A stretch of 64,000 nt of DNA, taken from IMG/VR virus record IMGVR_UViG_3300020021_000004, positions 1-64,000 of that record, one strand, 5' to 3'. Below are positions 1 through 64,000 of this stretch, piece after piece. Each line of letters starts with the position of its first letter. Position 1 is the first letter of the stretch. The notes under the pieces were generated by a model. That model saw only the letters and a list, made by a program, of their open reading frames with translations, was not told where the DNA came from and searched no databases. Source of the DNA: a virus. Made by a program: the position numbers and the translations under genes.

Positions 1-10800: not shown

Positions 10801-11209
10801 CGCTGGCCATCACCTTGCCTTCCTTGCTCTCTTTACCCCGCAGAGCCTTGATCTGGAGCGCCCCCTTCTTCTTCAAAAGAGCTATGTCCTCAAGGGTCGC
10901 TTTCCTCTCCTCGTCGCTCTGCTTGGCCGCCTTCTTGGTCAGAAGGTCGATGTTGTCCATCACATCTTCGAGAGCCTTACCCTCGAGCTTGTATGCCTTC
11001 GTCAGATCTTCGAGACTGGTCTGCCAACGTTCATTCCCATCCTCAGCGTCCTTGGTGGCTTTCTTGTTGACCCCGTTCAGTTTGTCTACAGCCTTGGCGA
11101 CCTCACTGAAGTTACGCTTGGTAGCGCGCTCCATCTTGGTCATGTCCTGAAGGGCTTTTTCGACGTTTACGCCTACTTCTAGGACCTCCCGTTCTGCCTT
11201 TTTCGCCAT
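7808..11209 (-). CDS. Tail tape measure protein
   Basis: 1133 aa, alpha-helical, Ala/Gly/Met/Lys-rich; follows tube and chaperone genes; C-terminal HASGGVV...GERIVP typical of TMPs. Confidence 0.85.
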   Translation of the reverse strand: MAKKAEREVLEVGVNVEKALQDMTKMERATKRNFSEVAKAVDKLNGVNKKATKDAEDGNERWQTSLEDLTKAYKLEGKALEDVMDNIDLLTKKAAKQSDEERKATLEDIALLKKKGALQIKALRGKESKEGKVMASGMFKDAAKELGDTLKDTLSAVFVSKDVKSALENSAKSLVKGLKLSAAGGMKLNQAGSGLMSKGRDRGGLGGMAMKGGGAAMKGLGSMMGGIKPLIETLTKIGPIIGMIGGAALSLVKIFLDMDAKVKDFNKDILASASNTEFMARAGDNTTVAYEKISDTLDGIRDASFDLSNIKWGLGSDDYKAIVNTLNQEGVSLARIGDEADRSGESVKDFTMELAHVSVAYSRAFGVPLQEINTLQAEMMSSMGADLKQTEVSFQQMNKAAQDSGISANKFFGMIRGVSQDLSIWGTRMEDAVKILGRLGKVMDPRNAQKFMQTAVQGLKNMGRTDRLRLSLLTGQGKMGKLVDRDIQRKATGLAKSFGMSGEDLMKKISTKEGRGELEGKVQKMDPSQQGAIREALVDAQLQSDRRKKGTFGTASAARELGPAAALEAMQGALAKFGGGKKLSDIVGTIGGEMMAENLGISEEQLNGMAKFEKSIDNQRDVLKQQLESGDEHQMAAARDALKQAGVTASNDKELSKTVDQLGYDQIMDTLSDGDKDSLNAEAKVEDMATKQANLQTSMLKKLEMILDWLTNSLYNILMGVWDAILSIPGVGNKEDRERVHALRNTSGNKDTELKGLLNSPDFKSALAGSNVSKNIAAALDKLPKDLEEQKSLTTQYNSASPDQQAEISKRLDALNKEIDSIAEVRKTMLKGFDPDQIKEAAKMAGLNTDRGANNRGTSTGKVEDLYSDDELSKIVKKLAWTSATEGRKTDAFMAAEKQLNASGLAQGATPAQPSKSAAPAATKPAGGGPAASPVAPPAPPEVKDQAAAAQDNLSVSKDQAATMASIDSQMDKFKMDTSFLNGPYSKAIEGSVLKSVRTALFEYYMYKDIDQKTMVNAMATGGFTPSTIGPAITQTATGTGVTGDQAVTGLAGHASGGVVTGVNNGMAQVTAAAGEGLASIGKGERIVPAGGGGGNGPISVTVNGVGGDDLARIIQAKVADGIHEYKRKERFH

Positions 11210-11217
11210 GGCCTAAC

Positions 11218-12477
11218 TCACTTCCTTGAGGTATTGAACGGGACGCCGGGGGTACGCCCCGAAGTGGCCACAATCGGGACCTGTGAAGGGTCTCGATTGG
11301 TACGCGAGATGCCGCCCCACTTTTCGGTAAACTTGGCCACCTGCGGATCCATGAATTCAGGGTTGGCCTGCTGAGCCAGCCGCTGAGCGGTCAACTGACG
11401 TCGTCGCTCGATCTGGAATTTCACTTCATCAGCCGTCAGACCCTGCAAGTTGGTGTGGCCCACAAGCTCTCGTGGCCCGTACGTGCTTTCGAAGCCTTGC
11501 TGCAACTCACGAATATGTTGTTCACGACGCTCACGATCCTCGTTAGCTCGACGCTCGTGTGCCTCAACGACAATATCGTGCCAATCCTTCTCACCCTTGA
11601 GATCTCGCTCAAGCTGATTGGTCAGCTCCTCCACGGTCCTCGCGACCTTGATGGTGGCTCCGTTATTGGTGTCCGTATCCATCGATTCACCTAAGAGGGC
11701 GAAACGAAGGATTCTGTCTCGACGCTCTAGGCGTTCTTCCCGCTCCCGGTCCCGACGTCGCTTGTCCTGGCTATGGACCCGGCTCATGCCTTTTCCCGCC
11801 ATGGAAGAAGCGACGAATTTAGCGTTTTCCCACTCCCTCTCGGCCGTCTCCTTCATGTCCTCGTAATAGTTCATGGCCCGCCACGTGAGCTGGCCCCAAT
11901 TCAGACCGAGAGTGTTGGTGCCTTGGATGCCCGTCACCGGAACGCCTGTCAGGTCCTCCCCACCCATCTGTGCCCACCTGAGACGAGAGGTCGTCTCTAC
12001 GCTGTAGGCTTCGGTCAAAATAACCGCTCGATTAGCTCGACGGTTGATCTCGCTCATGTGGCGGATCATCTTCGAGAAAGCTCCGGCTTCCATGCCGCCG
12101 AAGAAAGACGCCAAGTCCGAGAAGTGTCGGTCCCGGTCAGCCAAGATGTTGACGCCATCCACCATGAAGACGCCGTACGCCAGAAAGAGGGCGTGGAACT
12201 TCTGCACCACCTTCCACGAGGAGGTGTCCGGGAGCATGAACTTCAGCATCTCAAACTCGTGGTGGTTCAAAGACTTGAAGATGAACGAGACCCCGTTGAT
12301 CTCCGCCGGTACGTGGATGAACCCCCGAAAGAGCATGGGCTCCACGTCCCTGAAAACTTCAGGGTTTACCTCGGGAAGATCACGAGGGACGTCGATCTTG
12401 ATGTCTTCAGGATCGACGTCCCCGTCGTGGTCTTGTCGAAGCCGCGACTGTTCTTCGTCGTAACCGGCTGGAGGCAT
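11218..12477 (-). CDS. Putative tail assembly chaperone
   Basis: 419 aa charged protein between tube and TMP; inferred from position. Confidence 0.55.
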   Translation of the reverse strand: MPPAGYDEEQSRLRQDHDGDVDPEDIKIDVPRDLPEVNPEVFRDVEPMLFRGFIHVPAEINGVSFIFKSLNHHEFEMLKFMLPDTSSWKVVQKFHALFLAYGVFMVDGVNILADRDRHFSDLASFFGGMEAGAFSKMIRHMSEINRRANRAVILTEAYSVETTSRLRWAQMGGEDLTGVPVTGIQGTNTLGLNWGQLTWRAMNYYEDMKETAEREWENAKFVASSMAGKGMSRVHSQDKRRRDREREERLERRDRILRFALLGESMDTDTNNGATIKVARTVEELTNQLERDLKGEKDWHDIVVEAHERRANEDRERREQHIRELQQGFESTYGPRELVGHTNLQGLTADEVKFQIERRRQLTAQRLAQQANPEFMDPQVAKFTEKWGGISRTNRDPSQVPIVATSGRTPGVPFNTSRK

Positions 12478-12481
12478 GGCA

Positions 12482-13675
12482 TTACTGCGGGCGTCGGAAC
12501 CTAGGGTTGAGACCGCCCGTTTGCCGCTGATCGATAAGGGTCTTCACACCTTTTCCGTCGATCTTTTGAATGTTCCGAGACAACTCTGGAGTCTCTCTCT
12601 GCGGCGGGAAACCCTGAGGCTCATGAGCCACAAGCTGCGGGTCTAGGTTACCCTCCAAAGCGGCGATCTGTGCCGCCCTAGACTCAGCCATTGCGGACTG
12701 AATTTGAGGCGGAACTCCCGCCGGGGCCTGCGATTGAGAGGTGACGGGCACAGGCGCCTGCATGGGCGTGCGGTTCATGGGAACGCGGTTACGAAGGCGC
12801 TCCATCAACTCTTGCTGAAGGTCCTGTGGAGGAGCTGCCAGTACTTCCGGCAAGGGCTCGGCCCTCACAACCGGCTGAGCGACGGGAGGCTGCACGACCA
12901 GAGGCGCTGCTGGAGCGGCAGCGGCGGCTACGACCTCTTTCTTAAGCTGGGCTTGCTCAATCGCGAACTCTCGAGCCCGTCGGGTCACTTCCTCTAGTTC
13001 AGCTGGAGTGCTCTTCGGCATGTAGCCAGCATCTTCCAAGATCTTCTGGGTAAGGTCCTGAGGAAGCAATCCTGACGCTTCCTTCATTTCACCCAAGAGA
13101 CGTCGGAATTTGTCCTCGTCCGTTTCATCCGAAACACGGAACTCAACCTTCTCTCGAGCCCGGCGTTCACCCTCCTTCACCACGTCCGAAAACTTTCGAT
13201 AGAGGACAGCGATGGCCTCTTGGCTCCACGATGAGGCTCGTTCGCGAACCCATTCGTGACGCTCCACCAGCACCGTACGCTCACCCTCGGAGCCGTCCGG
13301 GGGAACCATCGTTAGGTTGATGCCCAGCCCTGCAAGAGCTTCCTTGGCTTCTTCAGCCTTCTGCTTGCTACACGTGGCGTTGATGACGTAGTGCCCCGAA
13401 GGAACGTCGTCCTCGATGAAGTCGACGTCCCGAAGGTCCACGCCTTCGATCTCCACGATCGACCGACACACATGGCCCATCTGGTAGGATTGGAAGTACT
13501 CGATGCCCTCGAGTTCTTCAGTCTCCCCCACGATGGATTCGTAGTCCTTGGGAGCAAGGCTCCGCAAGACTAACGAGCAACCGTCGACTATGACGGGCTC
13601 TTCAGCTCGCCCCACATTTCGCGCCTTTTTGAGCGCTTCTTGGAGCTTCTTCGATTTTAGGGTTGCCATCCTCAT
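12482..13675 (-). CDS. Putative tail assembly chaperone
   Basis: 397 aa, acidic with Pro/Ala-rich tail, immediately downstream of the tube gene. Confidence 0.55.
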   Translation of the reverse strand: MRMATLKSKKLQEALKKARNVGRAEEPVIVDGCSLVLRSLAPKDYESIVGETEELEGIEYFQSYQMGHVCRSIVEIEGVDLRDVDFIEDDVPSGHYVINATCSKQKAEEAKEALAGLGINLTMVPPDGSEGERTVLVERHEWVRERASSWSQEAIAVLYRKFSDVVKEGERRAREKVEFRVSDETDEDKFRRLLGEMKEASGLLPQDLTQKILEDAGYMPKSTPAELEEVTRRAREFAIEQAQLKKEVVAAAAAPAAPLVVQPPVAQPVVRAEPLPEVLAAPPQDLQQELMERLRNRVPMNRTPMQAPVPVTSQSQAPAGVPPQIQSAMAESRAAQIAALEGNLDPQLVAHEPQGFPPQRETPELSRNIQKIDGKGVKTLIDQRQTGGLNPRFRRPQ

Positions 13676-13705
13676 CTCCTTTGCATCTGCATCTGAGAGC
13701 CAGAG

Positions 13706-13774
13706 GACGGCGACGAGGCCTAGCCCTGAGCGGGCTAGGCCGTTGTTCTAATTTTCATCTATATCGTCGCCGTC
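13706..13774 (-). promoter_or_regulatory. Structured intergenic RNA element (nested stems) between tube and chaperone genes
   Basis: Inner stem GGCCTAGCCC/GGGCTAGGCC (13717-13741); outer 11-bp stem 13706-13716/13764-13774; the unpaired part carries AGATGAA on the coding strand. Confidence 0.65.
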
Positions 13775-13791
13775 TCCGGCCCTAAATCAAC

Positions 13792-14514
13792 TCACTGGTT
13801 CGGGGTGCCGACCTGTGAACTGTTGCCCGCGAACCTGAGCGAGAAGCCCGTGCCCGCAGCGCCGTTGGACTGTACTGGTGCCAGACCTGTGTCGACGAAC
13901 TCGCCGTACTGACTACGACCGTCGATGATGTCGGTCACAGTCACGCTGGAGTTCTCTGCGACGATCGCTGCATCCGACGTGTAGGACGCCGAATAGCTGT
14001 TGAGCCAGCAACCCTCGTAGAAGGTGAAGAGCGCACGGATAGGGGTCAGGAACTCCTGGCCCGACGCCTGAACGCTCGCGTTCGGAAGAGCCTGGTCGGT
14101 CACGCCATCGACGTCTTGCGACGATGCGATTTCGGAAAAGACCATCTCTTGCTTGATGTCGAACGGCCAGCGGTGGTGCTTGAGGCTGCGGACGAGACCC
14201 GTCACGCCACCCTTGTATCCGAGAGCCTGAAACAGGTTCACGGCGTACATCAGGGTGCGGTTCAGAGTGAGCGTCATCGGCTCCGTCACACCCGGTACTA
14301 GTTCGGCAACCTGGTCACCGAAACCCACACCACGAACAGGATCGATGGTGCGAGACTCATCATGGCCAAACTCGGAAACTACGCCAATTTGGTTGAATTG
14401 ACCTGTCCCCACCATGTAGCCGAACACTTTGTTCTTCTGTGAAATGGCAGCCCTTGTGTTAGGCGCCGTTCCCATACGGTATATATAATTTGTTGAATCA
14501 GCAGGGCGTCCCAT
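13792..14514 (-). CDS. Tail tube protein
   Basis: 240 aa; QIGVVSEF...SRTIDPVRGVGFGDQVAELVPG...LTLNRT...FYEGCWLNSYS, typical of contractile tail tubes; upstream of chaperones and TMP. Confidence 0.8.
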   Translation of the reverse strand: MGRPADSTNYIYRMGTAPNTRAAISQKNKVFGYMVGTGQFNQIGVVSEFGHDESRTIDPVRGVGFGDQVAELVPGVTEPMTLTLNRTLMYAVNLFQALGYKGGVTGLVRSLKHHRWPFDIKQEMVFSEIASSQDVDGVTDQALPNASVQASGQEFLTPIRALFTFYEGCWLNSYSASYTSDAAIVAENSSVTVTDIIDGRSQYGEFVDTGLAPVQSNGAAGTGFSLRFAGNSSQVGTPNQ

Positions 14515-15133
14515 AACTGGTCTCCTTCACATTTGACATCACCCAGACAGGGCGATTCAGTTTTCTGGAATTACAAGGCTTGCACGCAGGCACGACATTC
14601 TCTTGGGTGTGATCGCCGCCTTTAGAGACAGGGATCACATGATCCTGAGTCATCGGGAGATCATTGCGGAGGCAGTACGCACACCGATGATCAAACAACG
14701 CCAGGGTCTCAGCCCACTGCTGAGCGGTAAAGGTTCTCACCACCTTCTGCATGTACGCACGACGACGAACATGCACCGGGTTCTTGACCAAGTACCTCTT
14801 CTGAATCGCCTTGAAGGCTTCAGGGTGACGAACTTTCCAGAGGTGAAAGCTAACCAGCCGACGACCTTTATTGTCTTGGTACCAATCTCGAGCACGTTGT
14901 GCAGCCTGCTGGCGCTCTTCTGAAGAGTGCTCCTTAGCGGCCCACCAATCACGCTTGTAAGCACGGGCTGCTTCAGGGTCAGCAGCCCGTCGAGCGGTCT
15001 CCTTATCGGAGAGGCACTTCTTGCACTCGCTCTTACGTCCGAACAGACCACGCCGATGAGCCCCGAACGATTCGAGGTCCTTTGGTAGTTTGCAGCTACT
15101 GCAAACCTTGGTCTGTTGGACGACTGCGAGCAT
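14498..15133 (-). CDS. HNH homing endonuclease
   Basis: CAYC...DHVIPVSKGG...NVVPACKPCN; N-terminal CxxC...CxxC zinc finger; overlaps the tube start. Confidence 0.92.
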   Translation of the reverse strand: MLAVVQQTKVCSSCKLPKDLESFGAHRRGLFGRKSECKKCLSDKETARRAADPEAARAYKRDWWAAKEHSSEERQQAAQRARDWYQDNKGRRLVSFHLWKVRHPEAFKAIQKRYLVKNPVHVRRRAYMQKVVRTFTAQQWAETLALFDHRCAYCLRNDLPMTQDHVIPVSKGGDHTQENVVPACKPCNSRKLNRPVWVMSNVKETSYGTPC

Positions 15134-15912
15134 CAGACCTTAGCGTTCGCAAAGAGTCCGTGAATTTGATCGGCGCGAGCCGCCAGCTTGTCTAGGTCGC
15201 TCTTCACCCACGACTGCGTGACGTCAGTCGTCAGGATGCCCGCAACCTTGTCGGTGATCGTCTGCACATCGAGACGAGCACGACTAGCGTTGAACTTGCG
15301 GCCTGCGGTCGCCAACTTGTCGATCGTCTTGAGGGTCGAATCCGTCTTGGCGAGGATCTTCTTGGCCAGCTCCGAATTCGAAGTGTAGACATCGAACGAG
15401 AGACCCGTTGCCGTCTTGTCCCCCACCTGATGAACGTCGGGTGCCCCGAGGTTGTAGTAGGTGGAGTTTTCGCTTTGGTGCGGGCTCTTGATCTTTTGCG
15501 CCAGCTTGATCAAGTGCTGCACACCTGAAGACAGGTTGGCGGCCTTTTTGGCCGAAGCAGCCTTGAGGGCTGTGATGTGGGTCTCGATTGCTTTCAGGTC
15601 GTCAGAAAATGCCATGGTGCCTTTCCTCGCAGTGGGCTCTTCATTCACAGGGGGGATAGAAGAACTAACGTCAGAGGACCAACGGGGGCGGTGAGGAGCC
15701 AAAAGCGTCCACATCGCACCTTCGTCCACCGGGAAAAGGACTTCCTTCTGGGCCAAGAACTCGCTCAATGCGCGCTTAGCGGTCCCTCGGGGAGCCAAGC
15801 CCAACACGAAGTTCAAAGCCGATACCGGCCCTAAATTGAACTTGTAGCCGTCCGGCGTCCGAACCCAGTCGGTCGTGCCGTCCGTCCCAAGCGTTACGAG
15901 CAATCGTCCCAT
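15133..15912 (-). CDS. Hypothetical protein (possible internal start at 15615)
   Basis: 259-aa ORF with phage-like codon usage; strong RBS before internal MAFSDD. Confidence 0.7.
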   Translation of the reverse strand: MGRLLVTLGTDGTTDWVRTPDGYKFNLGPVSALNFVLGLAPRGTAKRALSEFLAQKEVLFPVDEGAMWTLLAPHRPRWSSDVSSSIPPVNEEPTARKGTMAFSDDLKAIETHITALKAASAKKAANLSSGVQHLIKLAQKIKSPHQSENSTYYNLGAPDVHQVGDKTATGLSFDVYTSNSELAKKILAKTDSTLKTIDKLATAGRKFNASRARLDVQTITDKVAGILTTDVTQSWVKSDLDKLAARADQIHGLFANAKV

Positions 15913-15953
15913 GCCTACCTAGGCTGGGGAACGAATGCTCTATTGGACCTGCC

Positions 15954-16775
15954 TCAAATACGTAAAAAGACTTGGAGAAGTGCCGAGGGCAGGATCATCG
16001 TCCCTTCCTCAGGTCCCCGGAGCCAGTATCCGTCGGTCACCCAGTCCTGCGGCTCTCCTAGAGCGGCTTCAACCTCATTCAGCAGGTTGGCCCCCTTCTG
16101 CAAGTCAAAGCTCAGGTAGAAGCTCTTCCGGGCCGCCAAGACGTGCCACCGGTCCCCACCCTCTTGGTGCATCAAAACCCCTCGAAGGAACCCTTGCCGG
16201 TACAGCTCTTCCCACCCAAGAAGCAATTCCGAGTGCTGGCTTGTGGCAAAAACAAACCCATCTGTCCCCCGGTCGACAATTCGAGGAGGCTCGGGCTCAG
16301 GTGGAAGGGAAGGGAGTCGACCGTCCGTCACGTAAGCGTGCAAGAACCCCACGGCCGTCCCCAGGGCGTCTTGTACCTTGTCGTGGGTCTGCGTCAGGTA
16401 CGCTCGAACGAACTTCAGGAATTTGGCGAGGTCGCGATCCACATGAGCCAGGCCCGCCACACCGTGAGCGTCCATCAAGTTCACGGCCGAAAGTAAGCCC
16501 GGGACCGCAGGATTGATGGCTAAATCCCTGTGGAGAAACAGAGTGATTGCCAGCAGGACCCCCATGTTCTCCAAGTTGCGAGCCACCAGGACGAGGGGCA
16601 AGGGACGACCGAGAATAAGGTCCCTGTAGAACAGGTGAACCTGATGGTCCCTGTAGAGAGCCGTGAGGAGGTTTTCACTTTCAACCTTGGGTTGGAAGTC
16701 CCCGAAAGCCACCACCCCTTCGACTTCAGACTCTATGTTCTTGTCGAGGACAACCTGAAGTCGAAGCTCTTCCAT
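15954..16775 (-). CDS. Hypothetical protein (weak resemblance to degenerate DHH phosphoesterases)
   Basis: Likely start MEELRLQ at 16775, coupled (TAATG) to the MT-A70 stop; function not supported by intact motifs. Confidence 0.6.
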   Translation of the reverse strand: MEELRLQVVLDKNIESEVEGVVAFGDFQPKVESENLLTALYRDHQVHLFYRDLILGRPLPLVLVARNLENMGVLLAITLFLHRDLAINPAVPGLLSAVNLMDAHGVAGLAHVDRDLAKFLKFVRAYLTQTHDKVQDALGTAVGFLHAYVTDGRLPSLPPEPEPPRIVDRGTDGFVFATSQHSELLLGWEELYRQGFLRGVLMHQEGGDRWHVLAARKSFYLSFDLQKGANLLNEVEAALGEPQDWVTDGYWLRGPEEGTMILPSALLQVFLRI

Positions 16776-17305
16776 TATCCCGTAGACTCCAAAAGCTGAT
16801 CGCCCATCTGTTGCCAACCTTCTCGTTGGCGACGGGCGAACATTTCGTGATAGGGGCCTGGTGAGCAACTTTCGCAGAGCTGGTACGCCTCATCGGGTTT
16901 TTCGCTGTGAGCACCACGTGGCCACTCAAAATGAGTCCCTCTCGTCTTGCCGAAAGCGTTCCCAACGGGACCTCCTTTTCGACACAAGAGGAGGTGCTCC
17001 GTGTTGCTCTGAAACTGTCCTGTCCCGAATCCAGGTTTGCACCACGTGACCATCTGCTGGGGTTCGAACCCCCATGCCCGAGCAACCTCATACCCCCAGT
17101 CAATGTGCTGATTGATCACCCACAGCCATAAGTGCGCTCGGGGTTGTGTCTCTGGACGCAAGTCGATGATCTGCTGGACCGTCAACAGCTTGTAGTAGCG
17201 CTGAGGTCCTGCACGATAAGGACCGGCAGTCCTGCCCTTGGTGTTAGCATGCAGCTTAGGCCACCACGGAGGGTCAGCCATAACGGTCCGTGGCAGGTCA
17301 ACCAT
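16775..17305 (-). CDS. MT-A70 family N6-adenine methyltransferase
   Basis: ADPPW catalytic motif, HLWLW, WGF...TWCK, TEHLLLCRKG, HSEKPD, EMFAR; likely start MVDLPR at 17305. Confidence 0.92.
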   Translation of the reverse strand: MVDLPRTVMADPPWWPKLHANTKGRTAGPYRAGPQRYYKLLTVQQIIDLRPETQPRAHLWLWVINQHIDWGYEVARAWGFEPQQMVTWCKPGFGTGQFQSNTEHLLLCRKGGPVGNAFGKTRGTHFEWPRGAHSEKPDEAYQLCESCSPGPYHEMFARRQREGWQQMGDQLLESTG

Positions 17306-17315
17306 TAGATAAGGC

Positions 17316-18047
17316 TTACACCGTCGCGACGTCGTACTCCGCCGGATCTCCCGCAGCAAAACGACGCTGATACCCCACCGCACTCATGAGATCGTCGATC
17401 AGCTGGCTCACTCGACGCATCGACATGCTGCGGATGTTGGCTGGGTCGAACGGCCACGCCAACTCACGATACTTGACAAACAGACCCTCAGCTTCGAGGT
17501 CGTCCACCTTGGCTCTCGACATGAGCAGCTTCACGAAGTTGACCTGCTTATCCGAAGGAGGCGGTCCGCTCGGACGCACCGGTGCAGGCGTGGGGGCCAC
17601 CTGCGGAGGAGGCGGAGCGGGGGCCACCGGTTGAGCAGCTGGCTGAGCAACCGGTGCCGGGGTCTCGGGATCCGAAGAACCACCAGCTCGAGATTCCCAG
17701 TACGCCGCTTTCTCTTCATACAACTCCATCACGTCTTCGATCTTGTTCTGGAGTGAATTGCGCCAATTCTGTGTGCGCTTCACGATGGGAACTTTGCCAG
17801 GGACCAAGGATCGTTTTACGTGGACTCCGTAAAACTGTACCCGGATCGCATCTTCTCCCACGCCCGCTCCTGTAGCAGATCCTCGCTTGACTGAGGTCCA
17901 TACGCGGATCACCACATTGGAGCTGAGCGACAAGTCGTAGTAATACTCGCTACCTTGAACCCCTTGTTTGGGACGGAGAGCCCTGTAGCCTCGCTTCAGA
18001 AACCGCTCCATGTCTTCGAGAGTGACCTCGGTATACTGCGCGGCCAT
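17316..18047 (-). CDS. Hypothetical two-domain phage protein with Pro/Ala linker
   Basis: 243 aa; IRVWTSV...GEDAIRV...KRTQNWR domain, then PSDKQVNFV helical domain. Confidence 0.7.
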   Translation of the reverse strand: MAAQYTEVTLEDMERFLKRGYRALRPKQGVQGSEYYYDLSLSSNVVIRVWTSVKRGSATGAGVGEDAIRVQFYGVHVKRSLVPGKVPIVKRTQNWRNSLQNKIEDVMELYEEKAAYWESRAGGSSDPETPAPVAQPAAQPVAPAPPPPQVAPTPAPVRPSGPPPSDKQVNFVKLLMSRAKVDDLEAEGLFVKYRELAWPFDPANIRSMSMRRVSQLIDDLMSAVGYQRRFAAGDPAEYDVATV

Positions 18048-18048
18048 T

Positions 18049-21000
18049 TCAGTTCATCTCCGTAGGAAACCAGTCGTCAACGAACGAAGCCTCTTTGACC
18101 GTCTCCTGTGCGTCCATGCCCGGCTTCGGTACGTTCTCACCCACTTGCAGACCCGCTTGGAAGACGAAAGGACTCATGCCATTTTGCAACGGGCACGAGA
18201 TCTCCAAGTTGACGGCTGCTCGTGTGATCGCCACGTACGCCAAGTTGCGCTCGGCTTTCATACGCGCTTCCTCTTCGACGGGATCGGGTGGGGGCTCGTC
18301 AGGTCGGCGCTTCGGCTCGAACGGGAAGATACCCTTGGGCATCATCACCGCTACGTTGGTCCACTGAGCACCCTTGACGCTGTGAACAGTCGACAGCGTG
18401 ATGGCTGGAGGCTTCATCTTACGCTTGCCTTCATCAGCAATCTTCAGCTGGTCCTTCTCCCACTTCACAGGGTCGATACGGAGCGTCTCGGCAATCCTTG
18501 AGAACCGATCGATCTTACGAATGAAGCCCTTCGCCATAGAGGGGTCCGTGAGGTGCTCTTGATCGTTGGAGTTCGGTTTAGCCAAAGCATAGAGGAACTG
18601 CACGGCCCCCAAGCCCTTACGCTCTTCCTTGTCCAGCTCCTCTTCGGTCTTCGTGGGAAGCTGCCCCTCTTCACCGATCTCAACCTCAGGAGTTTCTTTC
18701 TCCTCGACCGCGTCATCCTCATCGTCTGAAAAGACCGCCACGTCATTCGTGATTTGCTCACGAAGAGTGGTGGTGGTCGTTACTTCACGACGACTTGCCG
18801 AATCCCAACCCGTCACCCGGGACTTCATGTTGTCGAGCACGTAACCCAAGAGTGCGGGCGTCGTCGGGTCTTCATCGACGTGAGCCCGCAAGTCTCGGAT
18901 ATTCTCCGACATCCCCTTGAGGTTTTGAGCCAGCTCGTCGACACGCTGCTGGTAGATCCACTCACCCTTACGAGCATCCCCGCCCTTACGGATGACGCTT
19001 TCGATGATCTTTAGGCGAAAGGGCTGCTTCAGCTTATCGGCCAAGAGTTTGATGTACTTGGTCTCCAAAAGGACGTCGGGGCGCACAGCCTTGATGTCCA
19101 CACGCTCACGTCGGGCCACGTCGTCGAGTGCCTCGTTCACCACCTTCTCAACGTCATCCCGCCCGAGGAACAGGTTACGATCGGGCTTCATCAGAACCGC
19201 CATGAGCGACTGCTTCATCTTCTCGTAGTCGCTGCCTGTCGCGAGGTCGATGTAGCCCAGAACGGCTCGAGACTCTGGAGCCTCGAGAAAGCCTCGTCCG
19301 CCTCGACGGATGTAAGGGATCTCGTTGATGATGCACGCCGTCTCGAAATCGTTCAGCTCCGCATTGGTGCGAGCTAGAACCGCAAAGTTCTCAGGTTCGG
19401 CCCCTTCGTCGATATCCTTACGGTAACGCCCGATGGTGTTGATCGCCGCATCAACGTTGGTCTCGGGAGTCGTGACCTGAATGGAAGACCGACCTCGGTC
19501 CTTACGCGGGTCCGCCCGAGCTTCCATCGGGATGCGGTCGGTATCGATCGCAATCAAGCTGTTGGCGGCATCAACGATCTCGGGCTGGCACCTGTAGTTG
19601 GTACGGATCATCCGCACTTTCCAGTCAGGATGGTCCCCTAGCGCACGGAACAGCTCAGGCTTAGCGCCTCGGAACTGGTAGATCGACTGCTTGTCGTCGC
19701 CGATCATGAAGATCGAGCGGTTGGTGGAGTCCGGGCCGATGTGCTCCGACATCATCTCGAAGATCTGGTGCTGGACGGTATTGAGGTCCTGGCACTCGTC
19801 CACCAAAATGTGGTCATACATACCCTGAATGGACTTCTTGGCCTTTGGGTTACGGACCAAGATGTCACGCAAGATCTTGATCATATCGTCCAAATCGCCA
19901 AGGCGTTCTCCACCCTTGCGATGACGCCCCATGAAGTTGTCGTACGACTTCGAGGGACAGGGTGGACGCCACCCTGGAATGTCACCCTTTAGACCCAGGT
20001 ACATGTCGTACCAAACGGCCGCTTGAGCCTCACTCTGCGAGGTCACTGAATCTCGAGCGGCCTGGAGCCCGATGTCGTTGCCCCTCCACTTGTTGAGCAG
20101 AAGGCCCGCCTTTTTGGCCTTGGGAGCTTTCTCAATCCACTTCGCCTTGAAGCCGTACCGGGATGTCAGCTGATCGGTGCTGCAATCCTCCCACATACCT
20201 CGAATGGCGATCGACAGACTGGAAGGACTGATCGACTTCTCACCCTTCTTGGGGGGCGCGATTAGACGAGGAGCCCTCAACATCTCCTGCTCTTCTCGCG
20301 TCCCGAAGCCCGGTGTGTCCCTGCTGCCGACAATCAGCTTCGCAAAGAGGGAGTGCATGGTGCCCACTTGAACGCCCGAGCCTTTGCCGATCGTCGCCGC
20401 AATCTTCTCTCTCAGTTCGATGGACGCCTTCGTGTTGAAGGAGCAAGCCATGATGCGAGAAGGGTTGACCTTACGGTCACTCACCAAGTAGTCGATGCGG
20501 GAAACAAGCGTCTTGCTCTTGCCCGCTCCCGCTCCCGCGGCCACCAACACCCGTCCGTCCGTCAGGGCCGCCGCTCGTTGCTCGTCATCCAATTCCCGCA
20601 AAGGAGCGGGGATGTTCTGGAGCCGTGTGGGGTCGCTCAAGGCCGCCACAGCGGCAGCGGTCGCCATGCCGACAACTTGGGAACGCACCGGCGGCTCATC
20701 AGGCATCTGATTGACGACCAGCGATTTACGAGCCGCTTCTGTGGCATCCCGCTCCACTTGGTCGAGGGTCGCTGAGCGGGCCTCTTGAGCCTGCTGAGCC
20801 TCTTCAGCACCGCTAGCCGCCATCTGCTGAATGTTCTGGAAAACGATCGCCTCAGTGTCACCTGACCCTGAGGAAGAAGCAGCATCGACCGGTTGAGGAG
20901 CGCCACCGCCTGAGCCCGCTTGCTCAGATGCCTTGTCGATCCAATCTCGGAGACGGGCGTTGTGCATCGGCATCGCGGCAAAGACATCGAGCGCTCGATC

Positions 21001-21471
21001 CGCGTCATCCAGCATCGCGGCACTAATGGCCTCACGAACCTGACGAACGTATCGTTGGTTCTCGAAGATACCCTTCATGGTGGCGGGACCTCCTCGAGAG
21101 AGCAGGGTCCTGAACTGAAGGGCCCGTCGTGAGGCCCCCATTGGGGTGTAGGTCTTGAGAGCAAGAGCCCGGCGAAGCATTGTCTTCTGGGCGTTCGTCG
21201 AGAGGTGCTGATCCAGAAAGGACCCTAAAGCGTCGATCTGGCCATCCGCAGACCTCAGAAGCCTGAGCCCGTGCCGAATGAGCGCGTCCTCGATATCGTC
21301 CACGCCCGACGATTCCTCGGCATACCTCATGTATGTGTCGAGAGCGAGCAGGAAGACGATGTACTCCGCCACCTGAAACTCCCCGATCTCTTCAGGGACC
21401 TCATCGGACGCAAAGCGGATCACAGGGTCGGCTGAAGGGATCGTGTAGCGAGAGGGGGGTATGAAAGCCAT
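18049..21471 (-). CDS. uvrD: UvrD/Rep/PcrA-like SF1A DNA helicase with ~290-aa N-terminal extension
   Basis: Motifs: LDDEQRAAA (Q), AGAGAGKS (I), SFNTKA (Ia), DECQD (II), GDDKQSIYQFRGA (III), NYRC (IV), STVHSVKG (V), ERNLAYVAITRA (VI). Confidence 0.95.
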   Translation of the reverse strand: MAFIPPSRYTIPSADPVIRFASDEVPEEIGEFQVAEYIVFLLALDTYMRYAEESSGVDDIEDALIRHGLRLLRSADGQIDALGSFLDQHLSTNAQKTMLRRALALKTYTPMGASRRALQFRTLLSRGGPATMKGIFENQRYVRQVREAISAAMLDDADRALDVFAAMPMHNARLRDWIDKASEQAGSGGGAPQPVDAASSSGSGDTEAIVFQNIQQMAASGAEEAQQAQEARSATLDQVERDATEAARKSLVVNQMPDEPPVRSQVVGMATAAAVAALSDPTRLQNIPAPLRELDDEQRAAALTDGRVLVAAGAGAGKSKTLVSRIDYLVSDRKVNPSRIMACSFNTKASIELREKIAATIGKGSGVQVGTMHSLFAKLIVGSRDTPGFGTREEQEMLRAPRLIAPPKKGEKSISPSSLSIAIRGMWEDCSTDQLTSRYGFKAKWIEKAPKAKKAGLLLNKWRGNDIGLQAARDSVTSQSEAQAAVWYDMYLGLKGDIPGWRPPCPSKSYDNFMGRHRKGGERLGDLDDMIKILRDILVRNPKAKKSIQGMYDHILVDECQDLNTVQHQIFEMMSEHIGPDSTNRSIFMIGDDKQSIYQFRGAKPELFRALGDHPDWKVRMIRTNYRCQPEIVDAANSLIAIDTDRIPMEARADPRKDRGRSSIQVTTPETNVDAAINTIGRYRKDIDEGAEPENFAVLARTNAELNDFETACIINEIPYIRRGGRGFLEAPESRAVLGYIDLATGSDYEKMKQSLMAVLMKPDRNLFLGRDDVEKVVNEALDDVARRERVDIKAVRPDVLLETKYIKLLADKLKQPFRLKIIESVIRKGGDARKGEWIYQQRVDELAQNLKGMSENIRDLRAHVDEDPTTPALLGYVLDNMKSRVTGWDSASRREVTTTTTLREQITNDVAVFSDDEDDAVEEKETPEVEIGEEGQLPTKTEEELDKEERKGLGAVQFLYALAKPNSNDQEHLTDPSMAKGFIRKIDRFSRIAETLRIDPVKWEKDQLKIADEGKRKMKPPAITLSTVHSVKGAQWTNVAVMMPKGIFPFEPKRRPDEPPPDPVEEEARMKAERNLAYVAITRAAVNLEISCPLQNGMSPFVFQAGLQVGENVPKPGMDAQETVKEASFVDDWFPTEMN

Positions 21472-21509
21472 TCGTAGACCTGGGATCCTACACCAGAATA
21501 CCCATAAAG

Positions 21510-21543
21510 GAAAAGGCCAGCCCCTTACGGAACTGGCCTTTTC
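21510..21543. terminator. Intrinsic (potentially bidirectional) terminator after the sheath gene
   Basis: GAAAAGGCCAG-12 nt loop-CTGGCCTTTTC. Confidence 0.75.
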
Positions 21544-21562
21544 ACCTAGGACCTTTTTGGGG

Positions 21563-24500
21563 TCAGATACGAGCGCGGAGGTTGAACGTCATCACGATGT
21601 ACAGCAGCGGGAAGATGGGCTGGTAGTACGCCGTGAAGAGGAGGACCGTCGGATCATCCGGGGAGACGCTGGCCGAGATGCCGCTGAAGGCACCCACGAT
21701 TTCCGCCTGAACGAGCTGCTTGAAGAGCGAGGTCATGCTGACCTCGACTTCGTTGGTGCGGCTCGACAGGAACTTGGTTCCGATGAAGGAGTCCAAGGTC
21801 CCACGGCTTTGCTGCTGCACGTAGTCGGAGATCTGGGTCACCGTCGGCAGACGGCTCAAGATCGACGTCATGTCGGTCGTCAAACCCTGGCGAATACGGA
21901 CCAAGGGGTCCAAGTCCTCCAGAATCGTGATACCCGACGTAGCGGTCTGGTTGGCTTCCACCGGATCCATCTGACGAGGCAGACGAGTGAAGCCCTGGAT
22001 TTGACGGCGCGTGTAAGGCGTCGCCACGTCCACCGAGGGGCTCACCGCAGCACCCGCCACCGCAGCAGCCAAGAAGCTGCCATCCACCAGTGACTGGAAG
22101 CTCTCCCCCAACTCGTTCTGGAGGGTCACCACGGCAGAGTCCGGGTAAACCGCGATGATACGGTTGGAGAGAAGGCTCTTCGCCACCGACTGAGCGGTCG
22201 TCGGCGTCGTACCGGAACCGAACCCGATGAAGCCCATCCGCTCAGACTGATTGCGGATGTTCGACTGAACTTCGCAGTGCTGCATGAGCGCTGCGTAGAC
22301 GGTCGTGCTCGTCGTCAAAGGCACCAGCACGTCCGGCTTCAGGTTGCCCGGAAGCGGGGTCGCTAGTTCGTTGATGGCCGACAAGAAAGCCTGATCGCTT
22401 GCCTGATTGGTGTTCGGCACCTTCAGGACCTGCTTGATGCCCACGAGGACGGCCCCGTTGAGAATCATCAAGAAAGCACCGAGAGTGACGCGGTTATCGG
22501 CCGTGAGCGTACCGAAGTTCGCTTCCACAGTCTTGAACTGCTGGTACAGCTGCGTCGAGAAGTCCTGCTTCATGTAGCTGTAGCTCACGAAGTAGAAGTC
22601 GCCGATCGCAGGCTCCAGACCCGCCGGGTTGAACGACTGGAGGGTCGCCGTGTCGTTGACGGTGATGCCGACCGTGTCGGTCACAATCGTCTCCAAGCCC
22701 GCCATCGAAAGGTACGGCACCGCCGGGTTGACCTTCCAAGTCGAGCTGATCTCCAGAGTGAAGGACCCCGCGCCAGAGTACCCGGCCGCTAGAGCCGGAA
22801 GGATCGTGAACCGGAGGCCCGTGTTGGCATCCGTGTACGTTTGACCCGGGTACCCGACACCCGACGACCCTTGCGGGTTGTTCGAGCTAACGACGTAGTT
22901 GTCCTGAGCGTCTTCACCGTTGTCACCGCTGGTGCCGGGAACGATCCCAGTGCCCGTCGTGATGTTGAAGGCAGTCGCCGAACCCGACACGAAGACCACC
23001 GACGAAGAAGCGGCGCCCGTCGTGATCGACTCGATCGTGACGTACTTCTGACCCTCGATAGTGCTCACGTAAGCAACGCCATCCGTGGCGAAACTTGCCG
23101 TTGCGTTGAGACGGTCGACAACCTCGGACGCAGCCACCAACGTCTGGCTGGCGATGTCGTCTTCAGTGAAGCCGAGGACGTCGTTCGCCGAACCCGCCAA
23201 GATTTGGAGAGACGAGCTGGGGTCCGCGATGTTACTGGTGAGACGGATCTTGTTGACGTTCGCCAACGTGCCGACAGCGGCCACGCTGGTGAGGCCCGGG
23301 ACCGCATTGATGGCCGTGACAATCGCTGAAGCGGCCACAGTGGCGCCCGCAGGAAGCGTGATCGCGTAATCGATCCCGTTCATGCGGATGTTCAACGCAT
23401 CGTTGACATCTGCCGTGATGAGGAAGGGACCAGCGTCCGCACTCAACAAGGTAGCGGGCTTGTTGGTAGCCGTCGAAGTACCGGCCGCCGACTGGAACGT
23501 CGCAAACCCCAAGAGGTTCTCGGCCGTGCCTTGACGAATAGCCACCGTCGACACCGCGTCGAACCCGCCCGGCAAAGCTGCCGGCGTCGAGTACGACTTG
23601 ATGAGGAAGAAGACGGGCCCGTTGGTGCCACCCACCTGGACGAAGCTCGCCAAGGTGTTGGGCGCCGTACCGCTGAAGGCCGCATTGGCGTCAATCGCCG
23701 TGTTGATGTCCGTGACGATTTGTGTCGGCGTACGTCCACCAGGCGTCAAAGTGACGGTGATGTTCGTGCCGTCAATCGCTAGTTCGAGGTCATTCGCAGG
23801 GGACGCCGGAACCGTGATGTGATTGCTGCCGTCCACGACCACTCGGGTGGAGACCAAGTAGCCCCTCGTGGCCACATTCAGGTTGGTCACGTAGGCGTTG
23901 CCGTTGAGGGTCGTGCGCCACTGGTCGGAGAAGCTCGTGAAGAACGAGTATGGGCTGGCTCCGTCGTTCGTGAAGGCGGCATTCTGAGCCTTCGCTTGAC
24001 CGAACGTCACCGTTACGGTTTCGGCGAGAGCCGTACCCGCACCGGTGTGGAAAGCGTCCGTGATCTGCTCGACACCACGAGGCCACTGCACGATCTCGGG
24101 CAAGCTGGTCTTGGTCCCGAAACGAGCCTGCATGACGTTCTGACCCGTCAAGGTGCTGAGCACCTCGAACTGACCCGTGCCCACCGGGCCCGGGACCTTG
24201 TTGGTCAGAATGTAGGTGTCGTCACGGAGACGGTTGTACCAGAAGGTTGCGTAGACGTTGTGGTCCGGGGGGACCGCCGACTTCAACGTGATCTTGCGGT
24301 TCGCACCATCGACCTCGGTGACCTGTACGGGCGAACGCCCGAGAGCATCGAGGAGGTTGCGGCCCGTGTAGACCGTGATGAGGTCCGGACGGTTCGTATC
24401 GAGGCCGATACGACCATTCGTCACCGCACTGTAGACAGCGCTCCCAAGGGGCGTGTCACGACCGTTACCGGTCGTGGGGACCTCGGGCAGGAGGAAGTCG

Positions 24501-25828
24501 GTGTCCGACACGAGAGCCGGCACCACTGTGGTGTCGATCACACGAGCCGCCGCCGTCAAGAACAGCCGGTCATCCACGAGGGTGGGAACGATCTGCGTAT
24601 CGTTGAACAACGTCGAACCCGGCGAACGAAGAGCCGAGGCCACCACATAGCTGGCACCCCAGTGAAGGATCGAGACGTCCGGGCTCGGGTTCGAGACCAC
24701 GAAGTCCTGGCCTTCGATGAAGTCGCTACGTCCGGGGGCGAAACCACAACGAGAGACGCTCGTTACCAACGTGTTGGGCAGGTAATCGAACGTGTCCTGC
24801 CAGGTGTTGGCGAAGTACTGGACCTTCACCGTAGACCCGGCGGCGGGGCTGAACGGCAAGGTCACGATACCGTTGGTACCGTCCACCGCCGAAGCCACCA
24901 CCTGCACGTTGTTGACCGTCACCACCACTTTGGTGGCGTCAGTCGTCGTGATACCGCCGTCCGTGCCGTCCACGATCGGACGCTGGAACACCCGGAAACT
25001 GGCGTTTCGGGTCGTCGTCGAATTGGCCATGAAGCCCAACGCACCGTTGGCGTTTCCGACGCCGATGGTGAGGCTCTTGGCCGACATCAGGCTCAAGTGG
25101 ATGCGACCCTGGTTGTCGGTGAACACCGCCGTCGCGAGCCCCGGGATGAGGTTCGAATCGATGACACTCTTGAGGCCCGTCGCCGAATAGCTGCCGGCCG
25201 CGAACGTGATCGACTTCGCCACACCATCGACGCTGAACGCGAAGGTGTCGGTCGTACCCGCGACAATCTCGAAGGGAGCGTACCCCGGGGTCGTCAGAAC
25301 CGCCTGGGTGGGCGTTACCTGACTGGAGACGTCATCCGTGAAGGACGTGTCCGACCGGTGGAAGTAGTAGGTGCAGCGGATGTTGTCACCCGGCTGCGGA
25401 GGGATCTGTAGGAAGACGTAGCCGCTTTGACCCTGAACGGACCCGACCGCGACCGGTGTACCGTTGACGGTCACCGTGACGCTGCGGATGCTGTTGGTCA
25501 CGCGGCCGAAGCCCTGACCATCCACGAGCGGGGAGTTGCGGACCTTGAACTGAGTGATGAGCCCGTTCACAGCCCCGAGGACGGGGTTGTTGGGGTTCGT
25601 GTTGTCCACGACGAAGCGTGAAGACACATCCTCGTTGACGATCTGCTGGTCGAGGTTAGCACTCGAGCCACGCACCAACTCCAAGTCCAGCTGGTCTAGT
25701 TCTTCCTGACCCACGCCAATTTCGACGGGGATACGAAGACCAGCGACGAGATTGGCCGCGTTGGCATCCGTCAAAGTGCGGGTGTAGACACCTGGGGGGA
25801 CGTACGTAGTGAAGGGGCCGAGAGCCAT
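21563..25828 (-). CDS. Contractile tail sheath protein, very large, with inserted domains
   Basis: N-terminal YVPPGVYTRT; C-terminal core GITILE...RIRQGLTTD...ISDYV...YQPIFPLLYIVMTF. Confidence 0.92.
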   Translation of the reverse strand: MALGPFTTYVPPGVYTRTLTDANAANLVAGLRIPVEIGVGQEELDQLDLELVRGSSANLDQQIVNEDVSSRFVVDNTNPNNPVLGAVNGLITQFKVRNSPLVDGQGFGRVTNSIRSVTVTVNGTPVAVGSVQGQSGYVFLQIPPQPGDNIRCTYYFHRSDTSFTDDVSSQVTPTQAVLTTPGYAPFEIVAGTTDTFAFSVDGVAKSITFAAGSYSATGLKSVIDSNLIPGLATAVFTDNQGRIHLSLMSAKSLTIGVGNANGALGFMANSTTTRNASFRVFQRPIVDGTDGGITTTDATKVVVTVNNVQVVASAVDGTNGIVTLPFSPAAGSTVKVQYFANTWQDTFDYLPNTLVTSVSRCGFAPGRSDFIEGQDFVVSNPSPDVSILHWGASYVVASALRSPGSTLFNDTQIVPTLVDDRLFLTAAARVIDTTVVPALVSDTDFLLPEVPTTGNGRDTPLGSAVYSAVTNGRIGLDTNRPDLITVYTGRNLLDALGRSPVQVTEVDGANRKITLKSAVPPDHNVYATFWYNRLRDDTYILTNKVPGPVGTGQFEVLSTLTGQNVMQARFGTKTSLPEIVQWPRGVEQITDAFHTGAGTALAETVTVTFGQAKAQNAAFTNDGASPYSFFTSFSDQWRTTLNGNAYVTNLNVATRGYLVSTRVVVDGSNHITVPASPANDLELAIDGTNITVTLTPGGRTPTQIVTDINTAIDANAAFSGTAPNTLASFVQVGGTNGPVFFLIKSYSTPAALPGGFDAVSTVAIRQGTAENLLGFATFQSAAGTSTATNKPATLLSADAGPFLITADVNDALNIRMNGIDYAITLPAGATVAASAIVTAINAVPGLTSVAAVGTLANVNKIRLTSNIADPSSSLQILAGSANDVLGFTEDDIASQTLVAASEVVDRLNATASFATDGVAYVSTIEGQKYVTIESITTGAASSSVVFVSGSATAFNITTGTGIVPGTSGDNGEDAQDNYVVSSNNPQGSSGVGYPGQTYTDANTGLRFTILPALAAGYSGAGSFTLEISSTWKVNPAVPYLSMAGLETIVTDTVGITVNDTATLQSFNPAGLEPAIGDFYFVSYSYMKQDFSTQLYQQFKTVEANFGTLTADNRVTLGAFLMILNGAVLVGIKQVLKVPNTNQASDQAFLSAINELATPLPGNLKPDVLVPLTTSTTVYAALMQHCEVQSNIRNQSERMGFIGFGSGTTPTTAQSVAKSLLSNRIIAVYPDSAVVTLQNELGESFQSLVDGSFLAAAVAGAAVSPSVDVATPYTRRQIQGFTRLPRQMDPVEANQTATSGITILEDLDPLVRIRQGLTTDMTSILSRLPTVTQISDYVQQQSRGTLDSFIGTKFLSSRTNEVEVSMTSLFKQLVQAEIVGAFSGISASVSPDDPTVLLFTAYYQPIFPLLYIVMTFNLRARI

Positions 25829-25993
25829 CCAGAACTCCTTGTGAGCTGGCAGTCGCCAGCGAATTTCGATTCCGATTTAAATCGAGGTCTTTTTGGATCT
25901 GAATCTGGGATCTGGATCTTCATCTTGACCGCAAGGACTCGCCTCCGGCCTCTATGTCTAGCTCTGGGTCAACGAAGCATTATTGAAGGAGCG
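25829..25993 (-). promoter_or_regulatory. Long structured leader of the sheath gene with AGATNN tract
   Basis: Coding strand AGATGA AGATCC AGATCC C AGATTC AGATCC; palindrome CGATTTAAATCG (25873-25884); hairpin GCTGGC-GACT-GCCAGC before RBS AAGGAG. Confidence 0.6.
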
Positions 25994-26410
25994 TTACGCT
26001 GGCGGTCGCTTTAGGACGCTCACCAGCTCGTCCCGGACTTTCTTCCGGCCTTCGATGGTCTGGTCGCTCCCCGCCTTGTACTCGATGTAGTCCGCCCCAT
26101 TTTTGCGGATTAGAGCCCGGTTTCCCCCCACTTTGCGGACCTCGGTCTTGACCTTCTCCCGCTCCCGATACTCCTCCCAGCGCTTGTCGGCGCTCGACCC
26201 CACCGCGTAATCGTCGGTCGGGTAGTCGTGCTTGGTGACGCCCGAGTTGGCGGGCGCGGACCCGCCGGCAGCAAAAGCGAACCCGAAGCCCTCAAAGACC
26301 CGAGGCGCGCTCCCCTGACAGTTGGGACACTCGTGCGTTTTGTGCTCCCCCATCTTTAGGGTGCGGGTAAATCCTAAGCCACACGTGCATTCGAAGGTGT
26401 ACTTGGGCAC
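25994..26410 (-). CDS. FmdB-like zinc ribbon protein
   Basis: MPKYTFECTCG...ECPNCQG..PRVF. Confidence 0.8.
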   Translation of the reverse strand: MPKYTFECTCGLGFTRTLKMGEHKTHECPNCQGSAPRVFEGFGFAFAAGGSAPANSGVTKHDYPTDDYAVGSSADKRWEEYREREKVKTEVRKVGGNRALIRKNGADYIEYKAGSDQTIEGRKKVRDELVSVLKRPPA

Positions 26411-26413
26411 GGC

Positions 26414-26650
26414 TTACAGCTCTTGAGGGCCTTGGAACCCTCTAAAATTGATAGTGTTGATCAGAGGAGCAGACTCCAGAGACCTCAACTTTTCGTAGTA
26501 ATCCTCGAGGCTTTGCGGCTCCCCAAGAGACTGCCAGTAGGTGTAGGAGATGTGGATCGTCTGCGGAGGCGTATTGCCTCCCGTGTATCGAGGGTCCGGC
26601 TGCCAACCCTTGGGAGCCAACTTCACCATGGGGATCAAAATGTCGGTCAT
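26414..26650 (-). CDS. Small hypothetical protein
   Basis: 78 aa, ATGA-coupled to the upstream gene and fills the gap. Confidence 0.55.
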   Translation of the reverse strand: MTDILIPMVKLAPKGWQPDPRYTGGNTPPQTIHISYTYWQSLGEPQSLEDYYEKLRSLESAPLINTINFRGFQGPQEL

Positions 26651-27804
26651 CCGATCCTCTCGTACGAATCGTTACGACCCTCAAGAATAGGGTGGGTCTC
26701 GAAGAAGAGGTCGCTAGCGACAGCCTTGATGCCAGGACCGCCGTCAGCCGTCGTCTGTGACATCTTGGAAATGGTGAGGGGGAGCGGGACGTGAGCCTCC
26801 CAATCGGCTCGAAGCTGTACCGACAAGGACGCCTGGTAGAAGAACTCCTCGCCCGTCTCGTCCGCGATCTCCTCTGCCTCGCCGCCCATCGAGACATCCA
26901 GGATCTCGATACCCTCAAACTCCAAGCGCTCTTTCTTGTGAGCCCAGAGGTACATCATCGTCAGGTCCGCGATCTCCTCCATCTGCACGGTGTCCCGTGA
27001 GATGACATCGAGATCGAACGACACTTCGAACTTGCCGCCAAACGCTTTGGCGGCGTCCACTCGGTCCTGGTACACAACAACCGCTACCTTCTGCTTGTCC
27101 TCGGCACGCTTACCGAAAGCCAGCACCACACCAGGAAGCGTCGTCGAGTCCGGGGTATTCCAATAGAAGGGGATGGGACCCAACGTGGCGCCGGGGTAGC
27201 GATAGTCAGCCGAAAGCGTCGAGCCCTTCCCGAAGTTCGTCAGTAGGGTGATGGCTCCCGTTTCGTAGTCGACCGAGTAGTCGGTGTTTTCCTTCAGGAG
27301 GAAGTTGCGGTTCTCGTAAAGCCGAAGCGTTTCCCGGACAGGGATCTGCTGAAGCTGCGCCTCCCGCTCGACGCCCGTCTGAAACATCAAGACGGGCTCT
27401 TCCGTGACGGTCAGCAACGGGTCGACCATGAAGGCCCCCTGCTCGCCCGGGTCCGTAGGAGCCTTCACGATCTCCACGTAATAGACGCCAGGAGCGGTCG
27501 GCATGCCTCCGAACTTCTGCACCGTCTTCAGGTCCTCACGGACCCACTCGAGCGGATAAGCGGGCTGGCCCACGTAAGCCAACATGACGTGGCTCTGGAT
27601 GATGCCCACGTAATTGTCGGCCGCCAACGCCACCTTGTTAGCGCTCGAACCCTTCACCACAATGCCGAACTGAGGCCGTTCACTGAACGAGAAGCGGTTC
27701 TGAATGAAAGGCGTGATCTTGCGATAAACTGGGTGACGCCCGAAGCTATCCTTCAGCTCCAAGATCAACCTTCGCTTCAGCGAGTGGACGAGGTAATAAT
27801 ACAC
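26647..27804 (-). CDS. Putative neck / tail completion (terminator) protein
   Basis: About 385 aa, upstream of the sheath; beta-rich, DYSVDYETGAITL insertion; likely GTG start at 27804. Confidence 0.55.
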   Translation of the reverse strand: MYYYLVHSLKRRLILELKDSFGRHPVYRKITPFIQNRFSFSERPQFGIVVKGSSANKVALAADNYVGIIQSHVMLAYVGQPAYPLEWVREDLKTVQKFGGMPTAPGVYYVEIVKAPTDPGEQGAFMVDPLLTVTEEPVLMFQTGVEREAQLQQIPVRETLRLYENRNFLLKENTDYSVDYETGAITLLTNFGKGSTLSADYRYPGATLGPIPFYWNTPDSTTLPGVVLAFGKRAEDKQKVAVVVYQDRVDAAKAFGGKFEVSFDLDVISRDTVQMEEIADLTMMYLWAHKKERLEFEGIEILDVSMGGEAEEIADETGEEFFYQASLSVQLRADWEAHVPLPLTISKMSQTTADGGPGIKAVASDLFFETHPILEGRNDSYERIG

Positions 27805-27805
27805 C

Positions 27806-28819
27806 TCAGCCGCCTTCGTGTTCTTCAAGGGCTAGCACGAGCATGCCCTCCGCCACCGCTTGCAAGGGATCCTTGGCTTGACGGACTTCAGTGATCTGGA
27901 TCGGGAATTTCTTCCGGACTAGTTCGAACTCTTCCCTAAAGATGTCCATGAAGCCCTCGGCTTTCGTGGTCCCTCCCGATACGATGAACGGAATGGGTTC
28001 CGGGAGTGAAACATCGTTCGACACCTTCTTGAATTGAGCGGCGATGTTTTGGAGGCTGTAGTTGATGAGCGAGCGAACGTAGAGCACGATCGCCTGTTCC
28101 TCACGGCCCGCGGGAGCCAAAAGGTTGATGCCCTTCTCTTTGACGGCACACATCTGACTCGCCGTCTTACCGACCGCCTTAGCCGATTGTGCGTCGATCC
28201 AGTCACCGCCACGAGCGAGAGCGAACTCCATGCCCTTGCTGGCTTGGTAGCTCAAAGCGATATTGGCCATACCGGCTCCAAAGCTCACGGCGAGACCCGA
28301 AAAGGTCTCGTCAGCGCATTGGCTGTAAATGATAGCCATCGCCTCATTCATCGGGTGAGCGTTGTAGCCCCGGTCCCGGATGATCTTTCGAAAGACTTCC
28401 GTGTGGAAGATGACGTCCTGAGAAGGGTCGTCGATAGGAGGAGCAGGCACGCTGTAGAAGCAGTGCTCCCCTTCTTCGGAGGGTTCGTCGAGGACGTTAT
28501 GGACCAGCAGACCTAGGATGGCTTGAGCATCCATCTCACCAGCAGAGATCACGCCTCGGCTGAGGGGACGGCGAGCCTCTCGTTTGAAGAGGTTGGCCAT
28601 CGTAAGGGCTGAGTCACCGAGGACAACCAAGTTGCCGTCCTGCTCGATGTAGTTCACCTTCGACATCTTGAGGGAGCGCTTGGCATCCATCTCCAAGTCG
28701 AGGAAGGCGTCTCGGACACGCTTGTAGGCCGTCTTGCCGCTCTTCTTGCGGGCAGAGACAATGTTCATCGTCCCGATGTCGAGGCCCACCCCCAACTGGT
28801 CTTGCTCAGCTTTGCTCAT
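27806..28819 (-). CDS. Actin-like ATPase (MreB/MamK/FtsA superfamily)
   Basis: Phosphate-1 VGLDIGTMNI; connect NEAMAIIY; phosphate-2 SFGAGMANI; GGDWID; adenosine VSGGT; connect-2 DPLQAVAEG. Confidence 0.88.
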   Translation of the reverse strand: MSKAEQDQLGVGLDIGTMNIVSARKKSGKTAYKRVRDAFLDLEMDAKRSLKMSKVNYIEQDGNLVVLGDSALTMANLFKREARRPLSRGVISAGEMDAQAILGLLVHNVLDEPSEEGEHCFYSVPAPPIDDPSQDVIFHTEVFRKIIRDRGYNAHPMNEAMAIIYSQCADETFSGLAVSFGAGMANIALSYQASKGMEFALARGGDWIDAQSAKAVGKTASQMCAVKEKGINLLAPAGREEQAIVLYVRSLINYSLQNIAAQFKKVSNDVSLPEPIPFIVSGGTTKAEGFMDIFREEFELVRKKFPIQITEVRQAKDPLQAVAEGMLVLALEEHEGG

Positions 28820-28850
28820 TTTGAATTTCCTCTGATCTGTGTTTCTGATT

Positions 28851-29507
28851 TCAGCCGCGGTTGTAGCTGTAGATCGCGACTGGTGGAGCTGTGAGGGCCT
28901 CAGGAGTCCCCCGCTGCTGAAGCAAGTAGACGAAGCCCTCGTGCTTGTCCGCTACCCCTTCAAGCAGATTTGAAGTGCCGTGTGTCAACGCATCGGCACT
29001 ATCGAAAGCCGCTATCACAAGGCCCACGAGCCTTAGAATGGCTAGCTCACCCCGAAGGCTCGACGACACCATCTCGTCCGGAGTGCTGGGCTGCCCGCAT
29101 TGCTGCACGAACGTCAAAGCAAGGGATGCCTGCACGTGCGCCAAGATGGCCGGCTTACCTAGCCCCACCATACGTTCCGCCACCTGGTCGATGAACTCCA
29201 AGGACTCGTTGTACAGCCGCTCGAAGAGCAGGTGGTCGGCATAGAAGGCTCGACCCTTGGTGCTCCAGTGATGGGTCTGGTGCAAAAGAGCCGCTCCCTG
29301 AAGGGCACCCAGGAGAGATGTCATGGACGCCCCTTCAGGAACCGCAGCCACTTTGGCGCTCTTGACGAACGCCTTGATGTCGGACCGTTGCTTCGAGCTG
29401 AGGACCACCGGCTGATAGGGCATTCCCGGCAAATAGGGCGGCCCGTGCCTGAGGGCGTCGTATTCGGTCGGGGTGTGCCAAAGCACTCGGGAGGTCTCGT
29501 CGTCCAT
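28851..29507 (-). CDS. Ferritin/Dps-like four-helix bundle protein
   Basis: HQTHHWSTKGRAFYADHLLFERLY...IDQVAERMVGLG matches the Dps ferroxidase signature. Confidence 0.8.
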   Translation of the reverse strand: MDDETSRVLWHTPTEYDALRHGPPYLPGMPYQPVVLSSKQRSDIKAFVKSAKVAAVPEGASMTSLLGALQGAALLHQTHHWSTKGRAFYADHLLFERLYNESLEFIDQVAERMVGLGKPAILAHVQASLALTFVQQCGQPSTPDEMVSSSLRGELAILRLVGLVIAAFDSADALTHGTSNLLEGVADKHEGFVYLLQQRGTPEALTAPPVAIYSYNRG

Positions 29508-29533
29508 CTGCTAACCTCGATCCATCAAAAGAA

Positions 29534-30088
29534 TCAGCCTGCCGAGCCCTTTCGGAGCTGGCGGAGCTTGCTCCGGGCGTCTGAAACGCTGTCGCCTTCC
29601 GAGAGCACTTCCTGCACACGGATCTGCACATCTCCCGTGGGGGCGACCGTATCGGGAAGGAACATCGGAATCTCCCCGCCCACCACCTCAGAAACCGGCT
29701 GGACCGCCACGGTGGAAACGGCTTGAAGGGTCACCTGCTGAGTCCCCATCTTGGTTACCGCAGCCGCCAAGGCGCCCACCTGCTTGGCCATATCGTTCAC
29801 GCTCTGCTGAAGCGCGGTGCTCTGCTGGGTGGACTTCATCAGGGCTTCCCGGAGCTGACGATTCTCGTCTTCCAGGACCCCCTTCTGATCTTGAGGTTTG
29901 CCGGTATGCATGGTGTTCAACATCTGAAAAATAGCCTTGCTGCCGATAGCCCTGTGGAGATCTGTTGAGTTCAAAACCTGATCGGCAGGGATGAAGGTCG
30001 GGATCTGATGGTGCACCATCACTTGGATGTCAGGGATCAGCAGTGACCCTGTAGTGGTCTTCGTAACTGTGATGCCGCCGTCACTCAT
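29534..30088 (-). CDS. Hypothetical coiled-coil protein
   Basis: 184 aa, central heptad segment LEDENRQLREAL...; basic C-terminal helix. Confidence 0.7.
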   Translation of the reverse strand: MSDGGITVTKTTTGSLLIPDIQVMVHHQIPTFIPADQVLNSTDLHRAIGSKAIFQMLNTMHTGKPQDQKGVLEDENRQLREALMKSTQQSTALQQSVNDMAKQVGALAAAVTKMGTQQVTLQAVSTVAVQPVSEVVGGEIPMFLPDTVAPTGDVQIRVQEVLSEGDSVSDARSKLRQLRKGSAG

Positions 30089-30585
30089 CTGGACCCCATC
30101 GAAGCCCTAAGCTTCCGTTGAATTTCTTTCGTCAGTCGCTTCTTGATGATCTCGCGAGCACTCTTGCGAGCCCTCTCGAGAATCGTCGAAGGCTGACGCC
30201 CGGGGTGGTACCAACGTCCCCGAGACATCGACCGTGGAGTAGCGCTCCGAAAGATCAGCTCGCCGTTGTCGAGGATGATGGGGATCGGACGTTTGGCTTT
30301 AGTGAGCCAGACCATTTGCTGCTTCTTCTGACCCTCAATCAAAGGGAAGAAGGCCGGATGCTTGGCAATGATCCGAACACTGTTGGTGCCGACCTTCGTT
30401 CCAATACCTGCCGCCAAGGCTCTCTTGGCTCGAGAAGAGAAGGCCGACTTCTGGACCTCGTCCCGGACGGCTTTCAGAATCTCGCGCTGCACACTCTGAA
30501 GAACCTTCTTCGTGCTGATCTCACCCCCGCCGTTGGTCGAAACCAACGGCTTGAGGTTGATGCGAAAGATGGGTGGGACGAACAT
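30085..30585 (-). CDS. Putative neck/tail-completion protein (basic)
   Basis: Likely start MFVPP at 30585 (TGATG overlap); Lys/Arg-rich, WYHPG motif near the C-terminus; neck-module position. Confidence 0.55.
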   Translation of the reverse strand: MFVPPIFRINLKPLVSTNGGGEISTKKVLQSVQREILKAVRDEVQKSAFSSRAKRALAAGIGTKVGTNSVRIIAKHPAFFPLIEGQKKQQMVWLTKAKRPIPIILDNGELIFRSATPRSMSRGRWYHPGRQPSTILERARKSAREIIKKRLTKEIQRKLRASMGSR

Positions 30586-31601
30586 CAAGCCCACCGTTCC
30601 GTAAGCGGGTGCCACAAACGAAGGAGTCGTCGTTTCTCAGCACGGACGTCGGAGACCACCCCCAATAAGTGATCTAGGGCCCACCCACTTTTAAGCTCTG
30701 TCTCTGAGTATCGTATTACCGAGTACCCGAGAGCATAGTAGGCTTCTGCTGTAAGGGTGTCGTCCTGAACACGTCGAGCAGCATCTCCGAAGGCAAACCG
30801 AGGGCCATGGAAGGCTTCCCCGTCGCACAACACTACAATCTTATGCAGCCCTAGATCAATCTTGAGGTCGGCCTCACGAGGAACAAGAGTCCCTTGAATG
30901 GGTACAGCTTGCCAAACATTCAGAATAGGGTGTAGGCCGTGCTTTGAGAGGGCCTCAGCAAAGTCTGCCTCAAGCTTACAAGTCCCCCCATACAAGCGTT
31001 TGAGCCGAGCCGCCTTTGCTGAAGGAGCCAAACGTGCGTAATTCTTATGAGCAACACTTAAGTTGATCCGCCCAACAGAAGACTTCCGCTCTTGACTCCA
31101 CTTGAAGTAGCCTGCCACCCCCAAGATGTCTTCGGCAATTGTTCGAAAAACTTTGTAGGTCAGACCTAAGTCTCGCAGGACACCTTGAACAGGAGTCGTA
31201 GTTTGAAGCAAACCCCGTACGGCTTCGTAGGTGTTGTCTCCTCGGGACCATTTGAACTGAAGGTCGTTCAAACCCACCCATCGAGCTTTGGAAGAAACTC
31301 TCACCCTAACATCGGCCGAAATCTCAGGCTTCCATTCCTCATAAGCCTTCTTACCCAAGAGTAGGTATTGAGACTCACAACGAGGACACCGCTTTGAGTG
31401 CTGCTCGGCCTTTGAGCTTACGGCCCAGACACCTCCACACTTTCTGCATCGAAGGGTTGCCCTGTACTGTTGTCTCCAAGCCAACCAATCTGCTTTAAGC
31501 AGCAGGTGTGAAGAATCCGAATTGTGACGAAGGTGGCCTGCCAACCCACGATAATTGTGGATCATTTTAGCACATACCCGACACGGCCCTAAAAATTGCA
31601 T
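30585..31601 (-). CDS. Putative homing endonuclease, Vsr/DUF559-like nuclease domain with zinc fingers
   Basis: N-terminal C2H2 (CRVC...HLRH) and CRKC/CPRC; C-terminal ADLKI...VLCDGEAFHG...D......GYSVIRYSE; lower GC and atypical codons. Confidence 0.75.
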   Translation of the reverse strand: MQFLGPCRVCAKMIHNYRGLAGHLRHNSDSSHLLLKADWLAWRQQYRATLRCRKCGGVWAVSSKAEQHSKRCPRCESQYLLLGKKAYEEWKPEISADVRVRVSSKARWVGLNDLQFKWSRGDNTYEAVRGLLQTTTPVQGVLRDLGLTYKVFRTIAEDILGVAGYFKWSQERKSSVGRINLSVAHKNYARLAPSAKAARLKRLYGGTCKLEADFAEALSKHGLHPILNVWQAVPIQGTLVPREADLKIDLGLHKIVVLCDGEAFHGPRFAFGDAARRVQDDTLTAEAYYALGYSVIRYSETELKSGWALDHLLGVVSDVRAEKRRLLRLWHPLTERWA

Positions 31602-32991
31602 CTACAATATGCGGGGCAAAAAGGAGAATACCGTAGGTGATGTTCTCCCAGGCGATGGTGCGGCCTCTCAGCTCACGTTCATCCGGGATGTTGGTTTTGT
31701 CAGTGATCTGAGCCGGAGAGTTAGCCGGGGGTACTGCCGCGTTGACCTGATTGGCCAAGTGCCGACTCGGGTTGTCGATCGGTACCCTGTATCGGATGTC
31801 CTTCTCGTCGAGATGGCCGAGCATCCCGTTCTGCTGAAGGACCATCCCACGGTTGGTCTGCACCTGTACGGCTCCAACGCTGTACCGCTCACCGTTGAGC
31901 TTCACCACGAAGTCTCGTTGGGACAGTAGGGGCGAAGGGCCCGTCCAGAAGTCGTACGTGTGTTCGACCGTGCGGCCCGTGTCTTTTTGCGAGATCTTCT
32001 TCTCCCCGTTGTCGGGAGCCAGAAGGATGTCGTAAGGGCCTTCGTAGCCGCCGAGGATGCCCGTGCCGTAACATTTGAGGCAGTCGTTGAGAGGCTGTTG
32101 ATTGGTGGCCGCGTAAAAGCAAGAGCAGGTAACGCCTACTTGCTTGCGGATGTAGAGCTTCACCCGCTCCCCACCCTGTTCAAGGATCCAACGATTCCTT
32201 CGAACGCCTTCACGCCAAATATAGTCGATTTTCTCGATCTCGTAGCTCGAGGTGAAGGCTGCCCTGTCCAGGGGCGTCTCCAAAAGCTCCGTGGGATCGT
32301 TGGGCCCACGCTCAGACGCAATGAGGTGACCTACCGTCGTCAGGCGGTAGAAGACCCGCTGCACCAAGTCGGTCCGCAAGAACGACCGTGTATGGCGATA
32401 CGTTACCGTCACCGTCGTTCCTGGATCAGGCAGCACACTCGGGTCCCGGGTCTGAAGACCTACGTTGGGGTAATGATTGGGGTCGATTTCAATCTCCCCC
32501 GCCTCACCCAGGATGCTGAGAATCTTCACCGTCACGCCGTCGATACGGACCTCCACGTCCTCCACGTTTGACGTAGGAAGCTTTTGCGAGCCCTCTTTGA
32601 CGATGGGATAGCGAGTCGTCCGAAAGACGTACCGGGGCGCCTCTAGCTCAGCTGCGGCACCGAAGCCCCGCATGAGCCACTGGTCGTCCGTCACTTCTTC
32701 GTCGATCACCAAGACGTTGTCGGTCCGATCCCGCATGAAATTCGCTCCAAGCGGGTACTCGTTCACCCTGTCGTAGGGCCCGAACTCAGAGTCAAAGCTT
32801 CGGTAGATGTTGACCCCACAGATCTGGAACCTGCCGTTCAGGGCCATATCTGAGGGATCGGTCCACACTAGGTCGAAAACACCAGGCTGATACCCGCTCG
32901 TGAGGAACAGGTTCAAAGGTGGAACTGGCCAAGGAGTCTTGGTCAGTTCCAGCAATGACGGCTCGCGGTCCCGATTTGAAGCGTAGGACAT
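31567..32991 (-). CDS. Putative head completion / stopper protein
   Basis: 474 aa; GERVKLYIRK..G.TCSC...CLKCYGTGILGGY; neck-module position. Confidence 0.55.
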   Translation of the reverse strand: MSYASNRDREPSLLELTKTPWPVPPLNLFLTSGYQPGVFDLVWTDPSDMALNGRFQICGVNIYRSFDSEFGPYDRVNEYPLGANFMRDRTDNVLVIDEEVTDDQWLMRGFGAAAELEAPRYVFRTTRYPIVKEGSQKLPTSNVEDVEVRIDGVTVKILSILGEAGEIEIDPNHYPNVGLQTRDPSVLPDPGTTVTVTYRHTRSFLRTDLVQRVFYRLTTVGHLIASERGPNDPTELLETPLDRAAFTSSYEIEKIDYIWREGVRRNRWILEQGGERVKLYIRKQVGVTCSCFYAATNQQPLNDCLKCYGTGILGGYEGPYDILLAPDNGEKKISQKDTGRTVEHTYDFWTGPSPLLSQRDFVVKLNGERYSVGAVQVQTNRGMVLQQNGMLGHLDEKDIRYRVPIDNPSRHLANQVNAAVPPANSPAQITDKTNIPDERELRGRTIAWENITYGILLFAPHIVDAIFRAVSGMC

Positions 32992-33018
32992 CTTACCAGA
33001 TGCCTTCCAAGAAGGGGA

Positions 33019-33330
33019 TTAGACGGCCACGGCAGGGGGCGGCACGGGGGCCGTGTCGTCCGCCGTGCGCGTGATCTTGCCCGTCCGGGCGTCGATCTCG
33101 ACCTGCACGTTAGGCGCGATACCCCGCTCCACGAGGAATCCCTCGAAGAGTCGGTTGCGTTGGTCATCGAGCTTCTTCACCCCAGCTAGCAGCTGGATCT
33201 TGTCCTGCTCCAACGAAAGCAGGGTGTCGGCGAATCGCTGTCGGGCTTCCTGTACTCGGCGAAGCTGTTCAAGAGTTTCGGAGTCTACAGGGTCCTCGAT
33301 TGTCAGAGGACGTTTCTCGGCTTGGCTCAT
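33019..33330 (-). CDS. Small coiled-coil hypothetical protein
   Basis: Likely start MSQAEK at 33330 after RBS AAGGAG. Confidence 0.7.
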   Translation of the reverse strand: MSQAEKRPLTIEDPVDSETLEQLRRVQEARQRFADTLLSLEQDKIQLLAGVKKLDDQRNRLFEGFLVERGIAPNVQVEIDARTGKITRTADDTAPVPPPAVAV

Positions 33331-33394
33331 TTGGCTCTCCTTTTCATCTGCCCTTCCCAAAGGGAGGGGATGAAGAGCCAAATCGATAAAAGGA

Positions 33395-33670
33395 CTAGTC
33401 GATCGAAGCGCGGGCTAACCTGCGGTAATGCCTCGAAAGGACTTGCAGGAACTGCTCGAACTGCACCAAATCGATGTCGTGCTTTTGCAGCAAGCGAACC
33501 CGGCGGTCATCCTCGTTGATGTTTGGACAGTCTTTGCGATGGCGATAATGGGCTCGTTGGCAGACCGCACACACCCCAAGCTGCCCCCGTCGTTGGACAC
33601 ACCCTCGCTGGTGGGCTCGAAGTTCAGGGTGGGTCGTGGCCTGAAAACCACAAATGCATGATCCCGTCAC
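33395..33670 (-). CDS. Small Cys/His-rich (zinc-finger-like) protein with its own promoter motif
   Basis: CICG...HQRGC, CAVC...HRKDC; GGTGTA element 16 nt upstream of GTG at 33670. Confidence 0.55.
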   Translation of the reverse strand: MTGSCICGFQATTHPELRAHQRGCVQRRGQLGVCAVCQRAHYRHRKDCPNINEDDRRVRLLQKHDIDLVQFEQFLQVLSRHYRRLARASID

Positions 33671-33764
33671 CCCTCGGACATACACCAACGGACAGGATCA
33701 AGAATCCCACAAAACAAGGAATTCGTCTTGCCAAATACCCCTATGAAACCCGCTAGTTGGCGAA

Positions 33765-34664
33765 TCAGAATCCGATGAACTTCTGAGGGCTCAAGACACC
33801 CGCCCCCACGTAAGGGCCGAACGAACTTCTGATCCCAATTCCGAACCTGGGCTGCTGCAAACCGCCGATGATCTTCACCGTCTGCTTGGCACGTTCGAGC
33901 TGACTGTCGAACTGGTCCTTGACGGTCTGGAAGGCGCTCTCGTACTTGCTCGACTTATCGATGCTGAGACTGACGCCTCCGATGCTGTACTCGAACTCGT
34001 CAGCAATCCAGTTCGACATCAAGGCCAAGAAGGCGTACATCATCGCCCCGTTGAGGACCACAGTACGCCACTCTGGATAATTGCGAACCAAGATGTCGCA
34101 GTTGGGGATCGGCGTCCTAGGCGGAGCGGCCGACACCATGTCGAGACCGTTCTGCAAGTACTCCTGTAGCTCGTAGTCCTCCCAGATGTACCCGAATACC
34201 TTGTTGTACTGCCGGATCGTCTCTTCGTGAGCTGGCGGACGAAAGTGGTAATTTCGGTCGGGATTGTTGTCCCGAAGAAGGATGCGAAGCCGGCGGATGA
34301 GGTCGGTCTCGCAGGGTGTGAAGCACCCAGCCGCTCCGTTGCTGTCCGTCGCCTTATCGATGACGTTGAACTCTTGGACCACCTGATGAACAGGGCCCCC
34401 CACCATCTCACGGAAGGTCCAGCGAACGCGGTAGCTCCCCACGTTGGCGTCCAGCGGGATGATGACGCTTGCGTAATAGTGCCCCACACTGTCGTTGGCG
34501 GGATCTCGACGAGGGATGCCCAGGAGGGCCTCTTGACCTGTCGTGACATCGTAAAGCGCGTAGGTGATTTCCGACACGTTGGTCGGATGCCCCGCCGCGT
34601 TGTCGAGGCAAATATCGAGGTCCTTCGTACCGAGCTGCTGACCTCTGTAGAACGCTGTGGACAT
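33765..34664 (-). CDS. Putative head-tail adaptor (neck) protein with N-terminal Ig-like domain
   Basis: Helical adaptor-like IRRLRILLRD...WEDYELQEYL...YSIGGVSLSIDKSSKY; beta-sandwich N-terminus. Confidence 0.6.
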   Translation of the reverse strand: MSTAFYRGQQLGTKDLDICLDNAAGHPTNVSEITYALYDVTTGQEALLGIPRRDPANDSVGHYYASVIIPLDANVGSYRVRWTFREMVGGPVHQVVQEFNVIDKATDSNGAAGCFTPCETDLIRRLRILLRDNNPDRNYHFRPPAHEETIRQYNKVFGYIWEDYELQEYLQNGLDMVSAAPPRTPIPNCDILVRNYPEWRTVVLNGAMMYAFLALMSNWIADEFEYSIGGVSLSIDKSSKYESAFQTVKDQFDSQLERAKQTVKIIGGLQQPRFGIGIRSSFGPYVGAGVLSPQKFIGF

Positions 34665-34699
34665 GCTTCAATCCTCACGATCAATCAATAAAAAGGGCG

Positions 34700-37600
34700 T
34701 CACTCCCACCCGTGCTTGATGACGCGGGGTGGCTGGAACTTCTCGACAGGAGCTGCGTCCTGAACCAAAAAGGGCTGCTCCACGAACTGAAGAGGGGAAC
34801 CGTAGGTCTTTTGGATTTCCCAACGGATGAGCCACTGACCGGGCTGACCCTGCTCACCCGCCAAACCCACCACATAGTATTCACCCACGCCAGGGCCCAC
34901 CACTGCCTTCTTACGACCTCCGACCGGCATCGGGACCCCAGAGGCTGCGATCTGGAAGAACGTGTAATAGACCGCCACAGGGCTGTACATACCCTGTCGA
35001 TCCGCGAGCCGGAGACACAGATCCCTTGCCGTGAGAGTTTGAAGGTACCGGAAGGTCTTGGAAGGTCCGACGGGGGTCGGCTTGGGCTGAACCCCGTTGT
35101 TGTACACACGTACGATGCAGTCGTCGAAGATCTGCACCGCTTCTGCGGGAAGGCGGGTGTAGTTGACCTGAACGAAGAGGGCGTCCGAAACACCCATCAC
35201 GTCCGAAACTGTCCGGCTCTGCTCCTTGTCGACTAGGAGTAGATCCGTCAGATCGAGGCTGTCGATGACCCTGCGGATGTAGTCGGTCGAAGCCTGAAGC
35301 TGATCGGCAACAACCAGAGCGTCCGACAGGTCAATGAAGATCGCGAGCCCGGCCGCTACGTCATCTGTGACGCTGACCGTGTCCTGGACGGTCGCATCCT
35401 TCTCGGTAGAGAGAGTGATCGAGTCCGTGACACTGACGGTGTCTTGGCCTGCACGAATGTAATCGGTCGAAGCTTGGAACTGCTCGGTGACGACCAGAGC
35501 GTCCGAGGCCGACCGGACGTAGCTAACGATCTTCGAGAAACTATCGGTGATGTCGATCGCGTCTTGGACAGCAACCCCGCGTTCAGCAAAGATCTGAACT
35601 TCGTCCGTAACATCAACGACGTCTTGTACGGTTCGAACGTAGTCGGTCGAAGCCCTGAGGGTCTCGGTAATGCTGATCGTGTCCGTAAGATTACGGGCGT
35701 ACTCAGCCACCAGAACCGCCTGGTCCGTAACACTGATGGCATCCGAAACCGTCTTGCGGACTTCAATCGAAATGGCGTCCGTGACCGACACAATGTCGGA
35801 AGCCGTGCGGACGTACTGGCTCGAAGAAGAGAGCTGATCCGCTAGAACCAGGGCATCCTGGAGCCTGCGGATGTAGTCGGTGTTCGGAGAGAGCTGCTCA
35901 ACGACCGTGATCGTGTCGGACCCTGAGCGGCTCAGCTCTCGAGTAACCGCTACACTGTCGGTAACCGAGGCACTATCGGACGCCGCCCGCTCGTAGGTGA
36001 AGCTCGTGGCGGCACTGTCGGCAACAGCAACAGCGTCCGAAGCCGTCTTCGAGTATTGGGTGGACGGAGATAGCTGGTCCGTGATGCTAACAGCGTCAGT
36101 GACCAGGACAGAAAGACCCTGGAAAAGGTCGACCGTCAAAGTCTCGGTGACGCTGATGGTGTCGCTAACGGCACGGGCTATTTCGAACGAAGCACTCGCG
36201 GTGTCGGTGATGCTGACCGAATCCGAAAGGGTGCGGTTGTAGACCGAGCTGATCGATGTCTGGTCAGTGACCGAGACGATGTCCGAAAGGGTGCGGCCGT
36301 ACTCCGCCGCCAAGGTAAGGGTGTCGGTGACGCTGGTTGCGTCAGCCAGCGTCTTGTCGACTTCGACAGAGAGGGCGTCCGTAACGCTGATGGCATCGCT
36401 GACGGTGCGGACCTTCTCCAGGCCCGCAAACACCGCTTCTGTGGTGCTGAAGGTGTCCGAAAGGGTGCGAGAGAAATCTCCATTGAGGGACGTCTGGTCA
36501 GTGACCGAGACCGTATCGGAGACGTTCTTGTGAACCTCAATAGAGGTTGCGTCGGTAACGACGATCGTGTCGTTGACGGCACGCGACACCTCGAAAGAGG
36601 CATTAGCGGTGTCAGAGGTGCTGACAGCGTCCGAGCCCGTACGGGCGTATACCGTCGATAGTGTCGTCTGGTCGGTGACCGAAAGAGTGTCGGAAGCCGA
36701 CCGGTCCTTGTCCTGGCTCGGGATGTCAGTGTCGGTGACCGAGATCGTGTCACTGAGGCTCTTGGAGAACTCCAGGGATGTGACACTTTGGTCAGTAACG
36801 CTGACGGCGTCGCTGACGGTGCGGACCTTCTCCAAGCCCGCGGAGAGGGTTTCGGTGACCGCTATGCTGTCGGAGAACGAACGCCCGTACTCTACCGAAA
36901 GAGCGGTGCTGTCGGTGACGCTGACGCTGTCATTGACTTCCGTCTCTTGTTCGGTAGAAGCCTCGTCGGTAACGCTGACCGTATCACTGAGGGTGCGGTT
37001 GTACTGTGCCGCCAACAGCAGTTGGTCGGTGACCGAAATGGCGTCCTGCGGGAACGCTTTCTCGATAAGGGCCTGATCGGTAGCCGAGAGGACATCCGAA
37101 AGGGTGCGAGAGAACTCGACGGAGCTAACCGTGGAATCTGTGACGCTGATGGCGTCTGACCTGAAGACTTCCTCATCCAGGACCTGGTCGGTGATGCTGA
37201 CCGTGTCCGAGAGGGTGCGAGAGAAATCTGCCGAACGGCTCGTGCTGTCGGTGAGCGAGACGACATCGACCCCGAAGATGGTCTCGACCAACAACTGGTC
37301 GCTGACCGTGACCGAGTCCGAAAGGGCGATGTCGTTGTTGGCGGTCTCCGACTCATCAGTGGTGCTGATGGTGTCCGCAGCACTTCTGGAAATTTCAAGC
37401 GAAAGAGTCGTGCTGTCGGTGACAGAAACAGCATCGTTGACCGTGACGGCTTCGAACGCACTGGTCGTCGCGTCCGACTCATCCGTGGTGCTGACGGTGT
37501 CCGAAAGAGTGCGGCTGTACTGGGCCGCCAACGTGAGAGTGTCGCTGACGCTGACGGCATCCTGTGGGAACGCCTTCTCAGTCAGGGTCTGGTCAGTGGC

Positions 37601-40600
37601 CGAGATCGCATCACTGAGTGTGCGAGAGAACTCGACGGAACTGAAGGCGGAGTCCGTGGCACTGATAGCATCTTGGGGGAAGCTGGTCTCAAGGGTCGCC
37701 TGATCCGTAACGCTGATCGAATCGGTGAGCGTTCGACCATACACCGAAGCCAAGGTGGTTTGGTCGGTGACCGAAACGGCGTCCTGCGGGAAGCTGGTCT
37801 CACGGAAGAGCTGGTCCGTAGCCGAGACCGAGTCACTAGCAGACCGGCTGTACTGAATCGAAAGGGCGGTGCTGTCGGCGACCGAAACAGCGTCTTGGAC
37901 GAACAGGGTTTCGATCAACAACTGGTCGGTGATCGAGATCGAATCGCTGAAGGTGCGGCTGTACTGTGCCGAAAGGGCGGTGCTGTCCGTAACGCTGACG
38001 GCGTCTTGGGGGAAGCTGGTCTCACGGAAGGTCTGATCAGTGATTGCTACGCTATCGGAAACTGACCTACTGTACTGAATCGAAAGGGTTGTGCTATCGG
38101 TGACCGAAACGGCGTCCTGCGGGAAGGCCGTCTCACGAAGTGTCTGGTCCGTAGCCGAGACCGAGTCCGCAAGGGTCCGACCATATTCAGCTGAAGTGCT
38201 GGTGTTGTCGGTGACCGAGACCGTATCCGAAGGGAAGCTGGTCTCACGAAGGATTTGGTCCGTGACCGCCAAGGTGTCGGAGGCGGACCGAACGTAGGAC
38301 GTCTCAGCAGTAAGCTGATCCGTGACAACCACGATGTCGTTAGCAAACGCATCCAGGACTGCGTTGGTGGTGGCTTCAATGTCGTCAGTAAGGGTGATCG
38401 AGTCACTGAGAGTGATCGAATACTGTGCCGAAAGGGTCGTGCTGTCGGTGACCGAGACCGTGTCCGACCCGCTCCTACCGTACTCAGCCGAGGTGCTGGT
38501 GCTGTCGGCGGAGCTGACGCTGTCTTGAGGGAAGCTGGTCTCACGGAGGGTTTGATCCGTGACGGTGATCGAGTCGCTGAGCGACCGTCCGAACACAAAT
38601 GAAGTGCTCGTCGTATCAGTGACGCTGACCGCATCCTGAACGAAACCCGTTTCGATCGTTGTTTGATCGGTGAACGTTACGCTGTCGCTGAGCGACCTGC
38701 TGTACTGGATCGAAAGGGTCGTCTGATCCGTGACACTGAAGGCGTCTTGCGGAAAGACGGTGTCGACCAGCTTCTGGTCAGTGACACTGACGTTGTCCGA
38801 GAGCGTGATCGAGTACTGAAGGGACGTCGTAGCGGTATCGGTGACGCTGACGCTGTCCTGACGGAAAACACTGTCGACCAACAACTGGTCGCTGACCGTG
38901 ACCGAGTCCGCAAGCGTGCGGCCATACTCCACCGAGGTCTTGATCGTATCGCTGACGCTAACAGCGTCTTGGGGGAAGCTGGTCTCACGAAGCGTCTGAT
39001 CAGTGACCGAAACTGCGTCCGAAATGGTGCGGTTGTACTGTGCCGAAAGGGTGATGCTGTCTGTAACGCTGACAGCATCTTGGGGGAAGCTGGTCTCACG
39101 AAGCGTCTGATCAGTGACCGCTACGCTGTCGCTGAGCGACCGGCTGTACTGGGCCGAAACAAGGGTCGAATCCGTAACGTCGATCGCATCAACGTTGAAA
39201 GTGGTCTCGACCAACAACTGGTCGCTGACCGTGACCGAATCACTTAGCGACCTAGAGAAATCTAGGGAGGCGGTGATCGAATCCGTGACAGCTGCGCTAT
39301 CCGAAAGCGTCTTAGCGTACTCTAGGGACGTTGACGGGCTGTCGGTGACCGAGACCGCGTCCGAGAGGCTGACGTCGGTGATGCGGCCTGTGGTGGCCGA
39401 CACATCATCGGCAACCGAAAGACTGTCCGAAAGGCTGCGGCCGTACTCGACCGAAAGAGTTGAACTGTCGGTAACGCTGACGGCATCTTGGGGGAAGCTG
39501 GTCTCACGGAAGGTCTGATCCGCGAGGGTGATCGAATCACTGAGAGTGATCGAGTACTGTGCCGAAAGGGTCGTGCTGTCGGTGACCGAAACAGCGTCTT
39601 GGACGAACAGGGTCTCGACCAACAACTGGTCGCTGACCGCTACACTGTCGCTAAGAGTGCGGTTGTACTGTGCCGAAAGAGTGGTGCTGTCTGTAGTCGA
39701 GACGGCGTCCTGCGGGAAGCTGGTCTCACGAAGGGTCTGGTCAGTGACCGCCAGGGTGTCGCTGAGAGACCGGCTGTACTGAATCGAAAGGGTTGTGCTA
39801 TCGGTGACCGAAACGACGTCCTGCGGGAAGCTAGTCTCGCGGAGGGTCTGGTCAGTGGCCGCTACACTGTCGCTGAGAGTGCGGTTGTAAGCGAAGGCTG
39901 TCGTCGTCGAATCCGTGACATCGATCGCATCAACGTTAAAAGTGGTCTCGATCAGCGTCTGATCAGTGACCGCTACGCTGTCATTGATCGACCGGCTGTA
40001 CTGGATCGAAAGAGTCGTCGAATCCGTGACACTGGCGCTGTCCGAAAGGCTTCGATCAACAGTGATCGCCAACTGGTCGGTGACGCTCGCAGTGTCACTG
40101 AGGGTGCGGTCGTATTGGGCCGAAGTTGCGATCGAATCCGCGACCGCTACGCTGTCCGACAGAGTACGAGCGTAAACCGTCGAGGCTGAGGTGCTGTCAG
40201 TGACGTCGGCCGCATCCGAAACACTGACGTCGGTTGCCGAGGCCAGGCTATCGGTGACGGTGATCGTGTCCGAGAGGCTGATGCTGTACGAGAGCGAAAG
40301 GCTGGTCTGGTCAGTGACCGAAATCGTCTCAGCCGGAGAAATGAGGTCGAAGTCACCCGATGTCGCGACGCTGATGCTATCGCTGAGAGACCTGGAGTAC
40401 TGGATCGAGGTGCTGGTCTGGTCAGTAACGCTGACGCTGTCCTGACGGAAGACCGTTTCGACCAACAGCTGATCGCTGACCGCTATGCTGTCGCTGAGGG
40501 TGCGGTTGTACTGTGCCGAAAGGGTCGTACTATCTGTAGTCGAGACCGTGTCCTGCGGGAAGCTGGTCTCGCGGAGGATCTGATCCGTGACCGCTACGCT

Positions 40601-41362
40601 GTCACTGAGAGACCTGCTGTACTGGACGGACAGCGTGGTGCTGTCCGTGACATCGATCGCATCGATGTTGAAGCTAGTCTCGACCAACAGCTGATCAGTA
40701 ATGGCTACGGTGTCACTGATCGACCTGGAGAAGGTCAGGCTCGGAGCCGCCGAATCGGTGACCGCTGCGGTATCGCTGAGGGTGATCGAGTACTGAAGGG
40801 ACAGCTGAGTGCTGTCCGTGATCGAGGGTGCATCAGAGACACTGATGTCTGCGATCTGGCCCGCAGCAATCGTTAGATCCTCGGTGATGGTTACCGAGTC
40901 GCTGAGGGTGCGGTTGTACTGAGCTGAAGTGCTGGAGCTGTCGGTGACGCTGACCGCATCCTGAGGAAAGGTCGTCTCACGCAGCGTCTGATCAGTAACC
41001 GCTACAGTGTTACTGAGAGTCCGACCATAGACCCAAGAAAGGGTCGTGCTGTCGGTGACCGAGATCGTGTCCGAGACCGACACGTCGATCGCCGACGGGT
41101 GTAGAATCTCGATGACATCACTGTCGGTGATCGAGATTTGATCGCGGGTGAACTCTTCCAGCAGAGCGCTGCTGGTGACCGCTACAGTATCGGAGAGAAC
41201 TAGGCTGTAGACCGCAGCAGTGCGGACGCTGTCACTGATGCTGACATCATCGTCGGTGATCTCCGCAAAGCCCGACGTTGATACTGAGATAGTATCCGAG
41301 ACTTTGATGTCGAGTCGGCTCGCACCATTTGCGAAGAGCAGGAAGGAGCCAAGACCGGCCAT
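34700..41362 (-). CDS. Giant Asp/Thr/Ser-rich repeat fibre protein (2220 aa) with C-terminal Ig-like anchor domain
   Basis: D-x-[VIL]-x-[VIA]-[TS]-D motif repeated throughout; C-terminal ~110 aa aligns by eye with the adaptor N-terminus. Confidence 0.85.
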   Translation of the reverse strand: MAGLGSFLLFANGASRLDIKVSDTISVSTSGFAEITDDDVSISDSVRTAAVYSLVLSDTVAVTSSALLEEFTRDQISITDSDVIEILHPSAIDVSVSDTISVTDSTTLSWVYGRTLSNTVAVTDQTLRETTFPQDAVSVTDSSSTSAQYNRTLSDSVTITEDLTIAAGQIADISVSDAPSITDSTQLSLQYSITLSDTAAVTDSAAPSLTFSRSISDTVAITDQLLVETSFNIDAIDVTDSTTLSVQYSRSLSDSVAVTDQILRETSFPQDTVSTTDSTTLSAQYNRTLSDSIAVSDQLLVETVFRQDSVSVTDQTSTSIQYSRSLSDSISVATSGDFDLISPAETISVTDQTSLSLSYSISLSDTITVTDSLASATDVSVSDAADVTDSTSASTVYARTLSDSVAVADSIATSAQYDRTLSDTASVTDQLAITVDRSLSDSASVTDSTTLSIQYSRSINDSVAVTDQTLIETTFNVDAIDVTDSTTTAFAYNRTLSDSVAATDQTLRETSFPQDVVSVTDSTTLSIQYSRSLSDTLAVTDQTLRETSFPQDAVSTTDSTTLSAQYNRTLSDSVAVSDQLLVETLFVQDAVSVTDSTTLSAQYSITLSDSITLADQTFRETSFPQDAVSVTDSSTLSVEYGRSLSDSLSVADDVSATTGRITDVSLSDAVSVTDSPSTSLEYAKTLSDSAAVTDSITASLDFSRSLSDSVTVSDQLLVETTFNVDAIDVTDSTLVSAQYSRSLSDSVAVTDQTLRETSFPQDAVSVTDSITLSAQYNRTISDAVSVTDQTLRETSFPQDAVSVSDTIKTSVEYGRTLADSVTVSDQLLVDSVFRQDSVSVTDTATTSLQYSITLSDNVSVTDQKLVDTVFPQDAFSVTDQTTLSIQYSRSLSDSVTFTDQTTIETGFVQDAVSVTDTTSTSFVFGRSLSDSITVTDQTLRETSFPQDSVSSADSTSTSAEYGRSGSDTVSVTDSTTLSAQYSITLSDSITLTDDIEATTNAVLDAFANDIVVVTDQLTAETSYVRSASDTLAVTDQILRETSFPSDTVSVTDNTSTSAEYGRTLADSVSATDQTLRETAFPQDAVSVTDSTTLSIQYSRSVSDSVAITDQTFRETSFPQDAVSVTDSTALSAQYSRTFSDSISITDQLLIETLFVQDAVSVADSTALSIQYSRSASDSVSATDQLFRETSFPQDAVSVTDQTTLASVYGRTLTDSISVTDQATLETSFPQDAISATDSAFSSVEFSRTLSDAISATDQTLTEKAFPQDAVSVSDTLTLAAQYSRTLSDTVSTTDESDATTSAFEAVTVNDAVSVTDSTTLSLEISRSAADTISTTDESETANNDIALSDSVTVSDQLLVETIFGVDVVSLTDSTSRSADFSRTLSDTVSITDQVLDEEVFRSDAISVTDSTVSSVEFSRTLSDVLSATDQALIEKAFPQDAISVTDQLLLAAQYNRTLSDTVSVTDEASTEQETEVNDSVSVTDSTALSVEYGRSFSDSIAVTETLSAGLEKVRTVSDAVSVTDQSVTSLEFSKSLSDTISVTDTDIPSQDKDRSASDTLSVTDQTTLSTVYARTGSDAVSTSDTANASFEVSRAVNDTIVVTDATSIEVHKNVSDTVSVTDQTSLNGDFSRTLSDTFSTTEAVFAGLEKVRTVSDAISVTDALSVEVDKTLADATSVTDTLTLAAEYGRTLSDIVSVTDQTSISSVYNRTLSDSVSITDTASASFEIARAVSDTISVTETLTVDLFQGLSVLVTDAVSITDQLSPSTQYSKTASDAVAVADSAATSFTYERAASDSASVTDSVAVTRELSRSGSDTITVVEQLSPNTDYIRRLQDALVLADQLSSSSQYVRTASDIVSVTDAISIEVRKTVSDAISVTDQAVLVAEYARNLTDTISITETLRASTDYVRTVQDVVDVTDEVQIFAERGVAVQDAIDITDSFSKIVSYVRSASDALVVTEQFQASTDYIRAGQDTVSVTDSITLSTEKDATVQDTVSVTDDVAAGLAIFIDLSDALVVADQLQASTDYIRRVIDSLDLTDLLLVDKEQSRTVSDVMGVSDALFVQVNYTRLPAEAVQIFDDCIVRVYNNGVQPKPTPVGPSKTFRYLQTLTARDLCLRLADRQGMYSPVAVYYTFFQIAASGVPMPVGGRKKAVVGPGVGEYYVVGLAGEQGQPGQWLIRWEIQKTYGSPLQFVEQPFLVQDAAPVEKFQPPRVIKHGWE
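35150..41320 (-). repeat. Degenerate intragenic tandem repeats (17+20 aa, 111-bp super-unit in the core)
   Basis: e.g. DSVAVTDQTLRETSFPQ / DAVSVTDSTTLSAQYSRSLS; recurrent DNA gggaagctggtctcacg. Confidence 0.9.
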
Positions 41363-41370
41363 CTAAACCC

Positions 41371-41463
41371 TCAAAAAAGGACGGGCAGTAGCCATCGTTT
41401 GACGACCACTGCCCAGACGCAATCGATGTCAATGTCGATGGCGGTCGCCCAAAAAGCGACCCA
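41371..41463 (-). promoter_or_regulatory. Two hairpins flanking a hexamer-phased tract; second hairpin plus U-tract resembles a terminator/attenuator before the giant fibre gene
   Basis: Coding strand GGTCGC..GCGACC, then CCATCG ACATTG ACATCG, then GGGCAGT...ACTGCCC-GTCCTTTTTT. Confidence 0.55.
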
Positions 41464-41721
41464 TTACTGAGTGAACGCCGTGACCTGGTAGTACTGACTT
41501 GAGGTCAAGTTGTTGAAGATGGGCTTGATATCCGCGTCCAAGTCAAAGGCTTCAGTCAATTTGATCCAAAGCAGGGGTTCCGTAGTGATGTTCAGAAGGA
41601 CTTCGGAAACATTTCCGTTGTAATCCAACGTGTACATGAGCACAGGAATTTCGTAACCACCCGCATCTAAAGCAGAGAGCAAGGACGTAGCTTGAGCAGC
41701 GTTAACCACAACCTTGATCAT
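41464..41721 (-). CDS. Small hypothetical protein
   Basis: 85 aa, ATGA-coupled to the upstream gene. Confidence 0.65.
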   Translation of the reverse strand: MIKVVVNAAQATSLLSALDAGGYEIPVLMYTLDYNGNVSEVLLNITTEPLLWIKLTEAFDLDADIKPIFNNLTSSQYYQVTAFTQ

Positions 41722-42353
41722 ACCGGAACCTCTTCCCAGGTCATCCCGAAGATGGCCAACGGAGTGGTGCCCGCAGCAGCAATTCCCTGCAAGGAGAGGC
41801 AGTTACCGGGCAGCACGATGAACTTGCCATCCGTACGATCCACCATCGGAGGACCTGGGGCGACAGCGCCACCTGCGAAAGCATTCAAGGTGAACACAGG
41901 ACGGAGGATGGCTGAGGTAGCGGCTACAGTCGAGCCAGTGAAGATCAAGCCTTGACCCTGCGTTGGAGACCCAATGCGATTGCTCCTAGGGGTGAGCTGT
42001 GTACCACCAGTCGGGTTGGCATTCGTGGTCTGAGGGTTCCAAGCAAGTACGACCGTGCCTGCACCCCAGGTACCCGACACATAACCCATGCTGATATCGA
42101 TCAGCACCAAATTGACAGGAGATCCAATCGGGTTGTAGAGGGTGAAGGGCGGAGCCGTACCCAACGCAGTACCGGGCGCCACGCCAGCTGCGGCGTTAGT
42201 CCCTGAGTAAATGTTGCCGCGGTAGTTGGTCTCGTAGTAGCTGCCATGGGCATCGGCAACTGCGGTTGACCCATCCTTGAGGAGACGGGGATCCTGAAGA
42301 GTGCCGTCCTGAGCAACCACTACGCCAACACGGCCTTGAATTTCGATAGCCAT
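41718..42353 (-). CDS. Putative virion fibre/decoration protein, paralog of 42385-43023
   Basis: 211 aa beta-rich; MAIEIQGRVG...DGTLQDPRLLKD...WEEVPV. Confidence 0.75.
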   Translation of the reverse strand: MAIEIQGRVGVVVAQDGTLQDPRLLKDGSTAVADAHGSYYETNYRGNIYSGTNAAAGVAPGTALGTAPPFTLYNPIGSPVNLVLIDISMGYVSGTWGAGTVVLAWNPQTTNANPTGGTQLTPRSNRIGSPTQGQGLIFTGSTVAATSAILRPVFTLNAFAGGAVAPGPPMVDRTDGKFIVLPGNCLSLQGIAAAGTTPLAIFGMTWEEVPV

Positions 42354-42384
42354 TTTTACTTCTTCCCTTTAGAGACTTTGAAAA

Positions 42385-43023
42385 TCAGACCGGAACTTCT
42401 TCCCAGACCATGCCCAGGAGGATTAGAGGGGCAGTGCCCGCGGCACCCACGCCTTGAATCGAAAGGCAGTTGCCGGGCAGCACAAGGAACTTGGCGTCCG
42501 AGATATCCATGACTGGAGGGAAAGGGACACCTGCGGTGGATGCCTGAGCAATCCCTACCGAAAGGAACGGGCGAAGGATCGATTGAGTGGCGGCGACGGT
42601 AGAAGCCGTGAAAGCCAAACCCTGACCCTGCGTCGGGGACCCTACGCGGCAGCTTCTAGGAGTGAGCTGAGTACCGCCGGTCGGGTTGGCGTTCGTGGTC
42701 TGAGGGTTCCAAGCAAAGACAAGGGCTACAATACCGAACAAACCCGAGACGTACCCGAAAGAAGCCTCAAGGACTGACAAATTGACGGGAGAGCCCGCGG
42801 GATTGTAGAGGGTGAAGGGCGGGGCGGTGCCGAGAGCTGTACCGGGAGCCACGCCAGCTGCGGCAATAGATGCGCAATAGACGTTGCCGCGGTAGTTGGT
42901 CTCATAGTACTTGGAGTGAGCATCCGACACCGCCGTCGAGGCATCCTTCAGAAGGCGGGGATCCTGCAACGTGCCGTCTTGTGCGACGATCGGGCCAACA
43001 CGACCTTGAATTTCGATAGCCAT
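42385..43023 (-). CDS. Putative virion fibre/decoration protein, paralog of 41718-42353
   Basis: 212 aa; colinear and highly similar to its neighbour. Confidence 0.75.
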   Translation of the reverse strand: MAIEIQGRVGPIVAQDGTLQDPRLLKDASTAVSDAHSKYYETNYRGNVYCASIAAAGVAPGTALGTAPPFTLYNPAGSPVNLSVLEASFGYVSGLFGIVALVFAWNPQTTNANPTGGTQLTPRSCRVGSPTQGQGLAFTASTVAATQSILRPFLSVGIAQASTAGVPFPPVMDISDAKFLVLPGNCLSIQGVGAAGTAPLILLGMVWEEVPV

Positions 43024-43032
43024 TTTGCTTCC

Positions 43033-43677
43033 TTACGCAGAACCCAAGGGTCCCTGATTGTTGCTAGAGCCGAAGGCGTTGCTGAGGATCAGGATCAACT
43101 GATCCAACTGGGCGGAGATCACATCAAGCCGGCCCATGAGGGCCAGATCCGCCACAAGAACAGTTCCGTCGGTCCTCGTGTAGACCGTGCTAGTAATGTT
43201 TCCTGCATCCGACCCCGCCATAACGTTGGCCAAAGAAGGTTGCGGCCCGCCTTCAGCGGCGTTCGAGGCCAGTACCTGACGGCCCGAGGTGTCGGTGAGC
43301 AGCGTCCTGACTAGCTTGCCGTCCGAGCCCGCTATCAAAGATGGGGCAGCAGTCGGGTTGAGGGCGGTTCCGCTCAAGACGGGGCCCACCACCACCTGAC
43401 GGTTGTAAGCATCCAACGCCAGAGCTTGGCTCAGGTTCTGGCTGACCTGCATGGTCCCCAGGGTCAGCTGGTCGAGCACCGCCTGAAAAGCCTGCCTAAG
43501 TTCGTCTATGCCCGCCCCACCGACGGGGAACGGGTTGCTGTTGCTGACGTCCCCAAAGTCGTTGTCCTGGTGCCCAAGACGGATCTTACTGACCGGGATC
43601 TTGGCTCCAGTGCCGGGATCCTCCGTCATGATGGTGTCGCCGCCGACACCTGGGTTCAGGACTGTGTTGTCAGCCAT
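43033..43677 (-). CDS. Putative fibre-associated structural protein
   Basis: MADNTVLNPGVGGDTI...VSNSNPFPV N-terminus resembling phage fibre-module proteins; short coiled coils. Confidence 0.6.
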   Translation of the reverse strand: MADNTVLNPGVGGDTIMTEDPGTGAKIPVSKIRLGHQDNDFGDVSNSNPFPVGGAGIDELRQAFQAVLDQLTLGTMQVSQNLSQALALDAYNRQVVVGPVLSGTALNPTAAPSLIAGSDGKLVRTLLTDTSGRQVLASNAAEGGPQPSLANVMAGSDAGNITSTVYTRTDGTVLVADLALMGRLDVISAQLDQLILILSNAFGSSNNQGPLGSA

Positions 43678-43754
43678 CGAACAGGGCCTTCAATCAATGC
43701 ACTATTGAGGGCATTTCTGAGGGCTTTCGTGGCCCTACGTGCCGTCCTCTGGCT

Positions 43755-44555
43755 TCAGTCGAAGCTCAGCCACCGCCGGTAGCCCCCTAGAACATCAAAA
43801 AAGAGTCCGGCATTGACGAGCGAGTCCGTGACCTTGAGGTCATCGCCCTTTTGACATTCGACCAAACCGGAGTCCGTGAGCGCTATGGTGTCGGTGCTGA
43901 GAGTCCGGTCATAGACGATCCCGACCGACATGTTGGGTTCGTCCGCATTCGTAGTGACGGTCCCATTGATGGTCCAGTCTGAGGCGTTCCCAGACTGATC
44001 CTGTCCGACAGTGGAACCCAAGTCACAAGACAGGTAGTTGGCTAAACCTAAAGTGACGATTGGAGCCTTCTGAGTCGACTCATTGAAAATTTGTGTCGAG
44101 GTAAGGGCTGTGGGTGACGCCCATTCCTTGTAGGCCGAGCACCTTTGGTGAACCGTGTTGGACAAGAAGCTGTCGAGAAGCTCCCAAGCGTTCACGCCAG
44201 AGTTCGTAGAATCAGATTGGGTAGCGGACTGCAAGACAACGTCACCCTCTTTGCGCCAATAAACCTTGGTGCCGACGCCAGAGGTCGTGACGACGCACAC
44301 GAAGACCCATCCAGGGTAGCTTCCGGAGTAGAAAGTCTGATAGCCACTAGGTGCACCTGTGACGGCTAACCCAAGGTCACCAGAAGCACCGAAGGTCCCG
44401 TCACCCGTGATGACGGCGTAGTCAGTGGTGTTTGCGGAGAACCGCATCTGCATGTTGTCACTTACGAATGACAACATGCGGAACCAGCCCATGCTGATGT
44501 TGCTGGACCCGAATCTCAGAATGAGAGAACCGGCGGACGCGCTGTCGTAGCTCAT
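43755..44555 (-). CDS. Lectin-like (LamG/ConA-like) virion protein with C-terminal fibre-repeat tag
   Basis: Shares MSY..., YWRxEG, AYKEW, QIFxES.Q.APIVT.GL.NYL.CD, DEPNM with the next two genes; ends YDRTLSTDTIALTD. Confidence 0.7.
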   Translation of the reverse strand: MSYDSASAGSLILRFGSSNISMGWFRMLSFVSDNMQMRFSANTTDYAVITGDGTFGASGDLGLAVTGAPSGYQTFYSGSYPGWVFVCVVTTSGVGTKVYWRKEGDVVLQSATQSDSTNSGVNAWELLDSFLSNTVHQRCSAYKEWASPTALTSTQIFNESTQKAPIVTLGLANYLSCDLGSTVGQDQSGNASDWTINGTVTTNADEPNMSVGIVYDRTLSTDTIALTDSGLVECQKGDDLKVTDSLVNAGLFFDVLGGYRRWLSFD

Positions 44556-44580
44556 GAGGATCCTTGAAGACGTGGGGCCA

Positions 44581-46002
44581 TCAGAACATCCTGATCTGCG
44601 TCCCTAAAAAGCGCCCGAACTCAGCCGCCCGCGTTCCAGTATCGGTCACCGCCTGAGCGTCTGTACCTGCGTCGATGTCGTAAAAGACACCCGCTTCATT
44701 GAGCTTCAGAGACAGCGTGAGGTGCCACCTGATCTGAGTATCAGTGAACGTAGCACCCACTCCGTTGGTAGCTGTAATACGCTTAGATTCCCAACGAGCT
44801 GCGTTCTGAGCCGCGAAGGCTCCTACCAGCACACCAAAGTCTGTGAAACCTGTCCCTGCATTAGGAGGGAACGCCGTATCCATTTGTGCACTAAAACCAA
44901 TCACGAGGGCCGGTTGGGATGTATTGGTGACCGTTCCCGCATCCCAACCATCAGAGCCTCCCGTGCCCGAAGTGCTGGCCAACCCGTTGTGACCGTCAAG
45001 AGGAGCCGTCGTGACGTTCACGCACTCCATGACCCCGATGGTCTTGTACTGCGTGGACGTAGAGAAGGTACAAGTGACGTTGATGGTTCCGCTTGCCGTA
45101 TTGGGGAAGTACGATTGGTAGGCGTCGAAGTTGTCGAACGTATCATGAATAGTATTCAAGGGAGACCCCCACGAACCATTCACATCATCCGCGGACGTTA
45201 TCGTGCGGGTCGTCTGGCTACCGTTATCGCAAGTCGTGTACATGACGAGCGTCGAGCCCGCCAAAATATTAGTCAACTGACACGTTAGGGTCGTCCCCAG
45301 CGTACCGGGACCCGGAGTGTCTTCGTGTATGAAGGCTTGGCGAACGTAAGCCTTCGTGATGCCCATAGAGGGCTCATCAGCATTCGTGGTAATTGTGCCC
45401 GAGACGGTCCAGTTGTTGGCTGCTGCCGATTGGTCGACGCCGATCGTGTGGCCCGCATCACACTGAAGATAATTGGCCAAGCCTGTGGTGACGATCGGAG
45501 CATTCTGCGTCGACTCCGCAAAGATCTGACCCGGGGAGAGGGCGTTGTAGGCGGTCCATTCCTTGTAGGCCGTGATCCGACAATGAACGTTATGGCTGGT
45601 CGGAGGGTTGTTCATTAAGAACAACTGCGTGAACCCACCAGCACTAGCGGTGCCCAACGTCCCGAAGTGCAGGGCCGTTTCACCCTCAGCCCGCCAGTAA
45701 CACTGATAGTTGATCCCGACCGTGTCGTCCGCGACCACGCAGAAGAAAAGCCAAGCGGTGTTACTACCGGTCGCTACAATCTGTGTGTCTGGCGGGCCGT
45801 CGGTTGTAAACCCAACTTGGGTGGTTGTGATGTTCGTGCCGTCGGCACCGATCACTAACTCGTTAAAGGTGGCTTCACCGTAAAGCAGCGTCCAAAGGGT
45901 GGTGCCCGGGTAGGTCACCACCTTCGCCCAAAACATGATGATGTGACCAAGACCCGCGGTGCGGCTCAGGATCGCTGTTGTGCTGGCGTTGTCGTAGCTC
46001 AT
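44581..46002 (-). CDS. Two-domain lectin-like virion protein with C-terminal fibre-repeat tag
   Basis: Shared N-terminal domain, second beta domain, C-terminal YDIDAGTDAQAVTD. Confidence 0.7.
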   Translation of the reverse strand: MSYDNASTTAILSRTAGLGHIIMFWAKVVTYPGTTLWTLLYGEATFNELVIGADGTNITTTQVGFTTDGPPDTQIVATGSNTAWLFFCVVADDTVGINYQCYWRAEGETALHFGTLGTASAGGFTQLFLMNNPPTSHNVHCRITAYKEWTAYNALSPGQIFAESTQNAPIVTTGLANYLQCDAGHTIGVDQSAAANNWTVSGTITTNADEPSMGITKAYVRQAFIHEDTPGPGTLGTTLTCQLTNILAGSTLVMYTTCDNGSQTTRTITSADDVNGSWGSPLNTIHDTFDNFDAYQSYFPNTASGTINVTCTFSTSTQYKTIGVMECVNVTTAPLDGHNGLASTSGTGGSDGWDAGTVTNTSQPALVIGFSAQMDTAFPPNAGTGFTDFGVLVGAFAAQNAARWESKRITATNGVGATFTDTQIRWHLTLSLKLNEAGVFYDIDAGTDAQAVTDTGTRAAEFGRFLGTQIRMF

Positions 46003-46005
46003 CGT

Positions 46006-48072
46006 TCAATCCAAAAAGGTATGGGACTTGTAGGAGAACCGAAGGTACACGGTGGAGCTTGTTTCAGTATCCGTAATAGCTGGGGTGTCGGTCCCCGCAT
46101 CCACGTCGTAGAGGGTCCCTGAAGATGCAGGGGCTAACGCGATATGGAACCCTACGACGCCGAACCCTGTTGCGGGTCTTGCGAAGGTACCTGTAGCCGA
46201 CGGAACCACAGCCGCTGTCCCCTGTCCGTTGTCCGCAACGCAAATGATGTCCCAACCGCTCGTGTCAGCGAACGCTACACGTTCGACGTATCCCGAAGGT
46301 GGTACGAAATCAACGGTCGTGGGGGTGGAGGTTCCCGGATCTGCAACCCCCACCCAAACGATCTGACATCCGTTAGCTGTAGTGGTCAGGGTGGGGGCTA
46401 TGACGCTAGCGGGAGTCGCACGGTCATCGTCATGTGTTTCTGAGACAGGCGTCACTTGAAGAGGCGTCGTAGGGTGAACGCCAGACCACGCGGAGATCAC
46501 GAGCCCTTGGTTCAAGGTGATGCCAGGAGTGAAGATATAGCTCCCGCTCCCGACTGCCGATTTCTTGTACCAAACGTAGTAAGTGGCTCCATCAGTGATC
46601 GTCAACGAGGCATTGAAGATCTGTGTCCACGTCCCATCGGGCGGGCTGCATGTCTGTCCGCCGCCGTCACATTCCCAAACTGCTAGGAGGAAGTCCCCTG
46701 CCTGCCCAGGGTCCACTGCACTGATGGTGGCCCCGCTCAAAGAGCTAGCGGTCGAGGACGCTCGATAATTAATGGTCGCAGGATTCAGGGCCGCCATGAT
46801 GACGATCCACGTATCGGCACCCCCCGTGCTCGTCACATAGTTGCCAGTCGAACCAGAGCTAACTAGGGCACCATCGTAGTAGCCTGAAAACCCGCTGTCG
46901 AGATTCAGAAACGAGGTGCCGTCCACTCTGGAAATAAGAGATCCCGCACTCCCTGAAGGAGCAGCCGTCAAAGCATTGTCGTCCCCAAACCATCCGTAAA
47001 CCAAGTATTCTTTGGCTTTGGCAGCTGAGAACCCTGTGCCGGTAACGGTTGAGTTGGCACCCCCACTGTTGTTGACCGAAAAATTATCAAACGGAGTCGT
47101 GTTGTTGACGCCCGAATAGGCACAGATGATAACGTCGATGTTGCCCGCCGTACCCGTGGCGGTAAATGTGTAGCTGGAAGACTCTGACGCCCCCGCTACT
47201 TTGTACATCATCGCGCAATTGAGGTCTGACCCGCCAGGTCCGCCGCGCTCTGAAGTCGCGGCCAGAACAGTCCACCCTGTAGACGCCCACAAGCTGACGA
47301 AAGCAGAGTTGTAGTTACCTAACCACGCAACCAAGACATCGCCCGCAACAACCTCCGTAGGTTTGTTGCACACGCCACTTGAAGCCGAGACAGTGGCGGC
47401 ACCGCGGATCTCGATCCGCGAGACCAACATATTGGGCTCGTCGGTGCTGATCGTTAGCGTTGTGCCCGTGACGGTCCAGTTCTGAGCCGCCGCCGACTGG
47501 TCATGCCCGATCGTGTGTCCCGCATCGCACTGAAGATAGTTGGTCAACCCAGTGGTGACGATCGGAGCATTCTGCTGGCTCTCAGCAAAGATCTGGTCAG
47601 GCGTTAACGCCGCAGACGTCGACCACTCCTTGTAGGCCGTGAATCGCTTATGATTGGTGGACCCACCCCCTGTTCCAACTAAAAAGAACTGATTGACAGT
47701 ACTAATGTTCGTGTCTGAAACATTAGATGTGTGGAGGAAATTCTCACCCTCATGACGCCAGTAGGCGGTGACACCAACGCCGTTCACGGCGACCGTGCAC
47801 ACGAAAATCCACGTTGAGTCAGAACCCGTGCTAACGATTTGTAGATTGCCCCCCTGAGTGTTCACACAGGTGTCGGTGATAACAGGGATACCGCTGCCTG
47901 CGATGTCACCGATGCTGTACGACCAGTCGTCCCCGTTACCTACCGCGTACAGGGCAGGATCCCCACCATCAACGAACTCGAAGTACCTCACCCAAAAACA
48001 AGAGGTGACGCCAAGTGTGCCAGAATTCCGATTAAGTTCGGTGTTGCCTCCAGAGGTGGTTTCGTAGCTCAT
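46006..48072 (-). CDS. Three-domain lectin-like virion protein with C-terminal fibre-repeat tag
   Basis: Shared N-terminal domain plus two AGDxLxA...GWT...SGV..TTP domains; C-terminal LYDVDAGTDTPAITD. Confidence 0.7.
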   Translation of the reverse strand: MSYETTSGGNTELNRNSGTLGVTSCFWVRYFEFVDGGDPALYAVGNGDDWSYSIGDIAGSGIPVITDTCVNTQGGNLQIVSTGSDSTWIFVCTVAVNGVGVTAYWRHEGENFLHTSNVSDTNISTVNQFFLVGTGGGSTNHKRFTAYKEWSTSAALTPDQIFAESQQNAPIVTTGLTNYLQCDAGHTIGHDQSAAAQNWTVTGTTLTISTDEPNMLVSRIEIRGAATVSASSGVCNKPTEVVAGDVLVAWLGNYNSAFVSLWASTGWTVLAATSERGGPGGSDLNCAMMYKVAGASESSSYTFTATGTAGNIDVIICAYSGVNNTTPFDNFSVNNSGGANSTVTGTGFSAAKAKEYLVYGWFGDDNALTAAPSGSAGSLISRVDGTSFLNLDSGFSGYYDGALVSSGSTGNYVTSTGGADTWIVIMAALNPATINYRASSTASSLSGATISAVDPGQAGDFLLAVWECDGGGQTCSPPDGTWTQIFNASLTITDGATYYVWYKKSAVGSGSYIFTPGITLNQGLVISAWSGVHPTTPLQVTPVSETHDDDRATPASVIAPTLTTTANGCQIVWVGVADPGTSTPTTVDFVPPSGYVERVAFADTSGWDIICVADNGQGTAAVVPSATGTFARPATGFGVVGFHIALAPASSGTLYDVDAGTDTPAITDTETSSTVYLRFSYKSHTFLD

Positions 48073-48247
48073 AGGTCCCGATCCGCGTAGGCTCCTCTAC
48101 CTCTGAGGTGTCAAAAGAAACTTAGTCGAGGAAAGGTCCTGTTTTACCGGGCAGGAAGATATCGAAGGAGGGCCTATTGGTTCCCGCAGTGATCGAATCC
48201 GTAACAGCTGGGGTGTCGGTCCCCGCATCCACATCGTAGAGGGTCCC
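46069..48247. repeat. Dispersed 51-bp direct repeat (49/51 identical) encoding the C-terminal tag
   Basis: 46069-46119 versus 48197-48247. Confidence 0.9.
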
Positions 48248-48949
48248 CGCTGTGATTGTAGGAATCGACAACACCCACGCCATCACTCCACCAGCATCGG
48301 CCCCCGTCAACGGCGTGGACGTGATGTTCAGGGTAATGGTGCCCGTAGGACTCCCCGTAGCGGGAGCATCCATCGACAGCATGGCCAAAGAGCTGTACTC
48401 AGCAGTGCCTCCTGCGGCTCCTGACAACACGGCCCTCTGAGTAAACCCTGTGGCCGAGAACGTGAAGTCCTTGGAATTGTCGACAGCATCCAACGCGACG
48501 AAAATGAAGACCTGATCGCCGCTCGCTGTATTACAGCCGTTCAATGAAGCGGTCGTGTTGGTGACGTGATTTGTACCTAAGTTAGTGTGCTGAACGTCCG
48601 TGATCGTGGTGTCGTCCAACCCTGCCCACGTGAACAGAAGCAAGACCGTGGACGGGAAGGACTGCGAACTCGTCGTGAACGAATAGGTGCTGGGCAGGCC
48701 CGACGCCGGAGTACCGGCCCCACCGTTGCCCGTGTATTTGAAAATGCCTGCACTATTGTTGTCGAAACTACAGGTCTGGTAGCTATCAACAAGGGTGAAG
48801 TCACTTGGGATCGTCAGAGGGACGTTGACCTCGTCCGCGTTGTAGAACGCCCACAGGCGGTCTCCCAAGGCATATGTAGGCGTAGTCCCTGTAACGGTGA
48901 GGGTCCCTCCTGCGTTGGGATCTATGGTGGCGTCCCTAAACCCCGTCAT
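48122..48949 (-). CDS. Single beta-domain virion protein with C-terminal fibre-repeat tag
   Basis: Domain related to the repeated domains of 46006-48072; C-terminal LYDVDAGTDTPAVTD. Confidence 0.7.
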   Translation of the reverse strand: MTGFRDATIDPNAGGTLTVTGTTPTYALGDRLWAFYNADEVNVPLTIPSDFTLVDSYQTCSFDNNSAGIFKYTGNGGAGTPASGLPSTYSFTTSSQSFPSTVLLLFTWAGLDDTTITDVQHTNLGTNHVTNTTASLNGCNTASGDQVFIFVALDAVDNSKDFTFSATGFTQRAVLSGAAGGTAEYSSLAMLSMDAPATGSPTGTITLNITSTPLTGADAGGVMAWVLSIPTITAGTLYDVDAGTDTPAVTDSITAGTNRPSFDIFLPGKTGPFLD

Positions 48950-49064
48950 GTGCCCCTCCGCTTCGCTGACAAAGTACGGCTACTGCCGGAACAGCTGGAG
49001 CGTGTCTTAGGTCCAATGAAACCTCACTTCTGAGAGATCAAAAGGACTTTAGAAAAGACGTGGC

Positions 49065-50075
49065 TTAGCTAGCGTTCTGTAGCCGCCGACGGGCCTCTAG
49101 GTGCACTTCCATGAAGGAGACGCCGAATCGGTCACGGAGCCACTCGATCATGACCGCCTCTTCGACCGAATGCTGACCGTTGTGACACTTCACACACAAC
49201 CTTTCCAGGTTGGCGGGGTTGTTGTTCCAAGGGTTGCGATCCTTGTGGTTGATGTGCTTCCCGACCTCCCTGCACACCACACACGGACCTGGGGCTACGA
49301 GACGGCGGGCACGACCGTACATAACCTGTGACGTAACGGCATCACCTGTAACCCTCGGGCGTCCTCGGCCATCCGTGAAACCCTTGCCCACCAGGTCTGG
49401 AGATAACTCGACCCGCTTGATCCCAAGTCGATCTAAAGCCTGTTGAACAGTTCTCGCAGCACACCCCGCCATTCGACCAACTTCAGCCTTAGACTTCCAT
49501 TGGGTCACGTACTGCTCGGTCAACCACTCCTTGTTATGAAGGGTCTCTAGGAACTTAGCCCTAGGACGAGGAGCGTTGGACCCGTACTTGCGAAGTACAC
49601 TGTGAGCCCGTGTGGCACTTTCACTACGTTTCGCAGGGTCGGATTCGTAGGTAGCGTGACCCGTGTGTGTCTCTACGGCTCGCTGTTTTTGAAGACAACC
49701 GCACGACTTAGCGCCACCCGTCTTTAGCGCTTGAGCGCTAATCGCCTTCTCATTGCCGCAATCGCAATGGCACCACCACCAAGCGGACCTCGTGGTCTGT
49801 TCCGTCAGCTCCCGAGTTAAGGGTGCTTCGGACCGTCGTAACACTTCCAAGCGACCAAACCGTTGGCCCGTGAGATCCTCTGCTTGACCTATCAAGCAGC
49901 CACAGGACTTCGTATGGCCAGACCTAAGCAAGGACCCTCGAACGATGTGCTCGGGCTTACCGCACGCTGAACAAAAGCAAACCCACCGAGCCTCTCCGCC
50001 CGGTGGGTACGCCGCTTCTCGAATCACCGTCAACGAACCGAATACCTGCCCAGTTAGGTCGATTTTCCTGCTCAT
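49065..50075 (-). CDS. HNH homing endonuclease with duplicated DLTGQxFG.L...CxC...KSCGC DNA-binding modules
   Basis: Two such modules; C-terminal CVVC...INHKDRNPWNN...NLERLCVKCH. Confidence 0.88.
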   Translation of the reverse strand: MSRKIDLTGQVFGSLTVIREAAYPPGGEARWVCFCSACGKPEHIVRGSLLRSGHTKSCGCLIGQAEDLTGQRFGRLEVLRRSEAPLTRELTEQTTRSAWWWCHCDCGNEKAISAQALKTGGAKSCGCLQKQRAVETHTGHATYESDPAKRSESATRAHSVLRKYGSNAPRPRAKFLETLHNKEWLTEQYVTQWKSKAEVGRMAGCAARTVQQALDRLGIKRVELSPDLVGKGFTDGRGRPRVTGDAVTSQVMYGRARRLVAPGPCVVCREVGKHINHKDRNPWNNNPANLERLCVKCHNGQHSVEEAVMIEWLRDRFGVSFMEVHLEARRRLQNAS

Positions 50076-50123
50076 TTCCAGAGCATATCGAATTCTAACT
50101 CGACTGTCAACAGTCCGATAACT

Positions 50124-50630
50124 TCAGGTTACGCGAGCCCTGTAGGTTATTCGTAGCTTGTCTGCCGTGGTCTTGTTGACGGCCGTGAAAGTGCTGCGGC
50201 TCAACGCACTGCCACCCGGCGACGTGTGCTGGTTCATGACCACCACTTCGCGGATGTTGGTAGCCGACTTGGTGCCGCCGCCCGACTGATACGACACCAC
50301 CCACTGGAAGGTACGAGTACCCGACAGAAGGGTGATGGTGTCAGCAGTGCGGAGCGTGCCCGTCACGGGGCTGACCACGTTGGTCTGTGCAGAGTTCGCC
50401 GCAACACCGGACGTACCGATGCGGAGGAACTTGAACAGACTCGTGTTCAGACCAGTGGCTTTGCGCCAGATCTGCTTCTTGCCGGTGTTGACCACCAGGT
50501 TGGGGATTGTACGACGTTGCACAACCTCAGGACCGTTCTTCCCGTCTCGGAGCACCTCGACGACGAAAACGCCCTGGGCTTGCAGCTCGTCAGACAGCCC
50601 CTGCTCGTTCTGAATGTCCTTGGCCTGCAT
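50124..50630 (-). CDS. Tail-collar/fibre N-terminal-like structural protein
   Basis: Likely start MQAKDI at 50630 after GGAGGAG; NLVVNTG...IGTSG...IREVVVMN...RSTF..VNKT...L.ITY resembles fibre attachment domains. Confidence 0.65.
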   Translation of the reverse strand: MQAKDIQNEQGLSDELQAQGVFVVEVLRDGKNGPEVVQRRTIPNLVVNTGKKQIWRKATGLNTSLFKFLRIGTSGVAANSAQTNVVSPVTGTLRTADTITLLSGTRTFQWVVSYQSGGGTKSATNIREVVVMNQHTSPGGSALSRSTFTAVNKTTADKLRITYRARVT

Positions 50631-52446
50631 TGCTAATTGACTCCTCCAACAGTGAGATGTTGGTTTTGGCTTCCTCAAACACGTCGGATTCGGCGTTGTC
50701 TGGAAGCAGCTCCAGCACCTTACGCGCCCAATAAAGAGAATCTTCGAACCGACCCAACTCTCCGTGAACCATGGCCAGCCGTTGTGCTGGGATCCATGAG
50801 TACATGGGGAGGTCCACCCACCACAGGGTGAAGGGCGGCTCTCCAACTTTAGTCCCCGCATAAGTATACCATTGGAGGGCCTCTTCGAACTTGTCCTCCC
50901 GGAACGCCAAGTCCCCTAGCCGAACCCAATGTTCAGTCCGGCTCCAATCGTCCCCGACCGCCCCTAAAAGGATGTCTCGAGCGCTGATCCAATCAGCCGC
51001 TTTCTGCTCTTCCGTTCGAGGTGGGGTAGTGGGATCCGAAGCCCTTTGGCTGTACAGCTTCGAGAGGATGAGGCGCGTGTGGTACCGCATGGGCCCGTTC
51101 TTCTTTGGGACCCTCAGGTACTCTTCCAACCGTTCGATCGCCTTATCGTTCGAGTGTTCACGCCATTCTGAGCCCAAATAGTGGAGCGACATGGCGTTGC
51201 CGTTGTGGACCCAGTCGTCCATCAACGTCACACGGTTCTGAGTCTTTCTCTGAACGTGACGAGCCATTTCACGGTCGATAGCTCGCTCGTGAAGGGTGCG
51301 GACCTGCGGCAGGTTGATGGCGTAGGTGCCGGTCGGGTAGTCCAGAATGTTGTGCGTCTGACGGGCGTACCGGATGCGCGAGTCTTGTTTGCACAGCCAA
51401 GGGAAAGCCCACTGCTGATCGTTGCCCGTACGGAGGACGAATCCAAGCTTCGTCTGCGGGGGCATCTGGTCCAGCGAAAGCAGGGCTTCCCACCCTGAAA
51501 CCAACCGCTCATGGCCCTCCGTCATGAAGATCCACTCTGAAGTGCACTTGTCCATGCACTGGTTGCGGATCCACCCGAAATGAACTCCACCCTCAGGGGT
51601 TTCGTCACCCTTGGGGCCTTCAGGGTCCTTCAAAAAGAACACCACTTCAGCGTACTTTTCGGCAATTTCCCAGGTGTTGTCGGTCGTCCGAGGATCGACA
51701 CCAATGACGATTTCATCCGCCACCGCTCGGAAACTTGCAAGGGTGGCCTCGAGGTCCGCCCCCTCATCACGACAAGGCATCGTCACCGACAGGGTGAAGC
51801 CTTTTTCCCAACCGCAAACCCCCAAAAGGTACGGTCCAAGCACTTCGATCCGTACGTGTTCGAAGTGCTGTTGCAAGTCCCTCTTGAAGGACATGGCGTT
51901 GTACTTCACCGTGTGCTGGGGCTCTTCATCAGGTCCCAAGCGATCGTTGGGTACCGAGAACAAGGCTCGCCCACGCTTGGCAGCGTGCTTGAACAACCGA
52001 TGGCGGGTCTCCGCACTCAGGTGCTCGACCACCTCAGTGGCGATGCAAACATCCAAGGGACGATCGAGAACTCGATCGAGGTCCGCATCGCTCTCCAAAT
52101 CGGCGATGGCGGTCTCGAGTCCTAGTTCTCGCGCCTTCTCGAGAGCGGCCTCGCTGTGGTCCACCACAAGAGGCTCGACCTTCTTGGTGACCTTCAGACG
52201 CTCAGCCAAGATACCGGTGCCACCCCCAAGATCGACGATCTTGGACCCCGGGGTGAGAATGCGCTCGATGCGAGTGTAGACCTGGCTCAGAGCCTGCTTT
52301 CGCCACTCCTCTTGCCCCTCTTCCTTCCAGAGGCGATTCCAAAGGTCGGGGCTATTGGCAAGACGTGCTTGCCGCTCAGCTGCCTCTTCTTCTTTGGTCT
52401 TGGTCTTAGCTTCGTCGACTAGTTCCACAGCCTGAGTAGCTTCCAT
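50590..52446 (-). CDS. Class I SAM methyltransferase - GT2 glycosyltransferase - TPR fusion
   Basis: VDLGGGTG and TEVVEHL (MTase); SVTMPCRDE...DEIVIGVD..TTDNT...FGWIRN...EWIFMTEGHE (GT-A fold); C-terminal TPR-like helices. Confidence 0.85.
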   Translation of the reverse strand: MEATQAVELVDEAKTKTKEEEAAERQARLANSPDLWNRLWKEEGQEEWRKQALSQVYTRIERILTPGSKIVDLGGGTGILAERLKVTKKVEPLVVDHSEAALEKARELGLETAIADLESDADLDRVLDRPLDVCIATEVVEHLSAETRHRLFKHAAKRGRALFSVPNDRLGPDEEPQHTVKYNAMSFKRDLQQHFEHVRIEVLGPYLLGVCGWEKGFTLSVTMPCRDEGADLEATLASFRAVADEIVIGVDPRTTDNTWEIAEKYAEVVFFLKDPEGPKGDETPEGGVHFGWIRNQCMDKCTSEWIFMTEGHERLVSGWEALLSLDQMPPQTKLGFVLRTGNDQQWAFPWLCKQDSRIRYARQTHNILDYPTGTYAINLPQVRTLHERAIDREMARHVQRKTQNRVTLMDDWVHNGNAMSLHYLGSEWREHSNDKAIERLEEYLRVPKKNGPMRYHTRLILSKLYSQRASDPTTPPRTEEQKAADWISARDILLGAVGDDWSRTEHWVRLGDLAFREDKFEEALQWYTYAGTKVGEPPFTLWWVDLPMYSWIPAQRLAMVHGELGRFEDSLYWARKVLELLPDNAESDVFEEAKTNISLLEESISNAGQGHSERAGAV

Positions 52447-52474
52447 TCATTTCCTCTGATTTCTGGGTTTTCAT

Positions 52475-53023
52475 TTAGCCTCCCTGTTTACGGGGAGGAT
52501 TGGGATCCACAACAAAGTGTTCGGTCTGTACTGGGGCCGTCTTGGGCAGCACCTGTGCACGAGCGGGCATGCCCGCAGGAATGACAGCGACCTGCTTCTT
52601 CAACAACACCGCCCGTAGGTCCGCCGACCCATCCAGGGTAGCCATCAAGATCGAGTCGGTGCCCTTCCACGTGTGGATCGTGTCAGCCGTCCCCACGAGG
52701 TCCGAGAGTGCTTTGGCATACGACGTCTGAAGACTCACCTGATCAGCCGCCGCCATGCTGTCACCGAGCGTCGCCCAGCGTACGAAACCCGTAGAGGCTA
52801 CGTCACTCGCGGCTACCGCATCCGAAACCGCGATCCCAAAGCCCTTCGAGATCAAGATGCTGTCGCTGATGTTGACGGTGTCGGTGTTGAAGGATGTCTC
52901 CACGAACATGGAGTCCCCCATCACGATGAGGTCTTGGAGGCTGTATTGGTACGACATCGCCAAGGCAATGGCATCCGCAGAGACCGAGAAGGAGTCGTTG
53001 ACGACCGTGTCCAATAGAGCCAT
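52475..53023 (-). CDS. Short fibre-repeat protein related to the 2220-aa protein
   Basis: DSFSVSAD, DTVNISD, DAVAASD repeats and ETSFN segment. Confidence 0.7.
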   Translation of the reverse strand: MALLDTVVNDSFSVSADAIALAMSYQYSLQDLIVMGDSMFVETSFNTDTVNISDSILISKGFGIAVSDAVAASDVASTGFVRWATLGDSMAAADQVSLQTSYAKALSDLVGTADTIHTWKGTDSILMATLDGSADLRAVLLKKQVAVIPAGMPARAQVLPKTAPVQTEHFVVDPNPPRKQGG

Positions 53024-53035
53024 AGCGCGCCTCCT

Positions 53036-53422
53036 TTAGGTGCAGAAACCCGCCGTCAAGCCAGACTCGACAGCAAGGGGAAGGTTCACGACATCGAAGT
53101 CGATCCCGACGATTTGAGACGTCCCAGGATAGTTGATCAGCAGGTTCCAATGCCCAAGAGAGTTGGGAAAGAACCGAAGGCCATAGCCCTGATTGGGCAG
53201 CGCATCCCAGTAGACGGAGCCCGACACCACTTGGGCATCTGACACCACCGAGCCGTCGAGAAGGGGCCACGCCACGACGGTGTTGTTCAGGAACAACGTC
53301 AACGTCACGTCAGCGGGCACCACTCCAGCAATTCGGGTGTACTGGTTGGCCGAAAAGAGGTCCACCTGATCGTAGATCAGCTGGTTGATCTGCACTAAGC
53401 GCGTTCGAAAAGTGGCCGCCAT
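53036..53422 (-). CDS. Small Ig-like structural protein
   Basis: 128 aa all-beta; YGLRFFPNSLGHWNLLINY. Confidence 0.6.
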   Translation of the reverse strand: MAATFRTRLVQINQLIYDQVDLFSANQYTRIAGVVPADVTLTLFLNNTVVAWPLLDGSVVSDAQVVSGSVYWDALPNQGYGLRFFPNSLGHWNLLINYPGTSQIVGIDFDVVNLPLAVESGLTAGFCT

Positions 53423-53427
53423 GAGGC

Positions 53428-53814
53428 TCAGCTTTCCGTGATCGAGAAGTACCCGATTGGGAAAAAGAGGGCGTCCTCCGCATACACGGTCTTCGGCGTC
53501 CCCAAGGTACCGAAGTACAGCATGTTGCCTGCCGTCAAGGCGTCGAACACCGCTACTCCAGGGACGTCACCCCAATCCAGCGTCGGGGTTGGGTAAGTGA
53601 TGACGTTGGTGTTGTGGCTCTCGCCCGCCGAAGACGCAGAGAACACTGCTGCTCGGCGTATGTAGGACCCACCCGTCACTTCAGTGCCGCCGCCGGCACT
53701 CGTGGGCGTCACGTTGAATAACGCGACGTACCAGGCGGACGGAGGCGTGAACGTCACACCCCGAAGGACGTGGTTCGCCAAAGCGTTTCGCAGGTAGTCG
53801 GTTTTGTTCATCAT
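53428..53814 (-). CDS. Conserved phage fibre-associated structural protein
   Basis: DYLRNALANHVL...YVALF...GGGTEVTGGSY.R...WG.V..VAVFDALTAGNML.FG.L, a widespread phage structural family. Confidence 0.75.
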   Translation of the reverse strand: MMNKTDYLRNALANHVLRGVTFTPPSAWYVALFNVTPTSAGGGTEVTGGSYIRRAAVFSASSAGESHNTNVITYPTPTLDWGDVPGVAVFDALTAGNMLYFGTLGTPKTVYAEDALFFPIGYFSITES

Positions 53815-53827
53815 GACGAAGAAGCCC

Positions 53828-54073
53828 TCATGCCATATGGCAGATCGATTTGAGAGCCTTCACCGCGTTAGCGTACTGAAGACCCGACACTTTGCCCGTC
53901 TGTGCAAACCAAGCGTTTTTGAGTTCTTCGATGTTCGAAATCGTCGGGTCGAAAACGAAGCTGACCCGTCCCGTCCCGCTCTTTTCCGTCCGGGTCATCG
54001 CTACTCCCGCTACCTGAAGATAGGCCGCGAAATAGAGGTCGGACGTTCGAAATTCTGTATCTTTGCTCAACAT
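53828..54073 (-). CDS. DUF5659-like small protein
   Basis: FRTSDLYFAAYL...GRVSFVF...YANAVKALKS; likely ATG at 54073. Confidence 0.7.
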   Translation of the reverse strand: MLSKDTEFRTSDLYFAAYLQVAGVAMTRTEKSGTGRVSFVFDPTISNIEELKNAWFAQTGKVSGLQYANAVKALKSICHMA

Positions 54074-54085
54074 TTTGTATCCCAA

Positions 54086-54185
54086 TCTCGCCCCTTCCGA
54101 AGAAGGGCCGTAAAATTCGAATCTGATTTGGGGTCTCGATCTGGATCTTCATCTGGAGGACCCCGGCTAGGGGGCCCTCTTTCAC
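54086..54185 (-). promoter_or_regulatory. Structured leader: hairpin - AGATNN tract - UUCG hairpin
   Basis: 17-mer at 54138-54154 identical to 25909-25925; CCCTTC-TTCG-GAAGGG (54092-54107). Confidence 0.6.
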
Positions 54186-54198
54186 GCGACAACCTGGA

Positions 54199-55320
54199 TC
54201 AGGTCATCGCCACCGCAGCGGTCGCCCGCTGACGGACCTGCACTCGAGCAGTCGTAGTCGTCAGCGTCGCCCCGGGGATGAGGGACGCCGGCACCACAAT
54301 CGAGGTCGCCGACACCGACCCGCCAGCGGCCTCGATGGCCTTCTGGTGCAAGGTCTTGTTGATGCCCGGACCCGCTACTCGGATCTTGGTCTCCTTGTTG
54401 TCGAACCCGCCCAAGCCCGTACCCGTGAGCGTGAGCGCACCGGTGGAAGGCGTATTGAGGTCCGCCACCGAGAGGACCGGTAGGCCCGCTGCGAAGGGCG
54501 TGACGCCATCATCAGCCACCACCGAGATGGCAGCCGCACTCGGGAGGCCGCTTCGGCTGTCGGGATTGAAGGCAGCGTTCCGGTACTCGGAAATCATGCC
54601 CACCAGGTAGCTGTCGATCGCCACAGCCGTTTCAGCCAGCTTAGGTGCGACAGCGTCCGCCACTTTGCCCGTCGTCCCACGAGCGGTCGGGATGAGCGAC
54701 AAGGCGTTGGTGGCCGTGCTGGCCCCCACAGCGTTGATGGTGGCGGTCGACACGTCCAAGGTGCCGTTGATGGGATTCAACGCCGTGATGAACGTCGCAG
54801 CCGACGGCATCGTGCGTTGGATGGCCGAAGAGCCAAAGCCGAGGGGCGTGTTGCCCGTCGCGCCGTTGCCCACAGAGTCGATACCAACGATGCTGTTCAC
54901 ACCCTTGGTCAGACTCTCGATCGACACCCGCTGCCCAGTGCCCGTGCCCTGGTAAGCCGTGATACCCGTACCCGCCAGAGCGACGTTGATAGCCGCCAAG
55001 AAGGTCGTGATACTGGCGTACACAGCGTGCACGATCGTGACAACCGTGAACGAACCCGCAGCCGTTGTGCGGACCCTCAAGGTGTCGTTCGAGCCCGTGA
55101 TGGTGATCGAGAAGTTGCCCGAGATATCGGACCCCTGGATCACTGCACCGGCGCCAGACGTCGAGTTGGCCAGAACCCCCTCGATTTCCGTGGTGGTCGG
55201 GCGCCCAATGTACAGCTCCTGACCCTTCGGTTCGGTGGGTGGATTGTATTGAGAAACTGTCTCCAAGTCCACCAAGTGGATGGGCCCTGGAAGATCACCA
55301 CGAATGACTCCGATACGCAT
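54199..55320 (-). CDS. Virion structural protein with sheath-insert-like domain and C-terminal IPT/TIG-like domain
   Basis: 373 aa Thr/Ala/Gly-rich; N- and C-termini resemble 55704-56315. Confidence 0.65.
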   Translation of the reverse strand: MRIGVIRGDLPGPIHLVDLETVSQYNPPTEPKGQELYIGRPTTTEIEGVLANSTSGAGAVIQGSDISGNFSITITGSNDTLRVRTTAAGSFTVVTIVHAVYASITTFLAAINVALAGTGITAYQGTGTGQRVSIESLTKGVNSIVGIDSVGNGATGNTPLGFGSSAIQRTMPSAATFITALNPINGTLDVSTATINAVGASTATNALSLIPTARGTTGKVADAVAPKLAETAVAIDSYLVGMISEYRNAAFNPDSRSGLPSAAAISVVADDGVTPFAAGLPVLSVADLNTPSTGALTLTGTGLGGFDNKETKIRVAGPGINKTLHQKAIEAAGGSVSATSIVVPASLIPGATLTTTTARVQVRQRATAAVAMT

Positions 55321-55335
55321 TTTCAGACTCCCTGG

Positions 55336-55695
55336 TCAGGTTGCTGTGAGACGTCCCCGTGCTTGGTCAATCTTGAGGTTCTGGAGGACGATCCCATAAT
55401 CACTGTAGAACTTGGCGATGTACTGAACGAAAGCGAGGTCGTCCGCCCGCCAAGCAAATTGTGCCCCCTTGACCGACCGCCGCATGCGATCGAGGAGCTT
55501 GATGTAGAGGGGAGCCCGGTCGAGTTGCTGAAGCTCGGCGATAGCTCCTTCGAGCCGGTTGAGTCTCCCCTGCGCATCCTTGAGAAGGTTTCGCCGGTAC
55601 GGATCCGGAATGAGGTTCTTCGGCATCCACCGGTGGTCGACCCGGTAGAAGCTTGTGCCCTCAACTTCGAGGATGGCAGGGAGGAGGCTAAACAC
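55336..55695 (-). CDS. Hypothetical protein
   Basis: 119 aa helical ORF filling the gap in the operon. Confidence 0.6.
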   Translation of the reverse strand: MFSLLPAILEVEGTSFYRVDHRWMPKNLIPDPYRRNLLKDAQGRLNRLEGAIAELQQLDRAPLYIKLLDRMRRSVKGAQFAWRADDLAFVQYIAKFYSDYGIVLQNLKIDQARGRLTAT

Positions 55696-55703
55696 TTCAC
55701 GGT

Positions 55704-56315
55704 TCAGGTAACGGTGAAGGTGTTGCTGGTAAGAGCGTCCGAACGAACCGTGACGTGGTCACCAGCCGCCAAGCCCGGCACCAACAAGGTGTCGATGACG
55801 ATCGACACGTCGGTGAAGGCGCCACCCGCTCCGGCCAGGATTTGCGTCCTGTTCAGAGTGATGCCGCCTACGCCTACGCCTGCACCCTGCACGAACACCG
55901 TCGAGATCTCGGGAGCCACCGAAAGGAATCCGGTACCCGTGATCGTGACGTCGCCCGTTCCGGGTACGCCGTGTACGGCGCCTGTGACGACCGGAGTCGC
56001 AATGTCGGTCGGTACGAACGACACCGTGGTGATGAGACCGGCCTGCACGAGCTTGGAGATCTTGCCCTTGCTGGACGACAACGTCACCCGATTGGTCTGA
56101 CGAAGGTCGATGTAACCCGCGACAGTAGCGTCGGTCTTCTTGACCCTCGGAACGTAGCAAGGCTGCTTGTCCGCACCGGCATAGCCGTCGCGCTTGTAAG
56201 CCTTGGGGTCGCCCGAGCTACCTAGCCGGTGGACTTCTTTGTTGGGGAGCCCGTCATCAAGGTCGTCGACCAAAATGGGTCCCTGAACCGTTTGTGCGTG
56301 TACTAGCCTCAGCAT
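55704..56315 (-). CDS. Virion structural protein with IPT/TIG-like domain
   Basis: PVVTG...VTITGTGF motif. Confidence 0.65.
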   Translation of the reverse strand: MLRLVHAQTVQGPILVDDLDDGLPNKEVHRLGSSGDPKAYKRDGYAGADKQPCYVPRVKKTDATVAGYIDLRQTNRVTLSSSKGKISKLVQAGLITTVSFVPTDIATPVVTGAVHGVPGTGDVTITGTGFLSVAPEISTVFVQGAGVGVGGITLNRTQILAGAGGAFTDVSIVIDTLLVPGLAAGDHVTVRSDALTSNTFTVT

Positions 56316-56389
56316 TTTCGCGATACTCCTCGCTGTGGATCACAGGCGATAAAAGGAACCTCGGAACTCAAAACTGTGCAATCTCAGCG

Positions 56390-57037
56390 TCAAAGGGGAA
56401 GATAGTTGGTGAAGGAGGCCGAGAAGGCGGCCGTTCCACCTGCCCCACGGACCATTAAAAGGTCGCTGGGGCCGTCGTAGTTGTGCATGACCTCTTGAGC
56501 GCTCACCTGCTGCTCGGCCCCGCCTACCGTGTAGGACACGTAAAGAGCGTTGCCCGCAGACGCATTGGCGTTCTTGATGTAGAAGTCCTGAGAATTCTGG
56601 GGAAGGTTGAGCTGAAGCGAGTTCGCAATGGCGGCTCCTTGAGGCGCCGTACCTGCGATCTGCACCCGACTGTTGCCGTAATGCTCGGCATCCGTGAGGA
56701 TCAGAGTCCCGGGACCCGGAGTCCCAGGAGTACCCGAGAAGTCCACGGCAACGAACCTCATCCAGAAGTGAGCGGCATCCGCGATGCCCGCCACACCGTT
56801 GAAACTGTCAGGGTTGAATACCACCCTGATTTGGTCGTTGTTGTTGACGGCGTTCAAAACCATCGGATTGATCGCAGGATCGAGGTATCCCGAACCAATC
56901 GGTGCCGTAATGACGGTCGTGTACGATTGGTCGAAGTTGGTGGCTACCTGAAAGCGGTAGCCCGCCACGTTCGCCCTTTTGGGGGTGAGAACGTCCACGA
57001 TGTTCTTGCGGCGGCGAATGACACTGAAGTCCCTCAT
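56390..57037 (-). CDS. Putative structural protein (beta-rich)
   Basis: 215 aa, coupled to the upstream gene. Confidence 0.6.
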   Translation of the reverse strand: MRDFSVIRRRKNIVDVLTPKRANVAGYRFQVATNFDQSYTTVITAPIGSGYLDPAINPMVLNAVNNNDQIRVVFNPDSFNGVAGIADAAHFWMRFVAVDFSGTPGTPGPGTLILTDAEHYGNSRVQIAGTAPQGAAIANSLQLNLPQNSQDFYIKNANASAGNALYVSYTVGGAEQQVSAQEVMHNYDGPSDLLMVRGAGGTAAFSASFTNYLPL

Positions 57038-57441
57038 AACGTGCGCTCCTTGGCAACGAGGGGTGCGTAAGTGCTTGCAGCCTCAGCGCCCTTAGTGCTC
57101 CGTACGTGATCCTGAATATCGGCCCAATTGTGAGCCTCTTGACCCTGGTAATTGGGGACCAGGCGAGACTTGAAAACGTGGTCTTTTTCCTTCTGAGCCA
57201 TGACCACGCCCCGCTCTTTGCGGAACTTGTTCTCCTTGTTGGCCTTGCTCATCCACCCACCCGAGACGCCGTCCTTGAGGACGAAGCCCACGGTTCCAGG
57301 GTTGAACACGATCTCCAAAGACTGTCCCGTGTCGTCCACCAAGGTGGACTCACCGGACTTCACCTTGTCGTACTCAGTGAAGCTCATACGCTTCGAGACC
57401 AAAGCTCCGTCGGTCGTTCGTTTGAAAGTATAGGTTGGCAT
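57034..57441 (-). CDS. FmdB-like protein lacking the zinc-binding cysteines
   Basis: Likely start MPTYTFK at 57441; FVLK...GW motif typical of FmdB-like C-terminal part. Confidence 0.6.
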   Translation of the reverse strand: MPTYTFKRTTDGALVSKRMSFTEYDKVKSGESTLVDDTGQSLEIVFNPGTVGFVLKDGVSGGWMSKANKENKFRKERGVVMAQKEKDHVFKSRLVPNYQGQEAHNWADIQDHVRSTKGAEAASTYAPLVAKERTL

Positions 57442-57449
57442 TTCTGGAT

Positions 57450-58646
57450 TTACATTTCTCGAAGCCATGCTTGCAGCTTGGGCGGGACCGATTCCCAACC
57501 CCTGTCCAACCCTAAACGACCCATGGCTCCGGCCAAGTCGCGGGTAGGAATCCATTTCGAAGACCATTCCTGGCCCTCTTTGCGAAGTTGATACTTCCCT
57601 TGCCCCTCAGCCTCTCCCTGAGCCCGTGCGTAGACGGTCAGGGGGCCGTCCTGCGCTTCGAAGGTTCGCTTCCAGCCCTTCTCTTGGTGCTGGGGATCGA
57701 GAGCGTAGAGAGCCGCACAGACCTGGCAAGCCCGCTTGTCCATGGCCCGCTTGAGGACCCGACGAACACGGTCCGCCTTCTTGACGGCCCGCTGAAGCTT
57801 AGCCTCAGGGAGAGCCCAGTTCTTGGTCATCGACAAAGCGGCGGCCACGTGTTTGCACACCCTGTTGTCGCGCTCAGGGTCTCGAATGTCGGGCGTTGAA
57901 GCGGTCCCTACCTGCTTACCTAGCTGGTAGTCGTCCGTCCGGGCGTGGAACTCCGGCCCTAACCACTGCCACGCCTTACACGAGCACGACAACTCGAGGT
58001 CGAGCTTGGCGAACGCCAGATTGCGACCCTTCGGGATCGCTCGAACCTTCACGGCCTTGGGACCGTTCCCGCACTCTACAGCAAAGATCCAACGCAGGTT
58101 CTTGGTGTCGGCTCGCTTGAGGGCTGCCGAGCACTTTCGGGCTCGGGCTTGAAACTTGGAGTCCAGCCCGGTCAGGACCTGCGTCAGGTTCGCAGCCGAC
58201 TTCTGGACTAGTTCGACCACCTCGTAAGGGGCCGAAGCCGCAACTATCCGTACAGGAGCGCCTTCGAGCTTCCACTGCTCGGCCAAGAAAGCGGCGTTGT
58301 GGGCGTTCGGCTTATCGTCCCTGTAGGGGTACTTGGTCTTGCCCCCTTCCTCAGAGGGCTTACCGCTGTTGAAGCTCGGACTCGCTTTCGAATGGTCGAT
58401 GCTGTCGGGGACCGTCTGGTCCTTCGTCATGTCATCCGGACCCTCGACACGGTACATCGACTCGTCTTCGTTCTCAGGCTTCCGGATGTCGTCCACCGGC
58501 TTCGAGAACGTAGCCTCGCCCGGGATACTGGGATCCAGAGAGATCCCAGTATCGGCAGGACCGCCTCCAGGCAGCTCCGCTACCGCAAGAGGCATCCTTG
58601 GCTGGCCCTCTCCATAGGGCGGACGAGAAATGAGCGGTTGAGTCAA
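57450..58646 (-). CDS. SWIM zinc-finger protein with acidic disordered N-terminus
   Basis: SCSCKAW...VCKHVAAAL (CxC...CxH). Confidence 0.75.
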   Translation of the reverse strand: MTQPLISRPPYGEGQPRMPLAVAELPGGGPADTGISLDPSIPGEATFSKPVDDIRKPENEDESMYRVEGPDDMTKDQTVPDSIDHSKASPSFNSGKPSEEGGKTKYPYRDDKPNAHNAAFLAEQWKLEGAPVRIVAASAPYEVVELVQKSAANLTQVLTGLDSKFQARARKCSAALKRADTKNLRWIFAVECGNGPKAVKVRAIPKGRNLAFAKLDLELSCSCKAWQWLGPEFHARTDDYQLGKQVGTASTPDIRDPERDNRVCKHVAAALSMTKNWALPEAKLQRAVKKADRVRRVLKRAMDKRACQVCAALYALDPQHQEKGWKRTFEAQDGPLTVYARAQGEAEGQGKYQLRKEGQEWSSKWIPTRDLAGAMGRLGLDRGWESVPPKLQAWLREM

Positions 58647-58948
58647 TCGGCCGCCTTGATCCTCACCTTGAGGCCACGCTTGAAACGGTCGTTCGAAGAC
58701 TCCAGGGTGTAAGCGCCATCCTTTTCAGAGACGACCTTGAAGTCGTAGGGGCCGCCCATCACCTGCCCCTTCATCTTGAGCTTGACGGTGCTGCCTACAC
58801 TGCCCCCGTCCGTCACGGTGAGGATGGAGCCACGGTTGAACATATCAGAGGGCCACTGACCTTTCCGCATCAACACCGAAAGCTCAGTGTCCTTGGAGAG
58901 GGCGTCGGAAGCCACTACCCTGAAGTTGCGACGGTCGTAGCTGTACAT
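58643..58948 (-). CDS. Small hypothetical protein starting MYSYDRR
   Basis: ATG at 58948 overlaps the upstream TGA; about 101 aa. Confidence 0.65.
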   Translation of the reverse strand: MYSYDRRNFRVVASDALSKDTELSVLMRKGQWPSDMFNRGSILTVTDGGSVGSTVKLKMKGQVMGGPYDFKVVSEKDGAYTLESSNDRFKRGLKVRIKAAD

Positions 58949-60687
58949 CACGCCACATCCTCCATCCACGTCTTCTTGGTCACGTACTCGCCCTCTTTGC
59001 CGGCCGAGTAATCCCATACCTGCTGGATGACTTTGACCTTCTTGACGTCTTTGAAGTCGGTCTTGCTCTTGGCCACTGTCAAGGCAGCCGCTGCACTATT
59101 GTAAGCGCCGGTGCCGTAGCTACCGCCCTGAGGATTGACAGTGGTGAAACGCCAACGAGAAGGGCTGTACTTCTGGACGAAGATCGTCCACTCACCCTTC
59201 TTGGCGTCAGACTTGTCGACCTCTTTTGGGCCCTCTTCGTCTTCACCCGCTACCTTCCACGCCAAAGCAGCGGACGCTTCTTTGAAGTTGTCCTTGTGGT
59301 TGTCATGCTCGACCTTCCACTTCTTGGCGTCCTCCGGCGACATATTCTCCGTCGGGTCTGCGGGCTTGCCCTCCTCGAACTTCGAGTAGTGGCCAGCGTC
59401 GGGACCCAACGCTACCTTCCACGCCAAGTCGTCAGCGGCCTTGAAGTTGTCCTTGTGGTTGTCATGCTCCGTCTTCCACTTGGCGGCATCTTCGGGCGAC
59501 ATATTCTCGGTCGGATCCGCCGACACGCCTTCTTCGAAGCGTGAGCGCTTGGCGTCCTCGGTGAGCGAGGCTTCAACCTTCCAAGGGTCAACCTCAGCCG
59601 ACGCAGCCTGGATCGAGAACTCGCTCATCTCCTCGACGTTCTTGGCCGCCTGCGGGAGCTGCTGACGAATCTCACGCTTCAGAGCCTCGCTCTTCTGCGT
59701 GTCCATCGATCCGAGCTTCACCAGAACAGTGCCGATCTCGTCCACGATGTAATACAGGCCCAAAAGGGCTGGCCGCCACCTGCTGACGTTCGCCGCTCGG
59801 GCGGCCGTGATGGCTTGGGTCCGAATGCCATCGAAGTTCTCCACCAAGGTCTGATCAGCGGCCGTAAGGGCTTGCTTGTCCTTGACGACGTCCTTGTTGT
59901 CCGACCACTGCTTGGCGATCTCGTTCAAGTCCTCATCCGAGATGTTCGGATTCTGCTCCTTGAACTTCTTCTTCACGTCGCCCACATCACCGAGCTGCAT
60001 CATCTCCTGCGTGAGCTTTGGCTTGCCCGCCTGCTTCACCGTAGAGAACGTGGCGTCGAACTCGGACTCCATCGCCATGCGGGAGAGGAGGGTCGCGAGC
60101 TGCTGTCGCGTCACCGACTGAGTGGTGGGAGCGTCCAAGATGCCCGCCAGCTTGTCGAGGGCGTCCGCCACCGGAAGGGCAGTACTGGCTTGACGAGTGG
60201 GGTCCAGCTCGCTGATGAAGGCCGCCACATCGTGCAAAGGCAAGGAACCCTCTTCACGAGCAATGCGGGCAAACTCTCGTAGACGTTCAGCGGCTTGTTT
60301 GGGCGTGATCATAGGATTCTCCGAACGATGTTGTACGGGACGGATGCGGACCTCTTTGAGGACACGCTCCAGCTCTTCCACCTTTTCAGGCAGCAACTCC
60401 TGCTTCAGCTCTTCGTAGTCGATGCGGTCAGCCGCAAGGGCCACCGCCTGTAGAGCCTTCTGGAGCTTGAAGGCCGTCTCAGGCATCCCTGTAATGAGAT
60501 GCCCCGCTACTTCCATGAAGTAGTCCTTCTTGCTCGATTTCTCGATGAGTTTTACCGCCTCATCGATATAGCGCATGAGCTGATCACAGCGAAGACGGGC
60601 GTCTCCCAACTCCTCCATGAGGTAGAGGGTCGCCCCGGCAGTTTTCTGCACGGGACGGCTCAAACACCCGTCACTGGATTGCGCCAT
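58948..60687 (-). CDS. Modular hypothetical protein, probable internal head protein, with an internal duplication
   Basis: 579 aa; segments separated by K/R-x-A motifs; duplicated FEEG..ADPTENMSPEDA.KWK.EHDNHKDNFK. Confidence 0.7.
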   Translation of the reverse strand: MAQSSDGCLSRPVQKTAGATLYLMEELGDARLRCDQLMRYIDEAVKLIEKSSKKDYFMEVAGHLITGMPETAFKLQKALQAVALAADRIDYEELKQELLPEKVEELERVLKEVRIRPVQHRSENPMITPKQAAERLREFARIAREEGSLPLHDVAAFISELDPTRQASTALPVADALDKLAGILDAPTTQSVTRQQLATLLSRMAMESEFDATFSTVKQAGKPKLTQEMMQLGDVGDVKKKFKEQNPNISDEDLNEIAKQWSDNKDVVKDKQALTAADQTLVENFDGIRTQAITAARAANVSRWRPALLGLYYIVDEIGTVLVKLGSMDTQKSEALKREIRQQLPQAAKNVEEMSEFSIQAASAEVDPWKVEASLTEDAKRSRFEEGVSADPTENMSPEDAAKWKTEHDNHKDNFKAADDLAWKVALGPDAGHYSKFEEGKPADPTENMSPEDAKKWKVEHDNHKDNFKEASAALAWKVAGEDEEGPKEVDKSDAKKGEWTIFVQKYSPSRWRFTTVNPQGGSYGTGAYNSAAAALTVAKSKTDFKDVKKVKVIQQVWDYSAGKEGEYVTKKTWMEDVA

Positions 60688-60715
60688 TCACACGAAGGAC
60701 GCTCACAAGAAGAAA

Positions 60716-61153
60716 CTAAGGGTTTAGCTCGATTTGCGGGTTCAGGGGTTCCGCCATCAATCGCTCACGAACACCCATGATGGCCGCCCTAGTGCTGTCG
60801 TCCGCTGCCTTGATGAGCCTTATACGGCTCTGACGGACTATCGATCGACCCTCTTCAGGCTCGTACCGGACGAAGCCAATACAAAGCCTGCGGGGGTCGT
60901 CACACAAGGCCAGAGGGCCAGGCCCAGAGGCCAAGAAGAGCGCTAGCTCCTCGGGCTCGACCTCCGCCTTGTCGGGAGTAAGAGGTTCTTGGAATAAGGG
61001 CCACTCCAGGATTTCCGACAGGTCTTCACCGTCGTCACCCATGAAGAAGGCCAAAAAGCCCCGCATCCCACGTTCGGGATCATCCGCAGGGAGCATCATA
61101 TGACCCTCCGCTGCGAGCTGCCGGGCTCTACCAAGAACCTCTTCTTGGGTCAC
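60716..61153 (-). CDS. Hypothetical protein
   Basis: Likely GTG start (VTQEEVL) at 61153 overlapping the upstream stop. Confidence 0.6.
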   Translation of the reverse strand: MTQEEVLGRARQLAAEGHMMLPADDPERGMRGFLAFFMGDDGEDLSEILEWPLFQEPLTPDKAEVEPEELALFLASGPGPLALCDDPRRLCIGFVRYEPEEGRSIVRQSRIRLIKAADDSTRAAIMGVRERLMAEPLNPQIELNP

Positions 61154-62244
61154 GCAAAAGCCCCGGGAAACTCCTCCACGAGACGCTGCCGGACTTCCAA
61201 GTCGGTGTCGGCCGCCGCTACCGCTCGAATGACGTCCGGGCGGTCGTCGAAGTCGGCCTGGAGACGAGCAATCTTCTTGCGTACCGGGTCGTCGAACACG
61301 TAATTGTTGGGGAAGTCGGGGCAAATCGCCAAAGCGATGCGACGACGAGTGTCCATGTCGGCCGCCGACGAAGCAGCCACAACCGGCCGAGCCTGGGGCT
61401 TCGGCTTCCCGACGTTCGTGTTGCGGAACACCATGCCCTCTTCGGAGACCGTGCTCTCCACCACGTCGCCCCCCATGCCGCCCGCATCGGCGATCTCGAT
61501 CCCACCACCGACCGAGTTGTTGATGTTGAAGCCCTCTTTCTGGGCATTCCTCATCGGAGCAATGTGGCCCACAATGACGGGCGCATCGACGTAGCCCGCT
61601 TTCTTGGAGTCCAAGACCGAGAGGTATTCCGCCTGTTCTTGCTCCGACATCTGGGCCAGCATCTCTTCACGAGTCCGCCCAATACCAGGCTGGACACGTG
61701 CCGAGTCGGCTCGACGGATGGCCTCCGCAGGGCTTTCGTACTCGAAGTTGGTTGTCTGCTTGGCGGGCGTCGTCAAATGGCGAACCGTCACACCCTCCTG
61801 AGACTCGACCGTCATGCTGGCCGTTCGACGGCCCGGCTGAGGCTGATACAGGTTGGTGTTGCGAGCCTGCACCCCTTGAGCGTGGCTCCGGACATTACCC
61901 ACTTCACGCTCTTCAGCCGCTGCGGTCGTGACGGGAATGCGAACCGGTGGATCCATGGGATTGCCACCCTTCGCCTCTCGGACCTGCACACCCGCCGGAC
62001 GAGGGATTGAAGACGACAGGTCGTTGGGGTCGTAGTTAGCGGCTAGGACAACCCAACCCGCCTTCACGGCTCCACGAAGCTGCGGCATGATCACCGGATG
62101 GCTGCCCGCGTAGCTGACGTGCGTCCCATCGAAGTCTAGTTCGGACCCCTGCTGGATGTTCATGCCCGAATTGCCCAGCGAAAAGCTGCGTGTGGCGATG
62201 AACTTTTGAGCGTGGCCAGCCCTAAATTGAATCTGAGTACTCAT
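61150..62244 (-). CDS. Hypothetical protein
   Basis: 364 aa with RBS GAGGAG. Confidence 0.75.
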   Translation of the reverse strand: MSTQIQFRAGHAQKFIATRSFSLGNSGMNIQQGSELDFDGTHVSYAGSHPVIMPQLRGAVKAGWVVLAANYDPNDLSSSIPRPAGVQVREAKGGNPMDPPVRIPVTTAAAEEREVGNVRSHAQGVQARNTNLYQPQPGRRTASMTVESQEGVTVRHLTTPAKQTTNFEYESPAEAIRRADSARVQPGIGRTREEMLAQMSEQEQAEYLSVLDSKKAGYVDAPVIVGHIAPMRNAQKEGFNINNSVGGGIEIADAGGMGGDVVESTVSEEGMVFRNTNVGKPKPQARPVVAASSAADMDTRRRIALAICPDFPNNYVFDDPVRKKIARLQADFDDRPDVIRAVAAADTDLEVRQRLVEEFPGAFA

Positions 62245-62347
62245 CTGAATTTATCTCCTCAGGGCACCCTGCGAACGGAAGGGGCCTCATATAGAAATGC
62301 AAACAAATGGATTAGCGGACCTTAGGCCCACCGGACGGACTCAACCT

Positions 62348-62527
62348 TCACTTCTTGCTCTTGAAGTACTCGACCTGTTCGAGCCGCTTCTCAGCCTCAC
62401 CCTTTGAAGGATAGCAGCCGCCGTTCCAGTCCGCGTTGTCGGGGGACCGGACGCAGTACTCACCCTTCTCCTTGCGGATCACTGCTTCACGTTTGAAGCG
62501 AGCCACGAGGCGGCCGGCAGCTGTCAC
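62348..62527 (-). CDS. Small phage protein (59 aa, below ORF-track cutoff)
   Basis: GTGA overlap start; VTAAGRLVARFKREAVIRKEKGEYCVRSPDNADWNGGCYPSKGEAEKRLEQVEYFKSKK. Confidence 0.7.
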   Translation of the reverse strand: MTAAGRLVARFKREAVIRKEKGEYCVRSPDNADWNGGCYPSKGEAEKRLEQVEYFKSKK

Positions 62528-63129
62528 TTATCCTCAGCGAAGGCGACGATTGCCTCACCCACGTCTTTGAACCCTGTACGGGCTCCCTCTTTCCTCAGCA
62601 CCTTCGTGACGCCTTCGACAAGGCCCATGAAGAGCTTCTGGCCAGCAGGCGACTTCAGGTACGTGAAACCCGCCTCTCCCTTGTCATCCGAAGGCTCCTT
62701 GTCGGCGAACCATGCCCTGAGGACCTTGGCCACATCCCGTAGCCCGAAGATCAAGCCTTCCTTCTTGGCCGCCGCTCCCATCCCAAGTGAGAGGGTTCCG
62801 AACTTGGAATCCCGAAGGAAAGCGAACACCGCTTCCTTAACGTCGGCTTCAAGAGCGGCCGTGCGAGCTGAGACTGTCTTGATCGGCTCCAAATCATCCA
62901 AGTCGACGATGATGCGACCGTTCTTCTCACTCTCAACCCACGCCTTGTTGATCGGGATCATCTTGTCGATGGTGCCGGTGTCACCCCTGTAGTGAGCGAA
63001 CCCATGGGACGGCAATACTCGAACGGAGTCCCCAGGCTTGAACCTACGATAGGGGGTGAACTCAGCCGCACGACTGCGGGCTACTAGGTTCCTGACCGTC
63101 TTGAAGCGTGTAGCGAGATCTGAGGGCAT
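62524..63129 (-). CDS. Hypothetical protein with KOW/SH3-like domain
   Basis: FKPGDSVRV...RGDTGTI...LEPI. Confidence 0.65.
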   Translation of the reverse strand: MPSDLATRFKTVRNLVARSRAAEFTPYRRFKPGDSVRVLPSHGFAHYRGDTGTIDKMIPINKAWVESEKNGRIIVDLDDLEPIKTVSARTAALEADVKEAVFAFLRDSKFGTLSLGMGAAAKKEGLIFGLRDVAKVLRAWFADKEPSDDKGEAGFTYLKSPAGQKLFMGLVEGVTKVLRKEGARTGFKDVGEAIVAFAEDK

Positions 63130-63162
63130 GGTCCTATTGGACGCAACCCATTAGAAAAAACG

Positions 63163-63519
63163 TCAAGTCTTGAGGGCTCTCTGCCTTGCTGTCTCCAAGA
63201 AGGTCTGGAATTTCTCAGGATCCATCCGCTCTCGAGCGACGTCGAGGAAGTGGCCTTCTACACTGTGCTGACGAGCGGTACGCAGCCGGCCCAACTCGAA
63301 CTGGATTTGCTGACACTGTCGACCCTTGATTCGAAGTGCTTGGTGAATCTTGCACCACCACAACACCTTCGCGAAACGGCCCATCTCTCGAGACTCCCTA
63401 CGGGCTCGATCGAGCTGTGTCCTGATGGACGTGATCTCCGTCTCGAGCTGCTGCTTGGTACGTAGCAACTCCTCTCGGCTCTTACCCCGCAGGTTTAGGG
63501 CGAGGGAGGTCTCGGGCAT
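63163..63519 (-). CDS. Basic coiled-coil hypothetical protein
   Basis: 118 aa; GGTGTATAAGG ends 4 nt upstream of the ATG. Confidence 0.7.
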   Translation of the reverse strand: MPETSLALNLRGKSREELLRTKQQLETEITSIRTQLDRARRESREMGRFAKVLWWCKIHQALRIKGRQCQQIQFELGRLRTARQHSVEGHFLDVARERMDPEKFQTFLETARQRALKT

Positions 63520-63523
63520 CGAG

Positions 63524-63534
63524 CCTTATACACC
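63524..63534 (-). promoter_or_regulatory. Putative promoter element GGTGTATAAGG
   Basis: Identical copy at 63804-63814 with the same spacing to the start codon. Confidence 0.6.
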
Positions 63535-63634
63535 CGTCGCCGGATCGCCCGGTACGCTAGGGTCGCGAAATAGCTGCCCCAACAGATCGCGAGCCAGCTA
63601 CCGGCCCACATAAAGAGGATCTGCTCTCGTGCGT

Positions 63635-63799
63635 TCATTGATTGGGCGCTGGGGCGGGCATGGTGACCCGCTGACGTAGCTCGTCCTGTACTTCTTCACC
63701 CGTAAGACCGAACGTGCGGTAGATGTAATCCACCCGAGTCCGAAGCTCTGACAGCTCACGTTCCAGCTGAGCGATGCGGGTCTTGTCGGTATCGGCCAC
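63635..63799 (-). CDS. Small coiled-coil protein (54 aa, below ORF-track cutoff)
   Basis: VADTDKTRIAQLERELSELRTRVDYIYRTFGL...; preceded by GGTGTATAAGG. Confidence 0.65.
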   Translation of the reverse strand: MADTDKTRIAQLERELSELRTRVDYIYRTFGLTGEEVQDELRQRVTMPAPAPNQ

Positions 63800-63803
63800 A
63801 GCC

Positions 63804-63814
63804 CCTTATACACC
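63804..63814 (-). promoter_or_regulatory. Putative promoter element GGTGTATAAGG
   Basis: Identical to 63524-63534. Confidence 0.6.
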
Positions 63815-63819
63815 AACCG

Positions 63820-64000
63820 TCAGTCGCCAAGGCGTCGCTGAAGGACCCGAAGAATCGAGGTTGTCTCCGTCATCTGCTGCTTGAGGGTCGTGCCGTGGCC
63901 CCTCTCCAGAGCGTTGACGATGCCTCCAAAGCGGTCCACCTGCGACTTCATCGACGTGACGTTGTCCAAGAGGGTCGCAATGCCCCGCTCCCAAGCCGAA
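63820..64000 (-). CDS. 3' end of a hypothetical protein entering from the window edge
   Basis: Open frame ...SAWERGIATLLDNVTSMKSQVDRF...RRLGD*, stop at 63820-63822. Confidence 0.55.
   Translation of the reverse strand, partial: SAWERGIATLLDNVTSMKSQVDRFGGIVNALERGHGTTLKQQMTETTSILRVLQRRLGD

What the first reader, a model, noticed from the sequence alone, without database searches (positions are those of the whole stretch)
34700..53814. Candidate new system: modular 'plug-in' adhesin fibre with a repeat scaffold, tagged lectin-like subunits and a dedicated modifying enzyme
Seen: four adjacent genes (43755-48949) are combinatorial domain shuffles (A; A+B; A+C+C; C). Each ends in one or two copies of the giant fibre's repeat unit (YDRTLSTDTIALTD, YDIDAGTDAQAVTD, YDVDAGTDTPAITD, YDVDAGTDTPAVTD; compare fibre YDRTLSDTASVTD) and a short aromatic terminus (SFD, RMF, FLD, FLD). 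Two tags are 49/51 identical in DNA. A 182-aa mini-repeat protein, collar-like proteins and an MTase-GT2-TPR enzyme are in the same cluster. Inference: the tag lets interchangeable receptor- or glycan-binding heads add onto the repeat filament by beta-strand complementation, giving a branched multi-specific fibre, and the shared tag DNA acts as a recombination point for swapping heads.
Basis: partly seen in the sequence, partly recalled or inferred. Interest (0 to 1): 0.82.

Follow-up and report, generated by a model that had tools for sequence, protein, structure and literature searches.

The report
Beads-on-a-rope fibre with lectin heads
A fragment of a very large phage genome encodes a 'beads-on-a-rope' fibre, a design solved only recently in small phages, here with a 2,220-residue rope; four sugar-binding-type proteins end in a short piece of the same rope, which most likely recruits the small bead protein rather than sticking to the giant fibre itself.

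Summary
The sequence features are real. Three of the four genes share an N-terminal domain. All four end in a repeat-like tag. Two tags are 49/51 identical in DNA. The giant protein is about 110 units of 17 or 20 residues.

53428-53814 is a confident member of the GP4 gp80 'Fiber I' bead family (Pfam PF23140, E 2e-40; PDB 8JOU, E 2e-10). In published cryo-EM structures, dimers of such beads are threaded on a repeat 'rope' whose strands complete the bead sandwiches.

Related viral contigs keep the order bead / small protein / mini-rope / ... / giant rope / adaptor. Relatives with two bead genes have two short, dissimilar ropes. Those with one bead gene have two ropes of one repeat type.

I therefore read the giant protein and the 182-aa protein as ropes. 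I read the tags (36-54 aa; 37 aa in one, the length of one 17+20 unit pair) as minimal rope pieces that bind a bead dimer.

The heads have a LamG/ConA-like fold. Binding itself is inferred, not shown. Direct tag-to-scaffold binding and a branched fibre are unsupported.

This is a new variant of a known kind. Unpublished notes of this scan report giant ropes and LamG-headed ropes on other DNA.

The parts
53428..53814 (-). Bead protein (128 aa), GP4 gp80 'Fiber I' family
   Evidence: Pfam PF23140: E 2e-40, 138.5 bits against a cut-off of 27. PDB 8JOU chain a: E 2e-10. It is the only copy in the 86-kb record.
53036..53422 (-). Conserved 128-aa protein between bead and mini-rope; possibly a collar or anchor partner, fold unknown
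   Evidence: Kept in the same position in L004, L006 and L007, and after rope 1 in L008 and L005. No Pfam hit and no PDB hit. hhalign against the bead family was negative.
52475..53023 (-). Mini-rope (182 aa): about six 17-21-aa units followed by a conserved 65-aa C-terminal tail
   Evidence: E 8e-18 against the giant's repeats. Homologues differ by 20-21-aa indels. AF2 on this protein alone gave pLDDT 30.6 and pTM 0.15.
50590..52446 (-). Methyltransferase + GT2 glycosyltransferase + TPR fusion
   Evidence: Pfam Methyltransf_23 (E 9.7e-9), Glycos_transf_2 (E 3e-7) and TPR_2 (E 1.1e-6). Found at 66-71% identity in 3 of 5 related records.
50124..50630 (-). Conserved 168-aa protein of unknown role
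   Evidence: Orthologues in L004, L006 and L007 have a near-identical C-terminus. No Pfam hit. hhalign against the bead family was negative.
49065..50075 (-). HNH endonuclease inside the cluster (mobile element, not a fibre part)
   Evidence: phrog_374, E 6.8e-36.
48122..48949 (-). g275: globular head of an unnamed viral family plus a 41-aa tag (48125-48247; 51-nt identity island at 48197-48247)
46006..48072 (-). g688: LamG-like domain A, two related middle domains and a 37-aa tag (46009-46119; identity island at 46069-46119)
   Evidence: phrog_3329 matches residues 226-317.
44581..46002 (-). g473: LamG-like domain A, one middle domain and a 36-aa tag (44584-44691)
43755..44555 (-). g266: LamG-like domain A and a 54-aa tag of three units (43758-43919)
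   Evidence: AF2 model: pLDDT 57, pTM 0.62, tag region below 50. VIA-align Z 14.0 to LamG-like and pentraxin folds. Coordinates checked.
41464..43677 (-). Four genes of unknown role (214, 212, 211 and 85 aa); the 212- and 211-aa proteins are 73% identical
   Evidence: They are not present at this position in L004, L006 or L007.
34700..41362 (-). Giant rope (2,220 aa). Residues 1 to about 2060 are about 110 units, with a 37-aa period in residues 1-1300 and a 20-aa period in 1300-2080. The C-terminal 140-aa domain (34703-35122) is a paralogue of the adaptor's N-terminal domain
   Evidence: Orthologues with the same C-terminal domain are 1,378 aa in L007 and 268 and 258 aa in L008 and L005.
33765..34664 (-). 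Adaptor-like protein (299 aa) whose N-terminal 105 aa resemble the giant's C-terminal domain
   Evidence: 26% identity over 105 aa, E 3.4e-5. Multi-sequence alignment. Weak phrog_17327 'head-tail connector' hit, E 0.0048.

Best explanation
The cluster builds 'chain-like' (beads-on-a-rope) virion fibres of the GP4 / Bas63 / A1002 type.

1. The 128-aa gp80-family protein (53428-53814) forms dimers. Each monomer has an incomplete beta-sandwich with a groove.
2. The repeat units of the 182-aa protein and of the 2,220-aa protein are rope segments. They run through those grooves and complete the sandwiches, one unit per monomer. One 17+20-residue pair (37 aa) would hold one dimer, so the giant rope would carry roughly 55 dimers.
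3. The giant rope is anchored by its C-terminal domain next to the homologous N-terminal domain of the adaptor-like protein, that is, at the neck, as the rope-bearing collar protein of Bas63 is.
4. The four head proteins (three LamG-like, one other) end in a minimal rope of two or three units. Each would bind one bead dimer, or one and a half, and form a short lectin-headed beaded fibre. The tag is an address for the bead, not for the giant filament.
5. The 51-nt identity island, exactly one unit, is a recent gene-conversion tract between two paralogues.

Shown: bead family membership, repeat anatomy, synteny, covariation of bead number with repeat type, and the LamG-like fold.
Inferred: every binding step, the stoichiometry, the neck location and the role of the glycosyltransferase.
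For: - BEAD. PF23140 E 2e-40; 8JOU chain a E 2e-10.
- PUBLISHED MECHANISM. [quoted passage not shown] The collar is an N-terminal rope plus an Ig-like domain (PMC12609058 section 9). In A1002, 11 dimers each form an augmented beta-sheet with the rope. In GP4, five dimers sit on a separately encoded rope (PMC13730344 section 11).
- SYNTENY. L004, L006 and L007 keep the order bead / 129-aa protein / mini-rope / MTase-GT2-TPR / 168-aa-like protein / variable genes / giant rope / adaptor.
- ORTHOLOGY. In L008 and L005 each of two bead genes is followed, directly (rope 1 in both; rope 2 in L008) or after about 650 nt (rope 2 in L005), by a short rope. The second rope (268 and 258 aa) carries the same C-terminal domain as the giant.
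- COVARIATION. Records with one bead gene have two ropes of one repeat type: E 3e-18, 6e-13, 5e-19 and 9e-17. Records with two bead genes have dissimilar ropes: E 7e-4 and no hit.
- UNIT-WISE LENGTH CHANGE. Mini-rope homologues differ by 20-21-aa indels.
- PERIODICITY. A 19-21-aa period beats shuffles in proteins next to bead genes of unrelated phages. Numbers of 500 shuffles that reached the observed value: Gervaise 0, L008 rope 1 0, Lietuvens 0, L005 rope 1 1, phiM5 9. Controls gave 242-387.
- NO SELF-FOLD PREDICTED. The mini-rope alone gave pLDDT 30.6, and the g266 tag was below 50.
- TAGS AS ROPE. Tag lengths are 37, 36, 41 and 54 aa against the giant's 37-aa period. LamG homologues elsewhere carry 0 to about 20 such units: P0066 has IDVDAGTDTPAVSD plus further units, P0030 has about 16 units, and P0011 has about 20 units of another type.
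Against: - No binding was tested. The structure tool folds single chains only, so no bead-rope or bead-tag complex could be predicted.
- Two of the four tags do not score against the repeat HMM (E 14 and 70).
- None of the 5 related viral records has a LamG-A gene. The heads are therefore not a core part of the system, though those records are 9-62% complete.
- The rope has no sequence match in the PDB. The GP4-type protein I took for the rope (Gervaise, 325 aa) is not in the PDB by sequence either, so my 'one unit per monomer' count rests on the Bas63 text alone.
- The periodicity test is marginal for the mini-rope (24 of 500) and fails for rope 2 of L008 and L005 (138 and 170 of 500).
- The low AF2 confidence may only reflect a 5-sequence alignment.
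- In 3 of the 6 GenBank phage neighbourhoods I read (CcrPW, BUDD, Mvi-JY20) I saw no rope next to the bead gene.
- One bead gene would have to supply over a thousand copies per virion if twelve giant ropes were fully coated.
Confidence: 0.55

Rival explanations
1. The tag strands add directly onto the giant repeat filament by beta-strand complementation between tag and scaffold, giving a branched fibre with many heads.
For: Tags and scaffold share the motif, which occurs nowhere else in the record. Strand addition is the docking principle in this fibre family.
Against: In the solved systems the repeat units are strand donors and the bead sandwich is the acceptor, so two donors have no obvious way to complement each other. 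The model ignores the gp80-family gene in the cluster. The rope alone is not predicted to fold into a filament that could accept strands.
Confidence: 0.07
2. Bead-bridged plug-in. One monomer of a bead dimer holds a unit of the giant rope and the other monomer holds a head protein's tag, so heads are clipped onto the giant chain through shared beads.
For: Each monomer has its own groove. Tags and giant units are of one repeat type and there is a single bead gene.
Against: The regular 17/20 alternation with a 37-aa period fits both grooves of a dimer being filled by consecutive units of one rope, as described for Bas63. No relative that I could fetch carries both features.
Confidence: 0.12
3. 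The giant protein is a self-standing acidic Ser/Thr-rich beta-repeat adhesin, perhaps glycosylated by the adjacent enzyme. Only the 182-aa protein is a rope. The tags are relics of recombination with the giant gene and have no docking role.
For: The composition (S+T 33%, D+E 15%) differs from the Ala/Gly-rich ropes next to GP4-type beads. The MTase-GT2-TPR gene co-occurs with the Ser/Thr-rich repeat type in 3 of 3 such relatives and in 0 of 2 of the other type. There is no Pfam or PDB match for the giant protein.
Against: The short orthologues of the giant protein, with the same C-terminal domain, follow a bead gene of their own, directly in L008 and after about 650 nt in L005. The giant and the mini-rope share their repeats. 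The tag peptide is conserved in a distant LamG homologue, where further units follow it (P0066).
Confidence: 0.15
4. The four genes are fragments of one degraded fibre gene.
For: They are adjacent and share domains.
Against: Three begin with the family's conserved N-terminus MSY, as do many of the homologues I fetched. Each has its own ATG, most with a Shine-Dalgarno-like stretch upstream. Each ends at a unit boundary. P0002 is a full-length 267-aa counterpart of g266 in another sample.
Confidence: 0.02

Closest known systems
Fiber I of Ralstonia podophage GP4 (gp80 dimers on a separately encoded rope, with an Ig-like fibre-tail adaptor; PDB 8JOU; Zheng et al. 2023, J Mol Biol 435:168258). The paper is not held and is known to me only through PMC12609058 and PMC13730344.
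   Same: The bead protein belongs to the same Pfam family. There is a separately encoded small rope right beside the bead gene, and a small conserved protein next to both.
   Different: GP4 has five dimers. Here the second rope has about 110 units. The repeat chemistry is Ser/Thr/Asp-rich rather than Ala/Gly-rich. The host phage is estimated at about 480 kb (18% CheckV completeness for 86 kb), not a 60-kb podophage. Extra head proteins carry rope tags.
Collar-whisker complex of Escherichia myophage Bas63 (PMC12609058, section 9 read in full)
   Same: The rope is the N-terminal extension of a protein whose C-terminal globular domain sits at the neck beside the adaptor. The giant protein has this N-terminal rope plus C-terminal domain layout, and its domain is a paralogue of the adaptor-like protein's N-terminal domain.
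   Different: Bas63 has two dimers per collar protein. Its whisker is a structural homologue, not a sequence homologue, of gp80. I have not shown the fold or location of the giant's C-terminal domain.
Chain-like fibre of Pseudomonas podophage A1002 (PMC13730344; abstract and sections 9 and 11 read)
   Same: Many dimers on one rope by beta-sheet augmentation. Two bead proteins on one rope parallels the two-bead relatives L008 and L005.
   Different: It has 11 dimers, the longest chain among the three (GP4, VP1, A1002) that paper compares. Its rope is part of a nozzle protein. No lectin heads or tags are described.
Concanavalin A-like / LamG lectin domains (Pfam Laminin_G_3), as in PAPP-A, pentraxins and phage tailspike accessory domains
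   Same: The fold of domain A: Z 14.0, 13.7 and 12.8 over about 170-190 residues. Foldseek also puts LamG, pentraxin and CBM40 at the top, at E about 1e-3.
   Different: The window's own proteins give no Pfam hit. Sugar binding is not shown. The C-terminal rope tag is not part of that family.

Membership tests
Chain-like (rope-and-bead) phage fibre, GP4 Fiber I type | A bead protein of the gp80 family | tested here: met
   PF23140 E 2e-40, 138.5 bits against a cut-off of 27. 8JOU chain a E 2e-10.
Chain-like (rope-and-bead) phage fibre, GP4 Fiber I type | A rope: a polypeptide with serial short docking segments, encoded near the bead gene | tested here: met
   At sequence level only. The 182-aa repeat protein lies 405 nt downstream of the bead gene. 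The giant protein has 37-aa and 20-aa periods. Synteny holds in 5 of 6 distinct IMG/VR loci.
Chain-like (rope-and-bead) phage fibre, GP4 Fiber I type | Bead dimers bound to the rope by beta-sheet augmentation | not testable with these tools
   Only single-chain prediction is on offer. Indirect support: the rope alone gives pLDDT 30.6.
Chain-like (rope-and-bead) phage fibre, GP4 Fiber I type | An Ig-like collar or adaptor domain that anchors the rope to the virion | tested here: inconclusive
   The giant's C-terminal domain is homologous to the adaptor-like protein's N-terminal domain (E 3.4e-5; alignment). Its fold was not determined. hhalign to the GP4-type 93-aa protein was negative.
Concanavalin A-like lectin / LamG (Pfam Laminin_G_3) | Jelly-roll fold of the LamG / pentraxin type | tested here: met
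   VIA-align Z 14.0 (8hgh_A), 13.7 (4dqa_A) and 12.8 (7zl1_B). The model has only pLDDT 57 and pTM 0.62.
Concanavalin A-like lectin / LamG (Pfam Laminin_G_3) | A score above Pfam's gathering threshold | tested here: not met
   No hit for g266, g473 or g688. Among homologues, P0066 passes (35.2 against 27.6 bits) while P0030 (27.2) and P0036 (24.2) fall just below. I therefore call the domain LamG-like in fold, not a Pfam member.
Concanavalin A-like lectin / LamG (Pfam Laminin_G_3) | Carbohydrate binding | not testable with these tools
GT2 glycosyltransferase | Pfam Glycos_transf_2 above its threshold | tested here: met
   31 bits against a cut-off of 23.3, residues 220-309.
GT2 glycosyltransferase | A catalytic DxD motif and an identified acceptor | not tested
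   I did not examine the motif. An earlier first-reader note calls it atypical.

The most novel reading that the evidence does not exclude
The rope unit pair is a portable address. Any protein that ends, or begins, with one 37-aa unit pair is clamped by a bead dimer and so built into, or onto the ends of, the giant bead chain. A phage of about 480 kb would then carry neck fibres of the order of 150 nm that display exchangeable lectin heads. The one-unit DNA identity island would be the junction at which heads are swapped. The number of rope units would set fibre length like a ruler. The adjacent methyltransferase-glycosyltransferase would decorate the exposed Ser/Thr face.
Probability: 0.15. 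Interest if true: 0.85.

Novelty: new variant of a known kind. Interest (0 to 1): 0.6.

Why it matters
Rope-and-bead fibres were first seen by cryo-EM in 2023. In the papers I could read, the solved examples have 2 to 11 dimers.

Here the same parts list appears with a rope of about 110 units, in a lineage of very large uncultured phages. Lectin-type heads carry a minimal piece of rope. If the tags do bind the bead, three things follow:

- Fibre length would be read straight from a repeat count.
- Heads could be exchanged at a defined peptide and DNA junction.
- A large class of unannotated phage repeat proteins and 'hypothetical' 130-aa proteins would get a structural role.

The claim is directly testable by co-expressing three small proteins.

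Tried and rejected
1. A SECOND BEAD PROTEIN. I suspected by eye that the 168-aa protein (50124-50630) or the 128-aa protein (53036-53422) was a second bead. hhalign gave 0.1% probability for each, and a 3-sequence bead HMM found only 53428-53814 in the record. I dropped the idea.

2. 'B IS A DIVERGENT C'. BLAST without composition correction suggested this (E 4e-9). With correction, and in leave-one-out hhalign, g473's and g275's domains do not match. The earlier alignments ran into the shared tag. I leave it open.

3. GP4-TYPE COLLAR. The 128-aa protein and the giant's C-terminal domain, compared with the GP4-type 93-aa protein, gave no signal.

4. ROPE OR ANCHOR IN THE PDB BY SEQUENCE. Nothing relevant was found.

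5. GENOMIC CONTEXT OF TAG-BEARING RELATIVES (P0002, P0030, P0036, P0066, P0157).
- Scans of viral contigs found none.
- The metagenome scan gave one 1,866-nt contig.
- The genome-contig scan gave none.
- A degenerate DNA pattern for the tag peptide gave none.
- A protein search with the 44-residue tag region returned only the query.
- So co-occurrence of tags with beads outside this record could not be tested.

6. LITERATURE. Three full-text searches found only PMC12609058 and PMC13730344 on rope-and-bead fibres. I saw no paper on ropes of this length or on lectin heads with rope tags. The library lacks most subscription journals, including the GP4 paper. Of PMC11972413 I saw only a reference-list passage. 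I did not open any supplementary files, and these may hold rope sequences and unit counts.

7. DIVERSITY-GENERATING RETROELEMENT. I considered this reading of the 51-nt island but did not test it. I made no search for a reverse transcriptase.
Full report
WHAT IS THERE

All genes of the region lie on the minus strand of a virus record of 86,248 nt. The window is its first 64,000 nt. CheckV rates the record 18% complete, which implies a genome of roughly 480 kb.

In order of transcription the genes are:
- a 128-aa protein (53428-53814)
- a second 128-aa protein (53036-53422)
- a 182-aa repeat protein (52475-53023)
- a methyltransferase-GT2-TPR fusion (50590-52446)
- a 168-aa protein (50124-50630)
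- an HNH endonuclease
- the four genes of the finding: g275, g688, g473 and g266
- four genes of unknown role (214, 212, 211 and 85 aa)
- the 2,220-aa repeat protein (34700-41362)
- a 299-aa adaptor-like protein (33765-34664)

CHECKING THE OBSERVATION

Domain A, about 212 aa, is shared by g266, g473 and g688 at 36-41% identity. The quoted tag peptides are correct.

The g275 and g688 tags are 49/51 identical in DNA. The island is sharply bounded: ungapped identity is 18/60 and 20/60 upstream and 13/60 downstream. It covers exactly 17 codons. No third copy exists in the record.

A motif that captures the repeat occurs in the giant protein (32 times), the 182-aa protein and the four genes, and nowhere else among 1,142 six-frame ORFs.

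Statistically the resemblance of the tags to the repeat is modest. A 37-aa profile of the giant's unit pairs ranks g473 (E 0.0048) and g266 (E 0.035) directly after the two repeat proteins. g688 and g275 do not score.

The domain bookkeeping 'A; A+B; A+C+C; C' is only partly right. The two middle domains of g688 are related to each other and to that of homologue P0004. g275 and the middle domain of g473 are not significantly related to them after composition correction. My first, uncorrected hits included the tag.

THE GIANT PROTEIN

Residues 1 to about 2060 are repeats. A 20-residue unit and a 17-residue unit alternate, giving a 37-aa period in residues 1-1300 (identity autocorrelation 0.417). 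A 20-aa period holds in residues 1300-2080. At DNA level there are 111-nt arrays of 67-83% match.

The repeat region is 33% Ser+Thr and 15% Asp+Glu. Pfam finds nothing in it. The last 140 residues are not repeats and resemble the N-terminal 105 residues of the adaptor-like protein (E 3.4e-5; alignment with four relatives).

THE KEY GENE

The protein at 53428-53814 is a clear member of Pfam PF23140, 'Podophage GP4 fiber I protein gp80' (E 2e-40). It matches chain a of PDB 8JOU (E 2e-10).

Two papers that I could read describe what such proteins do.

[quoted passage not shown] The collar protein is an N-terminal rope plus an Ig-like domain at the neck. The authors call the arrangement homologous to GP4's separately encoded rope and Fiber-1.

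In A1002 (PMC13730344, sections 9 and 11), eleven dimers of two bead proteins each form an augmented beta-sheet with a rope about 300 Å long. GP4 has five dimers on its rope.

The GP4 paper itself is not held.

COMPARATIVE EVIDENCE

tblastn with the bead finds 96 phage records. A scan of IMG/VR returned ten loci, six of them distinct.

L004, L006 and L007 keep the order of the window: bead, 129-aa protein, mini-rope, MTase-GT2-TPR, 168-aa-like protein, one or two variable genes, giant repeat protein, adaptor. The L007 giant is 1,378 aa with the same C-terminal domain.

L008 and L005 have two bead genes, each followed by a short rope, directly or (rope 2 of L005) after about 650 nt. The second rope (268 and 258 aa, about six units) carries the same C-terminal domain as the giant protein and is followed by the adaptor. 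So the giant protein is the orthologue of a short rope, expanded from 268 to 1,378 to 2,220 aa.

Bead number covaries with repeat type. Records with one bead gene (the window, L007, L004, L006) have two ropes that resemble each other (E 3e-18 to 6e-13). The two records with two bead genes have ropes that do not (E 7e-4; no hit). The sample is small, and L004 and L006 are close kin.

Mini-rope homologues differ by indels of 20-21 residues, one unit at a time.

A period of 19-21 residues beats 500 shuffles in proteins next to bead genes of unrelated phages: Gervaise 0, Lietuvens 0, L008 rope 1 0, L005 rope 1 1 and phiM5 9 shuffles reaching the observed value. It is marginal for the mini-rope (24). 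It fails for rope 2 of L008 and L005 (138 and 170), whose strongest lags were 42-47.

In three further phages (CcrPW, BUDD, Mvi-JY20) I saw no rope next to the bead gene.

Folded alone, the mini-rope gives no confident structure (pLDDT 30.6, pTM 0.15, 5-sequence alignment).

THE HEADS AND THEIR TAGS

The model of g266 (pLDDT 57, pTM 0.62) matches LamG-like and pentraxin folds (Z 14.0, 13.7 and 12.8). Foldseek agrees at E about 1e-3.

A profile of domain A finds 224 representatives at E 1e-3 or better among 1.84 billion proteins. Most are 220-240 aa: the domain plus a short hydrophobic tail.

Of the 149 non-window proteins I inspected, four carry Ser/Thr-Asp-type rope units after the domain:
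- P0002, a full counterpart of g266
- P0036, with one unit and an ending ...LFLD
- P0066, with IDVDAGTDTPAVSD followed by further units and an ending ...YFID
- P0030, with about 16 units

One more, P0011, carries about 20 units of an Ala-rich type.

So a LamG head followed by 0 to about 20 rope units is a natural series, and the tags here are its short end.

Read against the giant's units, each tag begins with a 17-type unit. Compare GTLYDVDAGTDTPAITD with QTLRETSFPQDAVSVTD. It continues with a 20-type unit that ends the protein. Compare TETSSTVYLRFSYKSHTFLD with STTLSAQYSRSLSDSVAVTD. The HMM aligns g473 in this register.

The tag lengths are 37, 36, 41 and 54 residues, and the giant's period is 37. 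The tag region of the g266 model is below pLDDT 50.

None of five related viral records has a domain-A gene. The head cassette is therefore an accessory of this lineage. Those records are fragments.

MECHANISM PROPOSED

Bead dimers are threaded on the ropes, one unit per monomer. The giant rope would hold roughly 55 dimers. It would hang from the neck by its C-terminal domain, beside the homologous domain of the adaptor.

Each head protein binds one bead dimer through its tag. g266 would bind one and a half. How the head-bead units join the virion is unknown. The aromatic ends (FLD, SFD, RMF) and the invariant N-terminus MSY are candidates.

The island of identity, exactly one unit, is best explained by recent gene conversion between g275 and g688.

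The MTase-GT2-TPR gene is present in the three relatives with Ser/Thr-rich ropes and absent from the two with Ala/Gly-rich ropes. That fits, but does not show, glycosylation of the rope or its beads.

All binding steps are inference. The rival readings are listed with their tests.

COMPARISON AND NOVELTY

[quoted passage not shown] The membership features I could test at sequence level are met. Physical docking could not be tested.

The differences are the size of the rope (about 110 units, against 4 to 22 in solved examples, if one unit serves one monomer), its chemistry, the very large phage, and the rope-tagged lectin heads.

Three literature searches found nothing on these differences.

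Unpublished notes of this scan describe giant ropes (3,006-3,207 aa), LamG-headed ropes and a rope-tagged enzyme on other DNA. I read them after reaching my reading. I have not checked them, and they are not independent evidence.

Noticed in passing
window 27806-28819 (-): A 337-aa protein of the Volactin actin family (Pfam PF25216, E 9.7e-76) sits inside the structural gene block. Sporosarcina phage Lietuvens, which also has a bead gene, has an annotated actin-like protein.
   Followed up: partly
window 28851-29507 (-): A ferritin/Dps-like protein (Pfam Ferritin, E 6e-8) lies next to the actin-like gene.
   Followed up: no
window 49065-50075 (-); L007:9300-10001: An HNH endonuclease gene sits inside the fibre cluster (phrog_374, E 6.8e-36). 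In relative L007 an HNH-like gene sits at a different place, just before the bead gene. This suggests mobile insertions in this module.
   Followed up: no
window 41718-43023 (-): Two tandem paralogues (211 and 212 aa, 73% identical) belong to an unnamed family of viral proteins of about 211-226 aa (Atlas). Their role is unknown.
   Followed up: partly
window 50124-50630 (-): A 168-aa protein overlaps the end of the MTase-GT2-TPR gene by 41 nt. Its last 45 or so residues are almost identical in L004, L006 and L007, which is unusually strong conservation for this module.
   Followed up: partly
L005:7702-9177; L008:13069-15323: The adaptor homologues of two relatives are interrupted. In L005 the protein is 490 aa instead of 299, with an insertion that looks like an intein by eye. 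In L008 the two halves are separate ORFs with an unrelated ORF between them.
   Followed up: no
G003 (record of L007), C1:51099-52895: The MTase-GT2-TPR orthologue matches across one in-frame TGA.
   Followed up: no
L002:8403-9326 (Sporosarcina phage Lietuvens): The DUF2313 baseplate protein next to the bead gene has an N-terminal stretch with a 20-aa period (0 of 500 shuffles reach it). This may be a rope fused to a baseplate protein.
   Followed up: partly
window 18049-21471 and 21563-25828 (-): A 1,140-aa UvrD-type helicase (E 1.4e-42) lies directly beside a 1,421-aa protein with a weak DUF2460-like N-terminus, among virion genes.
   Followed up: no
whole record: Proteins of the window are on record on a contig of 404,268 nt in the protein collection. 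A much longer assembly of this phage therefore exists.
   Followed up: no
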